The notes beneath the pieces were generated by a model. It was not told the origin of the DNA, did no database searches, and saw nothing but the letters and a program-made list of their open reading frames with translations. A stretch of 64,000 nt of DNA from Dehalococcoidia bacterium (GTDB lineage: Bacteria; Chloroflexota; Dehalococcoidia; Lucifugimonadales; VXLM01), in the NCBI GenBank assembly GCA_963665745.1, contig OY762443.1, forward strand, positions 611,616 to 675,615, written 5' to 3'. Below are positions 1 through 64,000 of this stretch, one piece after another. Every line of letters starts with the position of its first letter. Positions within the stretch are counted from its first letter, which is position 1. A program made the translations under genes and the position numbers.

Positions 1-192
1 CAGCCGGTGCGAATACTCCAACATCGTGTGATAATCAAGCGGGGGAATGAGCTGCCCGTGACACAGCGGCCAGTCGGGACAGGCGTCGCCGGAGCCCGTC
101 ACCCGGACAATGCCCCCGAGCGTCACCTGCGCAATGGCTGCGATCAGGCCCAGCAAAGCCACCGCACGAAACCTTGTCTGCGCGGTTGTCAT
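1..192 (-). CDS. ctaA: heme A synthase (COX15/CtaA family), N-terminal fragment; the rest of the gene lies left of the window
   Basis: My own reverse-strand translation from ATG (complement of 190-192) gives [64 protein letters not shown]. The GG-x-VR-x-TGSG..CPDWPLC-x-G block and the trailing E-x-x-HR are typical COX15/CtaA N-terminal motifs. It is absent from the ORF track because it is truncated. Confidence 0.6.
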
Positions 193-322
193 GCTGCTGT
201 GCTCTTCGGCAATATCGGCCGCTCCGGGGTCAATTCAGCGTCTCTTCAGACACCTTAAATCTAGCACAGCCCCTACCCCCGGTCAACGAAACCCCACCCC
301 GCTTCTGCTACAATGCCTCGCC

Positions 323-1204
323 ATGAATCGGACGAACATGACCGGCAAGGTGTGCCTCGTCACCGGCGCGAACGCTGGCATCGGCAAGGCTACCGCGTTA
401 GGACTCGCCCGCATGGGCGCCACCGTCGTCATGGTCTGCCGCAGCCGCGAACGAGGCGAGTCGGCAAAGGCCGAAATCGCCGCCAAATCCGGCAGCCGGA
501 ACGTTGACCTCCTCATCGCCGACCTCTCGTCACAGGGATCAATCCGAAAGCTGGCGCGAGCGTTCACATCCCAGTACCCCCAACTCCACGTCCTCGTCAA
601 CAACGCGGGTACCATCACCCCCCGCAGGCGCATCACCGTCGATGGACTCGAGACCCAGTTCGCCGTCAACCACCTCGCCCCCTTCCTCCTGACGAACCTG
701 CTCCTCGACACTCTGCAAGAGTCCGCGCCCGCCCGCGTCGTTACCGTCTCGTCCCAGGTACACAGCAAAAGCCCGCTCGATTTCGACGACCTCCGGTCCG
801 ACCGTGAATACACCGCCAGCCAGGTCTACCGAAAGACCAAGCTCGCCAACATCCTCTTCACCTACGAGCTCGCCCGCCGTTTGGAGGGAACCGGTGTCGT
901 AGCCAACTGCCTCCACCCCGGCGTCATTGCAACAAAGCTCCTCGACGACTACATGGGCGGCTCCCGAGACGCCGGTTTCGGCTCCGGCGAGAGCTTCGGC
1001 GACAACCCCGAACAAGGGGCCGCCGTCGTTCTCCACGTCGCCACGTCACCGGAAATCAACGGCGTTTCAGGCAAATACTTCTACGACAACGCCGTGCGCG
1101 AGACCGCCCCCGTCACCTACGACGAAGAGCACGCCTGCCGGCTGTGGGATGTCAGCGCGGAGTTGACGGGCATCACGTCTTGGCCTGCTCCCCGGTTCCG
1201 CTAA
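323..1204 (+). CDS. short-chain dehydrogenase/reductase (retinol-dehydrogenase-like SDR)
   Basis: ORF 110..1204 trimmed to ATG 323 (MNRTNMTGKV). Rossmann motif VTGANAGIGKAT, NNAG, and catalytic YRKTK (YxxxK) are present. Confidence 0.85.
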   Translation: MNRTNMTGKVCLVTGANAGIGKATALGLARMGATVVMVCRSRERGESAKAEIAAKSGSRNVDLLIADLSSQGSIRKLARAFTSQYPQLHVLVNNAGTITPRRRITVDGLETQFAVNHLAPFLLTNLLLDTLQESAPARVVTVSSQVHSKSPLDFDDLRSDREYTASQVYRKTKLANILFTYELARRLEGTGVVANCLHPGVIATKLLDDYMGGSRDAGFGSGESFGDNPEQGAAVVLHVATSPEINGVSGKYFYDNAVRETAPVTYDEEHACRLWDVSAELTGITSWPAPRFR

Positions 1205-2079
1205 CTACTCTCCAACCGACGCGACAGCCGGTACCCCAGGAACTTGTACTCCCCCCACCGCCCCAGGAAAGGCTCGACCTCCTTCGGGCCTATGCCATGC
1301 CGCTCCCGGAAGAACGCCGTCACCTCGGAGTCGACCGGCACCCGGCTGAAGTCGTGAAGCAGCACTCGCAGGTGGCTCGCCGCGTACGGCCCGATGCCGT
1401 GCAGTCCGATCAGCGCGTCGTAAGTCAGCAGACCTTCCGCCCCCACGCCGCTCTCGTCCACCAGTCCATCACGGAGAAGCCTCTCAGTCGAGACCATGAT
1501 CCCCTTGGCGCGAAATCCCATTGACGCCCGTTCCCTCAAGGCCACTTCCCCCGCATCTAGGACCTGCACCGGAGTCGGAACGAACCCCTCACCGATCTCA
1601 TGCACGAGTCGCGAGGCCATCCGCATCGTCCCCGCCCAGTTGATCTGTACCGTGCATACCGTCTTCAGGTAGTCCTCGTAGAAGGTCGAGCCGCGCAGGA
1701 ACCTTCCGCCTCCCCGCCGGATCACGTCGGCAACCTCGCTATCCATGCCATCCGCAACCGTGATAGCCTCCGTCGGGTCCCAGTCCAGCGACAGCCACCG
1801 CCGCACCGTAGCCTCCACGGCGGACACGTCGGCGCTGCCGTCACCTTCCGCGCGAACTTCTATCATCCTCGGCCCGCCCTGCGTCACCGTGATCGTCGTA
1901 GGCCCTCCGAGTAGATCGGTGCGGGAGAGTTCCTCCGCCGCATCGTTCCACTTCCACGGTTCCAGCGCGACCCATCCATGACTCCGGACGGTCATGCGGA
2001 GTGAGATGTCGTGCGCGCTGGTAATGGTCAGGCGATGGTCGTTCACGAAGGCCCGATCGTAGGGGGATTTGCAAGGCAT
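1201..2079 (-). CDS. HhH-GPD superfamily DNA glycosylase (AlkA / 3-methyladenine glycosylase II-like)
   Basis: ORF 1201..2211 trimmed to ATG at 2079 (MPCKSPYD). Helix-hairpin-helix LIGLHGIGPYAASHL is followed by a conserved Asp region (VPVDSEV). It converges on the SDR gene with a 4-nt overlap. Confidence 0.65.
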   Translation of the reverse strand: MPCKSPYDRAFVNDHRLTITSAHDISLRMTVRSHGWVALEPWKWNDAAEELSRTDLLGGPTTITVTQGGPRMIEVRAEGDGSADVSAVEATVRRWLSLDWDPTEAITVADGMDSEVADVIRRGGGRFLRGSTFYEDYLKTVCTVQINWAGTMRMASRLVHEIGEGFVPTPVQVLDAGEVALRERASMGFRAKGIMVSTERLLRDGLVDESGVGAEGLLTYDALIGLHGIGPYAASHLRVLLHDFSRVPVDSEVTAFFRERHGIGPKEVEPFLGRWGEYKFLGYRLSRRLESS

Positions 2080-2107
2080 GGTATCATCGTAGGCAACAGG
2101 GCCTGAA

Positions 2108-3688
2108 GTGGGACGACGCGGCGGGGCGAGAACGGACGCCCCTAGGAGAGTGATCTTGCCAAAGCAGCCGAACGTCCTGTTCCTATTCACCGACCAGCAG
2201 CGGGCCGACACGATGGCGTGTTACGGCAATGACGACATCCAAACGCCCAACCTCAACGCGCTCGCCAACCGGAGCTTCGTATTCGACAACGCCTACGTCA
2301 GCCAGCCCGTATGCACTCCGTCCCGCGCTACGATCCTGACGGGACTCTACCCCCACACGAGCGGTTGCACCGTGAACAACGTCCCGCTTCCGCCGTCAAC
2401 GAGAACCATTGCCGAGTTGGTCCCCGACGAGTACCGAACGGGCTACTTCGGCAAGTGGCATCTCGGGGACGAGCTCCGCCCGCAGCACGGCTTCAACGAG
2501 TGGGTGAGCATCGAGGACCTCTACCGTCCCTACTACTCCGACACCGTAGCCCTGGGAACCTTCTCCGACTATCACTACTATCTCATCTCACAGGGCTACG
2601 AGCCCGACGTGAAGGGCCGGGAAACGCTCGCGAAGGAGTACGGCGAACACGACGCGCGCACGCGCTTCGCGGACGAGCAGCCGGTGTTCAGCCGCCCTTA
2701 CGCGGCGCAGATGCCCGAGCGCAACACCAAGGCCTCCTACCTTGGGCGGGCCGTCGAGCGCTTCATTCGCGAGTCCGCGGATGAAGACCGGCCCTTCATG
2801 CTCTACGTCAACTTCTTCGAACCTCACAATCCGTTCACCGGGCCGCTGGACGACCTCCACCCCCGCGACAAGCTCAACACGGGGTCGGCGTTCCTGCGAC
2901 CTCCCGGTGAAGACGCCTCCGTACTGCACCGGATGATGGCCGATTTCTACAGGAACTCCACGGAGGAAGATGTCGATCTCTCGTCCGAGGACGGATGGCG
3001 AGAGATTCGCGCCCGCTACTTCGGGTTGGTGTCCCTGGTCGACAGGGCCGTCGGCGGTATCATGCAGGCCCTGGAGGCGAGCGGCCAGGCGGAAGACACG
3101 ATCATCGTCTACACCAGCGAGCATGGAGAGATGTTGGGCGACCACGCCATCCTCCACAAGACGATGATGTACGAAGAGGCCATGCGCGTTCCCTTCCTGA
3201 TGCGCGTCCCCTGGCTGTCCGATGAGCAGCGGCGCGTCGAGGGACGGGTCGGCCTCGTCGACGCCGTGCCCACCCTGCTCGATCTTCTCGGTCAGGAAAT
3301 CCCACGCGAGATTCAAGGCGAGAGCCGGGTGCCCGTCCTCGAAGGCAAGTCCGACCTCGGCGACAACGACGTTATCGTCCAGTGGAACGGCGCGGATGGT
3401 CGTCCAACCACCTCTTTCAACGCGACAATCCCCGAAAGCGTTATCAGCCGGGTCTCATCCATGCCGCGCCGCGTCATCATCTCCCGCGAAGGCATGAAGC
3501 TCCACCTCAGCCCCGGCGATCAGTGCGAACTCTACGACCTCAACAACGATCCTCACGAGCTTCGCAATCTCTACAACGACGAGGCGTACCGTCACACGAT
3601 CCGCGATCTGGCCTCCCGCATCCGCCTCTGGCAGGAAAAATACAAGGACTACACCCCCGTCCTCCCCGACGAATGGGACTCAATGTAA
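2108..3688 (+). CDS. Cys-type sulfatase (arylsulfatase family), no signal peptide seen
   Basis: LFLFTDQQRAD, and the formylglycine motif CTPSRATILTG (C-x-P-x-R). The start is uncertain: GTG 2108, GTG 2150 or TTG 2156, the last being 7 nt after AGGAG at 2144-2148. Confidence 0.9.
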   Translation: MGRRGGARTDAPRRVILPKQPNVLFLFTDQQRADTMACYGNDDIQTPNLNALANRSFVFDNAYVSQPVCTPSRATILTGLYPHTSGCTVNNVPLPPSTRTIAELVPDEYRTGYFGKWHLGDELRPQHGFNEWVSIEDLYRPYYSDTVALGTFSDYHYYLISQGYEPDVKGRETLAKEYGEHDARTRFADEQPVFSRPYAAQMPERNTKASYLGRAVERFIRESADEDRPFMLYVNFFEPHNPFTGPLDDLHPRDKLNTGSAFLRPPGEDASVLHRMMADFYRNSTEEDVDLSSEDGWREIRARYFGLVSLVDRAVGGIMQALEASGQAEDTIIVYTSEHGEMLGDHAILHKTMMYEEAMRVPFLMRVPWLSDEQRRVEGRVGLVDAVPTLLDLLGQEIPREIQGESRVPVLEGKSDLGDNDVIVQWNGADGRPTTSFNATIPESVISRVSSMPRRVIISREGMKLHLSPGDQCELYDLNNDPHELRNLYNDEAYRHTIRDLASRIRLWQEKYKDYTPVLPDEWDSM

Positions 3689-3725
3689 GTGAGGCCCGTG
3701 TGAATCCGTTCCACAGCGCCCCAAC

Positions 3726-3750
3726 GTCTCTCCCGCGCCGTGGGAGAGAC
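3726..3750. repeat. REP-like hairpin, degenerate family 1 (GTCTCTCCC-7nt-GGGAGAGAC)
   Basis: A 9-bp perfect stem at 3726-3734 and 3742-3750, between the sulfatase stop and the aminotransferase start. Confidence 0.6.
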
Positions 3751-3767
3751 ACAGAGAGGGGGCACAC

Positions 3768-5090
3768 ATGACCGATGAGCTAGCCGCCCTCGGCGGCGCC
3801 CCCACCATAACGATCGACCAGGCCCACTACACCCAGTGGCCGATCTACACTGAGGAAGAGGCACAGGTCGCGGCGGACCTCATCCGCAACCACGCCCTGT
3901 CCAGCGCAATCGATGGCCCCGGCCCGATAACCGAACTGGAAAAGCTCGTTGCCGACACGTGGGGCGTCCGACACGCCATCGCCCACTCCAGCGGGACCAC
4001 TGCCCTGCGTACCGCGCTGTTCGGCGTCGGAGTCGTCCGAGGCGACGAGGTTATCACCCAGTCCGCCGTCCACCCGTTCAGCTGCCTGCCCATCATCGGC
4101 TGTGGCGCCGTGCCGGTCTTCGCCGACATCGACCCGCTCACCACGACCCTCGACCCTGCCGACGTGGAACGCAAGATAACCCCGCGCACAAAAGCCATCA
4201 TGGTCGTCCACTGGAAAGGCATTCCCGCGGACATGGACGCGCTCATGGACATCGCCTGCCGACACGGACTGAAAGTCGTCGAGGACAACGCCGTCTCCCA
4301 GAGCACGACGCATCGCGGGCGCATGTTGGGCAGCATCGGCGACGCCTCCGCCATCAGCTTCCAGGACGGCAAGCTGACCTCCGCCGGCGAGGGGGGAGTA
4401 TTCATGACCGACTCCGACGAGGTCTTCCAGCGAGCCGCTACGCTCGGCCACTACGAGCGCCTCAAGAACCTCCCCGACCCGAAGTGGCGGGCCGTCAGCG
4501 GATTCAGCTTCGGCGAGAAATACCGCATGGCGACCATCACCGCGGCAATCGGCGTCGTACAGATGAAGCACTGGCGCAAGCGTCTCGACGTCCGCCACGA
4601 CAACGCCGCCAAGCTGGGCCGCGCCATCGCCGAGATCGACGGCTTCTCCGTCCCCGAATACCCCGACTACTTCCCCTCGCCCTACCAGTCCGGGCGCATC
4701 CTCTTCCACCCCGGCAGGCTCGGCGGCATCACACGCGAGAGGCTGATCGAGGTACTCAACGCCGAAGGGGCCCGGGTCACGTCCCCTGCCCGCAAGGACT
4801 CCAGGATCCCCCACACGAACGGCCTCTGGCGAATGCTCCACAAGCACCCCGTCTTTGCGGGCAACGAGCACGGCACGGAGGACATCCTCTGGGAGGTCCT
4901 CGGCCCCAACGCCACGAAGATCGACTACAAGAACGTTGTCCTGCCCGTCACGGAAGACCCGGAAGTCCCCTACGACACGATCGAGCTGCCGAGCTTCACC
5001 CGCCCGGCCGACGACCTCATCGACCAGTACGCAAGGGCCTTCGACAAGGTAGCCACACACGCCCACAGGCTTGCGGAAGCCGGCGCATGA
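3768..5090 (+). CDS. DegT/DnrJ/EryC1/StrS-family PLP-dependent aminotransferase
   Basis: 440 aa. HSSGTTALRTAL, VVEDNAVS, and the PLP-lysine context SFQDGKLTSAGEGGVF are typical of the family. Confidence 0.85.
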   Translation: MTDELAALGGAPTITIDQAHYTQWPIYTEEEAQVAADLIRNHALSSAIDGPGPITELEKLVADTWGVRHAIAHSSGTTALRTALFGVGVVRGDEVITQSAVHPFSCLPIIGCGAVPVFADIDPLTTTLDPADVERKITPRTKAIMVVHWKGIPADMDALMDIACRHGLKVVEDNAVSQSTTHRGRMLGSIGDASAISFQDGKLTSAGEGGVFMTDSDEVFQRAATLGHYERLKNLPDPKWRAVSGFSFGEKYRMATITAAIGVVQMKHWRKRLDVRHDNAAKLGRAIAEIDGFSVPEYPDYFPSPYQSGRILFHPGRLGGITRERLIEVLNAEGARVTSPARKDSRIPHTNGLWRMLHKHPVFAGNEHGTEDILWEVLGPNATKIDYKNVVLPVTEDPEVPYDTIELPSFTRPADDLIDQYARAFDKVATHAHRLAEAGA

Positions 5091-5953
5091 TCGACTTCCA
5101 CACCCACGTCGGCAGAGACCGCTCGATCGACGTAGTCCGCCGGCACGTCGACGCGCACGGCGGGGGCATCTCGGTCCTCCTGCCTCTCGAACCGGGACCG
5201 ACCTCTGCCGCCGGGGAGAGTGACTCGATGTCCACACAGGTCGCTATAGAAGCGCACGAGTCCTGCCCGGATGAGACCATCGCCTTCTGCCACGTCGATC
5301 CCATGAGTCCCGATGGGACCAAGCGCCTCCACGCCTTGCGAGACACCGGCGTCGTCAAAGGCTTCGGCGAGCACAAGGTCCGCCTGCCCCTCGACCATCC
5401 CCGCAACATGGACATCTACCGGCTGTGCGGCGAGTTCGGCTGGCCCGTCCTCATCCACATGGACTACACCGGCACCTTTGGGACCAACTTCCCTGCTCTG
5501 GAAACCGTGGTACGCACCCTCCCCGATACCACGTTCATCGGACATGCGATGGCGTGGTGGACGAACATCACCGCAGACGCCGTCCCCGACACATCCTCGC
5601 CCGACTTCTCCGACTACCCCATGGGACCCGTCCGGCCCGTCGGCATCTCCGACCGCCTCCTGTCCGAATATCCCAACCTCTACGGCGACCTCTCCGCCCG
5701 GTCCGGCTACCTCGCTCTCCTCAGGGACGCCGACTTCACCCGTGACTTCCTCAAGCGCCACCGGACAAAACTTCTCTGGGGGACAGACTGCCCGTGCCAC
5801 GACGGGCGAGGCAGCTACCCGAACGGTACGTTCCGCGTGTGCCTCGGCGAGGTCATGCTGTCACTGCTCCGCGACTCATGCGAGTCCGAGGCGCACTTCA
5901 ACGACATCACCCACAACAACGGGGCGAGACTGCTCGGCCTCGAAAACATCTAA
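5087..5953 (+). CDS. amidohydrolase-2 (PF04909-like) metal-dependent hydrolase
   Basis: The C-terminal part of ORF 3959..5953 starting at ATG 5087 (MIDFHTHVG, an HxH metal motif), and LLWGTDCP near the C-terminus. The ATGA overlap with the upstream stop suggests translational coupling. Confidence 0.75.
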   Translation: MIDFHTHVGRDRSIDVVRRHVDAHGGGISVLLPLEPGPTSAAGESDSMSTQVAIEAHESCPDETIAFCHVDPMSPDGTKRLHALRDTGVVKGFGEHKVRLPLDHPRNMDIYRLCGEFGWPVLIHMDYTGTFGTNFPALETVVRTLPDTTFIGHAMAWWTNITADAVPDTSSPDFSDYPMGPVRPVGISDRLLSEYPNLYGDLSARSGYLALLRDADFTRDFLKRHRTKLLWGTDCPCHDGRGSYPNGTFRVCLGEVMLSLLRDSCESEAHFNDITHNNGARLLGLENI

Positions 5954-5964
5954 GGAGAACCGCA

Positions 5965-6369
5965 ATGCCACGACTCAGAATCGACAGTCCGAAAGGCGTC
6001 CACCAACCGCCCGGCAAGTACTCCCACGCCGCAAGGGCCGAAGGCCCCCTGATCGTCATCGCGGGGCAGGTCGCCCTCGACATCGACGGCGGGCTTGTCG
6101 GCGAGAACGACGTCGCCGCGCAGACTCGACAGGTATTCCGAAACATGGAAGCCGTCCTTGCGGGCTCGGGCAGCTCGTTCGCCAACGTCGTCGAGTTCAC
6201 GTATTACGTCGTTGGACGCGAGAACCTCCAGGGCTTCATGGACGCGCGGACGGCCATCTTCGATGAGGCGTACCCCAAAGGCGACTACCCGCCCGCGACG
6301 CTCCTCGTAGTTGGCGGCCTCGCGAACGAGAGCTTCCTCGTCGAAGTCTCCGCGCTCGCGACTATGTAA
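5965..6369 (+). CDS. RidA/YjgF/TdcF-family reactive-intermediate deaminase
   Basis: ORF 5794..6369 trimmed to ATG 5965, preceded by AAGGAG at 5952-5957. GKYSHA..IAGQVA..DVAAQTRQVFRNMEAVL..FTYYV..P..ATLLVVGGL is the RidA fold signature. Confidence 0.85.
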   Translation: MPRLRIDSPKGVHQPPGKYSHAARAEGPLIVIAGQVALDIDGGLVGENDVAAQTRQVFRNMEAVLAGSGSSFANVVEFTYYVVGRENLQGFMDARTAIFDEAYPKGDYPPATLLVVGGLANESFLVEVSALATM

Positions 6370-6385
6370 GCTGGAGGGTGATTCC

Positions 6386-7513
6386 ATGATCTACGACGGA
6401 CACGCTTACTGCGCTCAGGATCCCAGTCTCGGCGGCGGGTTTGAAGACCGTGCCGAGTTCGACCGCTTCCTCCAGCTGTTCATGGCGACGTCGCGCCAGC
6501 AGCCCGTCTGGCGAAAGCGAGACCGGATGCCCGGCGACGCGAGCGGACTCGTCGATCCGGCCCGGCCGTGGGACTTCGACGCGCTGAGGGAAGCTGCATT
6601 CCGCACCGCAGAGAACGGCAGGGTCGAGTGGGACGTGGACGGCGAGACATTCGTCAAACAGGCCCTCCCTCCGTGGGTCGATCACCTCACCTTCACCGTC
6701 GATAACCTCGTCGCCGAGATGGACTATGTCGGCGTGGACATGGCTCTCCTCCACCGCACGCCCTACATGAGCAAGTCCAACGAGTTCATCGCCGAGTGCG
6801 TTCGCGCGTATCCCGACCGCATCCAGGGTCTCGCCTACGTTGAGGAGTGGCTGCTGGCCTCCGACACCGACGCCTGCATCGGGAAGCTGGAACACGCCGT
6901 CAACGACCTCGGCCTGCACGGCTACCAGTTCATGCCCCACCACATGGAACTCTACGGCGTGGACCGGAAGTGGGCCGGGCCTGTCTTTACGCCGTTCTGG
7001 GATGCCCTGAGCGAACTCGGCGTGCCGGTCTTCTTCACGCTCTATGCGAACGACTACGACGAATACCTGGAGGAGCTTCGTACCCTGCGCCGCTGGATGG
7101 AGCGGTACCCCGACGTGACGGTCGTCCAGACGCATGGGTTCAACTGGCGCATGTTCGCCGACGATGAGAAGCTCGTCGTCCCCGACGAGGTCTACGATGC
7201 CGCGCCCATCGATCACCCGAACTACCACATCCAACTGCTCTTCGCCGTCTTCCTCCAGCGCCGTTGGGACTACCCCATGCCCCAAATCCTCCCGACTATG
7301 GAGAAGATGTACCGCCGCATAGGCCCGGAGAAGCTGATCTGGGGGACAGACATACCCGTCTCCCTCCTCTGGTGGACGTATCGCCAGAACCTCGACTTTC
7401 TGCGCAGCTACTGCGACTTCATCCCGCAGTCGGACATGGACATGATCCTTGGTGGGAATATGGCGCGGATCATGGGGGTAACGGAAGTGTTACCATGGCG
7501 ACAGGAGACATAA
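6386..7513 (+). CDS. amidohydrolase-2-like TIM-barrel hydrolase
   Basis: ORF 6311..7513 trimmed to ATG 6386, after GGAGGG. The C-terminal LIWGTDIP..ILGGNMARIMG resembles PF04909 members. The N-terminal metal motif is atypical (DGHAY). Confidence 0.55.
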   Translation: MIYDGHAYCAQDPSLGGGFEDRAEFDRFLQLFMATSRQQPVWRKRDRMPGDASGLVDPARPWDFDALREAAFRTAENGRVEWDVDGETFVKQALPPWVDHLTFTVDNLVAEMDYVGVDMALLHRTPYMSKSNEFIAECVRAYPDRIQGLAYVEEWLLASDTDACIGKLEHAVNDLGLHGYQFMPHHMELYGVDRKWAGPVFTPFWDALSELGVPVFFTLYANDYDEYLEELRTLRRWMERYPDVTVVQTHGFNWRMFADDEKLVVPDEVYDAAPIDHPNYHIQLLFAVFLQRRWDYPMPQILPTMEKMYRRIGPEKLIWGTDIPVSLLWWTYRQNLDFLRSYCDFIPQSDMDMILGGNMARIMGVTEVLPWRQET

Positions 7514-7515
7514 AC

Positions 7516-7833
7516 ATGGCGCTCACCCGTGACTTCAAGGAGACCGTTCAGGCCCGCGCCCAGCGCGACGCAGCGTTTCGAGAAGAACTGCTGAAGGAAG
7601 GCGTCGAATGCCTGCTTGCCGGAGATGTTGATGCGGGCAAGATCGTACTGCGTGACTACATAAACGCCACCATCGGTTTCGAGGAGCTTGGCTCCCTCAC
7701 GAACAAGCCGCCCAAGAGTCTGATGCGCATGTTCGGGCCGTCGGGCAACCCCCACGCCCGCAACCTTTTCGAGGTTATCAGCCGCATTCAGCAGCACGAA
7801 GGCATCCAACTCGAAGTTAAAGCCGTTCGATAA
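7516..7833 (+). CDS. antitoxin-type HTH DNA-binding protein (addiction-module antidote-like), with no cognate toxin adjacent
   Basis: MALTRDFKETVQARAQRDAAFREELL..LRDYINATIGFEELGSLTNKPPKSLMRMFGPSGNPHARNLFEVISRI. The GNP-x-x-x-x-L-x-x-V tail is typical of HigA/antidote-like proteins. An alternative start is ATG 7495. Confidence 0.6.
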   Translation: MALTRDFKETVQARAQRDAAFREELLKEGVECLLAGDVDAGKIVLRDYINATIGFEELGSLTNKPPKSLMRMFGPSGNPHARNLFEVISRIQQHEGIQLEVKAVR

Positions 7834-7928
7834 CCGCGCGATCGTCAACTGCATGACCGACGAGGAGACGGCATTCGTGTCGGAGCGGCTGCGGGAGGCG
7901 CTGGGGGTGGGCTCGTAATCTCTAACCC

Positions 7929-8084
7929 TTATTCGTCATAGGCTCGACAAACGCCATCGGCGTCGATTCTGCATATGTATCGATGGTCGAAATAATTGAA
8001 CAGGAAAAGGTTTATAGCCAGCAGAATAAGAAACACGACAAGAGAGATTATCCTGATTCTACGCTTTGAATCGCCCTGACTCAT
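7929..8084 (-). CDS. 51-aa single-pass membrane peptide, ATGA-coupled to the upstream MTase-HNH gene
   Basis: MSQGDSKRRIRIISLVVFLILLAINLFLFNYFDHRYICRIDADGVCRAYDE. Its ATG (8084-8082) overlaps the MTase-HNH TGA (8083-8081). The stretch is AT-rich. No homology was recognised. Confidence 0.4.
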   Translation of the reverse strand: MSQGDSKRRIRIISLVVFLILLAINLFLFNYFDHRYICRIDADGVCRAYDE

Positions 8085-9517
8085 TCCTTCAACTGCGCTA
8101 GCAGATACTCCTGCGGCCTGTCGCCCTTGATGCGGTTGCAGTGCGAGCAGAGGAGTTGGAGATTGTCCATGTGATCGGTGCCGCCGCGTGAGCGCGGGAT
8201 TATGTGGTCGACCTCCATGATGCGGTAGGGGAACTCGGTCTTGCAACCGTTGCAGCGGCCTTCCTGCTCACCGAAGAGGACGTGCTTGTTCTTGCGGTAG
8301 TGGATCGGCGCGTCGATGTCCGTGCGTTGCGGAATGTCGGTGCGGGCGGTGACGAGCCGGTCGTGGAAGAGGTCGCCCATGAAGTCGCGGAGGCGCAGGT
8401 TCACCAACTCGACGGCCTTCGGGGACAGGTCGATGCCGACCCACTGGCGGCCCAGCTTTTCGGCGGCTACGCAGGCGGTGGCGCACCCGGCGAAGGGGTC
8501 GAGCACCATGTCTCCGGGGTTGCTGGACGCTGCAATGATGCGTTCGAGCAGGGCAAGTGGCTTTTGCGTCGGGTAGCCTATGTGCTCCTTTGACCGATTA
8601 TTGACGTTTTGAACGTCGCCGATGAAGTCGGAGGCGGCTTCACCTTTGGAAGCTGCAAGATACCGCTTCAGGCGTGGGTATCCTGATTCTGTCCAGTCGA
8701 TCAACCCGGCATTTGAAAGGGCGTCCAAACGCGCGTGAACGCTCGTCATTGAGGTGTATCCCGGAATCAGGTTATCCTCAATCCACTGGGCATAGTTGCC
8801 GGTCTTGGGAACACTCCAACATCGCCCGCTTTGGCCAGGATCGTATCCCTGCCATGGCTGACCGGACTCTCCACTCGACAATCCCGGCCCGGTCAGGTTA
8901 TCCACCCTGTAGCGTCCCTTTTCGTCCGTATACCGGTAGTCCCGAGCTAGATAGGTCTCTCCAAGTGGCAGGTATTGCGTGTGCCATGTGGCTCCATCGA
9001 AGGCGTAGAACAGCAAACGGTCTGATACCCTCGCGAACCGCTTGGCGTCGCTGTGTGAGCTAGTCCTCTTCCAATTGATCTCATTACGGAAATTCTGCCC
9101 GCTGAACACAGCGTCCATCAGCACCTTCAGGTACGCTCCTGCGGTATCGTCGCAGTGCAGGTAGATACTTCCCGTGTCCTTCAAGACGCGGCGCATTTCC
9201 AGCAACCGGACGGCCATCATGCAGAGGTAGGACTGCATCCCCTTACCGTGCGTCATACCTGCGGTCTCGATGGTGCGGTAGATGGCGGGATGCTCGTCGG
9301 CTATGAGGCCCATCCAGGCCACGTCGAGGTCGCTGAGCGTCCACGTGTCCTTGAACGCCGCGCCCGCCGCCCTGCTGCCCACAGGGGCCTCGTAGTTCTT
9401 GTTGGAGTTGAAGGGCGGGTCGAGGTAGATGAGGTCCACCGAGTCGGAGTTGAGGCCCCGGAGGATGTGGAGGTTGTCGCCCGTCCATATCGTCTTGTCC
9501 ACGAAGTTCGCTGGCAT
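8081..9517 (-). CDS. beta-class N6A/N4C DNA methyltransferase fused to a C-terminal HNH endonuclease (copy 1)
   Basis: ORF 8081..11218 trimmed to ATG 9517 (MPANFVDKTIW). Motif IV is DPPF near the N-terminus, and the AdoMet motif I VLDPFAGCATACVAAEKLGRQWVGIDL lies late, which is the beta permutation. The C-terminal HNH-Zn motif reads CNGC..VDHIIPRSRGGTDHMDNLQLLCSHCNRIKG. Everything upstream of 9517 in the track ORF is antisense to the IS110 gene. Confidence 0.85.
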   Translation of the reverse strand: MPANFVDKTIWTGDNLHILRGLNSDSVDLIYLDPPFNSNKNYEAPVGSRAAGAAFKDTWTLSDLDVAWMGLIADEHPAIYRTIETAGMTHGKGMQSYLCMMAVRLLEMRRVLKDTGSIYLHCDDTAGAYLKVLMDAVFSGQNFRNEINWKRTSSHSDAKRFARVSDRLLFYAFDGATWHTQYLPLGETYLARDYRYTDEKGRYRVDNLTGPGLSSGESGQPWQGYDPGQSGRCWSVPKTGNYAQWIEDNLIPGYTSMTSVHARLDALSNAGLIDWTESGYPRLKRYLAASKGEAASDFIGDVQNVNNRSKEHIGYPTQKPLALLERIIAASSNPGDMVLDPFAGCATACVAAEKLGRQWVGIDLSPKAVELVNLRLRDFMGDLFHDRLVTARTDIPQRTDIDAPIHYRKNKHVLFGEQEGRCNGCKTEFPYRIMEVDHIIPRSRGGTDHMDNLQLLCSHCNRIKGDRPQEYLLAQLKE

Positions 9518-9523
9518 GAAGGC

Positions 9524-9552
9524 ATGATACCTGAAATGCGAACAGATGTCTA
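9524..9552 (-). promoter_or_regulatory. candidate sigma70-type promoter of MTase-HNH copy 1, possibly giving a leaderless mRNA
   Basis: On the minus strand: TAGACA (9552-9547), a 17-nt spacer, then TATCAT (9529-9524). The -10 box ends 6 nt before ATG 9517. Confidence 0.35.
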
Positions 9553-11117
9553 GGATGTGAGGTTCACTGCCGAGGGCGCGGATGGCGCAGAGTGGGAGTG
9601 GATGCAAGGATTTTAGATTCCTCACTTCGCTACGCTGCGTTCGGAATATCTCATGAGGGTTGCCACCCTCACCACCTGGAATGAAAATGGGTATGCCCCG
9701 CTTGGTGACGAGTTCGGTTGTCAATGGTGCCGCGAGCCCGGTTCGGAATATGACACTGGCGACCTGAAGGCACCACCTATTGTCGCCCCAGACGGCTGGG
9801 AGCACGTGTAGCAATGTCAGTTTTGGAGAGGTTGCCCGCCAATCGGGAGTCTTGTTGGAGGGTTGAGCATGGAAGTTGTACACGAGCGGAGTTGTGGATT
9901 GGACGTCCATAAGCGGACTGTCGTGGCGTGTGTCATCACGCCGGAGGGTAAACGGACTCGCAGATTCAAGACGATGACCAAGGACGTGTTGAGCCTGGCG
10001 GATTGGCTGGGTGAGGTAGGTGTGACCCACGTGGCGATGGAGAGCACGGGGGTATACTGGCAGCCTTTGTACAATCTGCTGGAGGACGATTTCGAGGTGT
10101 GGGTGGTGAACGCTGCCCATATCAAGACGGTCCCTGGTCGCAAGACGGACATGAAGGACGCCGAGTGGATAGCCGACCTTCTGCGGCACGGACTGTTGCG
10201 ACCGAGCTTTGTCCCTGACCGTCCTCAGCGGGAGTTGCGAGAGTTGACTCGCCATCGCCGACAGTTGATTAGGCAGCGTGCGCAGGTGGTCAACCGCATT
10301 CAGAAGGTGTTGGAAGGGGGCAACATCAAGTTGAGTTCTGTGGCAACTGATGTCGTGGGTGCTTCGGGACGCGCAATGTTGAGGGCTATGATCGCTGGGG
10401 AAGACGATCCCGAGACGCTGGCGTCCATGGCCAGGGGGCGACTTCGTGACAAGCGCTTGCTGTTGGTCGATGCACTGGAAGGGTCGATGGGTTCCCACCA
10501 GCGGATGATGTTGGACAGCTATCTGCGACATCTCGACTTTTTGGAGCGTGAGATCGAGCGGATGAGTGAGGAGGTGGAGGATCGGACGCGCCCTTTTGAG
10601 GAGGTGATCGAGAGGATCGACGAGATTCCAGGAATGGGACGTCGAGGTGCCGAGCAAGTGGTGGCGGAGATCGGTACGGACATGAATCGGTTCCCTACGT
10701 CGCAGCACTTGGCATCGTGGGCGGGGATGTGTCCCGGCAATAACGAGAGCGCGGGCAAACGGATCGGCGGTCGCACCAGGCGCGCCAATCCGTGGCTGAA
10801 GTCGACGCTGGTGGAGGCAGCTTGGGCCTCTGTGAAGACTCGCGACACGTACCTGTCGGCCCAATACCGCCGCATAGCGGCTCGCAGGGGCAAAAAGCGG
10901 GCGATCATCGCCGTGGCTCACTCGATCCTGGTCATCATCTACCATATGCTCAGAGACGGCACTCGACACAGGGACCTTGGTGGGCAATACTTCGAAGAGC
11001 GCAACCACCAGGCAATAGTGCGCTATACCGTCCGACGGCTCAATCGGCTGGGATACGACGTGACTCTCGCAGCTGCCTGACAGGTCTATTTTCGTAGCAA
11101 TGACAGTAGTGGGGCTG
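9553..11117 (+). mobile_element. IS110-family insertion sequence (maximal bounds; exact termini unresolved)
   Basis: Contains the IS110 transposase CDS. It occupies the divergent intergenic region between the MTase-HNH and DUF1800 genes and is bounded by candidate native promoters at 9524-9552 and 11118-11147. No terminal inverted repeats were seen, as expected for IS110. Confidence 0.7.
9869..11080 (+). CDS. IS110-family DEDD transposase/recombinase
   Basis: MEVVHERSCGLDVHKRTVVACV..VAMESTGVYWQPLYNLL..VVNAAHIK..KTDMKDAEWIA is the DEDD N-domain. IPGMGRRGAEQVVAEIG..F....HLASWAGMCPGNNESAGKR is the Transposase_20 domain. ATG 9869 follows GGAGGG. Confidence 0.95.
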   Translation: MEVVHERSCGLDVHKRTVVACVITPEGKRTRRFKTMTKDVLSLADWLGEVGVTHVAMESTGVYWQPLYNLLEDDFEVWVVNAAHIKTVPGRKTDMKDAEWIADLLRHGLLRPSFVPDRPQRELRELTRHRRQLIRQRAQVVNRIQKVLEGGNIKLSSVATDVVGASGRAMLRAMIAGEDDPETLASMARGRLRDKRLLLVDALEGSMGSHQRMMLDSYLRHLDFLEREIERMSEEVEDRTRPFEEVIERIDEIPGMGRRGAEQVVAEIGTDMNRFPTSQHLASWAGMCPGNNESAGKRIGGRTRRANPWLKSTLVEAAWASVKTRDTYLSAQYRRIAARRGKKRAIIAVAHSILVIIYHMLRDGTRHRDLGGQYFEERNHQAIVRYTVRRLNRLGYDVTLAAA

Positions 11118-11147
11118 TTGGCGCGTTGGCGTGAATCTCGGTATAAT
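11118..11147 (+). promoter_or_regulatory. candidate sigma70-type promoter upstream of the DUF1800 gene
   Basis: TTGGCG (11118-11123), an 18-nt spacer, then TATAAT (11142-11147). Confidence 0.4.
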
Positions 11148-11182
11148 CTCTCCCGGTCGATCCGCTGAACATGGGGGTTTGC

Positions 11183-12589
11183 ATGGCTCATTCGGATGAC
11201 ATTGCACTGATGGCGCACCTTATGCGCCGGGCAGGGTTCGGCGCACGCCGTGAGGAGTTGGAGGCGCGGGCTGCGAAGGGCTACGAGGCGACTGTCGAGG
11301 AACTCCTTTCACCCGAGCATCAGGCCCCTGTGGACATCTACGACCTCTACCGCTACCAGCCCTGGGCGTGGAAGCCGGGCACCATCTACGGCATGGGCCA
11401 CGCCGCGTGGGTCTACCGGATGCTCAACACGAACGCTCCCTTGCAGGAGAAGATGACCGTCTTCTGGCATGGAATCTTCGCCACCGGCGTCTCCAAGGTC
11501 GATCACTGGGACGAGATCATGGACATGATCGATTCGTTCCGTGACAACGGCATGGGCAAGTTCCGCGACATAGTTCTGAGCGTCGCCCGAAGCCCCGCGA
11601 TGATCTACTGGCTCGACAACAACGAGAACCTCAACGGACGCATCAACGAGAACTGGGGCCGCGAGCTTCTCGAACTCTTCACGATGGGCGTCACGAACTA
11701 CACCGAGGCCGATGTGTACGAGTGCTCCCGCGCCTTCACCGGCTGGACGATGGCCCCGAAGCTGCCCCGGTTCCCCATGGGCCGCTTCGACTGGGAGTTC
11801 GAGTACCGCGACGAGATTCACGACCACACCGACAAGAGTTTTCTCGGACACGTGGGCGACTTCGACGGCGAGGAGATCGTCGATATCGTCCTGCGGCAGC
11901 CCGCCACCGCGCGGTTCATCGCGCGACATCTGTACACCTTCTTCGTGGCCGACGAGGCCCAGGTGCCCGCTTGGTCGGTGACGCCTCCACGCGATCCCGA
12001 CGCTATCGACCAACTCGTCGAGAAGCTGTACTGCACGGACTACGACATCCGGGAGACCCTGCGCTTCCTCTTCAACTCCGACTTCTTCAAGGAAGCCCAC
12101 TTCGCCAAGGTCAAGAGTCCCGTCGACGTGATGATCGGAACTCTTCGGCTCGTCGGCGGCTCGGAGTTCCCCGGGCCGGGCATTGGCAACCTCTCGCGAC
12201 AGGTCTCGTACATGGGCCAGGAGTTGCTCAATCCACCCTCCGTCGAGGGCTGGCACACGGGGCCTGAGTGGATCAACAGCGGCTCGATAATGACCCGCAC
12301 CAACTTCTTCACCGACATGATCAGCGACGCAGACCGTCCGGGCATCCAGGCTATCATAGGCGCTCTGCGAGAGCGGGGCGCAATGTCGCCCGAAGAGTTC
12401 GTCGACACGTGTCTCGACCTGCTGGGGCCGCTTGACGTCGATGCGGCATCGAAGCAGGAACTCGTCGACCACGCCTCCGAAGGCGGCCCGCTTGAATGGG
12501 GGCCGAACGGCGGCTATGACTCGACCGTCGTGCGCATAACGGAAATGCTCCAACTCATCGTAGCGCTGCGGGACTACCAGTTCGCATGA
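11183..12589 (+). CDS. DUF1800 family protein
   Basis: MAHSDDIALMAHLMRRAGFGARREELE.. is the typical DUF1800 opening, and the gene is paired with a downstream DUF1501 gene as is usual. An alternative start is ATG 11171. Confidence 0.8.
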   Translation: MAHSDDIALMAHLMRRAGFGARREELEARAAKGYEATVEELLSPEHQAPVDIYDLYRYQPWAWKPGTIYGMGHAAWVYRMLNTNAPLQEKMTVFWHGIFATGVSKVDHWDEIMDMIDSFRDNGMGKFRDIVLSVARSPAMIYWLDNNENLNGRINENWGRELLELFTMGVTNYTEADVYECSRAFTGWTMAPKLPRFPMGRFDWEFEYRDEIHDHTDKSFLGHVGDFDGEEIVDIVLRQPATARFIARHLYTFFVADEAQVPAWSVTPPRDPDAIDQLVEKLYCTDYDIRETLRFLFNSDFFKEAHFAKVKSPVDVMIGTLRLVGGSEFPGPGIGNLSRQVSYMGQELLNPPSVEGWHTGPEWINSGSIMTRTNFFTDMISDADRPGIQAIIGALRERGAMSPEEFVDTCLDLLGPLDVDAASKQELVDHASEGGPLEWGPNGGYDSTVVRITEMLQLIVALRDYQFA

Positions 12590-12642
12590 GTCTTCGGCGG
12601 CCTCGCGCCGATGAGTGAGGGATATATCGGGGAGAAACCACC

Positions 12643-13773
12643 ATGACCACCACCAACAAAGAACCCGTCCTCGTCGTACTCCAGATGACGGGCGGGAACG
12701 ACTACCTCAACACCGTCGTCCCCTACACCGACGGGATGTACTACGACTACCGGCCTACGGTCGGCGTCGCGGAAGAGGACGTCATTCCCATCGACTCCAC
12801 CGTCGGGCTGCATCCCGAGATGCGACCGTTCAAGGACGCCTACGACGAGGGCGACCTCGCCATCATTCACGGCGTGGGATACGCCAACTCCCCGCGTTCC
12901 CACTTCCGGTCGATGGATATCTGGCACACCTGCGAGCCGGACACCCTCGGCACGGAGGGATGGCTCGGCAAGGTCGTCAGGGAGCTTGATCCCAACAAGG
13001 AGAACGTCGTCACGGCGGTTAGCATGGGGCCGAGTATGTTCCGCGCCCTCTCCGTGCCCGGCGTTCCCGTCGCCTGCGTCGACAACCTCGACAGCTACGG
13101 CCTGATGACCAACGTCGAGGAGGCGAAGCAGCGCGAGCGGCTCCTCGAACGGTACAAGCGACTCTACGGTCCTGCCGTCGGCTCAGGCCCGGTGATGGAC
13201 TTCCTCGGCCAGACCGGACTCGACGCCCTCGCGGGGGCCGACATTCTGAAGATCGCCCCTCAGCGCTACGAGTCGAGCGTGGAGTACGCCGAAACGTCCA
13301 TCGGACGCAAGCTGCGGAGCATCGCCCAGATACACATGGCCGACCTCGGCACGCGAGTCTTCTACGTCGACCAGGGCAGCTACGACAGCCACTCCAATCA
13401 GGCGGGGATGCACGACAAGCTCCTCGCCGACATGTCGCGCGGCGTCCAGGACTTCTTCGACGACCTCAGAGCGCACGACGCTGCGGACAACGTCATCATG
13501 CTCATCTTCTCCGAGTTCGGTCGCCGCACGTACGACAACGGCTCCGGCACCGACCACGGCGCTGCCGGTGCGGTCTTCATGCTCGGCGACGCGGTCGCGG
13601 GCGGACAGTACAGCACGTACCCGTCCATCAAGCGCGAGGACCTCGAACAGGGCGACCCCGTACCCAACCTCGACTTCCGCAGCGTCTACAGCACCATCAT
13701 CGAAGACTGGCTTCATCTCGACGCCAAACCCATCGTCGGCGGCACATTCGAGAAGCCCCGCTTCCTAAACTAA
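12643..13773 (+). CDS. DUF1501 family (sulfatase-like fold) protein, lacking a Tat leader
   Basis: VLQMTGGNDYLN..HGVGY.NSPRSHF.S...W..GTDHG are DUF1501 hallmarks. There is no RRxFL twin-arginine leader at the N-terminus. Confidence 0.8.
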   Translation: MTTTNKEPVLVVLQMTGGNDYLNTVVPYTDGMYYDYRPTVGVAEEDVIPIDSTVGLHPEMRPFKDAYDEGDLAIIHGVGYANSPRSHFRSMDIWHTCEPDTLGTEGWLGKVVRELDPNKENVVTAVSMGPSMFRALSVPGVPVACVDNLDSYGLMTNVEEAKQRERLLERYKRLYGPAVGSGPVMDFLGQTGLDALAGADILKIAPQRYESSVEYAETSIGRKLRSIAQIHMADLGTRVFYVDQGSYDSHSNQAGMHDKLLADMSRGVQDFFDDLRAHDAADNVIMLIFSEFGRRTYDNGSGTDHGAAGAVFMLGDAVAGGQYSTYPSIKREDLEQGDPVPNLDFRSVYSTIIEDWLHLDAKPIVGGTFEKPRFLN

Positions 13774-14672
13774 TGAACGAAGAGCAGATGGCTGATTATT
13801 CCAAGAGGGATGTTCCATCCCACAAAGAACTTCACAATCCACTGCTGAGGGCAATTCATGGTCTCGGCGGAAGTGCTTCCAACGCTGAAATTGTAGACCG
13901 GGTTATCGAAGACATGCGTCTACCAGACAGTGTCGTAGAAATACCCCACAAGTCCGGTCGTATGTCGCGACTAGAGTACAGAATCGGTTGGGTAAAGACA
14001 TATCTCAAAAAATACGGGCTCCTCGACAACTCGACGAGAGGTGTGTGGTCTCTCACCGCCTTGGGGCATCATACCGAGAGTATCGACCCTGACGAAGTTG
14101 TAAAGCAGGTTGTCAAACGTGACCGGGCGGAGAGGCAACGCAGGGCGGAAGAAGTGGATCTGCCAGAAGGCGAAGATATCTCAGCCGGCGACTCTTCGGA
14201 AGACATAGCAACATGGCGTGAGGAGTTGCTGGATATTCTCCTCAATATGCAACCGGGCGCATTTGAAAGGTTATGCCAAAGGATCTTACGCGAATCGGAC
14301 TTTATCGAGGTCAATGTCACAGGGAAATCGGGGGACGGGGGAATTGATGGGAATGGAATAATTCGGCTTGGAGGACTCATCAGCTTTCCGGTATTGTTTC
14401 AGTGCAAGCGGTATAGCGGAAGCGTTAGCGCAAACGCCGTTAGAGACTTCCGCGGCGCAATGATAGGGCGAGCCGATAAGGGACTCATTATAACGACGGG
14501 TACTTTTACAAGGAACGCTCACAAGGAAGCGACAAGAGACGGAGCGCCTCCAATTGATTTGATTGATGGCAAGTTGCTAATTGATAAGCTGAAGGAACTT
14601 AAACTCGGTGTACGCGTTAAGACCGTCGAGGTTGTAGAAGTAGATAATGAGTGGGAAGGTTTCGCAGCATAA
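13773..14672 (+). CDS. mrr: Mrr-like type IV (modification-dependent) restriction endonuclease
   Basis: The N-terminal Mrr_N winged helix reads HNPLLRAIHGLGGSASNAEIVDRV..RIGWVKTYLKKYGLL. The catalytic domain reads FERLCQRIL..GDGGIDG..FQCKRY..V..VRDF.GA....ADKGLIITTGTFT. The start ATG overlaps the DUF1501 stop (TAATG). The gene looks AT-richer than its flanks. Confidence 0.85.
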   Translation: MNEEQMADYSKRDVPSHKELHNPLLRAIHGLGGSASNAEIVDRVIEDMRLPDSVVEIPHKSGRMSRLEYRIGWVKTYLKKYGLLDNSTRGVWSLTALGHHTESIDPDEVVKQVVKRDRAERQRRAEEVDLPEGEDISAGDSSEDIATWREELLDILLNMQPGAFERLCQRILRESDFIEVNVTGKSGDGGIDGNGIIRLGGLISFPVLFQCKRYSGSVSANAVRDFRGAMIGRADKGLIITTGTFTRNAHKEATRDGAPPIDLIDGKLLIDKLKELKLGVRVKTVEVVEVDNEWEGFAA

Positions 14673-14732
14673 TGCCAGTTCCCTTCGACTCCACTGCCAT
14701 GCTTCTGCGTACGCTTAATCGATCCCCACACT

Positions 14733-14749
14733 GTCATTCCCCGCGAAAG
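14733..14749. repeat. REP family 2 half-copy (GTCATTCCCCGCGAAAG)
   Basis: Reverse-orientation half of the GGATTCCCGC-nnnn-GCGGGAATGAC element seen at five other sites. Confidence 0.5.
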
Positions 14750-14766
14750 GAGACTTTTAGCTAACC

Positions 14767-14803
14767 CCCTCTCCCTTGAGGGAGAGGGCTGGGGTGAGGG
14801 TGA
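14767..14803. repeat. REP family 1 hairpin (CCCTCTCCC-TTGA-GGGAGAGGG) with a CTGGGGTGAGGGTGA tail
   Basis: A 9-bp stem at 14767-14775 and 14780-14788. The same unit occurs at 48656, 49315 and 54175. Confidence 0.8.
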
Positions 14804-14807
14804 AAGA

Positions 14808-14834
14808 CCCAGCACCTAGAACCCAGCACCCACC
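14808..14834. repeat. REP family 5 (CCCAGCACCTAGAACCCAGCACCCACC)
   Basis: An internal direct repeat of CCCAGCACC. A reverse-complement relative lies at 25196-25215, and a related string at 51551-51576. It abuts the NHL gene ATG. Confidence 0.6.
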
Positions 14835-15869
14835 ATGCTCACCCAATCCGTAGCAGGCAGAACATACGACTACGACTACAACGTCGGCTCCCGGAACATG
14901 GGAATCGCGATCAGTGTCGCGTTCGGGGCCGGCGACGTCGTGTACGTCCTGAGTCGCCAGCACGAGCAGCTGGCCGACGTGCCCTGGAACAAGACCGCCG
15001 TCCACGCCAAGGTCGGCAAGTACGAGGTTCCCGACACGCCGGGCAGCGAGGAGCTGCTCTTCGAGTTCGGCAAGTACGGCGACGGTGACGGCGAGTTGGT
15101 CTGGCCGACGGGCATCGCCACCGACTCCGACGAGAACGTCTACGTCAGCGACGAGTGGCTCAATCGCATCTCCGCATATAACCCCGACGGCGAGTTGCTC
15201 AGCACGTGGGGTCGAGCCGGAACAGGCAGCGGTGAGTTCAACGGCGCCGCCGGAATCGCCTTCGGGCCGGATGAGACGCTCTACGTCGTCGATTCGCTCA
15301 ACCATCGCGTTCAGAAGCTCTCCAAGGACGGTACCTTCATCGGACAGTTCGGGAGCATCGGTGCAGGCGAGGGGCAGTTCAACTCACCCTGGGGAGTCAC
15401 GACCGATGCCGACGGCTTCGTTTACGTGGCCGACCACAAGAACCACCGCGTGCAGAAGCTCGATGTTGATGGGAGCTACGTCATGTCATTCGGCTCGTTC
15501 GGCGCGGGCAACGGCCAGTTGAACCGCCCCTCCGATATCGCCGTAGACCCCGAGGGCGATGTCTACGTCTGCGACTGGGCCAACAGCCGGGTGCAGATAT
15601 TCGACGCGACCGGCAAGTTCATCACGAGTCTCATAGGCGACGCCGTGGAGATGGCGAAGTGGCACAAGCAGCAGGTCGATTCAAACGCCGACGTGCTCAA
15701 GGCGCGCCGCCGCGTGAAGACGCTCGAACCGGAATGGCGCTTCGCCCTGCCCGCGGGCGTCGACTACGACCCCGCCAAGAACCGCATCGTGGTCTCCGAC
15801 TCACAGCGCTGGCGTTTCCAGATGTACCGCAAGGTGTCGGACTACATCGAGCCGCAGTACAACCTCTAG
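14835..15869 (+). CDS. NHL-repeat beta-propeller protein
   Basis: Six repeats of the ..G.G.F..P.G.A.D..G..YV.D..N.R.Q type (NHRVQKL, NSRVQIF). Confidence 0.85.
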   Translation: MLTQSVAGRTYDYDYNVGSRNMGIAISVAFGAGDVVYVLSRQHEQLADVPWNKTAVHAKVGKYEVPDTPGSEELLFEFGKYGDGDGELVWPTGIATDSDENVYVSDEWLNRISAYNPDGELLSTWGRAGTGSGEFNGAAGIAFGPDETLYVVDSLNHRVQKLSKDGTFIGQFGSIGAGEGQFNSPWGVTTDADGFVYVADHKNHRVQKLDVDGSYVMSFGSFGAGNGQLNRPSDIAVDPEGDVYVCDWANSRVQIFDATGKFITSLIGDAVEMAKWHKQQVDSNADVLKARRRVKTLEPEWRFALPAGVDYDPAKNRIVVSDSQRWRFQMYRKVSDYIEPQYNL

Positions 15870-15880
15870 GGAGGACGAAG

Positions 15881-16168
15881 ATGATCGCGGTACTGACTCA
15901 CCATTGGGCCAAGCCCGGCATGTTCGAGAAGGCTCGCGCCCTGCTCGACGGAAACGGACGCGCGCAGGCCAACTCTCCCGGCTTCGTCAGCCGCACGACC
16001 GTGCTCTCCATGACCGATCCATCGCAGATCACGTCCTTCGTCGTCTGGGAAAGCGCCGAGATCTACGACCAATGGAAGGCCAGCCCGGAACGCAAGGTCA
16101 CGATGGCCGGAGCCGAAGACCTTTGGTCGAAACCCCCGGTGTCCGAGCGCTTTCACGTAGCCAGCTAG
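15881..16168 (+). CDS. antibiotic-biosynthesis-monooxygenase (ABM) domain protein
   Basis: ORF 15659..16168 trimmed to ATG 15881, after GGGAGGA. A ~95-aa ferredoxin-like fold pattern is present (THHWAKPG..FVVWESAEIYDQWKASPE). Confidence 0.6.
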   Translation: MIAVLTHHWAKPGMFEKARALLDGNGRAQANSPGFVSRTTVLSMTDPSQITSFVVWESAEIYDQWKASPERKVTMAGAEDLWSKPPVSERFHVAS

Positions 16169-17376
16169 CCTAGCTCGTTCACTTCCCGTATCCGCATCTG
16201 CGTGAGGCCCGCCGCCGCGATGACGAAGAGGGCAGCGAATCCCAGGTACGCGAGCGTATAACTCTGGGTCACGTCGAACGTCCGCCCGGCAATGAGCGGG
16301 GCGAGACCGAACGGAATCAGCGTGAACATCGTGAGTGTTCCCATGATGCTCCCGAAGTATCTCGACCCGAAGCTCTCCTGCACCAGCAGCGGCATCAGCG
16401 CGCTGTGAGCGCCCATGCTGACGCCGAAGATCGGCAGTCCCACCCACGCGAATGTGGGCGAGAGCACGAGCAGCACCGAGCCGACGCACTGCCCGCTGAG
16501 CGTGAGCATCATCGCGCGGCGGGCGGTCATCCGCTCCGAGAGGTATCCGAACGTCGGCTTGGAGATGAGGCCGGCGACGGCCATCACCGTCACGGTGATG
16601 GCAGCCCACGTCGCCGGCACTCCCAGTTCCGTGAAGTGAGGGATTAGCTGGGGGAAGACTCCCGCGTGGCCGAAGTTGCCGAGGGCCAGCGCGCCCACGA
16701 TGGCGTAGAAGCTGCGCGTCCTCGTCGCCACCGACAGCGGGAGGCCGGACATCTGCCGGTCTGCTTCCTGGGACTGCCCAGAGGAGCCGTCTTGAAGTTC
16801 CGGGGGATGTTCTCGGACGAACAGCAGCGCAAGTGCCGCAAGGGAAACGGCGATGACGCCCATTGCAACGTATGCCGCCTGCCAGCCTGACGCGCCCAGA
16901 GTAACGTTCACGATGAACGGGATGGTGATGCCGCCGACGTTGATCCCGGCCACGGTGATGCCCATGATCCTGCCCTGGGAGGCCGGGAACCAGATGGCTA
17001 TCAGGCGACCCGCAGGCAGGGCGGTTATGCCGGAGATGCCGATGAACTGGAGGAAACTCAGGCCGTACCAGTGCCAGAGCTCGGTCATGGCCGGACGGAT
17101 GAGGAAGCTGACGCCCATGAGGGCCAGGGAGACGACAAGCACCGGGCGCGCGCCGTGCCTGTCCATGAGGCGGCCGATGATGGGCGAGGCGAGAGCGCCG
17201 ACGGCAGTGAACGACAGGGAAGCGGAGATTGCGGTGCGGGACCAGCCGAAGGTGGATTCCAACGGCTCGACGAAGAGGCCGAAGGCGTAGTTGCTCGACC
17301 CGACGTTGACTCCGGCGGCGAGGAAGAGGGTGCCGAGCACCAGCCACCGACGGTTCTCGTCAAGCAGGCGGGTCAT
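16165..17376 (-). CDS. MFS transporter
   Basis: 403 aa with about 12 hydrophobic segments, and the MFS loop motif GRLMDRHGARP. Confidence 0.85.
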   Translation of the reverse strand: MTRLLDENRRWLVLGTLFLAAGVNVGSSNYAFGLFVEPLESTFGWSRTAISASLSFTAVGALASPIIGRLMDRHGARPVLVVSLALMGVSFLIRPAMTELWHWYGLSFLQFIGISGITALPAGRLIAIWFPASQGRIMGITVAGINVGGITIPFIVNVTLGASGWQAAYVAMGVIAVSLAALALLFVREHPPELQDGSSGQSQEADRQMSGLPLSVATRTRSFYAIVGALALGNFGHAGVFPQLIPHFTELGVPATWAAITVTVMAVAGLISKPTFGYLSERMTARRAMMLTLSGQCVGSVLLVLSPTFAWVGLPIFGVSMGAHSALMPLLVQESFGSRYFGSIMGTLTMFTLIPFGLAPLIAGRTFDVTQSYTLAYLGFAALFVIAAAGLTQMRIREVNELG

Positions 17377-17382
17377 CCCGGT

Positions 17383-19428
17383 CTATTGGGCTTGCAGGGT
17401 ATCGATTTCGGCCAGCGTCGGGAGGAAGACATTGCGGTAGAGAGCTTCGTGACCTTCGGGTTCGGAGGTCAGCATGAGGAAGAGCGTCATTCCCTCATCG
17501 TCGTCCGAAATGGCGATGGCGGCGGCGCGGTTATCGAGCGAGAGGCGGTAGATGTCCCATCTCAGTCCATCCAGCTCCAGCACCTGGTCCGGCTCTTGTG
17601 GAATGGTGACTCCGAACTGCTGGGCGAAGGCAGGGAGGATCTGTGGCGCGGCGTTGGTGGGAACCGCCTGCTGCATGATGGCAGTGACGCCGCGGGTGGA
17701 CTCGCCGTGAATGCCGGGCCCGTACTGGATCCAGCCGGCGGGGACGACGCTGCGGATTCCGAGTCGCTCATCTTCGAACGGAACGAGCGCGACACCGGTG
17801 GCAGCCGGAGTCTTGAACGCGAGCGGCGGAAGTTCCGCGATGCAAGAGGAGTCCGGCTCGCGGTCGGGTGCCCGCAGGAATTCCAAGGAAACGTCGAACG
17901 AGCAGTCGCTGGAACCGAGCACGCCGTGGGCGCCGCTGGGGAATTCCAGGTAGTGGCTTCCGGTGACGGCAGACTCGGCGCGGCGGCCCCACGCCGGGGG
18001 AGTGATCGGATCGAAGCGACCTGCCAGAATCAGCGTCGGAATGTCGGCACTCACGGGTCTCGACTTGATGTCGTTTGGCTCGGAACCCCAGAAACCGCAA
18101 ATCTCGAATATCGAGTCCGTTTCGAGGTACGGGGCAAGCTTGGGGTGCAAGTTCGAGGCCGACTCGACCTGAGCTTGAGACGTGAAAGACGCCTCGTCGG
18201 CACAGTTGAAGGAGAAGTACATTCCAGAGCTTCGGAACTCGATCTGCCCGAGTATCGTTCCGAAGACGAGCTCGAACATGTCGAACTCGTACTCCGCGGC
18301 GTCGTAGATGAGTTCAGGAAGCAACGGGATGAAGTCTTTGACGTACAGCGCATCGAACACGGTATCGACGAGCCGGTCTCCCGTCACGACGACTTCGTGC
18401 GTCTGCCGGGTGAAGGGATTGTAGACGGTGGTGCGTCCCGGCTCCTCGTCGAGGAGGCCGGCGGTGGCGTAGAGCTTTGATTCGAGATCGGGGTAGGCGC
18501 GGCTGCACGTGGGACTCGCCGCGCACTCGTCGAAGAGGGTCTTGAAGGCCCGATCGGCATTCGGAACGATGGAGGAATAGAAGTCGACGTCGAGCGGGAA
18601 GGTCGAGTCGAGGATGACGCTCCGAATGCCCTGTGGGTAGTCGCGCATGGTCGCCAGCGCGAGCCTCGTCCCATAGGACACGCCGTAGAGGTTCCACTCC
18701 GGTATGCCCATGGCGAGTCTCAGGTCTCGGACGTCCGCGGCGTTCTCGGAAGTGTTGTAGCCGGTGAGGTCGACGCCTTCGTCGACGAGTCGCTCACGGC
18801 AGGTCCGCATGGCGTCGACGTGAAGCGCCTTTTCCTCCTCCGTGGTGAGGTGTTGGTTGAGGTTGTCGAAAACTGCCTTCGTATCTTCCGGGCAGTCGAG
18901 AACGGGTTCCGAGGATCCGACACCGCGCTGATCGAACACGATCACGTCGCGCTCTTCGAGGAAGCGCAGGAAGAAGGGAAGCTGGTAGAGGGAGGTTTCA
19001 ACGATGCTGGAGCCGGGGCCGCCCGCGAGGTACAGGAGCGGGTCGGGGGCGGGATCGCGAGAGGATGTGCCGAACACCATGACGTGGAGCTTGATCGTGC
19101 GCGAGTCCGGGTCCGTGCGGTTCTCGGGAACGACGAGGTTGCCGCACTGAACGATGACGCCCTGCGGTTCCCTTATTTGGCACAAGTCCGGCTCGAACCA
19201 CGCGTCCGTTTCGGGAAGGGTCTCCACTACGGGGGTGGGCGTGGGATCGGTGGGAACGGGCGTGTCGGCGGGAGGAGCCGTCGGAGTCGGACCGACCGTT
19301 GGAGTGGCAACCGCCGGGGTAGCGGTCGCGAATTGGGGCCTGGATTCCGGATCATCCCTGCCGCACGCGAGAATCAGAGCAAGCGCCATGAGAGTGAAGA
19401 GTAAGAGAAGGAGTCGGGGCATTGGCAT
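17383..19428 (-). CDS. secreted lipoprotein, alpha/beta-hydrolase (S33 / tripeptidyl-aminopeptidase TAP-like)
   Basis: ORF 17383..19833 trimmed to ATG 19428 (MPMPRLLLLLFTLMALALILAC, a lipobox). There is a Pro/Thr linker, GGPGSS, the nucleophile elbow GVSYGT, and the C-terminal TAP block LILAGRFDPITP..GAHG. Confidence 0.8.
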   Translation of the reverse strand: MPMPRLLLLLFTLMALALILACGRDDPESRPQFATATPAVATPTVGPTPTAPPADTPVPTDPTPTPVVETLPETDAWFEPDLCQIREPQGVIVQCGNLVVPENRTDPDSRTIKLHVMVFGTSSRDPAPDPLLYLAGGPGSSIVETSLYQLPFFLRFLEERDVIVFDQRGVGSSEPVLDCPEDTKAVFDNLNQHLTTEEEKALHVDAMRTCRERLVDEGVDLTGYNTSENAADVRDLRLAMGIPEWNLYGVSYGTRLALATMRDYPQGIRSVILDSTFPLDVDFYSSIVPNADRAFKTLFDECAASPTCSRAYPDLESKLYATAGLLDEEPGRTTVYNPFTRQTHEVVVTGDRLVDTVFDALYVKDFIPLLPELIYDAAEYEFDMFELVFGTILGQIEFRSSGMYFSFNCADEASFTSQAQVESASNLHPKLAPYLETDSIFEICGFWGSEPNDIKSRPVSADIPTLILAGRFDPITPPAWGRRAESAVTGSHYLEFPSGAHGVLGSSDCSFDVSLEFLRAPDREPDSSCIAELPPLAFKTPAATGVALVPFEDERLGIRSVVPAGWIQYGPGIHGESTRGVTAIMQQAVPTNAAPQILPAFAQQFGVTIPQEPDQVLELDGLRWDIYRLSLDNRAAAIAISDDDEGMTLFLMLTSEPEGHEALYRNVFLPTLAEIDTLQAQ

Positions 19429-19433
19429 AGCTT

Positions 19434-20441
19434 TCAGGGTGTGTCGTCCGATTTGTTGTTGGATTCGAGGAAGGCGGCGACTTCCTGCGCCGTCGGCATG
19501 GCCTCGGTGTCTCCGCGCCGAGTGCAAATCAGAGCGCCGCAGACGTTTGCGACTGCGAGGCACCGTTCCAGCATCCTGCGACGTTCGCGGTCGGACGCGG
19601 CGAAGAAGCTCTTGACGGTTCCCTGCCGGAAGACCTCCGCGAGGAACCCGGCAATGAAGGCGTCGCCCGCGCCGACGGGGTCGACGAAGTCGATAGAGTA
19701 GCCGGGGTGCTCGACGAGGTTCGTGCCGTCGCAGGCGATGGCCCCGTCGGCGTCGCGAGTGACGATGACCAGACGGTCGTTGATGCGCTGGAACCGGCGG
19801 GCGTACTCTTCGGCTGAGAGGCCCCAGCCCCATACGACCTCGGCCTCGTCGTGGCCGACCTTGAAAATCGACGAGTAAGGGAGCATCTCATCGAAGACGG
19901 GTCGTGCGTCGGCCGGGTCCCAGATGGGTGGGCGGTAGTTGACGTCGAAGGTGACGGGCACGTTGTTCTCGTTGGCGAAGCGGATGGCTTGGAATATGGT
20001 GTCGTGCGTGGTCGGACTAAGGGCGGGGGTGATGCCGGTGACGTGCAGGGCGTCGGCGTCGCCGAGGTGTGGTCGGACCTCGGCGAAGGTCACGGTGCTG
20101 GCCGCGCTGCCCTTGCGCCGGTAGCTCTTTACGATGCTCCCGTCCTCCATATGGTTGACGTAGGCGATGCCGGAGGGGTTCTCCTGGACTTGTGGCGCGA
20201 CGACGGTTGTTCGCCCGTCCAGCGAGCGGAGGATGGCGTCGCCCTCATCGTCCATGCCGAGCTTGCTGACCCATACGGTCTCGAGGCCGGGCACGGCGAG
20301 GCGCTCAAGATCAAGGCAGACATTGGACTCGGCGCCGGCGCAGTAGACCTCGTACGGGCCGTCGACGTTGGGATCAAAGGGGCCAACGTACTTGGCGTTG
20401 TAGGAGACCATCGTCTCGCCGAAGGTCACGAGCTTTGTCAT
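19434..20441 (-). CDS. PfkB-family sugar kinase (KdgK-like)
   Basis: Trimmed to ATG 20441 (MTKLVTFGETMV). The PfkB signature DPVGAGDAFIAGF is present. A 5-nt gap separates it from the downstream hydrolase gene. Confidence 0.85.
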   Translation of the reverse strand: MTKLVTFGETMVSYNAKYVGPFDPNVDGPYEVYCAGAESNVCLDLERLAVPGLETVWVSKLGMDDEGDAILRSLDGRTTVVAPQVQENPSGIAYVNHMEDGSIVKSYRRKGSAASTVTFAEVRPHLGDADALHVTGITPALSPTTHDTIFQAIRFANENNVPVTFDVNYRPPIWDPADARPVFDEMLPYSSIFKVGHDEAEVVWGWGLSAEEYARRFQRINDRLVIVTRDADGAIACDGTNLVEHPGYSIDFVDPVGAGDAFIAGFLAEVFRQGTVKSFFAASDRERRRMLERCLAVANVCGALICTRRGDTEAMPTAQEVAAFLESNNKSDDTP

Positions 20442-20591
20442 TCGGGGGTACTCTCGGTGGACCGGGGGAAGATGCGGTTGTTGTTCCATTCTAGCATTTC
20501 GGCGGGGCGGGAATTGAATGTGTTTCGGGTTTTGCGTTATTCTCGGATTAAGGGAAGTCGTCTATGCTACGCAGGCAGGAGGGCGGTTTAG

Positions 20592-21701
20592 GTGAAGGCT
20601 GAGACGAAAGAGCGTCTCGATGGGCTGTTGCGGGACTTCGAGGAGCTGGGCTCGCGGCTCGTGGGCTATCCGTGCAATCAGGACTTCGACTACTCTGCCC
20701 TGCTGCCGTTCCTTGGGTACGTTGCCAACAACGTCGGGGACCCCTTCCACGACAGCAATTTCCAGGTCAACACGCACGAAATGGAGCGTGAGGTGATCGG
20801 CTTCTTCGCCGACGTGATGCACCTTCCGCGGGACGAGGCGTGGGGTTACGTCACCTCGGGCGGGACCGAGGGGAACATGTACGGGCTGTACATGGGACGC
20901 GAGATCTTCCCGGACGGGGTGGTCTATTTCTCGCAGGACACTCACTACAGCGTCGTGAAGATCCTCCGGGTTCTGAAGGCGCGGAACATCATGATAAAGA
21001 GCCAAGAGAACGGTGAGATCGACTACGACGACCTCCACGAGACCATCCGCATCAACCGCGACGTGCCGGTCATCTTCATGGCGAATATCGGGACGACTAT
21101 GAAGGGAGCGATTGACGACGTAAGCAAGGTGCGGGAGATTCTCGACGACCTGGCGGTGACGAACTCGTACATACACGCCGACGCGGCGCTGAGCGGCATG
21201 ATCCTGCCCTTCGTGGACGATCCGCAGCCGTACGGGTTCGACGCGGGTTTCGACAGCGTGGCGGTCAGTGGGCACAAGATGATCGGGTCTCCCCTGCCCT
21301 GCGGCGTCGCTCTCACCAAGCGCGAGTACGTGGCGCGAATCGCGCGGTCGATCGAGTACGTCGGGGTCCTGGATACCACGCTGACGGGGTCGCGAAACGC
21401 CCTTACGCCGCTCATGATGTGGTACGCTCTGCGCGAGCGCGGATTCGACGGCTACCGGGAGGCGGTGGCCGGATGCATGGAGGTGGCCGAGTACGCCGTT
21501 GCCCGCTTCAACGACAGCGGCATTCCGGCGTGGCGGAACAAGAACTCGGTGACGGTGGTGTTTTCGAAGCCGTCGGCGGGAGTGGTGCGCAATTGGCAGC
21601 TCGCTCCGTACGAGGACATCGCGCACCTGATAGCCATGCCGCACGTAACGCGCGAGATCGTAGACGCGGTGGTGGACGACTGTCTGAAGGACCCGGAGTG
21701 A
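20592..21701 (+). CDS. group II PLP-dependent decarboxylase, histidine-decarboxylase-like
   Basis: GYVTSGGTEGNMYGL, HADAALSG, and the PLP lysine in SGHKMIGSPLPCGV resemble Gram-negative-type HDC. GTG start. Confidence 0.75.
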   Translation: MKAETKERLDGLLRDFEELGSRLVGYPCNQDFDYSALLPFLGYVANNVGDPFHDSNFQVNTHEMEREVIGFFADVMHLPRDEAWGYVTSGGTEGNMYGLYMGREIFPDGVVYFSQDTHYSVVKILRVLKARNIMIKSQENGEIDYDDLHETIRINRDVPVIFMANIGTTMKGAIDDVSKVREILDDLAVTNSYIHADAALSGMILPFVDDPQPYGFDAGFDSVAVSGHKMIGSPLPCGVALTKREYVARIARSIEYVGVLDTTLTGSRNALTPLMMWYALRERGFDGYREAVAGCMEVAEYAVARFNDSGIPAWRNKNSVTVVFSKPSAGVVRNWQLAPYEDIAHLIAMPHVTREIVDAVVDDCLKDPE

Positions 21702-21718
21702 GATCGGAGAACGTCAGA

Positions 21719-22111
21719 ATGAACAGAATCATCGTCTTGGCCAAGAATGAAGTGGGAGTCATCGCGGACATCAGTAGGGCGCTGGCCGATGAGGGGATCA
21801 ACATCGAGACCATCAGCGCCGAGGCGCTCGAAGAAAAGGGCGCCATCACTCTGACCACCGACAACTACGACGAGGCGCTGCAAGTTCTCACGAACGCCGG
21901 CTTCAAGACGCTCTCCGATGATTCGCTGGTCTTCAGACTGCGGGACGAGCCCGGGGCGCTCGCCGTAGTGGCTGAGAGGTTCAAAGACGCGGGCGTAAAC
22001 ATCCAGAGTCTGCACATCGTCGAGCGCAAGGCGGGCCACACGATAGTAGCTCTATCGGCGGACGACCGCGTGAAGGCGGAGACGCTGGTGGACAAGGCGA
22101 CTTTGCTGTAG
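21719..22111 (+). CDS. tandem ACT-domain protein
   Basis: ORF 21419..22111 trimmed to ATG 21719. It has two beta-alpha-beta-beta-alpha-beta units (NEVGVIADISRALADEGINI; DEPGALAVVAERFKDAGVNI). Confidence 0.7.
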   Translation: MNRIIVLAKNEVGVIADISRALADEGINIETISAEALEEKGAITLTTDNYDEALQVLTNAGFKTLSDDSLVFRLRDEPGALAVVAERFKDAGVNIQSLHIVERKAGHTIVALSADDRVKAETLVDKATLL

Positions 22112-22130
22112 CGGGGACGGCGTTCTGGAA

Positions 22131-22838
22131 ATGGACCGTGCTTGTAGTACTCCTGTGATCCCAAGCAACCGGCTTTACCCGCGTTGGACTCGCCCGACGG
22201 TTATCTTTCTTGTCCTCAGCCTGATTGCTTCGATGCTAACCGTCGGCTGTTTCGGACCGTCGGAAGAGGAGCTTGCGCGGGAGCATTACGAGCAGGGGCT
22301 GCAGTTCGAGGAGCACGGGAGCTACCGGCGCGCGCGTGAGGAATTCACCCATGCGATACGACGCGACCGGGGGTTCACGGATGCGTACATAGCCCAGAGC
22401 AGGGCGCTGCTTCAGACCAACAACCTCCGGGCGGCGATGGCGAGCGTCAATCAAGCGCTTCAGCTCGCCGAGGACATGGTGGAGGCCCACGACCTGCGAG
22501 GCCGCATCTTCATGTACATGAGCGACAATGAGTCGGCCATCCTGAGCTTCACGCGGGCCGTACAGCTTGATCCTGAGTACGCCGACGCGTACCACAACCG
22601 AGCGCGGGTGAACCTCGACGACGGGAACGTCGACTCCGCGCTGGAGGACCTTTCGAGGGCAATCGAGCTGAGGCCCTTCGAGGCGGTCTACTACATGCAA
22701 CGAGCGCGGCTGTACACCTATCTCGACGAGCTTGACAGGGCGCTGCGGGACCTCGAGCGCGTGCTGGAGGTGACGCAGGACAACGACCTCACGACGACGG
22801 CGCGGCGGATGATAGAGAGCATCCGGCAGGCGCCCTGA
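22131..22838 (+). CDS. TPR-repeat lipoprotein
   Basis: A signal plus lipobox (LIASMLTVGC) and 34-aa TPR periodicity (A..Y..RA.....G....A..D...A..L.P). Confidence 0.75.
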   Translation: MDRACSTPVIPSNRLYPRWTRPTVIFLVLSLIASMLTVGCFGPSEEELAREHYEQGLQFEEHGSYRRAREEFTHAIRRDRGFTDAYIAQSRALLQTNNLRAAMASVNQALQLAEDMVEAHDLRGRIFMYMSDNESAILSFTRAVQLDPEYADAYHNRARVNLDDGNVDSALEDLSRAIELRPFEAVYYMQRARLYTYLDELDRALRDLERVLEVTQDNDLTTTARRMIESIRQAP

Positions 22839-22856
22839 TAAGTCGCTGACCGAGAT

Positions 22857-22906
22857 AAAAACCGTTCACCCTTCGACAAGCTCAGGGTGAACGGTTTTAG
22901 TTTTAA
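22857..22906 (+). terminator. Rho-independent-type terminator built from a REP family 3 hairpin
   Basis: A 14-bp stem, AAAAACCGTTCACCC (22857-22871) with GGGTGAACGGTTTT (22885-22898), a 13-nt loop TTCGACAAGCTCA, then AGTTTTAA. It lies 19 nt after the TPR gene stop. Confidence 0.55.
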
Positions 22907-22997
22907 GTCCACTCGTTCAGTCGGTCAGTTTGAAATCGGGCCTTGATGCCCGTATAGTTCAAGTCTTGCGGCGACCGGAGAAAGGACGAACAAGCCT

Positions 22998-24251
22998 TTG
23001 GCAAGCGAACCGCAGGGCAAGGACGCCGAGCGAGGCGCGGGAGGACCCGGCCTCGTGTGGCTCGTTCTGCTGTCGCTTTCACTGTTCGTGTTCCTACTGC
23101 CGATCGCGAGCTACGTGGCGGCGCTCTTCGCTATCAAGGATGAGCTTGGGCTGAACAACGCGGGGGCGGGCGCGCTCTTTTCGGCGTACCTCGCGGGGTA
23201 TGCGGCGTCGGCGCTCTTTTTGGTGCCGCTGACCGACCGGCTGGGTCCGAAGCGGATCATGTATGTGTCGGCGGTACTCTCAGTGGTGGCGCACCTGCTG
23301 TTTCCGCTGACGACGCACGATGTCGTGGTGGGCGTGGCGCTTCGGGCGATTGCGGGAGTGGGATTCCTCGGTGTATATATTCCCGGACTTCGTCTCGTCG
23401 CGCGGCGGTTCGAGCAGAACGGTCGGGGTTCGGCGATGGGGCTGTTCGTGACGGCGCAGTACGCCTCGCACAGCGGGTCGCTGGCGCTGACGGGCTGGCT
23501 CATGGCGACAATGGAGTGGAGGGACGCCTACACGCTGGTAGCGGCGCTGTCGGCGGTGAGCCTTCCTCTGATCTTTTTCCTTGTGCGCTCAGTTCCCGAT
23601 ACTCCTCCGGAGATCTCACGGGGTCGGCTCGATCCGACGGTACTCAAGAGCGGGCCCGTGCAGTTCGTGATACTTGGGTACACGATGCACGCGCTGAACC
23701 TGTACGCGTTGCGGGTGTGGCTGCCGGTCTTTCTCACGACCATCCTGGTCGCGAGGGGCGTTGCGGAGGGGAATGCCGTTGTCACCGCGGCGGAGGTGGG
23801 AGGACTGGCCCTCGCGTTCGGCGCGGTAGGCCCCGTCATGGGCGGAGCGGTCTCGGACAGGCTGGGGCGTACGACGGCGGCATCGCTGATCCTGGGGCTG
23901 TCGGCCCTGTGTGCCGTCGGGCTGGCGTGGATTGGACACTGGCCGTGGGGACTGATCGTCGTCGCGTGCGTCGTCTTCGGGTGGGCGGCGTCGGCGGACT
24001 CGGCGATCTACCAGACTGGCATCACGGAGGTGGCCGATCCAAGACGGCTGGGCTCGACGATGGCACTTCAGGCGTCGCTGGGGCTGCTGGGTGGGGTAAT
24101 CGGGCCCGTGCTGTTCGGCGGCATCCTCGACGTGGCGGGAGGCGAGTACCGGTGGGTGTTCGCGTTCTCGACGCTGGGCGTGCTCGCGGCGATTGCGATA
24201 GTCGGGCTGCAGAGGGTTGGGGCGTTGGCCTACTCGCGTTTGGCGGAATAG
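22998..24251 (+). CDS. MFS transporter
   Basis: 417 aa with multiple TM segments, and the motif PLTDRLGPKR. The TTG start is uncertain. Confidence 0.8.
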   Translation: MASEPQGKDAERGAGGPGLVWLVLLSLSLFVFLLPIASYVAALFAIKDELGLNNAGAGALFSAYLAGYAASALFLVPLTDRLGPKRIMYVSAVLSVVAHLLFPLTTHDVVVGVALRAIAGVGFLGVYIPGLRLVARRFEQNGRGSAMGLFVTAQYASHSGSLALTGWLMATMEWRDAYTLVAALSAVSLPLIFFLVRSVPDTPPEISRGRLDPTVLKSGPVQFVILGYTMHALNLYALRVWLPVFLTTILVARGVAEGNAVVTAAEVGGLALAFGAVGPVMGGAVSDRLGRTTAASLILGLSALCAVGLAWIGHWPWGLIVVACVVFGWAASADSAIYQTGITEVADPRRLGSTMALQASLGLLGGVIGPVLFGGILDVAGGEYRWVFAFSTLGVLAAIAIVGLQRVGALAYSRLAE

Positions 24252-24352
24252 GCGGCGACGGTTGACACGCGCGGGCAATCGTTCCTAGACTGTCGGCAAC
24301 GGACAGCCGCCATCATGAACCGAGTCGCCGCACGGCGAGAGAGGGGTGAATT

Positions 24353-25195
24353 ATGGGGTGGTCGAAGTTACGCAGCGCGATTATATGCCTAGCCACAGCG
24401 GTCGCAGGGTTTGTCATCCTGAGCGCGTGCGCTCCGGAGCAGGAAGACCCCTTAGCGTTCGGAGTTCGGGCAACTATCCTGGCCTCCACGCCGACGCCGA
24501 CTCCCCTGCCCGACGAGCCGACGCCAACGCCCATACCTGCCGAGGTCATGGAGCAGGTCGCCCAAGAGCGGTCGGATACGTACCTCGACGCGTTGTACGA
24601 GCCGACGGAGGGCTTGGTGCGGATGGGGATATGGGACGACAAGCGCATTCAGCTCGACAATCACCTGGTAGGGTATGTCATCGTCTACGGCTACGATTAC
24701 GGGGTGGAAATGGTCGAGACGACGGTGGAGGAATACCCGGGTCTGCTGGAGACGGGGGAGCTGGACATCGTGTTGCAGACGAGCCCGGAGCTGGGCGACT
24801 GGCTGGCGGAGCGGTCGGAGGACGGCGCGGTCGTCGACGTTGGGACGATATTCGAGGCGACGCCGGGAGCGCGGATAGTCGTGCACGGGCGGCTGAAGGA
24901 GCGGGCTCCTGAGATCGTGGACTTCCTTGGCTCGATTACGGCGAACGACGAGGTGTTCGACTCGGCGGCGGCTCGGATCACGGGGGGCAGGCTGGGGATA
25001 AATCCGAACGTGGCATCGCTTATCGTCCTGAAGAACAATGAAGACTTGTGGACTCAGTGGATTCCGGCGGAGGTGGTCGAGAAGGTCAAGGCCGCAATCG
25101 AGTCAGGAAAGAACGACCTTCAGAACCGCAAGTGCATCCCCACTGGAGGAGGCGGCACGACACCGAACTGCCGCGGCTGGACGGGTGATGGGTGA
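24353..25195 (+). CDS. lipoprotein of unknown function (possible substrate-binding-protein-like domain)
   Basis: Lipobox VILSAC and a Pro/Thr linker TPTPTPLPDEPTPTPIP. No diagnostic catalytic motif was recognised. Confidence 0.5.
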   Translation: MGWSKLRSAIICLATAVAGFVILSACAPEQEDPLAFGVRATILASTPTPTPLPDEPTPTPIPAEVMEQVAQERSDTYLDALYEPTEGLVRMGIWDDKRIQLDNHLVGYVIVYGYDYGVEMVETTVEEYPGLLETGELDIVLQTSPELGDWLAERSEDGAVVDVGTIFEATPGARIVVHGRLKERAPEIVDFLGSITANDEVFDSAAARITGGRLGINPNVASLIVLKNNEDLWTQWIPAEVVEKVKAAIESGKNDLQNRKCIPTGGGGTTPNCRGWTGDG

Positions 25196-25245
25196 GGTGG
25201 GTGCTAGGTGCTGAGTTCCTGCCCCGTATCGGGGTACGGGGCAGG
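25196..25245. repeat. REP family 5 (reverse orientation) followed by the family 4 hairpin CCTGCCCCGTA-6nt-TACGGGGCAGG
   Basis: GGTGGGTGCTAGGTGCTGAG at 25196-25215, and an 11-bp stem at 25218-25228 and 25235-25245. It lies directly after the lipoprotein stop. Confidence 0.65.
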
Positions 25246-25293
25246 CTCTACGCAGGAATAACGGTGAAGGAGGTAGGCACTCCTTATTCACCC

Positions 25294-25584
25294 TTACGCC
25301 GACACCTCTACCAGCGGCTCGATAGCGCTTACGTCGGTCTTGGCGCGGGCGACGTCAAGGTCGTACATGCGCTGGAGGTTGAGCCAGTAGTCGGGGGTCG
25401 TTCCGAGGGCGCGTCCGATTCGCAGGGCGGTGTCAGCGGTTACGGACCGGCGGCAGTGGACGATGTCGTAGATGCGTATCTGGGGCACGCCGATGGTCTT
25501 CGCCAGACGGTATTGGGTGATGTCCAACTCGTCCATGATCTCCGCCAGATGTTCTCCGGGGTGGATGGGATCCGAAATGTTCAC
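25294..25584 (-). CDS. higA: HigA-family antitoxin (XRE HTH)
   Basis: VNISDPIHPGEHLAEIMDELDITQYRLAKTIGVPQIRIYDIVHCRRSVTADTALRIGRALGTTPDYWLNLQ. GTG start at 25584, 6 nt after GAGGAGG. The track ORF's extra N-terminus overlaps higB. Confidence 0.85.
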   Translation of the reverse strand: MNISDPIHPGEHLAEIMDELDITQYRLAKTIGVPQIRIYDIVHCRRSVTADTALRIGRALGTTPDYWLNLQRMYDLDVARAKTDVSAIEPLVEVSA

Positions 25585-25595
25585 CGGTTTCCTCC

Positions 25596-25874
25596 TCAGT
25601 GGTAGTCGACGACCTCGATTTCCATTGCGCCCTGGTCCGTCCATGTGAAGCAGACGCGCCATTGGTCGTTGACGCGGATACTGTACTGTCCCTGCCGGTC
25701 TCCACGCAGAGTTTCCAACCGATGGGAGGGTGGCACCCGGAGGTCGGTAAGCGCCCCTGCTGCTACGACACGCTGCAATCTCATTCGGGCCCGGCGTTGG
25801 ATGTCCGGCGGCAAGCGCCGAACGGTTTGTCCTACGAAAAGGCGTTGAGCGTCATCGTTCTTGAATCGATTCAC
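25596..25874 (-). CDS. higB: HigB-family toxin (plasmid-maintenance killer, RelE/ParE superfamily)
   Basis: 92 aa. ..RRLPPDIQRRARMRLQ.L..A..L.DL..PPS.RLE.L.GDR.GQYSIR.NDQWR.CF.W matches the HigB/PF05015 pattern. The toxin-first order is typical of higBA. Confidence 0.85.
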   Translation of the reverse strand: MNRFKNDDAQRLFVGQTVRRLPPDIQRRARMRLQRVVAAGALTDLRVPPSHRLETLRGDRQGQYSIRVNDQWRVCFTWTDQGAMEIEVVDYH

Positions 25875-26193
25875 TGTCGCTGATGCTAACGATATACGTT
25901 ACTAATGTCAAGGGTATGTATCATAAGACAGTGAGTCTGCAGAAACCGACCACCTGAAAGCGTCGAAGCCGTGCCTACTTTGCAACCGTCCTATTCGCAA
26001 CACACCTAACACCGCCCGTGTCCCGACGTTGTATATCCAAATCGAACGATGCTCCGGGCGAGGGTGCCGCGCGTTGTCGTTTGGGGTGCGATAGGGTATC
26101 GTGTGGCGAGTGAGGCGGTTCTCGTGGTTGCCCGGGCGGAGCGGACGGCGGGGCCGTATTCGAGCGTCCCGCCAGTCGAGGTAGCACAGGCTC

Positions 26194-27123
26194 ATGTGGG
26201 TATACATCGTCCGACGGTTGCTGTTCCTGCCGGTCATGCTCATGGCCGTTTCGCTGATTACCTTCTCCCTCGGACATTACGGCCCGGGCGATCCCGTTCG
26301 GGTGATGATGGGCAACAAGTACAACGAGGAGGCGGCGGAGCGCATTCGGGATGAGCTTGGGCTGAACCGTCCCTTCTTCGTGCAGTACGCCGACTACATG
26401 TACGGGTTCTTCCAGGGTGACTTCGGGGAGAGTCTCCGATTCATCGGCCAGCCGGTCCGCGATCTGATTGTGCCCAAGATGTGGGTATCAGCTCAGCTTT
26501 CGATCGCCGCGATGATCATCAGCCTCAGCATCGGTCTGCCATTGGGATTCTACATCGCCCACAAGCAGGGAAGCTGGCAAGACCCGACGGCGGTGACGAT
26601 TTCGATCGTTCTGGCGTCGATACCGATCATGGTAACGGTGCCCGCGCTCCTGTGGGTCGGGTGTCTCAAGACCGACCTGATACCCTGCTCCGGCTGGGGA
26701 GGATTCTTCGATCCACGCATCGTCGTGCCCGCGATAACTATGGGAATTCCCGGCGTCGCGGGACTTATGCGCCTGATGCGGGCGAGTACTCTCGACGTGA
26801 TGGGACAGGACTTCATCCGCACGGCCCACTCGAAGGGACTGGGCACCGTGCGGATCGACGTGGGGCACGTCCTGCGGAACGCGATGATACCCATCGTCAC
26901 GATCCTCGCCTTCTCTCTTGCGGGGCTGATAGAGGGGTCGTTCATCATGGAGACGATCATGGGCATTCCGGGCGTCGGCCGGTTCGCCGTCGAGTCCATC
27001 TTCAACCGTGACTATCCGATCATCATGGCGATCACGCTCATCGGCGCAATGGCGTTTGTGATGGCGAACCTGCTGGCGGACGTGTTGTACGCCTATATTG
27101 ATCCTCGCATTAGGTACAGTTAG
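26194..27123 (+). CDS. ABC peptide/nickel-type transporter permease (DppB/OppB-like)
   Basis: MWVYIVRRLLFLPVMLMAVSLITFSL opening, and the EAA-like loop FIRTAHSKGL. Confidence 0.9.
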   Translation: MWVYIVRRLLFLPVMLMAVSLITFSLGHYGPGDPVRVMMGNKYNEEAAERIRDELGLNRPFFVQYADYMYGFFQGDFGESLRFIGQPVRDLIVPKMWVSAQLSIAAMIISLSIGLPLGFYIAHKQGSWQDPTAVTISIVLASIPIMVTVPALLWVGCLKTDLIPCSGWGGFFDPRIVVPAITMGIPGVAGLMRLMRASTLDVMGQDFIRTAHSKGLGTVRIDVGHVLRNAMIPIVTILAFSLAGLIEGSFIMETIMGIPGVGRFAVESIFNRDYPIIMAITLIGAMAFVMANLLADVLYAYIDPRIRYS

Positions 27124-28137
27124 GTGGCGCTCCAACCACAGTCACAGCCGTTTGAGATTCAGCGCGACGATGCCGACGAGCTCGCCGAAGAGAGCCAGCG
27201 ACATCGGCGGGGACACTTCGCGCGCGCATTCTCGCGGCTCATGCGAAAGAAGATCGCGATCGTGGCGATGGTGGTCATCGCCGTTGTCTGGCTGGCCGGG
27301 ATATTCGCCGCGCCGCTGTCGTATTACGTGACGGGCTACGAGTACACGGCTCAGGACTACACCGCCTTCCGCGAGCCGCCGAGCCTCGAACACTGGGCGG
27401 GCACCGACCGGGCGGGACGAGACGTCTTCACTCGCCTGCTCTGGGGCATCCAGAACACCGTAATCCTCACCTTCGTCGGGATGTTCACCGGCGGACTGGT
27501 CATCGGCATCTCGCTCGGACTGGTGTCTGGGTATTTCGGCGGGAAGGTGGACGAGTTCATCATGCGGATCGGGGAAATCGCCGCGTCGTTCCCCGGCATC
27601 CTGCTCGTCATCATCATCGCCGCGACGCTGCGACCGCGAATACTTGAATCCGTGCGCTGGCTCGAGGACAACACCTTTCTGGACGGACTCGTGCGTTCCG
27701 GGGTGGTTGACTACGTGGTGATATCCGTCGCCCTCGTGAGCTTCGGATGGATCGGCATGGCAAGGCTGGTGCGCGGGCAGATCCTGTACCTGAAAGAGAC
27801 GCAGTATGTCGAGAGCGCCCGCGCCATCGGCGTTTCGACGCCGCGCATCCTCTTCCAGCACCTGCTCCCGAACGCCATCAGTCCCATCGTCGTATCCGTC
27901 TCGATGGGAATGGGCAGCATGGTGGGCACGGAGATCGTGCTCAGCTGGCTAGGGCTCGGGATACAGCCGCCGAGACCGAGCCTCGGCGTGATGCTCCTGG
28001 AGGGCGGGTCCATCAGCGTCCTGCGCGTCATGCCATGGCTGCTGCTGGCGCCAGGGGTCATTGCGTGGTCGATGGTATTGGCGTGGAACCTGTTGGGCGA
28101 CGCGCTCAACGATGTTTTGAATCCACGCACCCGATGA
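27124..28137 (+). CDS. ABC peptide/nickel-type transporter permease (DppC/OppC-like)
   Basis: HWAGTDRAGRDVFTRLLWG (the OppC N-domain motif) and YVESARAIGVS..I.F.HLLPN. GTG start abutting the upstream stop. Confidence 0.9.
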   Translation: MALQPQSQPFEIQRDDADELAEESQRHRRGHFARAFSRLMRKKIAIVAMVVIAVVWLAGIFAAPLSYYVTGYEYTAQDYTAFREPPSLEHWAGTDRAGRDVFTRLLWGIQNTVILTFVGMFTGGLVIGISLGLVSGYFGGKVDEFIMRIGEIAASFPGILLVIIIAATLRPRILESVRWLEDNTFLDGLVRSGVVDYVVISVALVSFGWIGMARLVRGQILYLKETQYVESARAIGVSTPRILFQHLLPNAISPIVVSVSMGMGSMVGTEIVLSWLGLGIQPPRPSLGVMLLEGGSISVLRVMPWLLLAPGVIAWSMVLAWNLLGDALNDVLNPRTR

Positions 28138-29264
28138 CGATGGAGCGTGCTCTCAAGATTCTTCGCGGTCTGGGATCGTGTCCGGCCACGCCGTTCTTCG
28201 AGGGCCTGCCCGCGCAGTACATCACGGAGGCGCTTCGGTGGGCGGGAGTCGATTACCGGCTTGACGAGTTCGGCAACATCGTCGCTCACGTCCCCGCTGC
28301 AACTGACTCGTCCGGGCCGCCCATCGCGTTTGTCGCGCACATGGACCACCCTGGTTTTGAGGTTGTGGAGATCGAGGGGACGGGAGCGGTCGCTAAGGCG
28401 ATGGGTGGCGTGCCCGCCGCGTCGCTGACGAAGTCCGTGCCCGTTTTCGTGCTCGCGCCTGACGGGACAAGGATTCCCGGAGTGACGGAGCCTCACGAGG
28501 ACACGGTCGATCCGAATGATCGGACTTCCGACCGCCTCGTGCGGGTGCGGTTGGGCGTTCCTATTGAACTAGAACCGCCTCTGCCGGTCCTGTTTGATCT
28601 GGCCGACTTCGAGCTGGACGGCAGCACGATCAGGATGCGAGCGGTGGACGATCTCGCGGGGTGCGCGGCGATCCTCACGTTGTTGGAGCGAGTCGCGTGT
28701 GACGGAGCAGCGACCGAGGTGTATGGAGTTTTCACGCGGGCAGAGGAGGGTGGTCTCTTCGGGGCTCGCCTGATGGCGGAGGCCGCGACGCTCCCGAAGG
28801 AAACGGTCATTGTGTCGGTCGAGTCGAGCGCGGTTATCCCCGGAGTCGAGCAGGGGGCAGGGCCGGTGATCCGCACGGGTGACGCGCTCACCACGTTCGA
28901 TTCCGAGGCGGAGCGGCTGCTTACTGCGGCGGTCGAGTCCATCCGGCGACGGGAGCCGGAGTTCAAGGTGCAGCGGCAGCTTATGTCAGGTGGGGTATGC
29001 GAGGCGACGGCGTTTTCGCTCGCTGGATACGCGGTTACGGGCGTGGCGTTTCCGCTTGGGAATTACCACAACGCCACGACGTCGATTTCCGATCCTGATG
29101 GTGGAGTGGCAGAGGAGTATATCCGGGTGTCGGATTTTCTTGGGGGAGTGGAATTGCTGGCGGAGGCGGCCATGCAGCCACGGGGCTGGCAAGGCACTCC
29201 GTCGCGATTGGGGGACGTAGCGGGCAACGTGAGGGAGCGGCTGGGGAATTCGAAGGGGTGGTGA
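28134..29264 (+). CDS. M42-family metallopeptidase (FrvX/TET-like)
   Basis: ATG 28134 has an ATGA overlap with the permease stop. FVAHMDHPGF, AVDDLAGCAA, FTRAEEGGLFGA and PLGNYHN match the M42 metal-ligand blocks. Confidence 0.75.
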   Translation: MTMERALKILRGLGSCPATPFFEGLPAQYITEALRWAGVDYRLDEFGNIVAHVPAATDSSGPPIAFVAHMDHPGFEVVEIEGTGAVAKAMGGVPAASLTKSVPVFVLAPDGTRIPGVTEPHEDTVDPNDRTSDRLVRVRLGVPIELEPPLPVLFDLADFELDGSTIRMRAVDDLAGCAAILTLLERVACDGAATEVYGVFTRAEEGGLFGARLMAEAATLPKETVIVSVESSAVIPGVEQGAGPVIRTGDALTTFDSEAERLLTAAVESIRRREPEFKVQRQLMSGGVCEATAFSLAGYAVTGVAFPLGNYHNATTSISDPDGGVAEEYIRVSDFLGGVELLAEAAMQPRGWQGTPSRLGDVAGNVRERLGNSKGW

Positions 29265-29290
29265 GCCGGCCAGGGCACCACTCGCGAGGT

Positions 29291-29650
29291 TTATGGCTCT
29301 GCGGAAGCGTCCTTATCTGCAAGCGCCCCGATGCCCGTCAAGGTGACGGGTGGACGGTCGGGAAACTCGGCGACGAGGTGTAACTTTCCGCCCATTGCCT
29401 CAACGTAGCCGCTCAGCGTGGATATGAGCAGGTCGGTACGCCTTTCGATTCGGGACACGTTCTCCTGATTGATCCCCAAGTCGCTCGCCACACGTGATTG
29501 CGTTCTTCGCAGCGCCTTGCGGAGGTCTCGCAGTGACATTTCTTCAGCAATCAGCGCCTGCGCCCGCTCTTCTACTTTTCTTCGGCGAGCCTCCGGCAGA
29601 CTGTTCATCTTATCCGTCAGGGTCGTCATCGTTCCCTCCGTTTCGCTCAC
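29291..29650 (-). CDS. XRE-family HTH antitoxin
   Basis: SLRDLRKALRRTQSRVASDLGINQENVSRIERRTDLLISTLSGYVEAMGGKL. It has a 4-nt overlap with the upstream toxin gene. Confidence 0.8.
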   Translation of the reverse strand: MSETEGTMTTLTDKMNSLPEARRRKVEERAQALIAEEMSLRDLRKALRRTQSRVASDLGINQENVSRIERRTDLLISTLSGYVEAMGGKLHLVAEFPDRPPVTLTGIGALADKDASAEP

Positions 29651-29994
29651 AGCTGATTCAGGTGCCTGTCGAATCTCCGGTCCGCCGTCCGAATTAGTCG
29701 TTGGTAGAAACGGCGTTCGTTGATGCCTGACTTGCTGGCTGCCGTGAGCAGGACCGCCCTGCGGACCGGGTCGAAGGCAAATGCTACTCTCCAGACACCG
29801 TCCACGACACTAAAACGCAGCTCTTTCATGTTTGCGTGCCGCGATCCCTTTAGCGTATCCACTCTTGGACGGCCAAGGGACGGGCCGAATGTCTCCAAGA
29901 CTTTCGCGTGGGCAAGAAGCTCATCCTGTGCGTCGAGTGGCAACCCGTCGAACTCTGTCTCAATTTCAGGGTCGAAGATGACTTGCCCAGTCAT
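29647..29994 (-). CDS. RelE/ParE-superfamily toxin, Gp49/HigB-like (PF05973-type)
   Basis: 115 aa. ..GPSLGRPRVDTLKGSRHANMKELRF....GVWRVAFAFDP.R.AVLL.A..K is the typical Gp49-like pattern. Confidence 0.75.
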   Translation of the reverse strand: MTGQVIFDPEIETEFDGLPLDAQDELLAHAKVLETFGPSLGRPRVDTLKGSRHANMKELRFSVVDGVWRVAFAFDPVRRAVLLTAASKSGINERRFYQRLIRTADRRFDRHLNQL

Positions 29995-30141
29995 GGAATA
30001 ATTATGCTCTATAAGGCATATGCTGTCAAGGACATTATCCGAAGTGATGGTGAGCTAGAAAAGAGAGCCGGTTTTGTAGAAAAGAGGCTTGTATCCGACA
30101 CTCAGCCGCAGGAATTCTCGATGACGACGCCGACGTGTTTT

Positions 30142-30166
30142 GGATTCCCGCTTTCGCGGGAATGAC
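30142..30166. repeat. REP family 2 hairpin (GGATTCCCGC-TTTC-GCGGGAATGAC)
   Basis: An 8-bp stem at 30144-30151 and 30156-30163, downstream of the ftsH stop. Confidence 0.8.
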
Positions 30167-30187
30167 AGGGCATGTTAGTACAGCATC

Positions 30188-32044
30188 CTAGTCGCCGCCG
30201 CTTGGCTCGGGAAGGGGTGGAGGCGGCGAGTTGAGCATGTCGGTGAGGGCTGAGCCTTCGAGGGTCTCGTGCTCGATGAGGTATTTCGAGACCTCGGTGA
30301 GCTTGGCCTTGTGGGTGACGATGAGGTTCTTGGCCGTCCGGTAAGCGCCCTGGATGAGACTGTGAACCTCCTCGTCGATGGTATCGGCTATGCGTTCGCT
30401 ATAGTCGGCCTGCTCGGAGATCTCCCTGCCGAGGAAAACGAGTTCCTCGCGCTTGCCAAAGGTGCGCGGGCCGAGCTTCTGGCTCATGCCGTAGCGCATG
30501 ACCATCTGTCGCGCGAGGTTGGTGGCCTGCTCTATGTCGTTGCTCGCGCCGGTGGTGATCTGTTCCGCGCCGAAGACCTCCTCCTCGGCGGCGCGTCCGC
30601 CCATGAGGGTGGCGAGACGGGCCTTCACCTGCTTGAGCGTCATGTAGTAGCTCTCTTCGTCGGGGATCGACTTGGTGTATCCGCCCGCATGGCCGCGCGA
30701 GACGATGGTCACCTTGGCGACAGGATCCGCATCGTCGAGCAGATGGCCGACGAGGGTATGTCCGGCCTCGTGGTAGGCGGTCACCTCTTTGTCGCGCGCA
30801 CTGATGACCCGCGACTTGCGGGCGGGGCCGGCTATCACGCGGTCGATAGACTCGGCGAAGTCCTCGTAGAGAACGGTGGTGCGATTGTTGCGCGCGGCAA
30901 GGATGGCGGACTCGTTGACGAGGTTCGCCAGATCGGCGCCGCTGAAGCCGGGTGTCTGCTTGGCGACGCTCTCGACGTCGATGGACTCGTCGATGGGCTT
31001 ACCCTTCATGTGAACCTTGAGGATGGCCTCTCGACCGCGCACGTCGGGATTGTCCAAGGTGACTCGACGGTCGAAACGGCCCGGCCTGAGGAGGGCGGGG
31101 TCAAGGATGTCGGGGCGGTTGGTCGAGGAGAGGACGATGACGTTGACGCTCGTGTCGAAGCCGTCCATCTCGACGAGAATCTGGTTCAAGGTCTGCTCAC
31201 GCTCGTCGTGTCCGCCGCCGAGACCGGCTCCGCGATGCCTGCCCACCGCGTCGATCTCGTCGATGAAGACGATGCACGGGGCGTTGCGTTTCGCCTGCTC
31301 GAACAGGTCGCGGACGCGGGAAGCGCCGACGCCGACGAACATCTCCACGAACTCCGAGCCGCTGATCGAGAAGAACGGCACGCCGGCTTCCCCGGCAACT
31401 GCCCTTGCAAGCAACGTCTTGCCGGTGCCGGGAGGTCCGACGAGCAGGACTCCTCGCGGGACGCGCGCGCCCAGGGTCTCGAAGCGCTCGGGGTATCTGA
31501 GGAAATCGACTACCTCTTCAAGCTCCTCCTTCGCCTCATCGGCTCCGGCGACGTCCTCGAAGGTCACGCTCGGCTGGTTGCCGACAAGCATTCTTGCGCG
31601 GCTGCGTCCGAAGCTGAAGGTCTGGTTGGTGCTTCCCTGCGCCTGTCGCATCATGAACAGGAGCACGGCGCCGAAGAAGATGAGAGGCAGGAAGTTGATG
31701 AGGATGCCGAAGAGACTGCCGAGGCCGCTCGAACCCACGACGGCGATATGCGGTTTGCCACTGGCATACGGGTCGATCCCGGCATCGACCAGGATGTCGA
31801 CGATGCTGGCGTTCTGCTCTATCCGCGAAGTGTAGGTCTCCTGCAGGGTGCTGATTATCGTCAGCCGGTCGCCGCGCACCTCGATTGTGTCAATCTCGCC
31901 GCGCTTCGCCATAGATACGACTTCGCTGATTGCCAAGTCTTTGGAGCCGCCGGGCACGTCGGAGAAGAGCGTGAAGAAGATGGCGATCACGGCCACGACG
32001 ATCAGCAGATAGATAAAGCCATTGCGCATGAAACGGGAGTTCAT
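30188..32044 (-). CDS. ftsH: ATP-dependent zinc metalloprotease FtsH
   Basis: An N-terminal TM segment, Walker [24 protein letters not shown], Walker B FIDEIDA, SRH, and the Zn motif HEAGHTLV. Confidence 0.97.
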
Positions 32045-32204
32045 TGCCCCTCCACAGGACTCATTGGCATATCTTCCGATGGAACGGAACGATATATGGG
32101 AGTCTCTCAGCTACCATAGTACCACCGTTGGCAGTCCCAATTCAAAGCGTGAAATCGACCTCGAATTTGCCAAAGCGGGCACATGCGCGGCTTCAATCGT
32201 CCCG

Positions 32205-34331
32205 TCAGAGACCTTCCTCGCCCTCAGGACGCCGGGGCGCGGTGGGGTCACCCGTCGCGCTTGTGCCGAAGTGATCAGGTTTCCAGTACCAGACACGTCC
32301 TTGATCGGCCCCTGCGACTAGCTCGAATTTGCCGTCGCCGTCCCAGTCGACGGGCGCAGGATGGACGCCATGCCGCCAGAACTCCAGCGGATTGCCGTCC
32401 TCGTCCCACAGCACAACTTCGGGCCTCCGGAAGACGGGGTCTTGGTTGGAGCCGACGTTCTTGGCGAAGAGGACGTAGCTGCCGCGATACGGGCTGTGGT
32501 GCTGAGGGCCGACGCCCAGCAGAAGGTCGAGCACGCCATCGCCGTCCCAGTCGACGACGTTGATCTTCGTGCGGCCGCGACCGTCGCCTCCTCCCTCGGT
32601 GTAGACGCCGTGGGTCTTGATCGTCTCACCGTCCTCGTAGCGCAGCTTCTCTCCGGGGCGCAAGAGGGACGGTTCGTCAGAGCCGACCCTGCGGAAGAGG
32701 GCGAGATCGAGGTCTTTGTCCTGGATGACGATGTCGGGCAGTCCGCTGCCGGAGAAGTCGCCGACGCCCGCCTGCTGCCTCCATGGGCCGCGAAGGGGTT
32801 GCCCGTCGGTGACGTACAAGCGCTGCGGAGGGCCCAGTTCCGGCTCGGATTTGGTACCCCAGTTCGGGTACCAGTCGTAGAGGCCGATCATGTCGCTGAC
32901 GAGGAGGTCAAGGAGGCCGTTGCCGTTCCAGTCCACGAGGACGGGGTTGCTGTACCCGCCCGTGTCGCCGTCGTACGGACCCTGGGAGCCGCCCCAGTGG
33001 TGTCCTCCGGCCGGGTTGGGAGCGGCGAGTCGGCGGATCTCGGTGGTGCCGTACCTCACGCGCTCGGGGAGGGCGAATCGGAGCGGGTCGGTCGAGAGGG
33101 TCTTGTACCAGAGGACGTACCCCTCCACCCCGCCGACCACGAGGTCGGGCGTACCCGTGCCCCTCCAGTCGCCGACGGTTGGGACGCTGAAGAAGCTGTT
33201 GCCGACATGCGGATTGTTCTGCTTGATCCTCTTCGGCGTGTCGTAGATGGGACGACCATCCGCGTCACGGCCCCGGAAGCGGGACCACGACGGTGACTGC
33301 GACCGGTCGCCCGCGAAGATGTCGAACCGGCCGGGTTCCAGCACGTCGGACACGCCGACGTTGATGTCGAAGTTGGTTGAGCGGTTGAACGGCTCGTTGT
33401 GCAACGTGAACAGTTCGACGATTGTGCCCCACTGCGGGGATGGCCCAGTGGCGATTAAGGGAAGGTGGTAGACCCTGCCATAGTAGGTACAGAGAAGGAG
33501 TCCCGCTCCGGCATTCGTCGGATCGACCGGTGATGCCCACATGGTGTGGCGAGGCAGATCAATGGACGCCATGCCCCTGTGGGTGAACTCGATACCCCCG
33601 CCAGTGCCGGGGGTGGATTCCCGCGTTCGCGGGAATGACGGAGGGAGAGAGGTGGTGTTCTCGAAGAGGTGAAGGGTCGGCGTGGGGATCTCGCCGATCC
33701 AGCGGCCGTCTCGATGGTAGCGGTCGGCCTGGTCTTCAGGGGAAATGCCGGTCGTTGGGTCGATGTGGTACTTGTCGCGTTCGCCCTGGCTGACAACGAC
33801 GAGGTCGGGACGCCCGTCGCCGTTCCAGTCGATGGCGGCGGTGGAACCCTTCGCCCACGAACTTGCGTCGAGGTCCGTCCCGTGTACGTGAACGGGCTGT
33901 CCGGCCTCCCGGTCGGTCGCTGCGCCATCGGCAAGCGAGAGGGCGACGACGGGCTTGTGGGAGTAGTACCGTAACCCAATAATCACTTCACCGACTCCGT
34001 CGCCGTTGAAGTCTGCGGCGGTGAGCAAGAACCCGGTGAGGCCCTCATCGTTCTCGTCGCGCTGGGCCGACCGCGATATGGTGCCCCATCGCCGTCCACG
34101 ATCGACGATCGGCGTTCCATCGGCGAGGGTGTCCACGAACTTGTGCGCAAAGATGTCGTTGCCGGAGGTTACGAGCTCCGGTTCGCCGTCGCCGTCCCAG
34201 TCGAGGACGTGGACCGTCGACGTGGGGTCGCAGGGGGCGTGGAGATCGCCTATCACGCCTTCGTCGCCGAGTACCAAGGGGGAGCCGTCTCCGGTGTTTC
34301 CGCCCTCGATGGGGCGTGGGTATGTACGCAT
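32205..34331 (-). CDS. FG-GAP/VCBS-repeat beta-propeller protein, no signal peptide seen
   Basis: Repeated DWDGDG.PELV, DFNGDGVGEVI, DWNGDGRPDLVV, DWNGNGLLDLLV and DWDGDGVLDLLL motifs. Start chosen at ATG 34331, 5 nt after GAGGAGAA, rather than the track start at 34358. Confidence 0.8.
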   Translation of the reverse strand: MRTYPRPIEGGNTGDGSPLVLGDEGVIGDLHAPCDPTSTVHVLDWDGDGEPELVTSGNDIFAHKFVDTLADGTPIVDRGRRWGTISRSAQRDENDEGLTGFLLTAADFNGDGVGEVIIGLRYYSHKPVVALSLADGAATDREAGQPVHVHGTDLDASSWAKGSTAAIDWNGDGRPDLVVVSQGERDKYHIDPTTGISPEDQADRYHRDGRWIGEIPTPTLHLFENTTSLPPSFPRTRESTPGTGGGIEFTHRGMASIDLPRHTMWASPVDPTNAGAGLLLCTYYGRVYHLPLIATGPSPQWGTIVELFTLHNEPFNRSTNFDINVGVSDVLEPGRFDIFAGDRSQSPSWSRFRGRDADGRPIYDTPKRIKQNNPHVGNSFFSVPTVGDWRGTGTPDLVVGGVEGYVLWYKTLSTDPLRFALPERVRYGTTEIRRLAAPNPAGGHHWGGSQGPYDGDTGGYSNPVLVDWNGNGLLDLLVSDMIGLYDWYPNWGTKSEPELGPPQRLYVTDGQPLRGPWRQQAGVGDFSGSGLPDIVIQDKDLDLALFRRVGSDEPSLLRPGEKLRYEDGETIKTHGVYTEGGGDGRGRTKINVVDWDGDGVLDLLLGVGPQHHSPYRGSYVLFAKNVGSNQDPVFRRPEVVLWDEDGNPLEFWRHGVHPAPVDWDGDGKFELVAGADQGRVWYWKPDHFGTSATGDPTAPRRPEGEEGL
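33615..33639. repeat. REP family 2 hairpin lying in frame inside the FG-GAP CDS
   Basis: GGATTCCCGC-GTTC-GCGGGAATGAC, with the stem at 33617-33624 and 33629-33636. It is translated on the minus strand as PSFPRTRES. Confidence 0.8.
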
Positions 34332-34489
34332 GTTGTTTCTCCTCGTAGCCGTGCTCAAATCGGGTAGCGCGCCAAATTATACGCGGGTAAGTAGGCCGTG
34401 TGGCAGGAAGTGACGCTTATTCGAGTATGGTATCCTTTGGCCCTATCGTAGTGGACATACAGACGAGCCGCACGCGCGGGAGGGACGAC

Positions 34490-36061
34490 ATGAAACGACC
34501 ACGCCTGATCTACTACAACGACGCGCACCACTTCCACGCGAAGCGGATGGAACCGCCCGCCAGCATTCACATGCTGGAGTGGCCGGTCAACGAGGTCGCG
34601 GGCACCGGCGTCGACCTGCTCGTGCTCGGCCTCGGCTACGGCGACGTGTACTTTCACCAGAGCAAGGTGGGGCGCGTGGTCGGCCAGCAGAAAGAGGTGT
34701 GGGAGAACTACATCGACTGGCGCATCATGCGGATGGTGGAAGAGGCCGCAGAGAAGGGGACCGACCAGCTCCGAGAGGTCATCCGCCGAGGTCGTGAGAC
34801 GGGCATCAGCGTCTACCCCAGCATCAAATTGCAGTCCACCAACGCCCGGTACAGTGAACGGTGTGGACGTCTGAAGTGGGAGCGGGGGGCTGAGGTCTGC
34901 ATAGGCGAGCCGGGCCGCAATGAGTGGGCCTACGACTACGCAATCAAGGAAGTCCGCGACGAAAACCTCGCCGTCATCCGCGAGGTGCTGGAGGACTACG
35001 AGGCGGACGGCATCGAGCTTGACTACATGTTCGGCGGCCAATACTTCAAGAGCGGCGTCCTCGATGAGGGCATCGAGACGATGAACTCCTTTGTGGCGGA
35101 CGTGCGCGAACTCGCGACGCAAATCGGTCAGAGGCAGGGCCGAGAGGTCGGCGTGATGGCCCGTGTTGGCCTGCTCCGCGACGGGAACCTTGAGCAGTGC
35201 CTCGACACGGAGCAGTGGCTCCGCGACGGGTCGCTCGACTACATCGTCGGCCAGGACCCCTTCGTAGTATCGGAGACGGGAGTGCGGCAGTCGTGGCTCC
35301 CCGATGCCGCCAACGCCAACGGCGCCGCCGCGTACTACCGCCCGCCGAGGCGAGTGTACGATGAGCGCGTCGGTCTGCCGAGCATCGAGATGTACCGCGC
35401 ACTGAACCAGACGCTCGTATCGGACGGCTGGGCGGGACAGTACCACGGGTATTTGCTGTGGCCGTTCGCCCAGCGGGAGTACCAGATTCTCCGAGAGCTG
35501 GCGCACCCGGAAGTGCACGTCCGCAGCCATAAGCGGTACATCACGCAGCCGAGAGAGGGCGTGGAAGGCGAGCCGACCACGACGCCGCACCGCGAGCTGC
35601 CGGTGGAGCTGGTGGAGGGGGAGACGTCGTCGGTGACGATTCGCATCGAGGACGACATCGAAAGCGCGAAGGCCGACGGCGAGATGCGCAAGCCCACTCT
35701 GACGATCAGGTTCTCGTTCTTCTGCATCGAGGACGAGTACGAGATCAGGTTCAACGGCGAGGCGCTGCCGCTCGACGAGGCAGAGATCACCGACGAGCGC
35801 GGGCTGGAAATGCGGACGATACTGCGAGGCGGGATGGACCTGCAAGCGCCCCTCGGCATGTCGGCGCACTGGTTCCGGTTCTCGCTGCCGATAGACCTCG
35901 TCAGGCGCGGTGACAACCTCGTCGAGGTCGAGATGTTCACGTTCGAGCCGCGGGCCGGCTTCAAGCGCAGCATCAACGGCGTCGAGGTGTTGATGCGCTA
36001 CAAGGACATGGAGCGTCCTCAAGGCTTCGACGTGGAGCGTGTATCACCGCTGTCGGCGTAG
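34490..36061 (+). CDS. conserved hypothetical protein (fold unassigned; a TIM-barrel glycoside-hydrolase-like fold is only a guess)
   Basis: ORF 34400..36061 trimmed to ATG 34490, after GGGAGGGA. The codon usage looks protein-like over 523 aa. No diagnostic motif was recognised. Confidence 0.5.
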   Translation: MKRPRLIYYNDAHHFHAKRMEPPASIHMLEWPVNEVAGTGVDLLVLGLGYGDVYFHQSKVGRVVGQQKEVWENYIDWRIMRMVEEAAEKGTDQLREVIRRGRETGISVYPSIKLQSTNARYSERCGRLKWERGAEVCIGEPGRNEWAYDYAIKEVRDENLAVIREVLEDYEADGIELDYMFGGQYFKSGVLDEGIETMNSFVADVRELATQIGQRQGREVGVMARVGLLRDGNLEQCLDTEQWLRDGSLDYIVGQDPFVVSETGVRQSWLPDAANANGAAAYYRPPRRVYDERVGLPSIEMYRALNQTLVSDGWAGQYHGYLLWPFAQREYQILRELAHPEVHVRSHKRYITQPREGVEGEPTTTPHRELPVELVEGETSSVTIRIEDDIESAKADGEMRKPTLTIRFSFFCIEDEYEIRFNGEALPLDEAEITDERGLEMRTILRGGMDLQAPLGMSAHWFRFSLPIDLVRRGDNLVEVEMFTFEPRAGFKRSINGVEVLMRYKDMERPQGFDVERVSPLSA

Positions 36062-36310
36062 GGTGTCGGCGCGACTCTAGACAGGGTTGACAACGCGGCG
36101 TTAATGGTATGAAAATGGATGCCGTCACCCCTCCTCCCGTGTTTGTTTCCTTTTGCGTAACTCTTCATGCGGGTCGAAAGGCTGCGTGAGCCGAGGCCGG
36201 CGACCACAAGAGTCGTCCCTACGACACGTTTGGAGTCTGACAGCGCGGCATCGTTTCTCCGGCTTTGTGAAGTTATGTTCGTTAGTCCGATTTACCAGAC
36301 GAGGTAACGT

Positions 36311-38095
36311 TTGGTCACGCAGATAATAGAGCGCTTTACAGGCCCCCGCACCAAGGTTCCGGTGCGGCAGTATGGTGCGCTTCTGCTCAAGTACCTCCGG
36401 CAGCAGAAGGGCATCGTGGCGCTGGCCTCGGTGCTAATTCTGACCAACATCGGTCTCCAGCTCGTCAATCCACAGATCATGCGGTACTTCATCGACGAGG
36501 CGGTGGCGGGCAGTCCGCTCCGCACGCTCGTGGCCGCCGCGATATTGTTCATCGCGGTGGCGCTGGTACAGCAGGTCATCGGGGTGCTGGCGACGTACAC
36601 GAGCGGCCAGGTCGGGTGGAACGCCACGAACGCGCTGCGCTCCGACCTCGCCCGCCACGCGCTGTTCCTCGATATGCCCTTCCACAACAGCAACACGCCG
36701 GGGGAGATGATCGAGCGCATCGACGGCGATGCGCAGACGCTCGGCGAGTTCTTCTCGACGTTTGCCGTCCGCATTCTCGGCAACGTCATCATGCTGGTGG
36801 CCGTCCTCGCGCTCCTGTTCCGCGAGAACTGGCTGGTCGGTCTGGCGCTAACGGTGTTCGCTCTGTTTTCGCTAGCGATCGTCATGCGGATGCGAAACGT
36901 CTCCGTAGCGAACTGGAGAGCCAACCGCGAGGAGAGCACGAAGACGTACGGGTTCATCGAGGAGCGTCTCGCGGGTCGCGAGGATATCCGAACGAGCGCG
37001 GCTCAGTCATACGTCATGAAGGGCTACTTCGACCACATGTGGAGGTGGTTCCGCGTCCGGGTCAAGGCCGCGTTCGTCGCCAACGTCGTCTCGGGGACTA
37101 TGGAGACGATCTATGGCGCTGGCATAGCCGTTGCGCTGGCGGTAGGCGCGTACCTCTTCTTCGAGGGCTGGATAACCATCGGCACGGTCTTTCTCATCTA
37201 CGGGTACACCCGGCTGGTCATTGGGCCGATTTTTCAAATGTCCGACGAGATCGAAGGCCTGCAACAGGCCGGGGCGAGTGTCATCAGGATCAACGACCTG
37301 CTTCGGACTCGCCGAGAGGTTGCCGACGGTCCCGGCATGCAGTTCCGCAAAGGGGCGCTGGCCGTAAGGCTCGATTCGGTCTCGTTCGGTTACCACAGCG
37401 CCGAACCCGTGCTGCGCGACATCACCTTAGACCTCCGTCCGGGCAGGGTGCTTGGCCTGCTCGGCAGGACGGGAAGCGGTAAGACGACGATAACGCGGCT
37501 GCTGTTCCGTCTCTACGATCCCGACGAGGGAAGGGTGCGGATCGGGGGTGAGGACATCCGGGACGCACGGATCGCGGAACTTCGCAATCGGGTCGGCCTC
37601 GTCACGCAGGACGTGCGGCTCTTCCACGGGACGTTGAGGGACAACCTGACCTTCTTCGACCGGGACGCGCCCGACGACCGGCTGCTCGACGTCCTGCAAG
37701 ACCTCGGCCTGAAGCGATGGTACGACTCACTTCCGGACGGCCTCGACACGACGCTTGAGCCGGAAGGGGGCGGTCTCTCATCCGGCGAGGCGCAGATGCT
37801 CGCCTTCGCGCGAGTATTCCTCAAGGACCCCGGCCTTGTCATCCTCGACGAGGCCACGTCGCGGCTGGACCGCAGCACGGAGGCGGCCATCGAGCGGGCG
37901 GTCGACAGGCTGGTCGAGGGAAGGACCGTGCTTATCGTCGCCCATCACCTGGCGACCATCCAACGGTGCGACGACATCGTGATACTTGAAAGCGGCCGGA
38001 TCGTTGAGGCCGGAGAGCGGGAGAAACTCGCGTCCGATCCCAACACTCGGTTCCACAGCCTCCTGCGGAGCGGGCTGGAGGAGGTGCTGACGTGA
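36311..38095 (+). CDS. ABC exporter, fused permease-ATPase (heterodimer subunit A)
   Basis: A six-TM domain followed by Walker [10 protein letters not shown], signature LSSGEAQ, and Walker [12 protein letters not shown] start. Confidence 0.9.
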
Positions 38096-39852
38096 GCACG
38101 TGGCGGTACCTCAAGTCTCTCGTGTGGACGTTCAAGTGGACACTGTCACTCGACATTTTCGTCCAAGCCGTTCTAATAGCCGCTCTTGAACACGCATTCA
38201 TTCTCACTATTCGAGAGATCTTCGACACGCTGACCGACGACGCAAGGACATCCCTGGGGGTGTGGACTCTCTGCGCGGCGCTCGCCGGAATGGTGGCCTT
38301 TCAGATGGTCTTGTACGTAGGGGCGATCACGCTGCAATTCGCCAACCAGTTCATGATCGGAGCGCTGCTGCGCAGGAACGTGCTCGCCCACCTCATGAGC
38401 TTGAGCGGGATGCGGGGACTTCCGGCATCGCCGGGCGAGGCGGTGACCCGTTTTCGCGGCGACGCTTCCGGTGTCGGCAGGTTCTACATCTGGCCCAAGT
38501 TCATTGTTTCGCAGCTGTTGGTATCGGTTGTCGCCGTCGCGATCATGGTGAGCATTTCCCCCTTCGTTACCCTCATCGGGCTGCTGCCCATCATCGTCGT
38601 GTACTTGGTCGTCCACTTTGCCAGAACGCGCATCGAACGGACGCGGAAACAGAGTAGAGAGGCGGCGGGTGATGTAACCGGCTTCCTGGGCGAGATGTTC
38701 GGCTCGGCGGAGGCCATCAAGGTCGCGGGGGCCGAGAATCACGTGCTCAGTGAGTTCGACCGCGTGAACACGGCGCGCAAGCGGGCGACCCTGCGGGACA
38801 CGCTCCTCACTCAAACGCTGAACGCCATATTCCGCAACTTGGAGGGTATTAGCGTCGGCGCTATCCTGATAGTCGCGGGTCATGCGATGCTGAGCGGGGA
38901 GCTGACCGTTGGAGACCTCGTGTTGTTCGTCTTCTACCTGCAACAGTTCTCGTGGCTTTCGAGGGGCCTTGGTCAGGTAATGACGGAGTACCGGCAGCTG
39001 GGAGTCGGCATCGGACGGCTCGACGAGCTGATGCCGGGCGCGCCGCCTGAAAAGCTGGTGGAGCGCAACCCGACGCATCTGTTTCGGAAGGCGCCCGATC
39101 CCGTTCAAGTCGAAAAGACGGACGCTGACATGCTGGAAGTTGTGGAGGCCAGTGGGGTGACCTATTTGTACCCGGACTCCGAGCGGGGCGTGCGCGACGT
39201 GGACCTAACACTCCAAAAGGGGTCGTTTACGGTCATCACCGGCCGGGTCGGTTCCGGGAAGAGCACGCTGCTTCGGGTGCTGCTTGGATCGCTGCCGTTG
39301 CAGGCGGGTGAGTTGCGGTGGAACGGGAAGCCCGTCGAGGACGCGAGCGAGGTCTTGGTTCCGCCGCGCGTGGCTTACACGTCGCAGGTGCCGCGACTGT
39401 TCAGCGAGGAGTTGCGGGGGAATATCCTGCTGGGACTCCGTGAGGACAAAGTCGACTTGTCAGGAGCCGTGCGCTCCGCCGTGCTGGAACGTGACATCGA
39501 CGACCTGGAAAACGGGCTGGACACCATCGTCGGGCCGCGCGGGGTGAAGCTCTCCGGCGGACAGCAGAGGAGAGCCGCGGCGGCGCGGATGTTCGTCCGG
39601 GAGCCGGAGCTGCTGGTCTTCGACGATCTGTCGAGCGGCCTCGACGTGGAGACGGAGCGGACGTTGTGGGAGCGGCTGTCGGAGCGCTCGGACAGGACGG
39701 TGTTGGCGGTTTCTCACCGGAGGGCGGCGTTGCGCCGGGCGGACCATATTGTCGTGCTGAAGGACGGTCGGGTCGATGCCGAGGGGAGGCTTGACGACTT
39801 GCTGGAAACGTCTTCTGAGATGCAGCGGCTGTGGGCGGGGGACATCGAGTAA
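38092..39852 (+). CDS. ABC exporter, fused permease-ATPase (heterodimer subunit B)
   Basis: Walker [10 protein letters not shown], signature LSGGQQRR, and Walker B LVFDDLSS. It has a 4-nt overlap with subunit A. Confidence 0.9.
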
Positions 39853-39861
39853 TCGCCGATC

Positions 39862-39888
39862 TTCGTGGTTCGACAAGCTCAACACGAA
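39862..39888. repeat. REP family 3-like hairpin (TTCGTG-GTTCGACAAGCTCAA-CACGAA)
   Basis: The loop carries the same TTCGACAAGCTCA core as at 22872 and 48744. It lies 10 nt after the ABC exporter stop. Confidence 0.5.
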
Positions 39889-39998
39889 CGTGTCTTGCTG
39901 GTCCCGTTCATACTGTGCCGAGACGTTGGAATTTGTGAGCGGCTTTAGCGTGATACGCTAGCGTCACCATACCGACACCGTAGACCCCCCCACGCCTG

Positions 39999-41255
39999 AT
40001 GAAGCGACCTCGACGAAAGCTGCATATTCGACGCTGGGCGGCGTCTTTCGCGCTCGCGGTGCTGCTGGTGCTGCCGAGCGGGGACCGGCTGCACGTCACT
40101 CCCGCGCTGGACGTGGCGTCCGAGCACGCCTTCTCGCTGGTGCAGTGGCACATCACCAACTTCTTCGGCAAGTGGGCACATCTGGCGCGAGAGACGATAC
40201 CCGGCCAGAGGCCCACGCGCGAGGAGCGTATCGCCATCGTTGACGAGTACCTTCAAACGTCTCGGCTGGCGGAGAAGGAGGAGCGCCTGATCGAGGGCCG
40301 TATCGCCAGGGCGGGCGGGGCGAACAGCGCGAAGGGAACGGTCATCTCGCGTGAGTACTTGGACGAGCTACTGGGGCATCAGCGCGGGCTGCGTCCCAAG
40401 GCGGAGGAGGCCGTCGAGTCGGAGTTGAGCGCCGTCCTGCACGACCAGGGTTTCGGACTGTGGGGAGACGCGCTCTTCCCGCCCGTGGACATTCGGTTCG
40501 GCCACCTGCCGACCATCATCGTCACCTCGCGCCGGGACAAGATCGCGCGGGTCGAACGGCGGCTGCTCCGTCCTGAGCTTGAGTACATCGAACGGGGCAG
40601 GCTGGAGGACGAGCTTCTTGAGCAGTACGACCTCTCGGCCATCGTGGGGAACCTGGCGGGGCTGTCGACGTACCCGACGCTGGTGACGGACACCGACTCG
40701 CTCCGCTCCGTCCTGCGCACGGCGGCCCACGAGTGGCTGCACGTCTACTGGTTCTTCCGTCCGTTCGGTCAGGCATTCTGGATGTCGGAGGAGATGGCGA
40801 CGCTCAACGAGACGGCGGCGGACATCGCGGGGCGCGAGTTGGGAGACGAGACGTTCGCGCGGATGGGCGGCGATCTCACGGAGAATGCGCGGCGCTACCT
40901 GCCACAGGAGGAGCGCGACCCGCGATTCACCCGGATGATGCGCGAGACGCGGCAGCGCACCGAAGAGCTTCTGGCCGAGGGCAAGGTGGCGGAGGCCGAG
41001 GAGTACATGAAAGAGCGGTGGTGGCTCATGCGGCTGGGCGGCTACGGGATACGCAAGCTCAACCAGGCGTACTTCGCCATGCACGGCATCTACGGGGAGA
41101 GCGTGACCTCGGTCAGCCCCATCGGCGACGAGGTGGCGGAGTTCCGAACGTATTTCGCCAGCACGGGGGATTTCATCAGGGCGTTGAACGGGGTGTCGAC
41201 CTACGGGGAGTTTTTGGAGCGGCTGGGGGAGAAGCGGGGGAGTCTGTATCGGTAG
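39999..41255 (+). CDS. membrane-anchored hypothetical protein with an HEXXH motif (putative Zn-metalloprotease)
   Basis: N-terminal anchor WAASFALAVLLVL, and a single HEWLH at TAAHEWLHVYW. No other family signature was recognised. Confidence 0.45.
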   Translation: MKRPRRKLHIRRWAASFALAVLLVLPSGDRLHVTPALDVASEHAFSLVQWHITNFFGKWAHLARETIPGQRPTREERIAIVDEYLQTSRLAEKEERLIEGRIARAGGANSAKGTVISREYLDELLGHQRGLRPKAEEAVESELSAVLHDQGFGLWGDALFPPVDIRFGHLPTIIVTSRRDKIARVERRLLRPELEYIERGRLEDELLEQYDLSAIVGNLAGLSTYPTLVTDTDSLRSVLRTAAHEWLHVYWFFRPFGQAFWMSEEMATLNETAADIAGRELGDETFARMGGDLTENARRYLPQEERDPRFTRMMRETRQRTEELLAEGKVAEAEEYMKERWWLMRLGGYGIRKLNQAYFAMHGIYGESVTSVSPIGDEVAEFRTYFASTGDFIRALNGVSTYGEFLERLGEKRGSLYR

Positions 41256-41285
41256 GCTCCCCACACTCCCATCCTCCGTCCCGAC

Positions 41286-41395
41286 TTGACACCACAGAAC
41301 GTATGTCCTATCATATCCACATGCGGCAATCCGAACTACCCCCGAACTTTACAATAACAAGCAAAATGTCCCAAAATGTCACACCATGCCACAAA
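41286..41395 (+). promoter_or_regulatory. repeated module A: near-consensus promoter plus three phased 10-bp direct repeats
   Basis: TTGACA (41286-41291), a 17-nt spacer, then TATCAT (41309-41314). Downstream lie ATGTCCCAAA, ATGTCACACC and ATGCCACAAA at 41366-41395. The module aligns by eye with the reverse complement of 49117-49221. Confidence 0.5.
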
Positions 41396-41491
41396 TTTCG
41401 CGTTTCCCCATGGTTATCGTAACGTTGTCGGGCTCCGTGTCAGCCCGCCCCGTGAGCGACTCCCCTCCCCTCGGTCAGCGCGACGGTCTGC

Positions 41492-41508
41492 GTTCGCGGG
41501 AATGACGG
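41492..41508. repeat. REP family 2 half-copy (GTTCGCGGGAATGACGG)
   Basis: Right arm only of the family 2 hairpin. Confidence 0.5.
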
Positions 41509-41698
41509 TGCGGGTCGGGGGATTTCACCCTCTTGCGAAAAGGCCTGTGGTATTATATCCGCGCTCTCTAGCACAGAGTTTCATCCACCATTCGACATGC
41601 ACATGTGCAGGGGCGGCCTCCGGGCCCCCTTGATGTGCATGTCTGTGGAACGGCGACTTGTGCTAGAGAAGCCAGTCCTTGCCACAAGGGGGCAACTG

Positions 41699-44158
41699 AT
41701 GAAAGTCATCGCCGTTGTTCTAGTATCTCTAGTCGTAGTCGTTGCAGTGGGGGCGGCGACCGTCCGCTTCGTTAGCGGGCAGACCGACGGCGACACATCC
41801 ATACCTCTCGAAAACCCGGCGATTCCTCCCGATTCCGTCGGCGGGCCGGGGCCTCTCCTGATACCGCCGGAGATGGCGGACTCCTCCTCCGCGACGGAAC
41901 AGGCTGGGCCCGTCGTCGCTTCCTCATTGAGGAGCACAAGCACGGACCAGCCATCCGTGAGATTCTCGACCGAGAAGCAGTACATGCTTGGTCTCATCAA
42001 CGCGGAGCGAAAGAAGGCAGGGGTACCGGAAGTCTCGCTGGGCGACAACAACGCGGCGCAGATACACGCCGAGAACTCAATAAATGACTGCTTTTCGGGC
42101 CACTGGGGCACGGATGGACTAACTCCGTACATGAGGTACTCGCTCGCCGGCGGCTACCAGTCGAATAGCGAAAATGTTTCAGGATCCGACTATTGCATAA
42201 CAGACGAAGAAAGACCTTCGTATCGTCGCATACAGAGTGTCCAAAGCGAACTGCGCGAAATCATGGACGGATTAATGAACAGCCCCGGACATAAAAGAAC
42301 CATCCTGTATCCATGGCAACGGAAGGTGAACCTGGGGCTTTCGTGGGATACGTATCAGATGTGGGCCGTGCAGCATTTCGAGGGGGACTACGTCGATTGC
42401 AACGTTCCGCCGACGATAGAAGGGACGACGCTGCGGGTGAGCTGCACTGCGAAGGAGGTGTTCCCGTCCAACTCCTACGTGCAACAAATTTACTACGACT
42501 CTCCCCCTCACGCGTTGACGCGGGGGCAAATCGCTCGGAGCTACAGCTATGGACCAGGGAATACGGTGGCGCTGCTGAGAGGACCGGCTGGGGAGGGATA
42601 CCACTGGCCGACCAACGAGACGGAAGTTACGCACTATTCCGGGTGTACTCCTTACGACATCGACCCGGCCGCGCAGCCGCCCTCGTCATTTGACGAGGCG
42701 ACATCGCTGCACAGCGAAGCAAAGCTCTGTGAGCCTACCGAGACGACCGTTACAGTGCCGTACATAGACGGAGAGGAAACGATAAACGGGCGTTCTTTCA
42801 CGCTCTCGCACGATATTGGGAGTGTGCTGAGCCAGCACGGCAGCGGGGTGTACACGCTTCGTGTATTGGGCTGCTCGGTAGAGGACTCAATAGACAACCC
42901 GTGCGATGACGATAACAGAATGACGATCCTCCGAAAGTCCATCTTCTATGGGATCGATCCACCGGACACGTACACGCCGGCACAGACGTCTCCGACCACG
43001 CCTACGCCTACGGCGACACCGGTTGCGGCTTCGACCGCGCCCGCGCCGCGAGTGGCGTGCGGCTCTGCCGTAACGGATACGTCCAATACGGCGCTGGTGG
43101 CCGACTGCGAGTATCTGCTGGGCATGAAGTCGAAGCTCCGCGGCAGCGCGAAGCTGAACTGGTGGTCGGGCCGTTCGCTCGACAAGTGGGACGGCATAAA
43201 GGTTCAGGGAGGCCGGGTGACCGAGTTGTCGCTCCCCAGCCGAAACCTCGACGGCATCATCCCCGTGGGCATCGGCAATCTGTCGGCGTTGAAGACGCTC
43301 GACCTGAGCTCCAACAGCCTGACGGGGACGATACCCGCGTCGCTGAACAACCTGACCGCTCTGACCAAGTGGCGGCTCGCCGGCAACAGCTTGAGCGGAT
43401 GCGTGCCGGCCAACTTCGCCCAAGTGAGCGACAACGACGCTGCGAGCCTGAACCTGTCCACGTGCGGCGGGTCGGGTCCGGGGCCGACACCGGTTCCGAC
43501 ACCCACGCCGACGCCCACTTCGACATCGGGCGTAGATGACACGACGACGCTGCTTGCCGAAGGCCATTGCAAACAGGGGGATCTTTCCCAGGCCCTGGGC
43601 GGGACGTACACGCGCACGGATTTCTCGCCGTTCGTGAAGTACGACGTAAACGGATGGGGGCTGTACGCGTTCGCGAAGTCCGAGTGGGAGAAGGACGACG
43701 ATTCCGACAAGACCGTCTACTGCTTGACCGTCCTCTACGACAACGTGGGCAGCGCGGTTCTTGACACCTCGTACGACAGGATGAGGCGCTTGGTGGAAGG
43801 AAGTCTCGACGTACTGGGACAGAAGAAGGTCCGGGATCTGCCGGAGATTGGGCATGAGTTCATGGCCTTGCACATCCAGCTTGGGAACGCCGACGTGGAC
43901 GGTGATCGCTGGATCAATGAGAGCGATCTGGATGCCGTTCCTTGGGGAGGCACGACCATCGCCATGCTGCGACGGGGAGCTTTAGCCGTCTTCGTTAGCG
44001 AAGCGAGTTGGGGTCCTGAATACGCGGATAGGCGTCCGCCTGCCGTGGATGGAGTCGTCACAATATCGCGGCGGATCGACGCCCGGCTTGTTGACGCACT
44101 CTCGGAGAGCGCGTATGGGGGCGCCACCACCGACATCGGCGTGAAGGACGGGAGGTGA
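41699..44158 (+). CDS. membrane-anchored multidomain protein: CAP/SCP/PR-1 domain, plant-type LRR module and unknown C-terminal domain
   Basis: ORF 41597..44158 trimmed to ATG 41699, after AAGGGGG (MKVIAVVLVSLVVVVAV). The CAP block reads LINAERKKAGV..L..N..AQ.HA......C.SGHWG.DG...NSPGHKRTIL. Pro/Thr linkers flank LVADCEYLLGMKSKLRGSAKLNWWSGRSLDKWDGIKVQGGRVTELSLPSRNLDGIIPVGIGNLSALKTLDLSSNSLTGTIPASLNNLTALTKWRLAGNSLSGCVP. Confidence 0.75.
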   Translation: MKVIAVVLVSLVVVVAVGAATVRFVSGQTDGDTSIPLENPAIPPDSVGGPGPLLIPPEMADSSSATEQAGPVVASSLRSTSTDQPSVRFSTEKQYMLGLINAERKKAGVPEVSLGDNNAAQIHAENSINDCFSGHWGTDGLTPYMRYSLAGGYQSNSENVSGSDYCITDEERPSYRRIQSVQSELREIMDGLMNSPGHKRTILYPWQRKVNLGLSWDTYQMWAVQHFEGDYVDCNVPPTIEGTTLRVSCTAKEVFPSNSYVQQIYYDSPPHALTRGQIARSYSYGPGNTVALLRGPAGEGYHWPTNETEVTHYSGCTPYDIDPAAQPPSSFDEATSLHSEAKLCEPTETTVTVPYIDGEETINGRSFTLSHDIGSVLSQHGSGVYTLRVLGCSVEDSIDNPCDDDNRMTILRKSIFYGIDPPDTYTPAQTSPTTPTPTATPVAASTAPAPRVACGSAVTDTSNTALVADCEYLLGMKSKLRGSAKLNWWSGRSLDKWDGIKVQGGRVTELSLPSRNLDGIIPVGIGNLSALKTLDLSSNSLTGTIPASLNNLTALTKWRLAGNSLSGCVPANFAQVSDNDAASLNLSTCGGSGPGPTPVPTPTPTPTSTSGVDDTTTLLAEGHCKQGDLSQALGGTYTRTDFSPFVKYDVNGWGLYAFAKSEWEKDDDSDKTVYCLTVLYDNVGSAVLDTSYDRMRRLVEGSLDVLGQKKVRDLPEIGHEFMALHIQLGNADVDGDRWINESDLDAVPWGGTTIAMLRRGALAVFVSEASWGPEYADRRPPAVDGVVTISRRIDARLVDALSESAYGGATTDIGVKDGR

Positions 44159-44229
44159 CACCAGCTCCTTGACACCCCGTTGAGCAGGCTCCTACACTCT
44201 CCGCCGACGTTTCGGAGGGGGGAACGCCC

Positions 44230-44865
44230 ATGGCCCTGACGGTCTACGACTACCGGACCGACGTGCGCAGTGTGCTGGTTACGCCGCAGATACGGTCGCG
44301 GTTCATGCGGCTGGAGGCGGGCGAGGCGGCTGAGCCGCACTCCCACGATCTCGGGCACGAGATATTCCTCGTGCTGGACGGACGGGCGGAGTTCACGATA
44401 GACGGGGAGACGGGCGAGGTCGGGCCGGGGCAGATGTGCGTCGCGCTCGTGGACCAGCTCCACTCGCTCCGCGTGCTCGGCGACAAGCCCATGACGATGT
44501 ACCTGTCGGTGACGCCGCACATCCAGCCGACTCACACGATGTGGACGCCGGAGGGCGAGCGGATGCCGCACCGATTCGCGTCGTCCACCGCCTACGACGT
44601 GGAGACGGACACGACGACCCCGTTCGGCGACCTGCTGGACAGGCTGACGGCTGCGACGCTGGCCGTCCGAGAGGCAGCCGACCTGGCGGCAGGGAAGCAG
44701 TCCGACGAAGCGGAGGCGCTGAAGACCGCCGTCGCAAGCGGCGACCTCGATTCGGCGTCCGCGTCCCGGAGCGACGTATGGGACGCGCTGTTCGAAGTCT
44801 ACCGGCGCTCAGCCGAGCTCGCCGACCTGTGGAACGACGTCGCCCCGCGAGCGGGAAGGACGTGA
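44230..44865 (+). CDS. cupin-domain protein
   Basis: The cupin motifs are PHSHDLGHEIFLVLDG and GPGQMCVAL...HSLR. Confidence 0.7.
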   Translation: MALTVYDYRTDVRSVLVTPQIRSRFMRLEAGEAAEPHSHDLGHEIFLVLDGRAEFTIDGETGEVGPGQMCVALVDQLHSLRVLGDKPMTMYLSVTPHIQPTHTMWTPEGERMPHRFASSTAYDVETDTTTPFGDLLDRLTAATLAVREAADLAAGKQSDEAEALKTAVASGDLDSASASRSDVWDALFEVYRRSAELADLWNDVAPRAGRT

Positions 44866-44873
44866 GGAGCGAC

Positions 44874-45950
44874 ATGGACCCCGTACGCATAGGCGTCGTC
44901 GGGTGCGGCGCGATCGCGCAGATCCACCACCTTCCGTTTCTCACCGAGCTTGCGGAGGAGTTCGAGGTCGCCGCCGTCTGCGACGTGTCGCCTTCTGCGG
45001 TCGAGTACGCGGCGAAGCTCTTCCACGTCCCGAACCGCTTTACCGACTATCGCGAAATGCTCGACTCGGATATCGACGCCGTGCTGATGTGTCACTTCGA
45101 CCCCAAGACGGAGGTCGCCGTGGCCTCGTTGAACGCCGGAAAGCACGTGTTCGTGGAGAAGCCGGTCTGCTACTCGAACGCGGAGTTCGCCGAGATTGCC
45201 GAGGCCGTGAAGCGTTCGGACAAGGTCGCGCAGGCGGGCTACATGAAGCTGTACGAGCCGGCTTATGAAGCGGCTAAGCCTGAGATCGAGGGGATGGACG
45301 ATATCCGCTTCGTCCAGGTCAACCACCTGCATCCCGACAACGATCTGCACGTTCGCCAGTTCAGGACGCGGTCGTTCGACGACGTACCCGCGGACGTGAC
45401 CGAAAAGACGAGGGCCGCGCGGCGACTGGCCGAACGCCAGGCGATAGGGGACGTTCCGCCTCACATTCTCCGGGCTTTCAGCACGGTTGCGGGCAGCATG
45501 ATCCATGACCTGTACGGGCTGCGCGACCTGTTCGGGACCCCGAGCAGGGTCATTAATACGGAGATATGGCAGGACGGCGGGGCGATCTCCACCACGCTGG
45601 AGTACCCGGAGGGCGTGCGGTGCGTGGCGACGTGGGTCGACCTGCCCGATCTGTGGGATTTCTACGAGACGCTTGAGGTGTACGGTAGCAGGAAGCGGGT
45701 GATCGTGTCGTACCCGACGGGCTTCTCCCGCGAGGTGGCGCAGGTGAGGATCCATGAGATCGACGATGACGGGGCCACGATTGCAAAGGAGCCGGCCGTG
45801 GACTGGGAGAGTCCGTTCCGCAGGGAGCTGCGCCACTTCCACGACTGCATCGTCAACGGCAAGACGCCGAGGTCGGCGCTCATCGACGCGGGGCAGGACG
45901 TCGCCCTCGTGATCGACATCGTGAAGACGTATCTCGATGGGGGTGGCTAG
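44874..45950 (+). CDS. Gfo/Idh/MocA-family NAD(P)-dependent oxidoreductase
   Basis: ORF 44436..45950 trimmed to ATG 44874, after GAGGAG. IGVVGCGAIAQIHHLP..HVFVEKP. Confidence 0.85.
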   Translation: MDPVRIGVVGCGAIAQIHHLPFLTELAEEFEVAAVCDVSPSAVEYAAKLFHVPNRFTDYREMLDSDIDAVLMCHFDPKTEVAVASLNAGKHVFVEKPVCYSNAEFAEIAEAVKRSDKVAQAGYMKLYEPAYEAAKPEIEGMDDIRFVQVNHLHPDNDLHVRQFRTRSFDDVPADVTEKTRAARRLAERQAIGDVPPHILRAFSTVAGSMIHDLYGLRDLFGTPSRVINTEIWQDGGAISTTLEYPEGVRCVATWVDLPDLWDFYETLEVYGSRKRVIVSYPTGFSREVAQVRIHEIDDDGATIAKEPAVDWESPFRRELRHFHDCIVNGKTPRSALIDAGQDVALVIDIVKTYLDGGG

Positions 45951-45973
45951 GCCTTCCTGCGGCCCCGAAAATC

Positions 45974-46003
45974 TTGACTGCGTGTAGGGGCGATCCCTAC
46001 AAT
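45974..46003 (+). promoter_or_regulatory. candidate sigma70-type promoter of the yceD-rpmF-fabD-nusB-acpP cluster
   Basis: TTGACT (45974-45979), an 18-nt spacer, then TACAAT (45998-46003). Confidence 0.45.
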
Positions 46004-46055
46004 ATGTCCTTCGGGCGACGTGGGCCTATCAGATTTCGCAGGGGTCGGTGTCGTT

Positions 46056-46595
46056 ATGCACTTTAACGTTTCGCAGCTTGTTCGTGAGACCAGCGGCTCC
46101 ACCAGGGAGCACGAGGTCGAAGACCGTGTCACGTTTCGCGGCGACCTGATCGAGGTCAGGGGCGGCGTCCGGTTTGTCAGGACGGACAAGGGCGTGTGGG
46201 TGACGGCCCTGCTGAACACACAGGTGGAGTCCGAGTGCGGACGGTGCCTGGATCGCTACGTCCAGACCGTCGATATCAAGGTCGATGAGGAGGCGCTACC
46301 CCGGCTCGACCCCGTCACCGGCGTCCGATACGTCGACAACCTCGACCCGGAAGAGAACCTCGTAATCGACGAGGACAACATCCTCGACCTGACCGAGACG
46401 GCGCGCCAGTACATCTCACTCGGCCTGCCGATGAGTCCGCTGTGCCGTACGGACTGCGCGGGCATCTGCGCGGGGTGCGGCGTCAACCGGAACCATGAGC
46501 CCTGCACGTGCGTCCGCGTTCAGCGAGACAGTCGATGGGGGCCGCTCCTGGATGCCTTTCCGTCAGTCGAAACAATGAACCTGAGTAAGAACTAA
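46056..46595 (+). CDS. yceD: DUF177 / YceD-family protein
   Basis: Trimmed to ATG 46056. C-x-R-C at ESECGRCLD, and the C-terminal CRTDCAGICAGCGVN. It has the classical position upstream of rpmF. Confidence 0.8.
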   Translation: MHFNVSQLVRETSGSTREHEVEDRVTFRGDLIEVRGGVRFVRTDKGVWVTALLNTQVESECGRCLDRYVQTVDIKVDEEALPRLDPVTGVRYVDNLDPEENLVIDEDNILDLTETARQYISLGLPMSPLCRTDCAGICAGCGVNRNHEPCTCVRVQRDSRWGPLLDAFPSVETMNLSKN

Positions 46596-46677
46596 GAACA
46601 CCTTGACCGCATACCGCTCGACGGGCGACCCTGTGTAGGGCACGTTGAACGGGAGCGCGCGGAAGGACTGAACAACA

Positions 46678-46878
46678 ATGCCAGGCGGACCAGTACCAAA
46701 GAAAAAGCACTCGCGCTCGCGCCGCGGAAAGCGGGCAGCGCACCAGTTCCTCGCCGTCCCGACCCTCGTCGACTGCCCCGAATGCCCGGCCAAGATGAGG
46801 CCGCATCACGTGTGTGTCACTTGCGGGTACTACAACGGGCGCGAGATCGTGCCGAGCGAAGAGATCGAAGTCGAGTAG
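46678..46878 (+). CDS. rpmF: 50S ribosomal protein L32
   Basis: MPGGPVPKKKHSRSRRGKRAAH... plus the Zn-ribbon CPEC..CVTCGYY. Confidence 0.95.
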   Translation: MPGGPVPKKKHSRSRRGKRAAHQFLAVPTLVDCPECPAKMRPHHVCVTCGYYNGREIVPSEEIEVE

Positions 46879-46888
46879 GAGACGACGA

Positions 46889-47848
46889 TTGACGTTGCGG
46901 TTTTCTCCTCCCCCCAAAGGGACCGATACGGCGTTCCTGTTTCCCGGACAGGGGACGCAGAGCGTCGGCATGGGCGAGGAGCTGTACAACAACTCCTCGG
47001 CGGCGCGGGCCGTCTTCCACGAGGTGGACATGGCCCTCGGCCGGCCGCTGACGAGGCTGCTGTTCGAGGGACCTGACGACACGCTTCGCCAGACGGTGAA
47101 TGCGCAGCCGGCGATCATGTCGGTGAGTCTGGCGACGATGCGGGCCATGCAGGACTACCTCGGCGCGGATGCTACGCCGCGTCCGGCTCTCGTGGCGGGC
47201 CACAGCCTCGGCGAGTACACGGCGCTCGCGGTCGCGGGCGTACTGGACATCGGCGAGACGGCGTGGCTCGTGCAGGAGCGCGGCAGGCTGATGCAGGAGG
47301 CATGCGAGAAGCAGTCCGGCAGCATGGCGGCGGTCATGGGGCTGGACGCCATGGCGCTGGAGCAGATATGCCGCGAGACCGGGACGGTCATCTCGACCGT
47401 CAACACGCCGGACCAGATCGTCATTGCCGGGGAGCGTCGCGCACTCGCGAATGCGCTCGACCTGGCGAACGCTCGTGGCGCGAAGAAGGCCGTGCCCCTG
47501 CGAGTCGCGGGGGCGTTTCACTCCCCGCTCATGGAGCCTGCGCAGGCAGGTCTCATCGACGCTGTGGAGAGCCTGAAATTCAAGGACCCGTCCATCCCCA
47601 TCGTCGCCAACTGCACGGCCAAGCCCGTGACCAAGGGCGAGGACGTCAAGCGAGAGCTGATCGCGGGAATATGCAACTGCGTCCACTGGAGCCGCTCGGT
47701 GGACTACATGATGGGCAACGGCGTGAACCGCTTCATCGAGGTCGGGCCGGGCCGGGTGCTGAGCGGGATGGTCAAGCGCATCAACCGGCGGGCGGACGTG
47801 CAGGCCGTGGGCGACTGGGACTCGATCGTCAAGCTCAGCCGCAACTGA
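46889..47848 (+). CDS. fabD: malonyl-CoA:ACP transacylase
   Basis: FLFPGQGTQSVGMG, the active-site GHSLGEYTAL, and VAGAFHSPLM. The TTG start at 46889, 7 nt after AGGAG, was chosen to avoid overlapping rpmF. Confidence 0.9.
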   Translation: MTLRFSPPPKGTDTAFLFPGQGTQSVGMGEELYNNSSAARAVFHEVDMALGRPLTRLLFEGPDDTLRQTVNAQPAIMSVSLATMRAMQDYLGADATPRPALVAGHSLGEYTALAVAGVLDIGETAWLVQERGRLMQEACEKQSGSMAAVMGLDAMALEQICRETGTVISTVNTPDQIVIAGERRALANALDLANARGAKKAVPLRVAGAFHSPLMEPAQAGLIDAVESLKFKDPSIPIVANCTAKPVTKGEDVKRELIAGICNCVHWSRSVDYMMGNGVNRFIEVGPGRVLSGMVKRINRRADVQAVGDWDSIVKLSRN

Positions 47849-47871
47849 TACCCCCTCCCCCACCCACCGCA

Positions 47872-48345
47872 GTGACCTCCACCACCACACTGAACCGACC
47901 GAGCAAGGCCGTCACCCGGCGGAAGGCCCGCGTCATCGCCGTTCAGGTGCTGTACGAGGTGGACGGGTCGGATCACGAGGTGGGGAGCGCGTTGGCAGCG
48001 CGGCTCGACGATGCCGCCGTTACGCCCGACGCGGATGCGTTCACGCGGAAACTCGTGCATGGGGTACTTGCCAACAGGCGGGAAATCGATAAGATAATAG
48101 CCACGCACGCGCCGAACTGGCCTATCGAGCAGATGGCGATGGTAGACCGCAACATCCTGCGGGTCGCCATCTACGAAATCCTGATGGCCGGAGAGACGCC
48201 GCCGAAGGTCGCTATCAACGAGGCGGTGGAACTTGGTAAGATATACGGGGCCGACAGATCGCCGATGTTCGTCAACGGCGTACTCGGCGCGCTGATGCAG
48301 AACAGAGAACACGACGATACGTCGAACACCGCAACGGACGAATAG
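47872..48345 (+). CDS. nusB: transcription antitermination factor NusB
   Basis: [14 protein letters not shown]....., [35 protein letters not shown]......FVNGVLG. The GTG 47872 start is uncertain. Confidence 0.85.
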
Positions 48346-48359
48346 GGAGGAACACAACT

Positions 48360-48617
48360 ATGGCAAGTCTCTTGGAACGAGTTCAGGAAGTCGTCGCCGA
48401 CAAGCTGAGCGTTGACACCGAGGAGGTTACTCCCGACGCGTCATTCACCGAAGACCTGAACGCCGACTCGCTGGACCTGGTCGAGCTCATCATGGCCTTC
48501 GAGGAGGAGTTCGGCGACGACGACAACCCGCTCGAAATCTCCGACGAGGACGCCGAGTCCATCACCACCGTCCAGGCGGCCATCGACTACCTGCAGGCCC
48601 ACGGCGCGGGCGAGTAG
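48360..48617 (+). CDS. acpP: acyl carrier protein
   Basis: 85 aa, with the phosphopantetheine site [19 protein letters not shown]. Confidence 0.95.
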
Positions 48618-48655
48618 CGGCGGTTCCACATGATATTGGGAGCTTAGTCGAAGCG

Positions 48656-48691
48656 CCCTCACCCCAACCCTCTCCCGCGAACGGGAGAGGG
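48656..48691. repeat. REP family 1 (CCCTCACCCCAA + CCCTCTCCC-GCGAAC-GGGAGAGGG)
   Basis: Stem at 48668-48676 and 48683-48691. It lies 39 nt after the acpP stop and may act as a terminator. Confidence 0.8.
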
Positions 48692-48743
48692 GGTATGTTG
48701 ACTACACGGCAGTTATTGATACCCGGCACGGCTCCGCGCGGCC

Positions 48744-48844
48744 TTCGACAGGCTCAGGCCGAACGGGGCGTAAGGTTGCTCAGGCCGAACGGGGCGTAAG
48801 GTTGCTCAGGGCGCATGGGGCGTAAGGCTGCTCGGGGCGAACGG
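48744..48844. repeat. REP family 3 core followed by a 26-bp tandem array (about 3.5 copies)
   Basis: TTCGACAGG, then CTCAGGCCGAACGGGGCGTAAGGTTG twice (48753-48778 and 48779-48804), a variant CTCAGGGCGCATGGGGCGTAAGGCTG (48805-48830), and a partial CTCGGGGCGAACGG (48831-48844). The copies are contiguous with no spacers. Confidence 0.9.
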
Positions 48845-48969
48845 AATTGTTTTAGACACATCCTCTACAAACCCTCGTGGGTGATCTGCGTGTATCTTGC
48901 TGCGGCGGGCTTTCCCAGGGAAATGCCCGGGAGCTACGAGAACTCGACTGCTGATCCAGCGGAGACCAG

Positions 48970-49040
48970 ATGCAACATTGTGGCAACATTCGTAGGTGAG
49001 ATCTTCAAGAATTGTTGCATGGTGTTGCATTTTGTTGCAT
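48970..49040. promoter_or_regulatory. repeated module C: convergent ATGCAACA decamer repeats
   Basis: On the minus strand: ATGCAACAAA, ATGCAACACC and ATGCAACAAT at 49040-49011. On the plus strand: ATGCAACATTGTGGCAACATT at 48970-48990. The phasing and flank (TTCCCTCGTT) match module B. Confidence 0.45.
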
Positions 49041-49116
49041 TTCCCTCGTTCTAGAGGAATGCGGGTGTCACACTATGAGCTAGGTTCGTAGGAGAGATTT
49101 CTCAAAAAGCGTTGAT

Positions 49117-49221
49117 TTTGTGACGTCCTGTGACATTTTGGGACATTCCCCTCGTTATCGTAAAGTTGCTCGGCCAGTGACCGCACATACCTATTGTGGG
49201 ACATGCGTTCTTGTCTGTCAA
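49117..49221 (-). promoter_or_regulatory. repeated module B: near-consensus promoter plus three phased 10-bp direct repeats
   Basis: On the minus strand: TTGACA (49221-49216), a 17-nt spacer, then CACAAT (49198-49193). Downstream lie ATGTCCCAAA, ATGTCACAGG and ACGTCACAAA at 49146-49117. Confidence 0.5.
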
Positions 49222-49314
49222 ACCGGAGTGCGACGGAGTAACTGTTCAGTCTTCGTGAGGTGAATCGCGAAGATCCCCTCTCTGTATCTCTCCCCCGGCG
49301 GGGGCTGACAGGGG

Positions 49315-49349
49315 CCCTCACCCCAGCCCTCTCCCACGACGGGAGAGGG
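49315..49349. repeat. REP family 1 (CCCTCACCCCAG + CCCTCTCCC-ACGAC-GGGAGAGGG)
   Basis: Stem at 49327-49335 and 49341-49349. A degenerate relative lies at about 49286-49310. Confidence 0.8.
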
Positions 49350-49388
49350 GGGAGGAGAATTCCTGTATATCTCATCGACTCTGAACAG

Positions 49389-49865
49389 TTAGGCGGTCGA
49401 GTCTTGGATGCTGGGTTCCGCCTTGTTCCTTCGACGCAGGACGATGTAGGTGACGACCGTCGAGGTTATCAGGCTGAGGAGGCCGCCGATGAGGATGTCG
49501 ATGGGCACGAGGACGCCGGGCCAGGTCTTGAACATCAGGAAGATCGGCACGATGTAGGTGGCGTAGGCGGCGCAGCCGAGGACGAAGCTGTTCTTGACCG
49601 CCTTGATGAGGCTGTTCTCCTTCAGGGCAGGCTCGATGGCGAGGTAGCTGTTGCCGAGCGCGATGAGCCCGAGGAACGCGAGCAGGGCGAGGAGCTGCTC
49701 GACTCCCCACATGTCCATCTTCCTGCCGAACTCTTCGCGGAGCACGTCGTTGCCGCTGGCCTCGTAGAGGCTCTCATACATCCCCACCGCGATGGGCGAG
49801 AGGTTCCACCCCACGTCGATGACCGTGTATACAACGAATGCCGCTAGGAATCTGAGGAAGTGCAT
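49389..49865 (-). CDS. integral membrane protein (DUF2177-like)
   Basis: 158 aa with 4 hydrophobic segments. The family assignment is from memory of the N-terminal F..F..Y..ID..W pattern. Confidence 0.55.
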   Translation of the reverse strand: MHFLRFLAAFVVYTVIDVGWNLSPIAVGMYESLYEASGNDVLREEFGRKMDMWGVEQLLALLAFLGLIALGNSYLAIEPALKENSLIKAVKNSFVLGCAAYATYIVPIFLMFKTWPGVLVPIDILIGGLLSLITSTVVTYIVLRRRNKAEPSIQDSTA

Positions 49866-49919
49866 GTTGACCTCGTGGTGTGGGGTTTGGGCTATGGGGG
49901 AATTTGTATCATAGCACGT

Positions 49920-51293
49920 CTACCAAGCCAAGTCCCCTGGCGTCACATTCATCATCCTTCCGGCCTTTTGCACTTCCATCCGGCGGCGTCCCAGCTTCAG
50001 CAACTCTTCTCCTCCAGAACCCCTTAGTGCATCTCCAGGTATGCCCAAAGCCTGCAAGATTGCCACAGCGATTTGCAATGGTCCGGGAGTCACGTAGGGA
50101 TTTAGTGTGCCGGGTGGTTCTTTGGTCTCCGGCGCTATCACAAACGTATCAAGCGAAGTTCCGTCGGGAGTGATGATCTCGTCATCCTGAACTATTGGAA
50201 GCCCAAAAGCCGAGATGTGAGAAAGATAGTTTGGTAAATCAAGGAACGGAATCGTGCGCCAGACGTTTTCAATGTAAGCCTTTATATAGAACGGACCTCT
50301 CACATTTGCATGATCGACCACCATACGGTGACGCTTAATGATCCCTTCACAGGCGTCTAGCATCATATTAAGGTCTAGAATCTTGACCGATTCAAGACCT
50401 CCATTATTGAACATGGAAATGAACTCCTGGCCCGTAGAATAAATATTCCACACCTCATCGTATTCATTTGTCGACAATACTGGTATGGGAAGGGTTACAA
50501 ACGAATGACATTGACGAGAGAATTCCCATGTAAGTACACGATTATAAGGATTATTACCTGCCGTCTGTCTCGCTACGTAACCATCATGCTTGGAGAAAAT
50601 GTTGTCGAAAGGGACTGAGTTTTCTTTCATGACTTCACTGAAGTCAGTCAATTTCCCATCGTACCAATGGCCCATAACTTCATAGGGATCCGATATTATG
50701 CTGAAATGAATAAAAGGCTGATCTTCCTCGCCTTTTGAGACCGTTGGACTCTTCAGTATGCGATCCTCTAATCGCCGACGGGCCTGCTCGCCGCGCCTAG
50801 ACAAAATGTCAAAGGTAACTCGATCTGTTATTGGCCTAGGATCAGAGGAGTCTCCAATACGCACGTATATGCGGCCATCGTTATGAACATAGGGAGTATC
50901 AGGACCTTGAGGTATTTCGGCTGCGACAATTGAGCGCCCTTGCTGTAGGCCTATCGATTCAATTGGCCCTTCGAATACTCGGGTGATGTAGAACACGTGG
51001 GGATGTAGAAGGTCTTTCGCTGCGTTTCTCAAGGCTTCAAGAACTGAGGGCACATCAGAATTTGCAATGCCTGGAAAGCACTCTGCAACATTCTGTTTGG
51101 AACCACTCTTGATTCCAAGGAAATACAATCCGCCGTATTGATTAGCAAAGGAAGATAAGCTTTTTGCCAGAGCACGTGGCTTGATGATTTCGGACTTATA
51201 TTCAACGTACCAGCCTTCATAAACGTCTCTAAGTTCCGTCAAATCAGTTGGAGAAAGATCTACAAGGTTCTCGTCGAAAGGTGTATGTCTCAT
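49920..51293 (-). CDS. AlbA_2 / Schlafen-like (divergent AAA) DNA-binding domain protein with an unassigned ~300-aa C-terminal region
   Basis: N-terminus: EGWYVEYKSEI..ALAKSLSSFANQYGGLYFLGIKSG....IVAAEIPQGPDTPYVHNDGRIYVRIGDSS. The gene is clearly AT-richer than its neighbours by eye. Confidence 0.7.
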   Translation of the reverse strand: MRHTPFDENLVDLSPTDLTELRDVYEGWYVEYKSEIIKPRALAKSLSSFANQYGGLYFLGIKSGSKQNVAECFPGIANSDVPSVLEALRNAAKDLLHPHVFYITRVFEGPIESIGLQQGRSIVAAEIPQGPDTPYVHNDGRIYVRIGDSSDPRPITDRVTFDILSRRGEQARRRLEDRILKSPTVSKGEEDQPFIHFSIISDPYEVMGHWYDGKLTDFSEVMKENSVPFDNIFSKHDGYVARQTAGNNPYNRVLTWEFSRQCHSFVTLPIPVLSTNEYDEVWNIYSTGQEFISMFNNGGLESVKILDLNMMLDACEGIIKRHRMVVDHANVRGPFYIKAYIENVWRTIPFLDLPNYLSHISAFGLPIVQDDEIITPDGTSLDTFVIAPETKEPPGTLNPYVTPGPLQIAVAILQALGIPGDALRGSGGEELLKLGRRRMEVQKAGRMMNVTPGDLAW

Positions 51294-51576
51294 CCTTTTC
51301 CTCGTAAGATTGATTCGTTAGGATAGTGATCTATCTATACTGTACAGTTAGCATTATCACCTTCGGAATAGAAAAAAGAAGCTCCAGGCATTGGAAGCAC
51401 AGTACACATAGGTTCGGCTACAGGGATACTTCCCGGTCACTAGGGTTCTGAAGAACATTGCAGTTGTAATTCCGCGAAGTTTCCACGTTCTATGACCATA
51501 ATGCTATAGATACTCCACTCTAATTGCAAATAGACAGAAATTCCCCCTCACCCCACCACCCACACGCTCCCAGCAC

Positions 51577-51680
51577 CGGCTTGGTGACGATCACGTTGTT
51601 GCCACCTGCGAGTTATCGAGGTGTCCTTCGGTCCCCACTACCAAAGCGAGCATGTCGGCGTCGTCCAGCGGTCGTCCGAG
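51577..51680 (-). pseudogene. decayed, internally deleted remnant of a homoserine kinase (thrB) gene
   Basis: The reverse translation LGRPLDDADMLALVVGTEGHLDNSQVATT* aligns with ThrB LGKPLDNARMLALAARIEGHPDNSAAALYGG. One frame over, NVIVTKP matches the ThrB C-terminus DVIVTKP. About 150 codons between the two blocks are missing. Confidence 0.65.
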
Positions 51681-51792
51681 TTGACATGAGAGACTGGGAG
51701 GTTGTACTGTTCGGGACGCGAACAAATATCCTATTCACAGCAGCACGTTGTTGTTGTACAACACTCACCACACCGAGCAACGGGTGATTGAC

Positions 51793-53157
51793 ATGGTGGC
51801 ACCGAACTTTGTCGATAAGACGATATGGACGGGGGATAACCTCGATATTCTCCGGGGGATGAACTCCGAGACGGTAGACCTCATCTACTTGGACCCGCCG
51901 TTCAATTCGAACCGCGACTACGCGGCTCCGGTCGGAAGCAAGGCGGCGGGCGCGGCCTTCAAAGACACGTGGACGCTCAGCGACCTCGACGTGGCGTGGA
52001 TGGGCCTCATCGCCGATGAGCATCCGGCGATCTATCGCACCATTGAGGCCGCCGGCCTCACGCACGGCAGGGGGATGCAGTCCTATCTCTGCATGATGGC
52101 CGTCCGGTTGCTGGAAATGCGCCGCGTCTTGAAGGACACCGGAAGCATCTACCTTCACTGTGATCCGACGGCTTCTCATTATCTTAAATTACTCATGGAT
52201 GCGGTGTTTGGAGCAACGCAATTCCAAAACGAAATCACTTGGCAACGGACAACGGCGCATAACGATTCGGTTCGTTACGGTAGGAACTCCGACACGATAC
52301 TGTTTTACTCGAATCGCGATCGTTGGACGTGGAATATTCAGTACCAGCCCCACGACGATTCTTATAAGGCCAGATTTCGGCATCGTGATCCCGACGGTAG
52401 AGCGTGGGCCGATGACAACCTCACCGCCAAAGGGCTATCGGGCGGAGGTTACGAATATGAATATAAGGGTGTGACGTCACTGTGGCGTGTGCCATTGAAG
52501 AGAATGCGAGAATTGGATGACGAGGGGAGGCTTCATTTCACAAGTCGAGGCGGCATTAGGGTGAAGAGATACCTCGACGAGGTTAAGGGCAGGCCACTAC
52601 AAGCAGTTTGGGCTGACATCTACGCTATCAACTCCCAAGCGAAGGAACGGATAGGCTACCCCACGCAAAAGCCCCTCGCCCTCCTTGAACGCATCATCGC
52701 CGCGTCCAGCAACCCCGGCGACACGGTGCTCGACCCGTTCTGTGGATGTGCTACGGCGTGCATAGCGGCTGACAAATTGGGCAGGCAATGGGTAGGAATC
52801 GACCTATCTTCGAAGGCCGTGGAACTGGTCAATATGCGCCTTCGGGAGTATATGGGAGACCTATTCCACGATCGGCTTGTTACGGCTCGGACGGATATTC
52901 CCAAGCGGACGGATATTGACGCTCCAATTCACTACCGGAAGAACAAGCACGTCTTGTTCGGGCAGCAGGAAGGCCGTTGCGCGGGCTGTCGCATGGACTT
53001 CCCGTTCAAGGCGTTCGAGGTAGACCACGTGATACCGCGCTCCAAAGGCGGGACGGATCACATCGACAATCTCCAGTTGCTCTGCTCGCACTGCAATCGC
53101 ATCAAGGGGAACCGCGACCAGGCCTATCTCATGGCGCAGTTGTCGGATATGTCGTAG
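51793..53157 (+). CDS. beta-class N6A/N4C DNA methyltransferase fused to a C-terminal HNH endonuclease (copy 2)
   Basis: ORF 51748..53157 trimmed to ATG 51793 (MVAPNFVDKTIW). DPPF, VLDPFCGCATACIAADKLGRQWVGIDL, and the HNH motif CAGC..VDHVIPRSKGGTDHIDNLQLLCSHCNRIKG are present. It is a paralogue of 8081-9517. Confidence 0.9.
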   Translation: MVAPNFVDKTIWTGDNLDILRGMNSETVDLIYLDPPFNSNRDYAAPVGSKAAGAAFKDTWTLSDLDVAWMGLIADEHPAIYRTIEAAGLTHGRGMQSYLCMMAVRLLEMRRVLKDTGSIYLHCDPTASHYLKLLMDAVFGATQFQNEITWQRTTAHNDSVRYGRNSDTILFYSNRDRWTWNIQYQPHDDSYKARFRHRDPDGRAWADDNLTAKGLSGGGYEYEYKGVTSLWRVPLKRMRELDDEGRLHFTSRGGIRVKRYLDEVKGRPLQAVWADIYAINSQAKERIGYPTQKPLALLERIIAASSNPGDTVLDPFCGCATACIAADKLGRQWVGIDLSSKAVELVNMRLREYMGDLFHDRLVTARTDIPKRTDIDAPIHYRKNKHVLFGQQEGRCAGCRMDFPFKAFEVDHVIPRSKGGTDHIDNLQLLCSHCNRIKGNRDQAYLMAQLSDMS

Positions 53158-53183
53158 TACTAATTCGCCTGACCGCGCTCTCT

Positions 53184-53233
53184 GGATTCCCGCCTACGCG
53201 GGAATGACGGTTTGGGGTAGGCGGGAATGACGG
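53184..53233. repeat. REP family 2 hairpin plus an extra right-arm copy
   Basis: GGATTCCCGC-CTAC-GCGGGAATGACGG at 53184-53210, then GCGGGAATGACGG at 53221-53233. Confidence 0.8.
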
Positions 53234-53248
53234 ATTGAGGCCCTGCCG

Positions 53249-54148
53249 TCACCCAACGACCCGCACGCCGGTGGGTGACGGCTTGGTGACGATGACGTCG
53301 CCGTCGACGCCGGCTTTGGAGGCGGCTTCGGCCATTTCGTAGCCGATGGTCATTTCGCGGGCGGATGAGAGGGCTAGGATGGTGGAGCCGGCGCCTGAGA
53401 GGAACGCGCCGTGTGCGCCGGCGTCGAGGGCGGCGCGCATGATGACTTTCATGGGGTGAAAGATCGACTGGCGGGGCGGCTGGTGGAGGCGGTCCTGCGT
53501 GGCGACGGCGAGGCGGTCGAGGTCGCCGGTGGCGAGGGCGTTGACTAGGAGGCCGACGCGGCCCATGTTGAAGACGGCGTCGTGCACGGATATGTCCGCC
53601 GGGAGGACGGAGCGGGCCTCGGCGGTGGGCATGGGCACGTCGGGCACGAAGAGGACGGCGCTGAGGCGCTCCGGTATGGAGACGGTCGAGGTGATGAGGC
53701 GGTCTCCGTCGTGGACGACGACCTGGCATCCTCCGTAGAGCGCGGCGGCGGAGTTGTCGGGGTGTCCCTCGATGCGCGCGGCTAGAGCCAGCATTCGGGC
53801 GTTGTCTAGCGGCTTTCCGAGCAGCTCGTTGGCGGCGACGATGCCGGCGACGGCGGCGGCTGAGCTGCTTCCGAGTCCGCGACCGAGGGGTATCTCGTTG
53901 GTGCAGGTGAAGCGGACGGCCGGCGCGGGCTGGCCCGCCTCCTCGTAGGCGAGCCGGAAGGAGCGGGCAATGAGGTTGTCCGGGCCGGTGGGGAGCTCGT
54001 CGCGTCCGAGTCCGCGTATCTCGAAGCCCGTCGCCCCGGTGTCGACGCGAACGGTGTTCCAGATGTCGAGGGCGATGCCGAGGCAGTCGAAGCCCGGCCC
54101 CATGTTGGCGCTCGTCGCGGGGGCCTGGACGGTTACGCTGTGGGGCAT
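53249..54148 (-). CDS. thrB: homoserine kinase
   Basis: ORF 53249..54418 trimmed to ATG 54148 (MPHSVTVQAPATSANMGPGFDCLG). The GHMP motif PLGRGLGSSSAAAVAG is present. The track ORF's N-terminal extension is translated REP sequence. Confidence 0.92.
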   Translation of the reverse strand: MPHSVTVQAPATSANMGPGFDCLGIALDIWNTVRVDTGATGFEIRGLGRDELPTGPDNLIARSFRLAYEEAGQPAPAVRFTCTNEIPLGRGLGSSSAAAVAGIVAANELLGKPLDNARMLALAARIEGHPDNSAAALYGGCQVVVHDGDRLITSTVSIPERLSAVLFVPDVPMPTAEARSVLPADISVHDAVFNMGRVGLLVNALATGDLDRLAVATQDRLHQPPRQSIFHPMKVIMRAALDAGAHGAFLSGAGSTILALSSAREMTIGYEMAEAASKAGVDGDVIVTKPSPTGVRVVG

Positions 54149-54174
54149 GTGGTTTCTCCGTTTGGTAGAGGGGG

Positions 54175-54243
54175 TCACCCTCACCCTAGCCCTCTCCCAC
54201 GACGGGAGAGGGGATTGGATTCCCGCTTTCGCGGGAATGACGG
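54175..54243. repeat. composite REP: family 1 hairpin fused to family 2 hairpin
   Basis: TCACCCTCACCCTAG + CCCTCTCCC-ACGAC-GGGAGAGGG (54190-54212), then GGATTCCCGC-TTTC-GCGGGAATGACGG (54217-54243). It lies in the divergent thrB/mutS2 intergenic region. Confidence 0.85.
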
Positions 54244-54417
54244 TGTGGGGGTGCGACGGCTTATTTTCAGAGTATGGTGGATTGGGGGCTGGATGCCGAA
54301 GGCCATTATACACGCCGTTGAAGGTTGAATCGGATATAATGGAATACCCGAATACTTGAAACAGACTTGCGATCCGAGCTTCTGTCGCATCGCAGCGTCG
54401 CCCGCGCAGCACACTCA

Positions 54418-56832
54418 ATGGTCCACTCCACCAGCGGGAAGAAATCCCCTATCGACGTGATTCGGCGCAAGTCGTTGGACGCGCTGGACTACCCGGACGT
54501 GCAGGCGGCGGTGGTCGCCAACACGACGTTTCCTCTGGCGGAGGAGCTTGCCAGGGGTATCGAGCCGGTGTATACGGGGCGGGAGGTCGAGGAGCTCCAG
54601 CGTGAGACGCGGGACGGGGTGGCCTACCTGGAGGAGTCGGGCGACCCCGATCTGAGCGCGAGGGTGGACGCGACGGAAGCGGTCGATAGGGCGAGTCTGG
54701 GCGGCGTCCTGACGGGCAAGGAACTGCTGGAAGTGGCGGACTCGCTGGAGGTGCTTGGCCGCGCAAGATCGGCCTTTGCGCGGAATACGGCCAGCGCGCC
54801 GGTACTCGCCGAGATAGCGGCGGGCATCCCCGACCTGCTCGACGTGCAGCGGCAGGTGAGGGCGAAGATCGGCATACGCGGGGAGGTGCTCGACAGCGCG
54901 ACGCCGACGCTTGGGACGCTCCGGCGAAGCGTCCGCGCCGCGTACAGGAACGCGGTCGAGGCGCTGGAACGGGTGATGCGGTCGCCCGTCGGGGAGGAGG
55001 CGCTTCAGGACAACGTGATCTCCGTGCGCTCCGACCGTCTGGTGCTCCAAGTGAGGACGGAGCTGCGGCACAAGGTGCCCGGCATCGTCCACGACGTGTC
55101 GAAGACGGACGCGACGCTGTTCATCGAGCCGTTCGCGACGGTTGACGCCTGCAACACGTGGCGGGAGCTTGCGCTGGAAGAGGACGAGGAGACCCGCAGG
55201 GTGCTGATCGACCTGTCGGAGCTTGTCGGCGCAGTGGCGGAGGACATCCGAAAGGGGATGCGGCTCACGGCGCGGCTCGACTTCATCATGGCGCGGGCGC
55301 GGTACAGCGCTAGGCTGAACGGCGTGCCGGTTGGCGTGGAGGAGGACGGGGACGCACCGCCAGTCATCCGGCTCGTGGACGCGCGGCACCCGCTGCTCGG
55401 GGACGAGGCGGTTCCGGTGTCGGTGGGCATCGACGGGGAGTCGTCGGTGCTGGTCATCACCGGGCCGAACACGGGGGGGAAGACCGTCGCGATGAAGACC
55501 GTAGGGCTACTGGCCCTGATGCACCAGTCGGGGCTGTACGTCCCGGCGGAGGAGGGCAGCGTGCTCCCCATATTCGACGGGGTGTACGCCGACGTGGGAG
55601 ACCAGCAGAGCATAGCGGGGTCGGTGTCCACGTTCAGCTCGCACATGCTGAACGTCATCGAGATACTCGACCACGCGACGACGAGGTCGCTAGTGCTGCT
55701 CGACGAGCTTGGCACGAGCACCGACCCGGAGGAGGGGTCGGCGCTTGCGAAGGCCGTCCTGCACCATCTCGCCGCGACGGGCGTCAAGACCGTCGTCACG
55801 ACGCACCACCGGACGGTCGCGGCCTTCGCCGAGGCGTCGCCGCGCATGATGAACGCGAGCGTCGATCTCGAACCGAACTCGCTCCGCCCGACGTATCACC
55901 TGACGATGGGCGTTCCGGGCCGGAGCTACGCGATGTCGGTTGCGCGACGGCTGGGCCTGCCGGAGGAGATCATGGAGGAGGCGGCCCGGCTGCTGGAACC
56001 GCAGTACATGCAGTTCGAGGACTGGCTGGACGAGCTACAGGGCCAGCGTATGCAACTCAAGACGATGCTGCATGAGGCCGAGGCGGCCAAGCGGGAGGCA
56101 GAGTCCGCAAGGCAGGCGCTTGAAGGCGAACGCCGTGACGTCCAATCCAAACGTGAGGACATGCTGGCGGAGATGCGGGCGGAGGTGTCGGCGCAGTTCG
56201 AGGACGCCCGCCGGAAGCTCCGCCGGGCGGAGGCGGCGCTGTCGTGGGACGCTCCGGGCGGTGAGCCGGTCGACTACGAGGCGATCAAGCGGGCGCGATT
56301 GGAATTGGAGCAGGCGCGTGCGGAAGTCGAGAGTGTGAAGCAGGCATCGGTTGACGCCTCTACGGAGCCACCTCGCCCTATTGAGGTGGGGGATGTCGTG
56401 CAGATCATGGGCCTGAACGTTCAGGGCGCGGTCCAGTCCATCGACGCCGACAACGGCGAGGCGACGGTCATCGTGGGGGACGCGCGGTTCACCCTGGACG
56501 TTGGCCGCCTGACTCCAGTTGAGGAGGGTACGCCTGTGAAGGAGCCCCGGCGATCTCGAAGCGTCAACTACGACCTAGAACCCGTGGTGATGAGCAACGA
56601 GCTTCACATCCTGGGGATGCGCGCAGATGAAGCGGCGGTCTCGGTCGAGGAGTTTCTCGATAGGGCGCTTCGAAACGGCGCGGACTCGGTGCGCATCGTT
56701 CACGGCAAGGGGCGCGGCGTGCTGCGACAGAGCGTGCAGGAGACGCTCGACAGGAACTCGCTCGTCAAGTCGTATCGGTACGCCGATCACCGCGAGGGGG
56801 GAATCGGGGTAACGGTGGTCGAGCTATCGTGA
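54418..56832 (+). CDS. mutS2: endonuclease MutS2 (MutS domain V ATPase plus C-terminal Smr)
   Basis: Walker A ITGPNTGGKT, LDELGTSTDP, a coiled-coil region, and the Smr domain LHILGMRADEA...VRIVHGKGRGVLR. ATG 54418. Confidence 0.92.
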   Translation: MVHSTSGKKSPIDVIRRKSLDALDYPDVQAAVVANTTFPLAEELARGIEPVYTGREVEELQRETRDGVAYLEESGDPDLSARVDATEAVDRASLGGVLTGKELLEVADSLEVLGRARSAFARNTASAPVLAEIAAGIPDLLDVQRQVRAKIGIRGEVLDSATPTLGTLRRSVRAAYRNAVEALERVMRSPVGEEALQDNVISVRSDRLVLQVRTELRHKVPGIVHDVSKTDATLFIEPFATVDACNTWRELALEEDEETRRVLIDLSELVGAVAEDIRKGMRLTARLDFIMARARYSARLNGVPVGVEEDGDAPPVIRLVDARHPLLGDEAVPVSVGIDGESSVLVITGPNTGGKTVAMKTVGLLALMHQSGLYVPAEEGSVLPIFDGVYADVGDQQSIAGSVSTFSSHMLNVIEILDHATTRSLVLLDELGTSTDPEEGSALAKAVLHHLAATGVKTVVTTHHRTVAAFAEASPRMMNASVDLEPNSLRPTYHLTMGVPGRSYAMSVARRLGLPEEIMEEAARLLEPQYMQFEDWLDELQGQRMQLKTMLHEAEAAKREAESARQALEGERRDVQSKREDMLAEMRAEVSAQFEDARRKLRRAEAALSWDAPGGEPVDYEAIKRARLELEQARAEVESVKQASVDASTEPPRPIEVGDVVQIMGLNVQGAVQSIDADNGEATVIVGDARFTLDVGRLTPVEEGTPVKEPRRSRSVNYDLEPVVMSNELHILGMRADEAAVSVEEFLDRALRNGADSVRIVHGKGRGVLRQSVQETLDRNSLVKSYRYADHREGGIGVTVVELS

Positions 56833-57575
56833 TCCGGGCGCTGATTATTCCGCTCGTTCTCTTGCTCGCGCTCTGCGTGGGCTGTGGGGGCGCCCGTCCC
56901 ATACTGGTTTCGCCGATACCGACGGATGGAGGGGCCACCCGCCCTTCCGATCTCACGCGGACGAGCATACCTTACCCGCCGGCAACACTTGCGCCACTCC
57001 CCACAGGGAACGAGACCTCGACCGAGGCAACGCTGCCTTCATCAAACGAGACAACCACGGCGGCAACCCTGCCCGGTTCGAATCAGGCCGCCACGGCGAC
57101 ACCCCTCCCTAACACCCCAACACCTGTCCCATCTGCGAGTCCCGCGCCTGTGCATGAGGTCCTGGAGCTCAACGCCTCGGTCATGATCGGCGACGCCCTG
57201 TTTCCGGCAGAGCTGGCAGTCAACCCGGCGGAACGGACCAAGGGTCTTTCGGACAGGGACGAACTCGAACCGGGGACGGGCATGTTGTTCATCTTCGAGG
57301 ACAGGGAGGCCTCCTCGTTCTGGATGCGAAGGATGCGGTTTTCGCTCGATTTCGTATGGATATCGGAGGACTGCCGCGTCGTGGAGATCACGTCGAACGT
57401 TCCCTTCCCCAAGCCGGGCACGTCCACGTCCGACCTGCCCAGCTACAGATCGAGCACTCCGGCGGCCTACAACTTCGAGATCAACGCCGGCGAGGCTAGC
57501 GAGTTTGGTATCCGCGTCGGCGATGCTGTACGATTCACGGGTATTCCCGATCATTTAGGCGACACGTGCGAATGA
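56829..57575 (+). CDS. DUF192 (COG1430) domain lipoprotein
   Basis: Lipobox LLLALCVGC, a Thr/Pro-rich linker, and the DUF192 core ERTKGLSDRDELEPGTGMLFIF......FWMRRMRFSLDFVWI. The GTG start overlaps the mutS2 stop. Confidence 0.75.
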   Translation: MIRALIIPLVLLLALCVGCGGARPILVSPIPTDGGATRPSDLTRTSIPYPPATLAPLPTGNETSTEATLPSSNETTTAATLPGSNQAATATPLPNTPTPVPSASPAPVHEVLELNASVMIGDALFPAELAVNPAERTKGLSDRDELEPGTGMLFIFEDREASSFWMRRMRFSLDFVWISEDCRVVEITSNVPFPKPGTSTSDLPSYRSSTPAAYNFEINAGEASEFGIRVGDAVRFTGIPDHLGDTCE

Positions 57576-57641
57576 TGGCGTCCTTCCCGTCCGGCATCGC
57601 GCCGGCATCTTCATCGCGCCCGTAATCAGCATCGTACTCAC

Positions 57642-60600
57642 ATGCAATCCCTCACCATCTGGGGCCTAGTACGCAGGCGCGTGGCGAACAGCCGGTGGCT
57701 CCTCGCCAGCGTCCTGGCAGGCGTCGTGGCGGCCGCGACCCTCGTATCGGCCGTGCCGGTCTACGTCTCGTCACTCACGCAGCTGAGCATCAACCTCGAG
57801 ATCGACAATCTCGGCAGGTCGGGCACGACGGCCTTCGTCTTCACCAACAACCTCGTACTCACCGAGCCGCGCTTCCAGGAAATCGAGCAGATCGTCGACG
57901 ACGCAGTCGAACGCCACATCCTGCCGGCCTACGACGGCAGGGAGCGCATCCTGAGCAGTCACAACCTCTGGATCGATGCGGGCGGAATTTCAGAGCCGAC
58001 CACTCTCGCTCCGCCGGCGGCAATCGTCAGAAACCTGACGAACTCCGACTTCTACATCAAGCTGGTATCCGGCGCTCATGCGAGTCCGACCGTGCAGGAC
58101 GGTCCTGACGGTCCGGTCATCGAAGCGGTCGTGAGCGAGAACGCCAGCGATCTGTACGGCGTGGGCGTAGGGGACGAGGTGAAGGTGGGCGTCTCACCGG
58201 AAGCGCCCGCGAGGGTGACCGTGCGCATCGTGGGGGTGGCAGACAACACGAGCCTCGATGGGACGCTGGTCTCCATCGCCTCGGGAATGCTCAACCCGCC
58301 CACGATATACGACCCGGAGAGCGGCCCGCCGCCGCTGCCTCTCTTCATAACCGAGCAGGCGGTGTCCGACGCCATCAGCACGACCCTGCCCGGCATGGTC
58401 ATGGACGCCATCTGGTTCATCCAGTTGAAGCCGGACGCGCTCAAGTCGTGGACCGGTGGGGAAACCACTGGGCGGCTCGATGAATTCGAGCGTGAGTTGA
58501 ACGCCGAGCTCTTTGGAACCAATGTATCGTCTCCCCTTCACCGCGTGATCAACGGGGCCGAGGCGAGGGCTTTCTTTGCCCGTATCCCGATGGTGCTGCT
58601 GCTGGCCGTGCTTGCCGTGACGGTGACGTTCTATCTCGGAATGATGATTAGCTACCTGGTGCAAAGCCGGGAAGAGGACCACGCTCTCGTCAGAACGAGA
58701 GGCTTCGGACTGACCGCTCTTTTCCGCGTATATTCGTTCGAGGGCATTCTCTTGACCGCCGTGGCGATCGTCGTATCTCCCGTCCTGGCGATAGCCCTCG
58801 TCGCCGCAGCGGGTGTGACTCCACATTTCAGGGGGCTAACCGGCGCGGGCCTGCTGCCAATCGTACCCCAGCCGGCACCCTTCATCGTCGCCTGGATCGT
58901 GGGCCTGCTCTGTCTCGCCGCCGTGGTGCTTCCGAGCGTGCTGACGGCGCACGGCGGAGTGCTGGCCCAGAGGTTCCGCGCGGCCCGTCCACCTGCCGCG
59001 TCGCTGCTCCATCGCTACCATCTCGACGTGGCGCTGCTCGTGCTGGGCGGCCTCATCTTCTGGGAGCTTCAAGCTCGCGGCGCGGTTGTGTCGGGCGGAC
59101 TCTTCGGGGACGTGGACATAAACGAGACGCTCCTGCTGGCACCCGTGCTCTTCCTGATCGCGGTCGCGCTCTTGTTCATGCGGCTGTTCCCGCTGTTCGT
59201 CAGCTACGTCGGGGGCGAGTCGCCCGCCCTGTTGAACGTCGTAGCCACGGTGTCGCTGGTCGTCCTACTGCCCGTGACGGTCATCAACGGAGTGAGAGGA
59301 ATCGGCGTCGACGACTGGCCCCAGGCAGCGGCGACGCTGGCCGCGGTCGGTCTTGTCTATTGGGCCACCACCAAGGCAAATCGCGTGCCGTCCGTCGTCC
59401 TGGGGGTTCTCCTGCAAGCTGCGCTCGTTATTGCCTTCTATCGGATCAGTTCCCCCGAACCGAGCAGTCTCCTGTTCTGGCCGTTCGTCGGGCTGGCATC
59501 GGTGGTGCTTGGACAGCCGCTCTACGTGCTTCTTCGGGGACTGGCGCGACTCGTGCCGGTATGGGTCTCGATAACACTGCGCCACGTCATCAGGCGGCCC
59601 GCTCAGTACACGTGGTTGGTCGTACTCGTCGTGCTGGTGACGGGCGTGAGTGTCCTGGCAACCACGGTGGGTGGTACGCTGGAGCAGAGCCGCCTCGACC
59701 GGGTACGGCACGAAGTGGCGGGGGACCTGCGAGTCAACATGTCCCGGCAGTTCATTGGCGGGGTGTCCACCTTCCGCGAGATGCCATCCGTCGCTCTCGC
59801 CGCCGAGGGGATCCGCACCGACGGGACCTTCGGCCCTCTCAACTTCGAGGTGCTGGGAGTCGATTCCGCCCTCTTCCATCGCATCGCATGGTATCGAGAC
59901 GACTTCTCGGAGCGTCCTCTCGATCAGGTAGTGGCGCAGTTGAGACCGCAGGCAGGGTCGTCTCTGGCCGTCCTTCCGGAGGGTGCCACGGGGGTGGGCC
60001 TGTGGGCCTTCCCGGCGGAGCACTATCAAGGTCTGAAGATGAACATCCTCCTCCGGGACGCAGGAGGACAGCTCACCACCGTGTTCCTGGGCGATGTCGG
60101 GCCTTCGGAATGGAAGCTGTTGACCGCGGAGGTCCCCGACTGGCTGAGCCAGCCGATCACCCTGATCGCCGTCCACGTGCAGGACCATGGCGACATCCGG
60201 CAAAGGGGAATAACGTCGGGCACGGTCTTGGTGGACCACATCCACGCAACCGTCGGCGATGAGGAGGGAGTCGTTGTAGTCGAGGACTTCGAGAGCTCGG
60301 TCTTCACGTGGCTCCCCATCATCGCCGATCCCCTCGATCCCGACACGCTGGAGCACTTCACGGGCGGCGCATACCGTGGTGAAAGCTCGGCCAAGTTCAC
60401 CTTCGGACAGCAGACCGACCATGGGGTTCGTGGACTCTACAAGGCCCCCACGAGGCAGTTCCTACCGGTTGTGCTTTCGGAGCAGCTATACGCGCAGTCG
60501 GGCTTGCGGCTCGGCGTGCCGACCATCATCAAGCTCGCGGGGCGAGAGATCGTGGTGATCGTCATGGACACCGTGAAGAACTTCCCGACGATGAGCGAGC

Positions 60601-61250
60601 GCACGGACAGGTTCGTCATTACCGACGTGAACCTGCTCCTCGGCCACGTCAACGTGCTGAGCTCGGTCTACGCTCAGACGGCGAACGAGGTGTACATCCG
60701 GGCGGCCTCAGATGACGAAGAGGAGATAGAGGAACTAGCGGAAGAGTTGGGAGGGACGCGCTTCATACAGACCTCGGACCGGGTCTCCCTGCTGGAAGAG
60801 ACGAACGTGTCACCCGCCATGGCGGCAGGATGGCGGGCCCTCGCGATCTTCGCGTTGGTAGTCGCAGTCGGCGCGGCCGCGGCGGGGTACGTCAGCTACC
60901 TCATCCTGTCAGACCGGGGACGGCGTGTCGAAGCGGCATTCCTGCGGTCTTTCGGCTTTTCAGGGAAACAACTCATAGCGCTGATCACGTTCGAGCAGCT
61001 TGCAATCATCGCGATTGCCTTGGCACTCGGCACGTGGGCGGGGTTCCGGATGAGCCTGTTGCTCGTCTCGCCCCTGGCCGAGAGCGAGACGGGCGGGAGC
61101 ATCGTGCCTCCGCTCCTCACGGTCACGAACTGGTTCCTCCTGGCTCCGGTCTACGCGGCGCTGGCGGCCGTGTTCCTCACTATACTCATCGTGGTGAGTC
61201 TTCGCGTCCTGCGCGTCGACCTCGGGGCGGTGGCGCGGATGGAGGCGTGA
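57642..61250 (+). CDS. large FtsX-like (MacB-type) ABC permease with two FtsX domains
   Basis: 1202 aa. Two blocks of the type SREEDHALVRTRGFGLTALFRVYSFEG and SDRGRRVEAAFLRSFGFSGKQLIALITFEQ, each within 4-TM bundles, with large extracytoplasmic inserts. Confidence 0.75.
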   Translation: MQSLTIWGLVRRRVANSRWLLASVLAGVVAAATLVSAVPVYVSSLTQLSINLEIDNLGRSGTTAFVFTNNLVLTEPRFQEIEQIVDDAVERHILPAYDGRERILSSHNLWIDAGGISEPTTLAPPAAIVRNLTNSDFYIKLVSGAHASPTVQDGPDGPVIEAVVSENASDLYGVGVGDEVKVGVSPEAPARVTVRIVGVADNTSLDGTLVSIASGMLNPPTIYDPESGPPPLPLFITEQAVSDAISTTLPGMVMDAIWFIQLKPDALKSWTGGETTGRLDEFERELNAELFGTNVSSPLHRVINGAEARAFFARIPMVLLLAVLAVTVTFYLGMMISYLVQSREEDHALVRTRGFGLTALFRVYSFEGILLTAVAIVVSPVLAIALVAAAGVTPHFRGLTGAGLLPIVPQPAPFIVAWIVGLLCLAAVVLPSVLTAHGGVLAQRFRAARPPAASLLHRYHLDVALLVLGGLIFWELQARGAVVSGGLFGDVDINETLLLAPVLFLIAVALLFMRLFPLFVSYVGGESPALLNVVATVSLVVLLPVTVINGVRGIGVDDWPQAAATLAAVGLVYWATTKANRVPSVVLGVLLQAALVIAFYRISSPEPSSLLFWPFVGLASVVLGQPLYVLLRGLARLVPVWVSITLRHVIRRPAQYTWLVVLVVLVTGVSVLATTVGGTLEQSRLDRVRHEVAGDLRVNMSRQFIGGVSTFREMPSVALAAEGIRTDGTFGPLNFEVLGVDSALFHRIAWYRDDFSERPLDQVVAQLRPQAGSSLAVLPEGATGVGLWAFPAEHYQGLKMNILLRDAGGQLTTVFLGDVGPSEWKLLTAEVPDWLSQPITLIAVHVQDHGDIRQRGITSGTVLVDHIHATVGDEEGVVVVEDFESSVFTWLPIIADPLDPDTLEHFTGGAYRGESSAKFTFGQQTDHGVRGLYKAPTRQFLPVVLSEQLYAQSGLRLGVPTIIKLAGREIVVIVMDTVKNFPTMSERTDRFVITDVNLLLGHVNVLSSVYAQTANEVYIRAASDDEEEIEELAEELGGTRFIQTSDRVSLLEETNVSPAMAAGWRALAIFALVVAVGAAAAGYVSYLILSDRGRRVEAAFLRSFGFSGKQLIALITFEQLAIIAIALALGTWAGFRMSLLLVSPLAESETGGSIVPPLLTVTNWFLLAPVYAALAAVFLTILIVVSLRVLRVDLGAVARMEA

Positions 61251-61292
61251 GTGTGTATTCAGCGCATGGCAAGAGAAGTCTAGCGGGGTGAG

Positions 61293-61571
61293 ATGATGAA
61301 TCTAAAGAAGTTCGATGTAGTTGACTTCCTCGACAGCGATGAGGCGCTTGTCGAGTACCTCAACGTGGCGTTGGAGGAGAACGACCCGAAGTATTTTGCA
61401 AAGGCCCTCGGCAACGTCGCGCGCGCTAAGGGGATGTCCTCTGTTTCCGAGGCAACCGGGCTGGGACGGCAGCCTCTCTACGGGGCGGTCTTGGATGACG
61501 ACAACCCGCGCATCGACACGTTGTTCAGGGTTCTCGAAGTTCTCGAGGTCAGGCTCGCCGTTACTCGCTAA
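61293..61571 (+). CDS. addiction-module antidote protein (HigA-like, TIGR02684-type), with no cognate killer gene adjacent
   Basis: FDVVDFLDSDEALVEYLNVALEENDPKYFAKALGNVARAKGMSSVSEATGLGRQPLYGAVLDDDNPRIDTLFRVLEVLEVRLAV matches the pattern of this family. Confidence 0.8.
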   Translation: MMNLKKFDVVDFLDSDEALVEYLNVALEENDPKYFAKALGNVARAKGMSSVSEATGLGRQPLYGAVLDDDNPRIDTLFRVLEVLEVRLAVTR

Positions 61572-61678
61572 TTGGGTGAAAGGTCGAGGAGTGAAGACTA
61601 GGAAGCAAGATCATCCTTCCTAGAAGCAGCCTTCTTAGATGACGCTGCCGCCAACAGGGTATAGAATGAGATCAAAGC

Positions 61679-61948
61679 ATGGCATGGGATGAAGAACAAG
61701 TGAGGAATTCCCAGAAAAGGACAGAAGGACACGCTAGGGATGTTGCGTACTACGAGGCTCACTATTCGGAGCTTCTCGCTCAGTACGCCGATCAGTGGAT
61801 CGCTATTCTCAACTGTAAGGTGGTTGGAGCGTCCGAGGACGCCTTCGAGCTCATGGCCCAACTCGAAGCCGACGGCGTCCCAGCGAACCAGGTTCTCAGA
61901 CGCCACATGACCAGAGAGCCTGAGCTTCTCATACTACCTCATCTATGA
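61679..61948 (+). CDS. DUF5678-like small protein
   Basis: 89 aa. ..YSELLAQYADQWIAILNCKVVGASEDAFELMAQLEADGV... The family was recognised from memory. It has an ATGA overlap with the downstream protease gene. Confidence 0.55.
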   Translation: MAWDEEQVRNSQKRTEGHARDVAYYEAHYSELLAQYADQWIAILNCKVVGASEDAFELMAQLEADGVPANQVLRRHMTREPELLILPHL

Positions 61949-62373
61949 TCCGCGGATACTTCTCGACTGTCGGCGCGGTTCGACGCCCCTTCCTCTACTG
62001 CTCCCTTGAATTCCCTGAGCATCCAAACGTTGGAGCGTCAGGGGTCGAGCTTCTGGTCGACACGGGAGCCGATCGAACCATCCTCTCTCCGATTGACGCC
62101 GAAGGCATGGGACTTGACGCTTCGACGCTCGACGTGGGACGGAGAAGCAGTGGGATTGGCGGCGAGGTCTCAACGCGGGTCGTGGAATCCATGCTCACCG
62201 TTCAGGGTTACTCAACCCCGATCACGTTGCACATCCCCGAGGTTAGACAGCCGATCCCGTCTCTCTTGGGACGCGACTTCATGGCTAAATTCGCTTTGTT
62301 CATGGAAGAACGGACCGGAAGAGTGCTTTTCCTCGACGAAGAAGACCTCAATGCCGGGAGCTTAGCAGTCTAG
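61945..62373 (+). CDS. retropepsin-like (clan AA) aspartic protease
   Basis: 142 aa. The catalytic motif is LLVDTGADRTIL (D-T-G), and the later LLGRDFM is typical of bacterial retropepsin-like proteins. Confidence 0.75.
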   Translation: MIRGYFSTVGAVRRPFLYCSLEFPEHPNVGASGVELLVDTGADRTILSPIDAEGMGLDASTLDVGRRSSGIGGEVSTRVVESMLTVQGYSTPITLHIPEVRQPIPSLLGRDFMAKFALFMEERTGRVLFLDEEDLNAGSLAV

Positions 62374-62430
62374 CCACAGGTTAGCCTCCGCGTCGACCTC
62401 AGGGACATCGCCCGGATGGAGCCGTGACTC

Positions 62431-63225
62431 CTACAACGCCGTATAGCCGCCGTCGACGGCCAGCTCAGCGCCGGTGATGAAGGACGACTCGTCGGAGGCG
62501 AGGAATAGGATGACGCTCGCGATCTCCTCCGGGGTGCCGAGCCGGCCCATTGGCACCTTCTCCAGCCTTGCCTCCACCTGGGCGGGGTCGCGCATGAGCG
62601 GCTCGAACATCGGCGTGAGCACGAAGCCGGGGTGGATGGAGTTGACGCGGATGTTTTCCGGGGCGTACTGGACGGCCGCCGTCTTGGCGAACAGGCGCAT
62701 GGCACCCTTTGCGGTGTGGTAGCCCGTCGATGACGCGCTGCCCACCAGTCCCGCCAGCGACGAGATCAGGACGATCGACCCTCCTCCGGCTTTCCTCATC
62801 TCGGGTATGGCGTGCTTCGTTCCGAAGAACGCTCCTTTGACGTGGACGTTCATCTGGAGATCCCAGATCTCCTCGCTCGTCTCCTCGACGGTGGTGCGAA
62901 ACGTCACACCGGCGGAGTGCACTAGGACGTCGAGCCGTCCATACAGGTCTACGGTCTGGGTGATGACGCGCTGCCATGCGGCCTCGTCGGTAACGTCGAG
63001 GTGGAGGTACGTCGCCCGCCCGCCAGACTCTCGAATTGCGGCGGCGGTCTGCTCGCCGAGGTCGTCGTTGAGGTCGGTCAGGACTACGCTCGCGCCCTCG
63101 CGCGCCAACAGCTGAGCGGCAGCGCCGCCAAGACCCTTGAGACGGCCCTCGACCCCTGAGGCGGCTCCGGTTATGAGGGCGACTTTGCCGTGGACTCGCG
63201 CCTCAGCGTCTCCGCCGCTACTCAT
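62431..63225 (-). CDS. short-chain dehydrogenase/reductase with an atypical cofactor loop
   Basis: GKVALITGAASG[VEGRLKG]LGGAAAQLLAREGA, NSAG-like HSAG, and catalytic S...YHTAKGA (YxxxK). Confidence 0.85.
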   Translation of the reverse strand: MSSGGDAEARVHGKVALITGAASGVEGRLKGLGGAAAQLLAREGASVVLTDLNDDLGEQTAAAIRESGGRATYLHLDVTDEAAWQRVITQTVDLYGRLDVLVHSAGVTFRTTVEETSEEIWDLQMNVHVKGAFFGTKHAIPEMRKAGGGSIVLISSLAGLVGSASSTGYHTAKGAMRLFAKTAAVQYAPENIRVNSIHPGFVLTPMFEPLMRDPAQVEARLEKVPMGRLGTPEEIASVILFLASDESSFITGAELAVDGGYTAL

Positions 63226-64000
63226 CGCTGACCGTCACGCGGCCCACCATGCCGCGGTGAATGGGGCAGGAGTATGAGAAGGCGCCAGCCTCGGTGAACG
63301 TCAGAGAGTAGCCCAGTCCGCCGGGGCGCTGGCCGTAGCCGATGAGCCCTGAACTGCGGAAGCCCGTCCCGTCATACTCAGGTGACGGCGGCCCCTCCGG
63401 CGGCGGAGTGCAGGGAATATCGGGGAAGCTGTCGCCCGGCACCTGATCGGAGGGAAAAATGACGCATGGGTTCGCCACGATAAGCGGGGTGCCGCGAGCT
63501 CGCTGTTCGGTCTGGTAGAACACGGGCACACCGTCGTCTCCGCCGAATACGACGGCGTGGAACCGCGTGGAGACCCACGTGACGGTATCCCCCTTCTTTA
63601 TCCGCAGGTCACGGGGGAAGAACTCCAGGACCTCGGCCTCCGGGGTTCCCATGCCGGCCGCTACCATGTACCGCGAGGTGCCGGACGGCCCGACTTCCAC
63701 GTCCAGCACCGTCGTCTCCTGGGCGACCAGACTTTGGAGCTGGTTGACGATGCCCATGCCGAACTGCATTTGGAGGTGGGCGGCCCTGTCGATGTCTTCC
63801 TGGTTCGGCAGGTCGGGATCAGTAGCCTCCTTGACGACGACCGTTCCGCGATGGAACTCGTGGATGCCGCAGATGTACTGGTACGTCCCCGGATCGGGGA
63901 ACTTCAGCGAGAAGGTGTCGATCATGGGCACGTCCGCGCCGATCTGGTAGCCGAACATGATCCCGGAGTTGAAGTAGCCTCTGGCTCTGTACTCCTCCAC
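63218..64000 (-). CDS. tandem cupredoxin (plastocyanin/azurin-like) domain protein; the N-terminus lies beyond the window end
   Basis: Two blue-copper ligand sets, YICGIHEFHRGTVVV and YSCPIHRGMVGRVTV (C-x-x-H-x-x-x-M). The ORF is open to the window edge. Confidence 0.7.
   Translation of the reverse strand: MEEYRARGYFNSGIMFGYQIGADVPMIDTFSLKFPDPGTYQYICGIHEFHRGTVVVKEATDPDLPNQEDIDRAAHLQMQFGMGIVNQLQSLVAQETTVLDVEVGPSGTSRYMVAAGMGTPEAEVLEFFPRDLRIKKGDTVTWVSTRFHAVVFGGDDGVPVFYQTEQRARGTPLIVANPCVIFPSDQVPGDSFPDIPCTPPPEGPPSPEYDGTGFRSSGLIGYGQRPGGLGYSLTFTEAGAFSYSCPIHRGMVGRVTVSDE

Follow-up and report, generated by a model that had tools for sequence, protein, structure and literature searches.

A methyltransferase-HNH enzyme gene of a Dehalococcoidia bacterium with a 3' cargo slot, here holding a 51-codon gene for a putative membrane micro-protein

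We analyzed a 64,000-nucleotide stretch of contig OY762443.1 from a Dehalococcoidia bacterium (the window), in which a methyltransferase-HNH gene (8081-9517, minus strand) is followed directly by a 51-codon gene. The enzyme is 478 aa long by translation, with its TGA stop codon at 8081-8083. The conserved N-terminal methyltransferase lobe (residues 1-140; 9098-9517, minus strand) carries the catalytic motif IV, DPPF, at residues 33-36. It is followed by a variable target-recognition domain, TRD (about residues 141-300; 8618-9097, minus strand), and by the AdoMet-binding lobe (residues 301-400; 8318-8617, minus strand) with motif I, DPFAGCATA (VLDPFAGCATA, 338-348), and GIDL (361-364). The C-terminal HNH (beta-beta-alpha-metal) nuclease (residues 401-478; 8084-8317, minus strand) has a CxxC..CxxC zinc site within the translated pattern CNGC..DH..N..CSHCN at residues 422-461. 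The whole HNH set (D437, H438, N452, N461, C422, C425, C457, and C460) is present, comprising the catalytic DH, the structural N, the metal-binding N/H, and two CxxC zinc pairs. According to Pfam, the methyltransferase and endonuclease domains lie within one 478-aa ORF, with matches to N6_N4_Mtase (27-372, E 3e-40) and HNH (422-467, E 1e-14), the latter region matching HNH_5 and HNH_4 as well. PADLOC labels the enzyme MTase_II (E 3e-58), and the NCBIfam and PDB matches of its nuclease part are the HNH domains of IscB and Cas9.

The enzyme has more than 8000 homologues, and each of the best 120 carries both domains. DPPF is invariant, the N-terminal lobe has a mean top-residue frequency of 0.84, and at DPPF and motif I conservation across the family is at least 98% or complete. 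In 121 homologues, conservation is at least 98% at each of C422, C425, D437, H438, N452, C457, C460, and N461, and these eight catalytic and zinc residues are invariant in a 45-sequence subset. The first-pass annotation of this DNA had proposed one chain with complete methyltransferase and HNH motifs, which translation, Pfam, and the family-wide conservation confirm; degeneration of the HNH catalytic residues, which it had named as grounds for abandoning its proposal, is not seen.

A sigma-70-like element (TAGACA-17 nt-TATCAT; 9524-9552, minus strand; 10/12 matches in the consensus scan) is the predicted promoter of the enzyme gene. Its 3' edge lies 6 nt before the ATG, suggesting that the mRNA would be leaderless or nearly so. 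TAGACA..TAGGAT in the same layout was detected upstream of two shortened enzyme alleles (loci L091 and L093) described below. Directly upstream of the promoter candidate is an IS110-family insertion (9553-11090, plus strand; transposase gene 9863-11080; Pfam DEDD_Tnp_IS110 and Transposase_20), which is absent from the otherwise syntenic loci L001 and L109. The enzyme neighbors are this IS110 element, DUF1800, DUF1501, a 105-aa ORF, and an amidohydrolase.

Structure prediction gave a good model of the methylase and TRD (TRD pLDDT above 90), while the HNH part has pLDDT below 50, so that the nuclease geometry cannot be read from the model. The nearest folds to the enzyme are EcoP15I Mod, H. pylori Mod, M.MboIIA, and CcrM; the top Foldseek matches are EcoP15I Mod (E 6.5e-15) and 6k0w, the sequence search matches 6k0w and 4zcf, and the best matches of the TRD model are type III Mod subunits. 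The enzyme thus resembles type III Mod (EcoP15I 4zcf, H. pylori 6k0w, Mbo45V 7dsu) in its best fold and sequence matches, in a beta-class order of motifs that places the TRD centrally, after motif IV and before motif I, and in TRD shuffling between conserved ends. It differs in that its nuclease is a fused HNH without a translocase, and neither the window nor any of the relatives examined has a Res gene (SF2 helicase plus PD-(D/E)XK) next to the enzyme. The enzyme shares with KpnI, MnlI, Hpy99I, McrA, and the Cas9/IscB HNH the beta-beta-alpha-metal core, DH..N..N, and the CxxC..CxxC zinc site, but in those proteins the HNH is joined to other recognition modules and not to a complete DNA methyltransferase.

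Nearly all type IIC/IIG members combine a PD-(D/E)XK nuclease with a gamma-class (NPPY) methylase, and BtgZI is the methylase-first exception, with an N-terminal alpha-class methylase and a C-terminal nuclease (PMC4081073). As in the type IIC/IIG enzymes (MmeI, Eco57I, BtgZI; PMC4081073), the methyltransferase and nuclease of the window enzyme share one polypeptide, one variable recognition module could serve both activities, and specificity would change by module swapping. The domain order is that of BtgZI, while the pairing of a beta-class, Mod-like methylase (DPPF) with HNH sets the window enzyme apart. The literature search returned no paper with a methyltransferase-HNH name, and a combined beta-class-HNH enzyme is absent from the lists in the reviews searched. 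The first-pass annotation had not recognized the arrangement as a described system; this stands insofar as the fusion is uncharacterized in the searchable literature, but the fusion belongs to a very large family.

Within sponge-type Dehalococcoidia, members of that family are abundant and multi-copy, and their distribution is patchy. Of the 401 genomes sampled from the phylum, 11 encode a member, with 54-72% identity, and these belong to 6 of the 218 genera; the genome of the window has about six HNH-bearing paralogues. The fusion is not rare but very common in sponge-type Chloroflexota. The phage and plasmid collections contain methylase-only relatives at about 40% identity and essentially no HNH fusions; the lone exception is one fragment beside an IS element on an Oscillatoria plasmid.

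The enzyme has one variable TRD segment, which is swapped among alleles, including same-locus alleles that are otherwise 90-96% identical. Conservation falls to 0.64 across the TRD, and its GC content is 0.545 versus 0.615 in the flanks (p 4e-13). The enzyme family diversifies through TRD swaps. An orphan methyltransferase of the CcrM type, with no linked nuclease and a stable single locus, was considered and rejected: the fused, conserved HNH rules against it, and the patchy (6/218 genera), multi-copy, TRD-swapped distribution contradicts it too.

The methylase-HNH protein is probably a one-protein restriction-modification enzyme. Its methylase would be a type III Mod-like beta-class N6A/N4C methyltransferase, in which the single central TRD sets the target sequence, and the zinc-bound HNH would nick or cut DNA without the enzyme's own methyl mark. 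Alternatively, the HNH may act as a nickase in mobility or repair.

The second gene (7929-8084, minus strand) encodes the peptide MSQGDSKRRIRIISLVVFLILLAINLFLFNYFDHRYICRIDADGVCRAYDE, and its ATG overlaps the enzyme TGA in the minus-strand sequence ATGA at 8081-8084. Its GC content is 42%, compared to about 60% around it. In the 51-aa product, a basic N-terminus precedes a 21-residue helix, and C38 and C46 are invariant in the 19-residue tail that follows; the 17-residue Kyte-Doolittle maximum of 3.08 predicts one transmembrane helix. We found the ORF on 16 contigs, which represent 12 different DNA versions; both the length of 51 codons and the ATGA are kept in 16/16. The ATGA overlap with a small AT-rich ORF and the basic, single-pass membrane character of its product had both been proposed in the first-pass annotation; the overlap is confirmed by these 16 occurrences, and the base composition, single predicted helix, and basic N-terminus agree with the second proposal.

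The ORF is short, AT-rich, and without a Pfam family, as would be expected if it were a chance frame or a conserved non-coding element beside an orphan methylase with a decaying HNH. The conservation data largely refute this already. All 12 DNA versions have exactly 51 codons, variable columns are most frequent at third codon positions (16/13/29 by codon position, chi-square p 0.024), pairwise dN/dS is 0.18-0.33, and the comparison of synonymous with non-synonymous change between the window and L092 peptides gives Fisher p 4e-5. The 51-codon frame is the only one open in every version checked, and the HNH residues are conserved as described above. We consider the non-gene explanation very improbable, and the substitution pattern marks the 51-codon ORF as a real gene that purifying selection maintains. 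It is a clean case of an annotation-missed micro-protein.

The peptide has no Pfam family at E <0.1 (the best is Sigma_reg_N, E 0.11) and no match in NCBIfam or PADLOC. A tblastn search of 79 related loci (one-genome-per-species contigs) gave no match for the peptide; a search of 5.8 billion proteins did recover it. Among 401 genomes of the class, the protein search found it only in the window's own genome and in none of the 400 others, and scanning JGI metagenomes with a degenerate DNA pattern yielded 0 matches. In an exhaustive profile search of 1.84 billion representative proteins the peptide forms one orphan cluster. The second profile match, a 704-aa protein, contains a Cys-rich unit that ends ..FNADLKICEIDENGIC about ten times over; its repeats presumably resemble eukaryotic chitin-binding (peritrophin-A-like) repeats; only the short C..D.DG.C tail matched, ten times, and we judged this match to be a motif coincidence and not homology.

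The position behind the enzyme stop codon is a recombination-prone cargo slot. At 79 other loci, DNA homology stops exactly at the enzyme stop codon and a different low-GC gene comes next. Over 602 locus pairs the 3' homology limit lies -1 to +4 nt from the stop-codon end (5th-95th percentiles), a break that in distant pairs is partly expected from coding constraint, so that only flank-sharing pairs are fully informative for the slot boundary; in just 10 of the 602 does homology reach more than 50 nt past the stop. Seven orthologous loci have both flanks in common and a different 0.3-1.9 kb cassette after the stop in each. Slot GC is 0.537 versus 0.614-0.620 in the far flanks (p 3e-12).

Among the cargo products are AAA_21/AAA_15 ATPases, TIR_2, SocA_Panacea, Uma2, DUF3644, DUF2806, DUF6159, a pentapeptide-repeat membrane protein, and a type II RM pair led by a gamma-class MTase, while 12 of 20 cargo proteins have no Pfam family. 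SIR2_2 was detected among the neighboring slots of relatives. Membrane proteins occupy the slot at about 19 of 81 loci, which is not clearly above the genomic background; the small tail-anchored or single-pass ones are at L028, L031/L038, L033/L036, L040, L048, and L072. Variable, often suicide-type genes with strain-specific differences are known from other RM loci, such as PrrC inside EcoprrI and the rlo genes inside Campylobacter type I loci. The slot resembles these in attaching variable genes to an RM-like locus and differs in starting exactly at the stop codon of a single-chain enzyme and in holding, here, a 51-aa membrane peptide of no known family.

The first-pass annotation had treated the peptide as the third component of a three-part arrangement and had suggested checking whether homologues keep a downstream small ORF, naming its lack beside homologous fusions as grounds for refutation. 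Homologues do not keep it consistently, and a fixed three-part system does not hold. The peptide is absent beside four same-clade enzymes, namely L001 (96% aa identity), L002 and L108 (91%), and L028, whose enzyme has a different TRD. Conversely, an identical peptide is found behind both the 478-aa and the 455-aa TRD types, and seven contigs retain it where in-frame deletion has cut the enzyme to a 56-65-aa stump. The peptide is therefore independent of that enzyme copy. All three in-frame stump alleles (56, 63, and 65 aa) end at ATGA, and in the 65-aa allele compensating +1 and -1 indels bring the frame to ATGA. In-frame stumps and compensating indels point unusually directly to selection on the predicted translational coupling. 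The peptide-enzyme linkage may be inherited from one ancestral locus and have no functional meaning: 15 of the 16 peptide occurrences lie at the GHL10-SelA locus or derive from it. The peptide is a swappable add-on of the enzyme.

At L109, where the enzyme is 97% identical, a 1-nt insertion puts enzyme and peptide into one reading frame of 529 aa; this is seen on a single contig, and an assembly indel is possible. This fusion hints at a membrane tethering or signaling role for the peptide. The predicted topology is compatible with a C-terminal tail anchor whose basic KRRIR stretch lies on the enzyme side, and, together with ATGA coupling in all 16 occurrences, including across a TRD swap, and the small membrane proteins among the other cargo, the fusion is consistent with a true two-protein unit in which the peptide would be a membrane tether or regulatory subunit placing the methylase-HNH where foreign DNA enters. 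The seven stump contigs argue against such a partnership, as do the four close relatives and all other family members, which have the enzyme without the peptide, and the L109 fusion itself may be the assembly error noted above; we regard such a two-protein unit as unlikely.

Another alternative is that the peptide is a small Hok/holin-type toxin of the membrane, or an effector of abortive infection, which would be made only when the upstream ORF is translated and would belong to an addiction or suicide module attached to the RM gene. In hok/mok, a single-pass peptide of about 50 aa has its start overlapping the end of an upstream reading frame. The window peptide is similar in size, in its single helix, and in this overlap, and its basic N-terminus and Cys-containing, predicted external tail are also type I toxin-like. 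The frame-keeping stumps could serve only to deliver ribosomes to ATGA, and the neighboring slots of relatives hold suicide effectors (TIR, AAA ATPases, SIR2_2). The peptide has no sequence or profile match to support the similarity: with the Pfam threshold relaxed to E 10, neither Hok_Gef nor another toxin family was matched, and we identified no antisense RNA or antitoxin. Long purifying selection and retention after enzyme loss fit a beneficial gene better, and we rate the toxin explanation slightly below the two-protein unit.

The reading that we favor, with somewhat more confidence than doubt, is a single-chain RM-like enzyme with a 3' cargo slot that here holds a translationally coupled accessory membrane micro-protein. 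The slot at the stop codon would receive a different, usually lower-GC gene in almost every lineage, and in the lineage of the window it would hold an N-in/C-out 51-aa membrane micro-protein. The peptide would be transcribed from the enzyme promoter and translated by termination-reinitiation at ATGA. As an accessory, it would be dispensable to the enzyme family and would not itself depend on this enzyme copy; it may be a membrane effector, an anchor, or an unrelated hitch-hiker. In a bolder extension, an undescribed modular defense platform would have the Mod-like methylase-HNH as its constant half and interchangeable partners in the slot, with the peptide tethering the enzyme or its paralogues to the membrane or signaling to them there. 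Selection that keeps ribosomes running into ATGA after enzyme deletion hints at such a platform, to which we give the same low probability as the two-protein unit.

If the enzyme both cuts and methylates, it would represent a new architectural class of single-chain restriction enzymes, with a beta-class Mod-like methylase and a C-terminal HNH. With thousands of members and many natural TRD variants, the family could supply new specificities and perhaps nicking enzymes. The slot anchored at the stop codon is a site where sponge-symbiont genomes appear to put new candidate defense genes, most of them without a family.

We found no inverted repeats or transposon ends around the enzyme gene. An integron-type attC cassette was considered and rejected, since the repeated element of 77-79 bp proved to be a SelA-like 3' gene end without flanking inverted repeats. 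In the window this 3'-end remnant (..NCMTDEETAFVSERLREALGVGS*; 7830-7918, plus strand; intact gene 375 aa) is convergent with the peptide gene and aligns to the end of the intact gene in L002, L092, and L091, which shows that enzyme, peptide, and gene fragment came here together as a cassette from the GHL10-SelA locus of the relatives.

We suggest that the 478-aa methyltransferase-HNH protein encoded at window 8081-9517 (-) is most likely a single-chain RM-like protein; this agrees with the conservation of both its active sites, with the shuffling of its central target-recognition domain (TRD) in the absence of a separate nuclease gene, and with its multi-copy, patchy and low-GC-flanked distribution. 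One swappable TRD would direct both methylation and HNH cleavage or nicking. The first-pass annotation had described a complete beta-class methylase and a C-terminal HNH nuclease in one chain, and both the motifs and the Pfam domains were found in the 478-aa protein: N6_N4_Mtase at residues 27-372 (E 3e-40) and HNH at residues 422-467 (E 1e-14). The motif order is that of the beta class, with DPPF (33-36) early, the AdoMet motif VLDPFAGCATA (338-348) late and about 160 residues separating them. PADLOC assigned the enzyme as a type II/III-like methyltransferase, and a PDB sequence search matched it to CcrM, M.MboIIA, RsrI and type III Mod subunits. The AlphaFold model (pLDDT 80-95 for the methylase and central domain, <50 for HNH) had its best structural matches in EcoP15I Mod and H. 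pylori Mod. No paper naming a methyltransferase-HNH fusion was found in the literature searched; a review of combined enzymes covers PD-(D/E)XK nucleases with gamma- or alpha-class methylases only (PMC4081073).

At least 8000 homologues were detected in a search of 5.8 billion proteins, and the best 120 are all about 480 aa long, with both domains and 64-97% identity to the enzyme. The HNH residues C422, C425, D437, H438, N452, C457, C460 and N461 show at least 98% conservation among 121 homologues and do not vary in a subset of 45 sequences; the same holds for DPPF and motif I, and therefore both activities appear to be under selection. Species-representative genomes yielded 79 loci, nearly all from Dehalococcoidia or Chloroflexota MAGs, several of them sponge bins, and one from an alphaproteobacterial MAG. 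The window's own 3.1-Mb genome carries about six HNH-bearing paralogues. In an even sample of the phylum (401 genomes, 218 genera), full-length relatives (54-72% identity) were limited to 11 genomes and 6 genera, and this patchy presence at such identity points to horizontal spread. Relatives in the phage and plasmid collections were methylase-only, at about 40% identity.

A sigma-70-like promoter (TAGACA-17-TATCAT) is predicted to end 6 nt 5' of the enzyme ATG. Directly upstream of its -35 box lies an IS110-family element (window 9553-11090 (+); transposase gene 9863-11080; Pfam), not present at the syntenic loci L001 and L109. One of the genome's HNH-bearing paralogues also lies in the window (51793-53157 (+)). 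It is about 454 aa long and shares some 66-71% identity with the first enzyme, but its central TRD is of another type and no co-directional cargo lies downstream. Divergent from it and just upstream, in a 47-50% GC patch, is a 457-aa Schlafen/AlbA_2-domain gene (49920-51293 (-)), likely a defence-type neighbour.

Comparison of loci sharing both flanks (85-95% DNA identity) detected two non-aligning segments, the central TRD and a slot of 0.3-1.9 kb from the stop codon. The 3' limit of homology falls -1 to +4 nt from the stop-codon end (5th-95th percentiles, 602 locus pairs); homology extended more than 50 nt past the stop in only 10 of the 602 pairs, and the upstream flank was common to 39. 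GC content is 0.545 in the TRD and 0.537 in the first 400 nt after the stop, versus 0.614-0.620 in the far flanks (p <1e-11). Slot content differs between nearly all lineages and includes AAA_21/AAA_15 ATPases, TIR_2, SocA_Panacea, Uma2, DUF3644, DUF2806, DUF6159, a pentapeptide-repeat membrane protein, an integrase, a second methylase-HNH, a 75-aa zinc-ribbon protein and many family-less proteins. L001 encodes an enzyme with 96% identity to that of the window, and its slot is occupied by genes for an Eco57I/TaqI_C-type methylase and a 260-aa protein; the two presumably form a type II RM pair. In several cases the cargo gene overlaps the enzyme stop codon by ATGA or GTGA.

A 73-75-aa CxxC..CxxC zinc-ribbon ORF (MPRRKKERGRPLE...) overlaps the methylase-HNH gene by 13 nt at two near-identical copies in the window's own genome (L098 and L099; C1:1455859-1457075 and C1:2415389-2416604) and at L053 in another genome; we read it as another small, putatively translationally coupled cargo recurring at unlinked places. 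At L013, L040, L048, L052 and L072 homology restarts past the variable cassette, about 0.4-1.2 kb after the enzyme stop, and the point of restart coincides precisely with the ribosome-binding site of the small gene that follows; the genes there, called like all flank genes by ORF scans in GC-rich DNA, begin MSFRPQHDKP..., followed by MKAVAEIQQAILEL... (addiction-module-like antitoxin). The entire region is a mosaic with joints at gene borders.

In the window the slot begins with a 51-codon ORF (7929-8084 (-), 42% GC), whose ATG overlaps the enzyme TGA. This overlap with an AT-rich membrane-peptide ORF, pointed out in the first-pass annotation, was borne out: the 51 codons and ATGA are kept in 16/16 contigs, which represent 12 different DNA sequences and 10 different peptides. 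The N-terminus of the peptide is basic and is followed by a single hydrophobic helix of 21 residues and a tail of 19 that contains two cysteines. Residues kept in all versions include RRIRI, the greater part of the helix and, within the tail, IC..D.DG.CR. Variable columns by codon position number 16/13/29, pairwise dN/dS is 0.18-0.33, a comparison of synonymous with non-synonymous change between the window and L092 versions gives Fisher p 4e-5, and no alternative frame was open throughout the four versions first compared. Judged from its sequence, the ORF is a genuine micro-protein gene.

The peptide has no family in Pfam, NCBIfam or PADLOC and was absent from the 79 related loci by tblastn. 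The 5.8-billion-protein search returned three 51-aa clusters at 78-82% identity, with further members from the cluster listing, and only one true cluster emerged when 1.84 billion representatives were searched exhaustively with a profile. A 704-aa protein from the representative library (P0127) was rejected as a homologue: only the tail motif F.D...IC.ID.DG.C matches, at the end of about ten Cys-rich repeats, which we take to resemble eukaryotic chitin-binding (peritrophin-A-like) units. Its E-value comes from the tenfold recurrence of a short motif and is no sign of homology; chance resemblance in a short Cys-loop motif is the probable explanation.

The peptide lies 3' of a full or assembly-fragmented methylase-HNH gene in nine contigs (the fragmented enzymes of L105-L107, low-coverage long-read contigs, may be assembly errors). 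It lies behind two TRD types, those of enzymes of 478 and 455 aa that share only about 30% identity across the central domain, and an identical peptide follows both (L104, L103). In the other seven contigs, which come from several sponge metagenomes, only an enzyme stump precedes it, in which an in-frame deletion leaves the first ~38-43 and the last 17-20 residues. Alleles of 56, 63 and 65 aa occur, and every one terminates at ATGA. The 65-aa and 63-aa alleles differ by +1 and -1 indels 22 nt apart, which scramble the intervening residues and restore the frame. Two contigs with the 56-aa allele show five stump changes, all non-synonymous, and one peptide change; the counts are small, and this pattern points to maintenance of translation into ATGA and of the peptide, not of the stump protein.

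The peptide is missing from four members of its clade (L001, L002, L108 and L028): of the ORF, L002 retains roughly the first twelve bases (ATGAGaCAGGGCG) and no more, and L028 has an unrelated 70-aa membrane ORF in its place. Together with the seven stump contigs, this speaks against the proposal that the peptide is a third component of the system. Since it is lineage-restricted and replaceable and outlasts enzyme loss, we regard it as accessory cargo in the 3' slot of this enzyme family rather than as a core third part; its expression would be tied to the enzyme's promoter and ribosomes.

As to its role, the peptide might be a membrane tether or partner of the enzyme, a reading with which the tight enzyme-peptide junction and one in-frame fusion are consistent. 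L109 shares the genomic context of the window, and its enzyme has 97% identity to the window's. There, one inserted nucleotide, 26 nt short of the stop codon, shifts the enzyme into the peptide frame and gives a 529-aa ORF, which could be a genuine fusion or reflect an assembly indel; by the predicted topology, the peptide in the fusion would serve as a C-terminal membrane anchor of the enzyme. By its general shape the peptide could conceivably be a Hok-like effector, and it could also be an unrelated hitch-hiker.

Most occurrences of the peptide cargo lie between GHL10-like and SelA-like genes. In the window and L109 the setting is different, with DUF1800/DUF1501 genes on one side and an amidohydrolase gene on the other, and both retain a 77-bp remnant of the SelA gene end, so the enzyme, peptide and SelA-end fragment have moved as one. 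Copies of this SelA-like 3' end (77-79 bp) lie at window 7830-7918 (+) and at L002 5714-5792 and 6568-6646. In L002 the duplicated copy flanks a BrnTA insertion on both sides, which suggests that insertions at the SelA-end site regenerate the gene end.

Convergent with the cassette in the window is a 105-aa ORF (MALTRDFKETVQARAQRD...; 7516-7833 (+)), which resembles a small protein of the antitoxin or DNA-binding type and had no match in Pfam, NCBIfam or PADLOC. A BrnT/BrnA pair occupies the equivalent position in L001, L002 and L092. A 382-aa SIR2_2-domain gene, convergent just after the peptide gene in L105, L106 and L107 (~4291-5439 (-) in L105), takes the place of the BrnA gene of other contigs.

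Follow-up and report, generated by a model that had tools for sequence, protein, structure and literature searches.

The 64,000-nt stretch of DNA from a Dehalococcoidia bacterium analysed here (the window) carries two genes encoding DNA methylases fused to an HNH nuclease, which lie 42 kb apart in inverted orientation and resemble each other at their ends much more than in their centres. The question raised by this locus is whether such a mosaic is the product of local events, such as inversion or duplication, or of the wider history of the genes. The mosaic is what is normally seen throughout a gene family that is very large and apparently unstudied, and not a local inversion switch. The two genes are probably separate members of this family of stand-alone, single-gene methylase-HNH enzymes, in which target-recognition domains (TRDs) have been exchanged repeatedly.

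Both genes had been called in an earlier note from the DNA alone, and are confirmed as real by ORFs, Pfam domains and BLASTP. Their parts are the following.

8081..9517, minus strand: copy 1, methylase-HNH fusion gene, 478 aa, TRD type 1 (ORF and translation)
9101..9517, minus strand: copy 1 conserved N block, aa 1-139, with catalytic motif IV, DPPF; about 90% aa identity to copy 2
8588..9100, minus strand: copy 1 variable module, aa 140-310, with the motif VIII region and the TRD; 31% identity to copy 2
8318..8587, minus strand: copy 1 C-terminal methylase block, aa 311-400, holding motifs X (PTQKP) and I (DPFAGCAT) and the linker; 87% aa identity to copy 2
8081..8317, minus strand: copy 1 HNH nuclease domain with the stop codon, aa 401-478; Pfam HNH match spanning residues 422-467
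51793..53157, plus strand: copy 2, methylase-HNH fusion gene, 454 aa, TRD type 0 (ORF)
52213..52644, plus strand: copy 2 variable module, aa 141-284, with the motif VIII region and the TRD (breakpoint fits)

The domain scan places methylase and nuclease on a single polypeptide, with Pfam matches to PF01555 (N6_N4_Mtase; gathering cut-off 26.7) of 138.8 bits (3.3e-40) in copy 1 and 150.8 bits (7e-44) in copy 2, and to PF01844 (HNH; cut-off 21.4) of 54.5 bits (1.3e-14) and 57.1 bits (2e-15), respectively. The N6_N4_Mtase match is interrupted by a central insert. The order of the motifs, DPPF (aa 33-36), PTQKP (316-320) and DPFAGCAT (340-347), all invariant in alignment A1, is that of beta-class methylases, and DPPF, rather than SPPY/F, points to N6-adenine as the target. 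The catalytic D-H...N...N and Cys4 zinc residues of the HNH domain (C422, C425, D437, H438, N452, C457, C460, N461) are invariant in alignments A1 and A2, and 296 of 306 relatives retain the full set of eight.

The top Foldseek matches of the copy 1 model, EcoP15I Mod (4zcf, E 3.9e-16) and Helicobacter pylori Mod (6k0w), suggest a Mod-like fold with a central TRD, and M.MboIIA (1g60) is among the best sequence and structure matches; the AlphaFold models are of moderate quality (pLDDT 75 and 78), with the HNH region poorly modelled. The reading of the centre as the target-recognition region of a beta-class methylase, made already in the earlier note, is supported by motif IV standing first and motifs X and I last, as well as by the structural matches to Type III Mod. 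The centre of copy 2 is without an insertion of about 25 aa seen in the copy 1 type. From N- to C-terminus, each protein is made up of four parts, namely a conserved catalytic block, an exchangeable module of about 170 aa in which the TRD lies, a conserved block for AdoMet binding and the HNH nuclease.

Similarity along the gene pair

The two proteins share 66% identity over their full length (BLASTP, reported E-value 0.0), which is very unevenly distributed. The ends are 85-90% identical and the central module (copy 1 aa 140-310) about 31%, the block identities being 0.89 (N), 0.87 (C-terminal methylase) and 0.79 (HNH); sliding windows along the proteins give identities of 0.8-1.0 for the ends and 0.25-0.5 for the centre. 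A two-breakpoint fit puts the variable part at aa 139-310 of copy 1, near the conserved first 130 and last 170 aa of the earlier note. On the DNA level, BLASTN returns two arms only, with no alignment of the centres.

9150..9516, minus strand: inverted-repeat arm N, copy 1 side; partner 51797-52163; 367 nt, 85.8% identity (BLASTN)
8090..8590, minus strand: inverted-repeat arm C, copy 1 side; partner 52642-53142; 503 nt, 76.5% identity (BLASTN); longest exact run 17 nt

The arms and the sliding protein identity bear out the description of conserved ends and a divergent centre, and the long identical nucleotide run noticed earlier is also present: arm N holds 53 nt in which 52087-52139 (plus strand) exactly equals the reverse complement of 9174-9226, and a further exact run of 32 nt. 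The statement that the centres are barely alignable holds for DNA, but not for protein, where they align at about 31% with family-wide invariant positions (e.g., W234 and K284-R285-Y286-L287). Since these positions are common to both centres, the centres are old homologues having one fold.

Divergence is non-uniform even at synonymous sites, in agreement with the mosaic proposed from the sequence and not with uniform change across the genes. The N block has dS 0.64 and dN 0.06 (aa 1-122), the HNH block dS 1.03 and the C-terminal methylase block dS of about 3.5 (aa 306-400), and synonymous sites in the centre are saturated. GC3 is 0.64 in the centre of copy 1 (aa 131-308) versus 0.86-0.89 in its ends, and 0.56 in the centre of copy 2 (aa 132-282) versus 0.74-0.79. 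The C-terminal methylase block, judged by its dS, is kept alike by purifying selection rather than by recent exchange, and as selection alone conserves it, recombination is not needed to explain this part of the conserved ends.

The same values bear on a local duplication followed by fast divergence of the centres under diversifying selection and without recombination. In its favour, the scaffolds of the two copies are closer than is the case in three other genomes with paralogue pairs (0.12-0.71), and the centres are homologous, with invariant positions in common. However, with the centre saturated, the C-terminal methylase block nearly so and the N block at 0.64, no single duplication date can fit all blocks, and each of the two TRD types has dozens of conserved outside relatives under purifying selection. 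Each scaffold is also nearer to outside proteins than to its partner: the nearest scaffold to copy 1 (P0046, 0.94) and that to copy 2 (P0193, 0.93) both carry another TRD, whereas the two copies match each other at about 0.86 only, and their upstream regions and N-termini differ. Such a duplication is therefore very improbable; neither copy is the closest relative of the other, and the two were most likely acquired independently. The swapping of TRDs proposed in the earlier note thus stands for the family, where breakpoints recur, but not for a local duplicate pair that was swapped in this genome.

Exchange of the target-recognition module across the family

Family-wide modularity was studied in about 310 relatives, a biased sample, as it was made of top matches to the two query proteins; where the centres are less than about 40% identical, the alignment behind the value is weak. 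When the ends are compared with the centres, as the earlier note had suggested, their histories separate: end and centre identities are nearly uncoupled (r = 0.22; 47,271 pairs). Ends above 90% are combined with centres below 50% in 469 pairs, and in 89 pairs the ends are at least 95% identical with centres still below 50%. For example, P0043 and P0131 are 98% identical in the N block, 97% in the C-terminal methylase block and 99% in the HNH domain, but 29% in the centre. The reverse pattern also occurs, with centres at 0.75-0.82 and ends below 0.62, for example a centre at 0.82 with HNH at 0.49. The sample has at least 56 centre clusters, and the centre types of copy 1 (type 1) and copy 2 (type 0) are shared by 49 and 67 full-length relatives, respectively.

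Two-breakpoint fits in 12 protein pairs place the breakpoints recurrently at aa 134-154 and 305-314, which is where two conserved motif segments lie, YLKxLMDAVFG and KERxGYPTQKP. The separate histories of ends and centres, together with the recurrent breakpoints, require cassette exchange as a trait of the whole family; the TRD modules have moved repeatedly between scaffolds. The exchange may take place by recombination at the DNA encoding these two segments, as the protein breakpoints suggest. No conserved DNA junction was seen, family-wide synonymous identity being flat along the gene (0.35-0.45).

This flat profile, and the 87% protein identity of the C-terminal methylase block despite its dS, would also fit a single old divergence of uniform age, in which the ends are held by motif constraint and the TRD drifts freely. 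The N-block dS is, however, far below that of the rest at similar GC3. Orthologue dN/dS is low in every block, TRD and HNH included, and is 0.04-0.16 for the centre within one TRD type, so that the centre is not free to drift. As pairs with conserved ends and divergent centres occur beside pairs with the opposite pattern, constraint alone cannot produce both, which makes a uniform age improbable. The exchange of modules in the family accounts for the present pair as follows: the ends are alike because of a shared scaffold lineage and strong purifying selection, and the centres differ because each gene has a different, old TRD type.

The module is also not bound to the HNH domain. Relatives of the copy 1 module are found in methylases having a C-terminal Mrr_cat domain (PD-(D/E)XK) instead of HNH (P0255), and in methylases without any nuclease. 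Members of the family occur in MAGs of many phyla, one archaeon included, and at many unrelated chromosomal sites.

Genomic surroundings and mobility

Each copy lies in its own low-GC islet within housekeeping DNA. The neighbours of copy 1 are IS110/DUF1800 and a small ORF of DNA-binding type, those of copy 2 are AlbA_2 and homoserine kinase, and the surroundings include the following features.

9524..9552, minus strand: predicted promoter-like box TAGACA-17 nt-TATCAT, its end 7 nt from the start codon of copy 1 (consensus scan 10/12)
9553..11098, plus strand: IS110-family insertion with transposase ORF 9863-11080 (Pfam DEDD_Tnp_IS110 and Transposase_20)
49870..51751, minus strand: variable slot upstream of copy 2, with a Schlafen/AlbA_2-domain gene at 49920-51293 (minus strand; GC 0.47; Pfam SLFN_AlbA_2 1.8e-13)
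51780..53075, plus strand: tract near-identical to sister strain L001, 2 mismatches in about 1.3 kb (about 99.8%)

No neighbouring gene family recurs in 72 related loci, IS transposases excepted, and no res gene (helicase-nuclease) is found next to either copy or recurs in these loci. The 35-nt upstream box of copy 1 is also conserved in L002, L004 and L003, and the homology to L004 begins exactly there: the two loci are 87% identical in DNA over a stretch that opens 35 nt ahead of the start codon and closes with the stop codon, between unrelated flanks. The IS110 insertion adjoins the promoter-like box on its upstream side and is absent from the collinear sister-strain contig L002. At copy 2, the near-identical tract covers most of the gene, at about 99.8% versus a strain background of about 94-95%, which indicates a recent gene-sized exchange or sweep. 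In L001, the slot upstream is occupied by another, unrelated gene (354 aa), the end of which lies 5 nt from the start of the methylase gene. The two copies would have arrived on the chromosome separately, each as a gene-sized unit and one with its own 35-nt promoter-like box, and their inverted orientation would be incidental.

The earlier note had also proposed that the conserved blocks are inverted repeats that could flip the 42-kb segment between them. Such a flip might perhaps reshuffle the genes in the manner of phase-variable specificity systems. The genes are indeed inverted, with their 5' ends facing inward, an IS110-family recombinase gene adjoins copy 1, and arm N has its two long exact runs. 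The 53-nt run has P of about 0.008 under random mismatch placement, and the L002 orthologue of copy 1 differs at 4 synonymous sites within it, so it could be a short ectopic conversion tract. The contigs L001 and L002, a weak negative as they come from one sister strain, are however collinear with the window at both junctions, and the arms are far from near-identical repeats. The N-block dS argues against ongoing homogenisation, and in a four-sequence comparison the sites where copy 1 equals copy 2 are about as many as those where L002 equals copy 2, as ordinary divergence predicts. The sole nearby recombinase is the IS110 transposase missing from L002. Moreover, a crossover in either arm would swap only near-identical ends or promoters and thus create no new specificity. 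This part of the earlier note is not upheld, and an invertible segment has very little likelihood.

Homing-type mobility would explain the pair differently, the HNH nuclease serving a selfish cassette that cuts sites without it and is copied in by repair, while the methylase protects carriers. That HNH homing endonucleases can be free-standing is established (review by Pingoud et al., PMC4081073), and the mobile unit is gene-sized, as seen in the L004 homology and in the sister-strain tract bounded by gene ends, and is spread over unrelated sites across phyla. On the other hand, neither a conserved insertion site nor a target duplication was identified, and the IS elements that are frequent neighbours could explain the mobility. 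Relatives with the restriction-type Mrr_cat nuclease in place of HNH fit an effector role better, and almost all phage-borne relatives are without HNH. Homing is consequently unlikely, although less so than the other alternatives, and the preferred reading remains that of separate members of a family with exchangeable TRDs.

Predicted function and known systems

Each protein is predicted to methylate adenine (N6) at its own sequence motif, and the same TRD may direct HNH cleavage of unmethylated DNA, which would make each a one-protein restriction-modification enzyme and give the cell two independent specificities. The restriction-enzyme function taken by itself has at best an even chance. One chain that methylates and cuts via a single TRD needs a control mechanism, which is invisible in the sequence.

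A literature search found no paper on the methylase-HNH fusion family, and no motif, cleavage or defence phenotype for any member. As a tentative proposal, somewhat short of an even chance, these fusions may form an uncharacterised class of compact (about 460 aa) one-protein RM enzymes. Their beta-class methylase would resemble Type III Mod, their TRD would be a plug-in cassette about 170 aa long, and their C-terminal nuclease would be interchangeable (HNH or Mrr_cat). Each promoter would travel with its ORF as one unit, across phyla and also into archaea, within marine host-associated communities. If so, one genome could stack several specificities.

Among known systems, the phase-variable Type I hsdS inversion systems are similar in having inverted repeats within specificity-determining genes. 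In those systems the repeats are near-identical, a site-specific recombinase is encoded next to them, partial genes are present in silent form, and one population contains both orientations; none of these features was found in the window or in the contigs L001/L002 of one sister strain, a weak negative.

The Type III Mod proteins (EcoP15I, Helicobacter pylori, Neisseria/Haemophilus mod) are likewise beta-class enzymes with conserved N- and C-terminal parts and a central TRD falling into discrete homology groups. Movement of TRDs is itself already known for Type III mod genes, where recombination at sequences coding for conserved methylase motifs carries TRDs from allele to allele and even into genes that are not orthologous (Furuta et al., 2014, PMC3983042). 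Different from Type III systems, the present genes have no res gene, helicase or ATPase, and HNH is fused to the C-terminus of the methylase.

Type IIC/IIG enzymes (MmeI, BpuSI and the Thermus family TaqII/TspGWI) also have methylase, TRD and nuclease on one polypeptide, so that a change of TRD would alter both activities together, and these systems are likewise stand-alone genes (PMC3185434, PMC3384240). Their nuclease is of the PD-(D/E)XK type and stands at the N-terminus, their methylase is gamma-class, and their length is about 900-1100 aa, whereas the proteins described here have a beta-class methylase and a predicted C-terminal HNH domain in 454-478 aa.

MboII combines a beta-class N6-adenine methylase (M.MboIIA) with an HNH-type restriction nuclease (R.MboII, listed as an HNH enzyme in PMC4081073). 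The two activities of MboII reside in separate proteins, each having its own DNA recognition, whereas here they are fused and presumably served by one TRD.

Two mosaic methylase-HNH genes

Two open reading frames lie where the earlier note had placed them, and both products combine a PF01555 N6_N4 DNA methylase with a C-terminal PF01844 HNH domain, far over the Pfam cut-offs.

Copy 1: 8081-9517, minus strand, 478 aa
Copy 2: 51793-53157, plus strand, 454 aa

The motif order is that of beta-class methylases, with DPPF (motif IV, aa 33-36), a variable region, PTQKP (motif X), and DPFAGCAT (motif I). We take DPPF, and not SPPY/F, to suggest N6-adenine methylation by these proteins. AlphaFold models are moderate (pLDDT 74.9 and 77.6), with the central domain predicted well. 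The best structure matches of the copy 1 model are EcoP15I Mod (4zcf) and Helicobacter pylori Type III Mod (6k0w), followed by CcrM, M.MboIIA, M.RsrI, and M.BceJIV, and sequence search of the PDB is consistent with these. Motif order and matches together therefore identify the centre as the target-recognition region, as had been inferred from the sequence. An exact-match search with the copy 1 protein returned no record.

The copies share 66% protein identity over their full length (BLASTP), and their DNA aligns at the ends only, in an N arm of 367 nt (85.8% identity) and a C arm of 503 nt (76.5% identity). The 53-nt exact run quoted previously (52087-52139, the reverse complement of 9174-9226) is present. 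Protein identity in sliding windows is 0.8-1.0 for the ends but drops to 0.25-0.5 in the centre, and a two-breakpoint fit assigns the divergent part to copy 1 aa 139-310. Conserved ends and a divergent centre thus hold, but the description of the centre as barely alignable does not, as it retains about 31% identity and the positions that are invariant family-wide.

Divergence between copy 1 and copy 2 by block (Nei-Gojobori estimates)
N block: aa 1-122; dS 0.64; dN 0.06
Centre: aa 172-305; dS saturated; dN 0.74
C-terminal methylase block: aa 306-400; dS about 3.5; dN 0.08
HNH: aa 401-478; dS 1.03; dN 0.21

The uniform divergence named beforehand as speaking against a mosaic was not seen, dS differing strongly between blocks. 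Codon bias fails as the cause of this difference because the N and C blocks are similar in GC3. The centres have much lower GC3 than the ends of the same gene (0.64 vs. 0.86-0.89 in copy 1; 0.56 vs. 0.74-0.79 in copy 2). At least the N block therefore shares a more recent ancestor than the rest of the gene does, and the C-terminal methylase block is alike solely through purifying selection.

Exchange of the central module across the family

For each copy, relatives number at least 8000 clusters at 90% identity, nearly all of them methylase-HNH proteins. About 310 sequences (239 of the searched relatives, copies 1 and 2, and about 69 genes from genome loci) were aligned and their identity was scored per block. 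End identity and centre identity are nearly uncorrelated (r = 0.22; 47,271 pairs). Ends more than 90% identical accompany centres less than 50% identical in 469 pairs, and the same holds for 89 pairs with ends at least 95% identical; for example, the relatives P0043 and P0131 share 98, 29, 97, and 99% identity in N block, centre, C-terminal methylase block, and HNH, respectively. The opposite pattern also occurs, with centres at 0.75-0.82 and ends below 0.62. The centres fall into at least 56 types (single-linkage clustering at 60%), those of copy 1 and copy 2 having 49 and 67 members. The breakpoints fitted in 12 pairs lie within copy 1 aa 134-154 and 305-314, adjoining the conserved segments YLKxLMDAVFG and KERxGYPTQKP.

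Such a pattern of block identities requires that scaffolds have repeatedly swapped a module of about 170 aa. Synonymous codon identity is flat (0.35-0.45 in 75 genes), so no conserved DNA junction was found beside the variable module, and it is from the protein breakpoints only that we infer recombination at the motif-coding DNA.

Origins of the two copies and orientation of the 42-kb segment

The scaffold of copy 1 is nearest to that of P0046 (0.94), followed by the P0196-P0213 group (0.93), and that of copy 2 to P0193 (0.93) and P0030 (0.92); all of these relatives carry other TRD types. The two window scaffolds are at about 0.86 to each other, and each has closer relatives elsewhere. TRD swapping, proposed earlier for this pair, therefore stands as a property of the family, where ends and centres are uncoupled and breakpoints recur, but not as a local event, the copies not being closest relatives.

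A 35-nt box (TAGACA-17 nt-TATCAT) precedes copy 1, its end lying 7 nt ahead of the ATG, and is common to the sister-strain contig L002, which carries the copy 1 orthologue, and to two other family loci, L004 and L003, the latter combining it with a copy 2-type TRD. The upstream sequence and N-terminus of copy 2 and of its sister-strain orthologue on contig L001 differ from those of copy 1. Both copies are gene-sized low-GC islets (0.60 and 0.56 vs. about 0.63) amid housekeeping genes. Copy 1 and L004 share 87% DNA identity from 35 nt before the start through the stop; their flanks are unrelated. The copy 2 tract 51780-53075 has two differences from L001 in about 1.3 kb, in surroundings that are about 5% diverged. 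This near-identity points to a recent gene-sized exchange, and we conclude that the two copies were most likely acquired separately, as two members of the family.

A Longimicrobiales MAG contig (CBDBPR010000004.1) carries two 560-aa members, L083 and L084, about 1.1 Mb apart and 100% identical in the compared blocks, with an IS1595-type transposase gene directly upstream of one. They look like a recent duplication, unlike the divergent paralogue pairs elsewhere.

Local elements around the two genes
7929-8084, minus strand: 51-aa ORF with hydrophobic segment IISLVVFLILLAINLFLF; its start overlaps the stop codon of copy 1 (ATGA)
9553-11098: IS110-family element (transposase ORF 9863-11080, plus strand), abutting the copy 1 -35-like hexamer on its upstream side; absent from L002
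13773-14672: Mrr-type restriction gene (Type IV, modification-dependent; Mrr_N and Mrr_cat); indel 13775-14806 vs. L002
49870-51751 (694-2197 in L001): slot upstream of copy 2, differing in gene content between the two strains
14762-14810, 48652-48695, 49315-49351, and 54164-54213 (L004: 1441-1489 and 4622-4675): hairpin repeat CCCTCACCCCAGCCCTCTCCC-loop-GGGAGAGGG

The methylase gene of L002 carries a 1-nt insertion close to its end that joins it to the 51-aa ORF, giving the 529-aa protein P0001. About 310 nt of non-coding DNA (9553-9862) without Rfam match separate the left boundary of the IS110 element from its transposase ORF. The Mrr gene lies in a low-GC dip with a hairpin repeat at its end, and is noteworthy beside the two adenine methylases predicted for this genome. 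The listed hairpin repeat, intergenic in the window and also found in an unrelated contig, has no Rfam match and looks like a REP-type element. The slot upstream of copy 2, with a breakpoint about 41 nt ahead of the methylase ATG, encodes, in the window, a Schlafen/AlbA_2-domain protein of 457 aa from the opposite strand (GC 0.47), and in L001 an unrelated 354-aa protein that has no Pfam match and stops 5 nt short of the methylase start. Beyond AlbA_2, neither gene received a defence assignment from Pfam, PADLOC, or NCBIfam, and neither recurs among the related loci analysed. The window has no Rfam match to RNA elements and no tRNA (ARAGORN).

The conserved blocks had also been proposed as inverted repeats mediating inversion of the intervening 42 kb. 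This is possible in principle but unsupported, and would have little functional consequence. The arms are only 86 and 77% identical. L002 is collinear with window 297-21945 except for the missing IS110 element and Mrr gene, and L001 with 49187-49869 and 51752-63385, so that in this comparison with one sister strain no inverted arrangement was seen at either junction. The 53-nt run does exceed the length expected for randomly placed mismatches (P about 0.008), and the copy 1 orthologue has four synonymous differences within it, but site patterns over the whole block match ordinary divergence. Both genes point outward: crossover in the N arm would trade no more than promoters and about 120 near-identical codons, and in the C arm no more than the positions of the N+TRD parts, and neither would yield a new specificity. 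GC skew flips sign at about 7000-8000, near copy 1 (about -0.1 to -0.2 on the left, positive on the right); it has no counterpart at copy 2 and is therefore not a footprint of such an inversion.

Recent ectopic gene conversion between the copies was rejected, since four-sequence site patterns fit ordinary divergence and only the 53-nt run is mildly unusual. P0002, a relative whose N block is closer to copy 2, is not an inversion product, since it lies on contig L004, where the flanks are unrelated and the upstream box is of the copy 1 type.

Proposed function and comparison with known systems

Neither copy has a res-like or separate nuclease gene beside it. When the ORFs on either side of the gene at 72 related loci were clustered, no conserved partner gene emerged; only IS1595-type transposases and a few pairs recur. 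The copy 1 module has relatives (1473 clusters at 50% identity, E up to 0.001) in three kinds of host protein: methylases with a C-terminal HNH, one methylase that carries an Mrr_cat PD-(D/E)XK nuclease at that place, and some without nuclease. The methylase with Mrr_cat is P0255 (574 aa), of the beta class; P0262 and P0266 have C-terminal regions of 170-200 aa without Pfam match. Phage origin was rejected, as phage-borne relatives (IMG/VR) are 40-49% identical and nearly all lack HNH.

The D-H...N...N catalytic residues and Cys4 zinc site of HNH are invariant in three alignments (A1-A3) and intact in 296 of 306 relatives, and dN/dS between orthologues is low for every block, TRD and HNH included. 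The main functional rival is a homing-type role for HNH, which the gene-sized mobile unit of the family supports. Replacement of the nuclease at the same position and the strongly conserved HNH active site fit an effector role, and so favour a one-protein restriction-modification enzyme, in which a single TRD would guide methylation and cleavage alike. On this reading, the cell would have two specificities independent of each other. If true, few self-contained restriction-modification enzymes would be smaller than these, and the family would be a natural library of swappable specificity modules, useful for new restriction or nicking specificities.

The nearest genome matches, ordered by similarity to the window, are MAGs of Dehalococcoidia, Chloroflexota, Poribacteria, Latescibacterota, Binatia, Acidobacteriota, Proteobacteria, Cyanobacteria, and Nitrosopumilus, several with two family copies. 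Their taxon names suggest host-associated marine communities. The family marks cross-phylum gene flow. Sponge metagenomes are reported to be enriched for PF01555 and PF01844 (PMC12284385), and because both are domains of the family, it may explain part of this signal.

No description of a methylase-HNH fusion was found in the literature, and likewise nothing specific on Type IIC/IIG enzymes with HNH; HNH restriction enzymes appear in a Type II review solely as separate proteins (PMC4081073). The family is apparently uncharacterised, and it is the family, not the window pair, that merits follow-up.

The usual Type IIG layout, an N-terminal PD-(D/E)XK nuclease joined to a gamma-class methylase, is not that of the methylase-HNH family. 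Type III systems have Res, and the family, being without it, is not Type III. In H. pylori, TRDs of discrete homology groups move not only from allele to allele but also from one Type III mod gene to another, non-orthologous one, by recombination at the DNA for conserved methylase motifs (PMC3983042). The methylase-HNH family shows the same evolutionary mode, of which the window pair is an ordinary case within a large family.

Follow-up and report, generated by a model that had tools for sequence, protein, structure and literature searches.

Two repeated non-coding modules, A and B, found in a window of 64,000 nt (the whole stretch of DNA analysed) from a Dehalococcoidia bacterium, are on balance best explained as orphan promoter-plus-leader cassettes of a TerS-like gene family. 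Each would combine a promoter part (P) bound by LexA with a leader part (U) whose array of 10-nt repeats would serve as a recognition site for the TerS-like protein.

Layout of modules A and B

The aligned cores of the modules occupy positions 41286-41395 on the plus strand (A) and 49221-49117 on the minus strand (B). A sequence-only reading had described them as a repeated non-coding module made of a consensus promoter and phased 10-bp repeats; this description held, and all the blocks it had named were located where it had placed them. Global alignment gave 84 identical columns out of 128 and a score of 34, compared with a mean of -13.7 and a maximum of 3 for 1000 shuffled alignments (z = 9.9). 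The decamer pattern matched five times in the window and not once in 100 dinucleotide shuffles.

Module A as a whole (P, U, a tail and a REP-like sequence; ~250 bp, approximate boundaries 41250 and 41510, plus strand) lies between a 418-aa gene, which stops at 41255, and the ancestral leader of a CAP-LRR gene. Its P (41286-41314) consists of TTGACA (41286-41291), a 17-nt spacer and TATCAT (41309-41314), and was called by a promoter scan with a score of 11/12. A LexA-type box, AGAACGTATGTCCT, covers 41296-41309. The AU-rich 5' box AACTTTACAATAAC (41345-41358), which occurs genus-wide and in 24 of the 40 arrays of this genome, precedes the decamers ATGTCCCAAA, ATGTCACACC and ATGCCACAAA (41366-41395), with cores TCC, TCA and CCA. 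On the 3' side, an inverted copy of the 14-nt box, GTTATCGTAACGTT, can be read at 41413-41426 (plus strand), and the two boxes bound an inverted-repeat unit of ~82 bp. Similar layouts recur at C1:1081537 and C1:2790461, and an inverted decamer replaces the inverted box at this position in copies L001, L005 and L077.

On the minus strand, the P of module B (49193-49221) has TTGACA (49221-49216), a 17-nt spacer and CACAAT (49198-49193), with a scan score of 10/12, so that both TTGACA-17-(-10) units of the earlier reading were recovered. Its LexA-type box is AGAACGCATGTCCC (49211-49198). The first array, B1, comprises the 5' box AACTTTACGATAAC (49154-49167) and the decamers ATGTCCCAAA, ATGTCACAGG and ACGTCACAAA (49117-49146); 44 nt past the array lies an inverted copy of the repeat core, TGTGACA (49066-49072), which co-varies with the core in nine B-type units. 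A third decamer set, B2, follows 106 nt downstream of B1 without a promoter of its own. It consists of three copies of ATGCAACA (49011-49040) after AACGAGGGAA, and looks like a tandem duplication within the B1 tail. The predicted minimum-energy fold pairs two inverted copies of the B2 repeat (48970-48988), TGTTGC at 48988-48983 and TGTTGCAT at 48977-48970, with the repeats.

The further copies that the earlier reading had proposed to search for were found: ~43 cassettes by iterated nhmmer, or 40 strict arrays, in the 3.15-Mb genome. Of the 16 genomes of the genus, 14 contained arrays, whereas 25 other families of the order had none.

A putative SOS promoter and a TerS-like gene start

P has the form TTGACA-17-TAnnnT, which would make it a sigma-70-type promoter, with a GAAC-N4-GTNC box in the spacer that overlaps the -10 element. 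The pattern TTGACA-N4-AGAAC-N4-GTMC-TAnnnT was found 62-200 nt upstream of 51 of the 67 distinct family genes. A box of the same type precedes dinB and lexA (GGAACATCAGTACG) in this genome, and recA is preceded by a looser P-like architecture with a weaker right half, which suggests that P is probably under LexA/SOS control. The regulator-controlled promoter suspected earlier is supported, as the spacer block AGAACG(T/C)ATGTCC resembles a LexA-type SOS box. If LexA does bind the box, the cassette would fire upon DNA damage. This reading is weakened by the right half of the box, where GTCC or GTAC replaces the canonical GTTC, and by the loose fit of the recA site. Known LexA boxes include CGAACN4GTTCG in B. 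subtilis and AGTACWNWTGTACT in cyanobacteria (PMC3091678), and GAAC-N4-GT(A/C/T)C is intermediate between these Gram-positive (Cheo) and cyanobacterial forms. The putative box resembles them in overlapping the core promoter and in occurring before lexA, dinB and, loosely, recA, but its right half is usually fused to the -10 hexamer, and the genes behind most instances are mobile or phage-derived (TerS-like family, TnpB, methylases, a head-gene cluster).

U is made up of the AU-rich box AACTTTACRATAAC, the Shine-Dalgarno sequence GAGG and a head-to-tail run of three 10-nt repeats of the form ATG-NNN-CA-nn. Judged by sequence, it is the leader and translation-initiation region at the 5' end of a family of ~150-aa helix-turn-helix (HTH) genes. 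In the intact genes, the 5'UTR has the AU-rich box immediately before the Shine-Dalgarno sequence, repeat 1 spans the spacer between Shine-Dalgarno and start, repeat 2 supplies the start codon and residues 4-7 are encoded by repeat 3, a layout directly visible in the sequences. In-frame starts fall on repeat 2 even in members with ~33-50% identity and other cores.

The encoded proteins resemble TerS-like HTH proteins of the phBC6A51/PF13022 type. A family protein matched PF13022 (E = 1.3e-7) and PHROG terminase-small-subunit families (down to 1.3e-11), and the best PDB fold match of its AlphaFold model (pLDDT 79.5) was 2AO9 (probability 0.99), listed as a putative nonameric TerS (PMC7672466). 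On a viral contig, a homologue is followed 1.3 kb downstream by a 458-aa ORF, which we read as TerL-like from a Walker-A-type motif. By tblastn and whole-genome search, 15 of the 16 genomes contained 2-18 family genes each. The genes are solitary, and one copy is a stable, syntenic chromosomal gene adjoining SRAP and ADH genes. This small-terminase-like parent family had not been foreseen in the sequence-only reading.

Repeat cores and recognition helices

The three repeat cores change in concert within one array, and among 77 public proteins the core tracks the recognition helix G-V-x-R-x-T. The CAA core went with Thr or Ser in 32 of 34 cases, the TCA core with Arg in 14 of 16, and CCA or TCC with Lys in 8 of 9. 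For pairs whose C-terminal halves were at least 90% identical, this association had an odds ratio of 15.3, and the same pairings repeat across different C-terminal clades; exceptions occur, such as CAA with NRKT. Because core and helix lie within ~130 nt of each other, joint inheritance of a recombining 5' module could yield the pattern without contact. A downstream inverted copy matched the array's own core in 17 of 183 tests, whereas other cores were matched in 9 of 1553 (odds ratio 17.6, p = 1.6e-11).

By analogy with phage SPP1, these patterns are best read as a pac-like array recognised by the TerS-like protein, and the protein-binding array that the repeats had earlier called to mind is consistent with this. 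The three phased, A-tract-rich repeats would be the private recognition array of the encoded protein, with the variable 3-bp core as a specificity code for the recognition helix. Such an array would parallel the SPP1 pac direct repeats, which span promoters and the start of the small-terminase gene.

Alternative readings and related systems

A and B may be functionless relics, since this genome has no intact cognate gene for its many TCA/TCC/CCA-type arrays, A and B1 included; its intact family genes are only of the CAA and TTA types, and three of its five family genes are broken. We regard this as possible but less probable, and it concerns function only, being compatible with the identity of the cassettes. 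A, B and most orphan arrays would be 5' remnants of TerS-like genes in decay, dispersed through duplication, recombination and REP-associated rearrangement, and only arrays before intact genes would be functional. Replication slippage would keep the repeats uniform; template switching in quasi-palindromes can keep complementary arms matched without selection. Consistent with decay, the B1 tail is a recognisably degraded version of the first ~20 codons with early stops that differ between copies, genome G011 has six or more near-identical copies in which the gene is truncated, ~17 of the 43 arrays point at convergent genes, and many copies have REP insertions between P and U. However, the B-type unit of promoter, array and inverted copy is kept in five species, with four copies in G011, and shows matched core changes. 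Own-core inverted copies are enriched across several unrelated classes of tail and at distances of 19, 33-36, 44 and 54 nt, and orphan arrays vary in the NNN core but not in ATG and CA.

The array and the ribosome footprint coincide, and this position over the ribosome-binding region suits control at the RNA level equally well. The repeats would then act in the transcript, where pairing with the inverted copy, an RNA-binding factor or a trans antisense segment would control translation, and the gene-less B locus would give rise to an SOS-induced small RNA derived from the leader. As the repeats span the region from Shine-Dalgarno to start, pairing with an inverted copy would sequester the start codon. 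Across the nine B-type units, an 8-bp helix joining repeat 2 to the inverted copy was 97% paired; two pairs change on both sides, with a U.G intermediate in one unit (G011:700k). The covariation score was reached by only 8 of 500 shuffles, and the helix is present in the minimum-energy folds of B1 and B2. B has a promoter and no downstream gene, and the CAA-type gene at C1:864965 has a start region complementary to the inverted copies of B2. On the other side, fold energies were unremarkable (z = -0.15 to -1.9 for the B units and 0.04 for A) and there was no Rfam match. Only ~10-15% of arrays have a perfect inverted copy, and one repeat would suffice for pairing, yet all three usually have the same core. 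A DNA-binding protein equally predicts inverted sites, and template switching could likewise keep the arms matched. We consider an RNA-level element possible but rather unlikely.

It is improbable that U itself is a promoter, with TTTACA/TTGACA of the box as -35, CA(A/G/C)AAT where repeats 1 and 2 meet as -10, and 18 nt between the two, which would make the cassette a tandem promoter and the dispersed U units 'mobile promoters'. The scan called TTTACA-18-CAAAAT at 41348-41377, but the 18-nt spacing and the score of 9/12 are weak, and B1 has TTTACG with no promoter called there. That the box has either T or G is consistent with position 3 of a -35 hexamer, and U units precede unrelated genes (MNT, HicB, PIN, DarT and an aspartic-protease pair), in agreement with the published pattern of promoter reuse (PMC3575422). 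However, transcription would start within repeat 2, downstream of the start codon of the intact family genes, and more divergent members lose the box and keep the repeats.

The inward-facing arrangement of A and B, 7.9 kb apart, had been given meaning as a pair. Module A was missing from the orthologous intergenic region in all relatives examined (L013-L023), and the closest relative (G002) keeps B without A, so the two are not a pair and their facing orientation is a coincidence. Sequence comparison identifies A as a recent lineage-specific insertion of ~250 bp, whose best paralogue (C1:2790302-2790458) is 92% identical over 157 nt, and B as an older locus common to four species. That the modules are inverted ends or relics of a 7.9-kb composite transposon, with the decamers as transposase-binding sites, is contradicted and most improbable: despite the inward orientation, the sub-terminal repeats and the 14-bp inverted box bounding some units, the closest relative has the internal genes and B, other relatives have the internal genes without A, the A/B homology runs ~60 nt outward of the box into P, past the would-be terminal repeats, no target-site duplications were seen, and the ~40 arrays occur singly or in tandem in both orientations, not as inverted pairs. 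The earlier caution against a currently mobile unit was correct, as essential genes sit between A and B.

Several known systems resemble the cassettes in part. Putative mobile promoters (PMC3575422) likewise place a highly similar promoter-leader before non-homologous genes within a genome and genus, whereas the unit here includes a translation-initiation region and repeat array, has a clear parent gene family and in many copies heads no gene. REP/REPIN and MITE-like repeats (PMC8049555) are also short, strictly intergenic, multi-copy and often hairpin-forming, and the copies here are concatenated with genuine REP elements; unlike them, the cassettes have a full promoter and ribosome-binding site, inverted arms in a subset only and no target-site duplications. 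SaPI/PICI satellites and RcGTA-type packaging share stand-alone chromosomal TerS-like genes under stress or putative SOS-type control, and this genome has a phage-derived head-gene cluster behind a P-type promoter, but no island structure, integrase or TerL was found here.

The pac sites of the Bacillus phages SPP1 and SF6 share an HTH-bearing, ring-forming TerS and bent DNA with phased A-tracts. The genes here differ in being solitary chromosomal paralogues without an adjacent large terminase, and the repeats in being strictly 10 nt long, three in tandem and placed over the start codon, with dozens of gene-less arrays. The 3-nt core tracks the recognition helix, whereas the DNA-binding domains of SF6 TerS have little sequence specificity in DNA binding (PMC4737164).

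The insertion of A would add an extra SOS-type promoter ~300 nt before the CAP-LRR gene. Searches of this genome with PF03237, PF03354, PF04466 and tblastn found no large terminase. As the family genes also stand alone, packaging has no support as a role here, and the protein may be no more than a regulator. With an SPP1/SF6-like footprint that overlaps transcription and translation signals, its site could double as an autoregulatory switch.

Modules A and B and their dispersed relatives

When both strands were read, all the blocks that the sequence-only reading had listed were found in two modules of the window. In module A (41286-41395, plus strand), TTGACA (41286-41291), a 17-nt spacer that contains AGAACGTATGTCC, and TATCAT (41309-41314) are followed by the block ATGCGGCAATCC, a 14-nt box AACTTTACAATAAC (41345-41358) and three contiguous decamers (41366-41395). 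In module B these blocks recur on the minus strand (49221-49117). Further elements, absent from that reading, are the 14-nt box repeated in inverse orientation 3' of A (41413-41426, plus strand) and, on the minus strand, a third array of three ATGCAACA repeats (B2, 49040-49011) and inverted repeat copies 3' of both B1, the first unit of B (49072-49066), and B2 (48988-48970). We call the TTGACA-17-(-10) promoter with its LexA-type box P, and the AU-rich 14-nt box, Shine-Dalgarno sequence and three 10-nt repeats U; each repeat reads ATGNNNCAnn, NNN being its variable core. Global alignment of A and B gave 84 identical columns out of 128 and scored 34, compared with an average of -13.7 for 1000 shuffles, none of which scored above 3 (z = 9.9), so the similarity noticed by eye is significant. 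The decamer pattern had five matches in the window and none in 100 shuffles, and both TTGACA-17-(-10) units were picked by a promoter scan.

The window lies on the single contig (C1; 3.15 Mb, 61.8% G+C) of an uncultured MAG, and further copies of the module exist there, about 43 of the ~57-nt core region being detected by iterated nhmmer. A strict pattern retained 40 arrays; a P-type promoter lies no more than 320 nt away in 22 of them, the 14-nt box is present in 24 and a recognisable gene tail in five. Four arrays of this genome lead into a helix-turn-helix (HTH) reading frame. Counts of the gene surroundings of the arrays are approximate, with some strands put wrong by the simple gene caller (e.g. 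at 1320-1322 kb and 1752.9 kb). Several loci are tandem, with two or three units each and a period of 97-106 nt. The genus is represented by 16 genomes, and 14 of them have the box-plus-repeat pattern, with 5-37 occurrences each. The 25 other families of the order lacked it, and the reversed-pattern control gave zero everywhere. A metagenome scan with the conserved B-tail pattern yielded 32 matches, all due to chance and without arrays, and added no B-type loci to those of the genus genomes.

Some loci have features of their own. Arrays lie upstream of toxin-antitoxin-type genes (C1:2989725-2990917, plus strand; C1:81379-81813, minus strand; C1:1347100-1347699, plus strand; C1:2789540-2790461, minus strand); the downstream genes encode DarT (1e-64), an MNT nucleotidyltransferase, a HicB-like antitoxin and a PIN-domain protein. 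Arrays also precede a small-protein plus aspartic-protease pair (1277754-1278574 and 1287074-1287927). A conserved piece of ~90 nt (ggcccgacgcgccccggc...gacaaaatgagaa...gaaaagggg) is found at C1:730975 (minus strand), C1:2909840 and C1:1541300-1541440 (both plus strand), where it separates a P-type promoter, present at two of these loci, from decamer-like repeats; it may be a further leader variant. The congeneric genome G011 has a composite repeat of several hundred bp, seen six times or more (L047, L054, L056, L058, L078, L080) and made up, in order, of a REP element, P, another REP, U, a small-terminase-like (TerS-like) gene cut after its HTH ('GVNRKTGQPAP...') and a ~200-nt conserved non-coding stretch, so the whole cassette propagates there as a non-autonomous repeat.

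The TerS-like parent family and its promoter

A whole-genome protein search showed that the family of ~150-aa proteins to which the HTH frame behind these four arrays belongs has 2-18 copies each in 15 of the 16 genomes. In 67 aligned distinct genes with their upstream DNA the layout is constant: a Shine-Dalgarno sequence (GGAG/GAGG) and repeats 1, 2 and 3, with the in-frame start codon being the ATG of repeat 2 and residues 4-7 encoded by repeat 3, which gives the family its N-terminus M-x-Q-N/D-V/A/G-T/S. This layout holds at protein identities of only 33-50% and with quite different cores (GTTAC, GTCCG, GTCAGG, GCGAC, GGAAC). Because conservation of the same 8-mer spans three reading frames and extends partly beyond the ORF, the constraint acts on nucleotides and not on codons; a coding peptide was rejected on this ground and because the frame from the ATG of P to the repeats differs among copies. 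From this direct sequence evidence we are highly confident of the identity of the cassette as the promoter and initiation region of the family.

The family protein matched PF13022 (E = 1.3e-7) and five PHROG families of terminase small subunits (down to 1.3e-11), among them phrog_2538, 3218, 7344 and 24579, and had no match in NCBIfam or in PDB sequence searches. Its AlphaFold model (35 homologues, pLDDT 79.5) has the helices of an N-terminal HTH (residues 14-48) followed by one 35-residue helix (50-84). The best PDB fold match was 2AO9, with a probability of 0.99 but E = 0.06 and TM 0.42-0.59; 2AO9 is counted among the nonameric small terminases (PMC7672466). An N-terminal HTH, a long helix and sequence and fold similarity to small terminases are thus all present. 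The genes in G000, the genome of the window, are solitary, with no adjacent large terminase in a head-packaging module, and neither TerL nor portal genes were found there with PF03237, PF03354, PF04466, PF04860 or tblastn with viral TerL; inspection by eye of ORFs behind other P-type promoters gave no obvious TerL. Adjacency to TerL was seen solely in L176, a distant homologue from a viral contig of 37 kb; 1.3 kb downstream of it comes a 458-aa ORF, read as TerL-like from a Walker-A-type motif. We therefore name the protein TerS-like and not a terminase subunit. One copy is syntenic across species, with SRAP, ADH_zinc and Ldh_2 as neighbours. This synteny, the solitary genes and the failure to find TerL speak against packaging as the role of the protein in G000. 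Among 93 close relatives in a public protein collection, most are nameless and the sole name shown is 'hypothetical protein [Dehalococcoidia bacterium]'. A second HTH family also stands behind P-type promoters (C1:180746-181519, 257 aa, and C1:1656924-1657775, 283 aa, both on the minus strand); its proteins are weakly TerS-like (phrog_4044, 1e-4), and their C-terminal tails are long, basic and rich in Pro and Ser.

P was present upstream of 51 of the 67 family genes, 62-200 nt before the start, as TTGACA-N4-AGAAC-N4-GT(A/C)C-TAnnnT, and this pattern occurs 30 times in G000, nearly always between genes. The predicted LexA box (AGAACGTATGTCCT in A, AGAACGCATGTCCC in B) is an imperfect palindrome of the GAAC-N4-GTTC type over the core promoter, lying inside the 17-nt spacer and overlapping the -10 element, with a non-canonical right half (GTCC). 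Canonical SOS genes of the same genome are preceded by the motif. The same architecture precedes dinB (TTGACAGACTAGAACGCACGGTCTATTCT), GGAACATCAGTACG directly follows the -10 element of lexA, and recA has TTGCAT-tagt-AGAACGTTTATGCTATGAT (TTGCAT-N4-AGAAC...TATGAT), in which only the left half is clear and the right half is weak. Known LexA boxes are CGAACN4GTTCG in Gram-positive bacteria and AGTACWNWTGTACT in cyanobacteria, and the motif in P is intermediate between the two (PMC3091678). Together, these motifs suggest that P is probably under LexA control. Among the possibilities raised earlier for the two modules, a promoter common to both, under a regulator and with phased binding sites, is supported, and takes the more specific form of a P + U cassette. 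The two parts are separable, REP-type hairpins being inserted between them in many copies.

The 14-nt box was also considered as a boxA/antitermination element and dropped, being only loosely similar to the boxA of the rRNA leader here (CACCTTAACAACTGG). Elsewhere in G000, a 449-aa TnpB (OrfB_IS605 and a Cas12f1-like TNB domain; C1:2906608-2908003, plus strand) lies directly behind a P-type promoter whose box is GAAC-N4-GGTC, and may be SOS-wired.

Origin of the inverted pair

More than ten relatives have an orthologue, 84-97% identical, of the gene that precedes A (39999-41255). At the same intergenic site all of these relatives have neither P nor an array and run straight into the leader of the CAP-LRR gene, indicating that A is an insertion of ~250 bp in this lineage. 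Its nearest paralogue is at C1:2790302-2790458 (92% over 157 nt). A would accordingly read as an added SOS-type promoter and leader that stand ~300 nt 5' of the CAP-LRR gene and precede the ancestral leader (~41530-41600) common to relatives; a REP-like sequence intervenes between A and the gene. The CAP-LRR leader 3' of A (41533-41600; 'cgcgctctctagcacagag...gggcggcc(c/t)(t/c)cgggccccc'), kept in relatives, includes a GC hairpin and the palindrome TGCACATGTGCA, the latter already spotted in the sequence-only reading.

The B locus, between acpP and a DUF2177 gene, is common to G000 and the congeneric genomes G001, G002 and G011 and missing from eleven others. B is directed into a ~500-bp gene-free stretch, convergent with acpP, and its predicted product would be a non-coding transcript with two arrays and their inverted copies. 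In the same gene-free stretch after acpP, the 26-nt unit GCTCAGGCCGAACGGGGCGTAAGGTT forms 3.5 tandem copies (48752-48844); related ccttacgccccgttcggcctgagc pieces adjoin REP hairpins elsewhere in the genome.

In G002, the closest relative, B and the genes between the modules are present but A is missing, and with ~40 arrays in the genome the inward-facing arrangement of A and B 7.9 kb apart is a coincidence. Nor do the modules fit relics of transposon ends, a composite transposon or a MITE, because the A-B homology goes outward beyond the would-be termini, past the box into P, no target-site duplications were seen, and A and B vary independently among genomes and not as a block. Plasmid or phage iterons and ParR-type centromere repeats were rejected since the arrays are chromosomal and dispersed and the adjoining gene, where there is one, is TerS-like and not rep or par. 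Resemblances to attC/integron and dif/Xer sites were dropped as well, because the units do not fit the core sites.

Possible recognition and roles of the repeats

The three cores of an array usually agree or differ by a single step, whereas different arrays have different cores. A downstream inverted copy matched an array's own core in 17 of 183 tests and other cores in 9 of 1553 (odds ratio 17.6, p = 1.6e-11, optimistic because the sequences are related), and the own-core copies belong to several unrelated tail classes at distances of 19, 33-36, 44 and 54 nt. In 77 public proteins, for which the core was read from codons 2, 5 and 6, the core tracks the recognition helix G-V-x-R-x-T. Helix position 3 is Thr or Ser in 32 of 34 proteins with a CAA core, Arg in 14 of 16 with TCA and Lys in eight of nine with CCA or TCC. 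In pairs with C-terminal halves at least 90% identical, a core change accompanies a helix change (odds ratio 15.3), and on the C-terminal-domain tree identical core-helix pairings turn up in separate clades. Core and helix are only ~130 nt apart, so exchange of 5' modules could produce this pattern without contact. Recognition of the repeats by the protein is suggested here tentatively, and the likeness of all three repeats to one another together with the helix association makes a protein recognition array the preferred reading.

The SPP1 pac site has direct repeats across the promoters and start of the small-terminase gene, its bent DNA being picked by an HTH ring (PMC4737164). Direct repeats spanning promoter and terS start are likewise found here: in 51 of the 67 genes three 10-nt repeats extend from the Shine-Dalgarno sequence to codon 7 and P lies 62-200 nt upstream. 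The cassette is a variation on known kinds: an SOS box, a pac-like repeat array and promoter reuse.

The repeats may instead work at the RNA level, as they lie on the ribosome-binding region and the B locus is without a gene. Across nine B-type units, which come from five species, the 8-bp helix of repeat and inverted copy shows 97% pairing. Both partners have changed at two positions (U-A to C-G, and C-G to A-U), and a U.G intermediate, also in keeping with RNA, is present in one unit; the observed covariation score was reached by only 8 of 500 shuffles. Against an RNA mechanism, the fold energies of A, B1 and B2 are no better than those of shuffles (z = -0.15 to -1.9 for the B units), and an Rfam scan of window positions 40500-50500 at E <= 1 gave no match. 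For the orphan arrays a neutral origin by slippage and template switching in decaying fragments may also apply, in line with the lack in G000 of an intact gene of the TCA/CCA type, to which A and B1 belong.

Phage-derived head genes share the promoter type. In a minus-strand cluster outside the window (C1:1312000-1324700), the P-type promoter at C1:1324686 heads genes for a 588-aa protein, an acidic 186-aa protein and a 290-aa protein that matches major-head PHROGs (phrog_267, 5e-7; PF05065 below threshold), placing phage-derived head genes behind P in G000. In the same cluster, another P-type promoter (1315854) stands before three more genes; the genes after the 290-aa one encode 146, 330 and 640 aa and have no family match. 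The 588-aa gene had been guessed to encode a portal, which was rejected as neither Pfam nor PHROG gave a match. A speculative and unlikely reading is that SOS-induced chromosomal TerS-like proteins form a set with private 10-bp addresses, the ~40 gene-less arrays being landing pads for gene transfer. The 3-bp core of each address would then co-evolve with the recognition helix, and several pads would sit directly upstream of MNT, HicB, PIN and DarT toxin-antitoxin or defence cassettes. Host DNA might be packaged from chosen loci by LexA-wired, phage-derived particles resembling gene transfer agents, made from these head genes, or the TerS-like proteins might hijack the terminase of an infecting phage.

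If this gene transfer were true, sponge-type Dehalococcoidia would possess an addressable, damage-triggered exchange of genes. Should the preferred reading of a recognition array hold, the matched core and helix would represent a compact natural DNA-recognition code, in which one or two residues of the HTH helix correspond to a 3-bp core that recurs three times along one face of the DNA, in small terminases, a class whose DNA specificity is still debated. For annotation, dozens of conspicuous intergenic repeats in these genomes are accounted for, and caution is advised against taking inverted pairs of them for transposons. Phage-derived genes would join what is likely the LexA regulon in an uncultured lineage of Chloroflexota, and a promoter-plus-initiation cassette would leave its gene and seed SOS-type promoters before host genes, here CAP-LRR.
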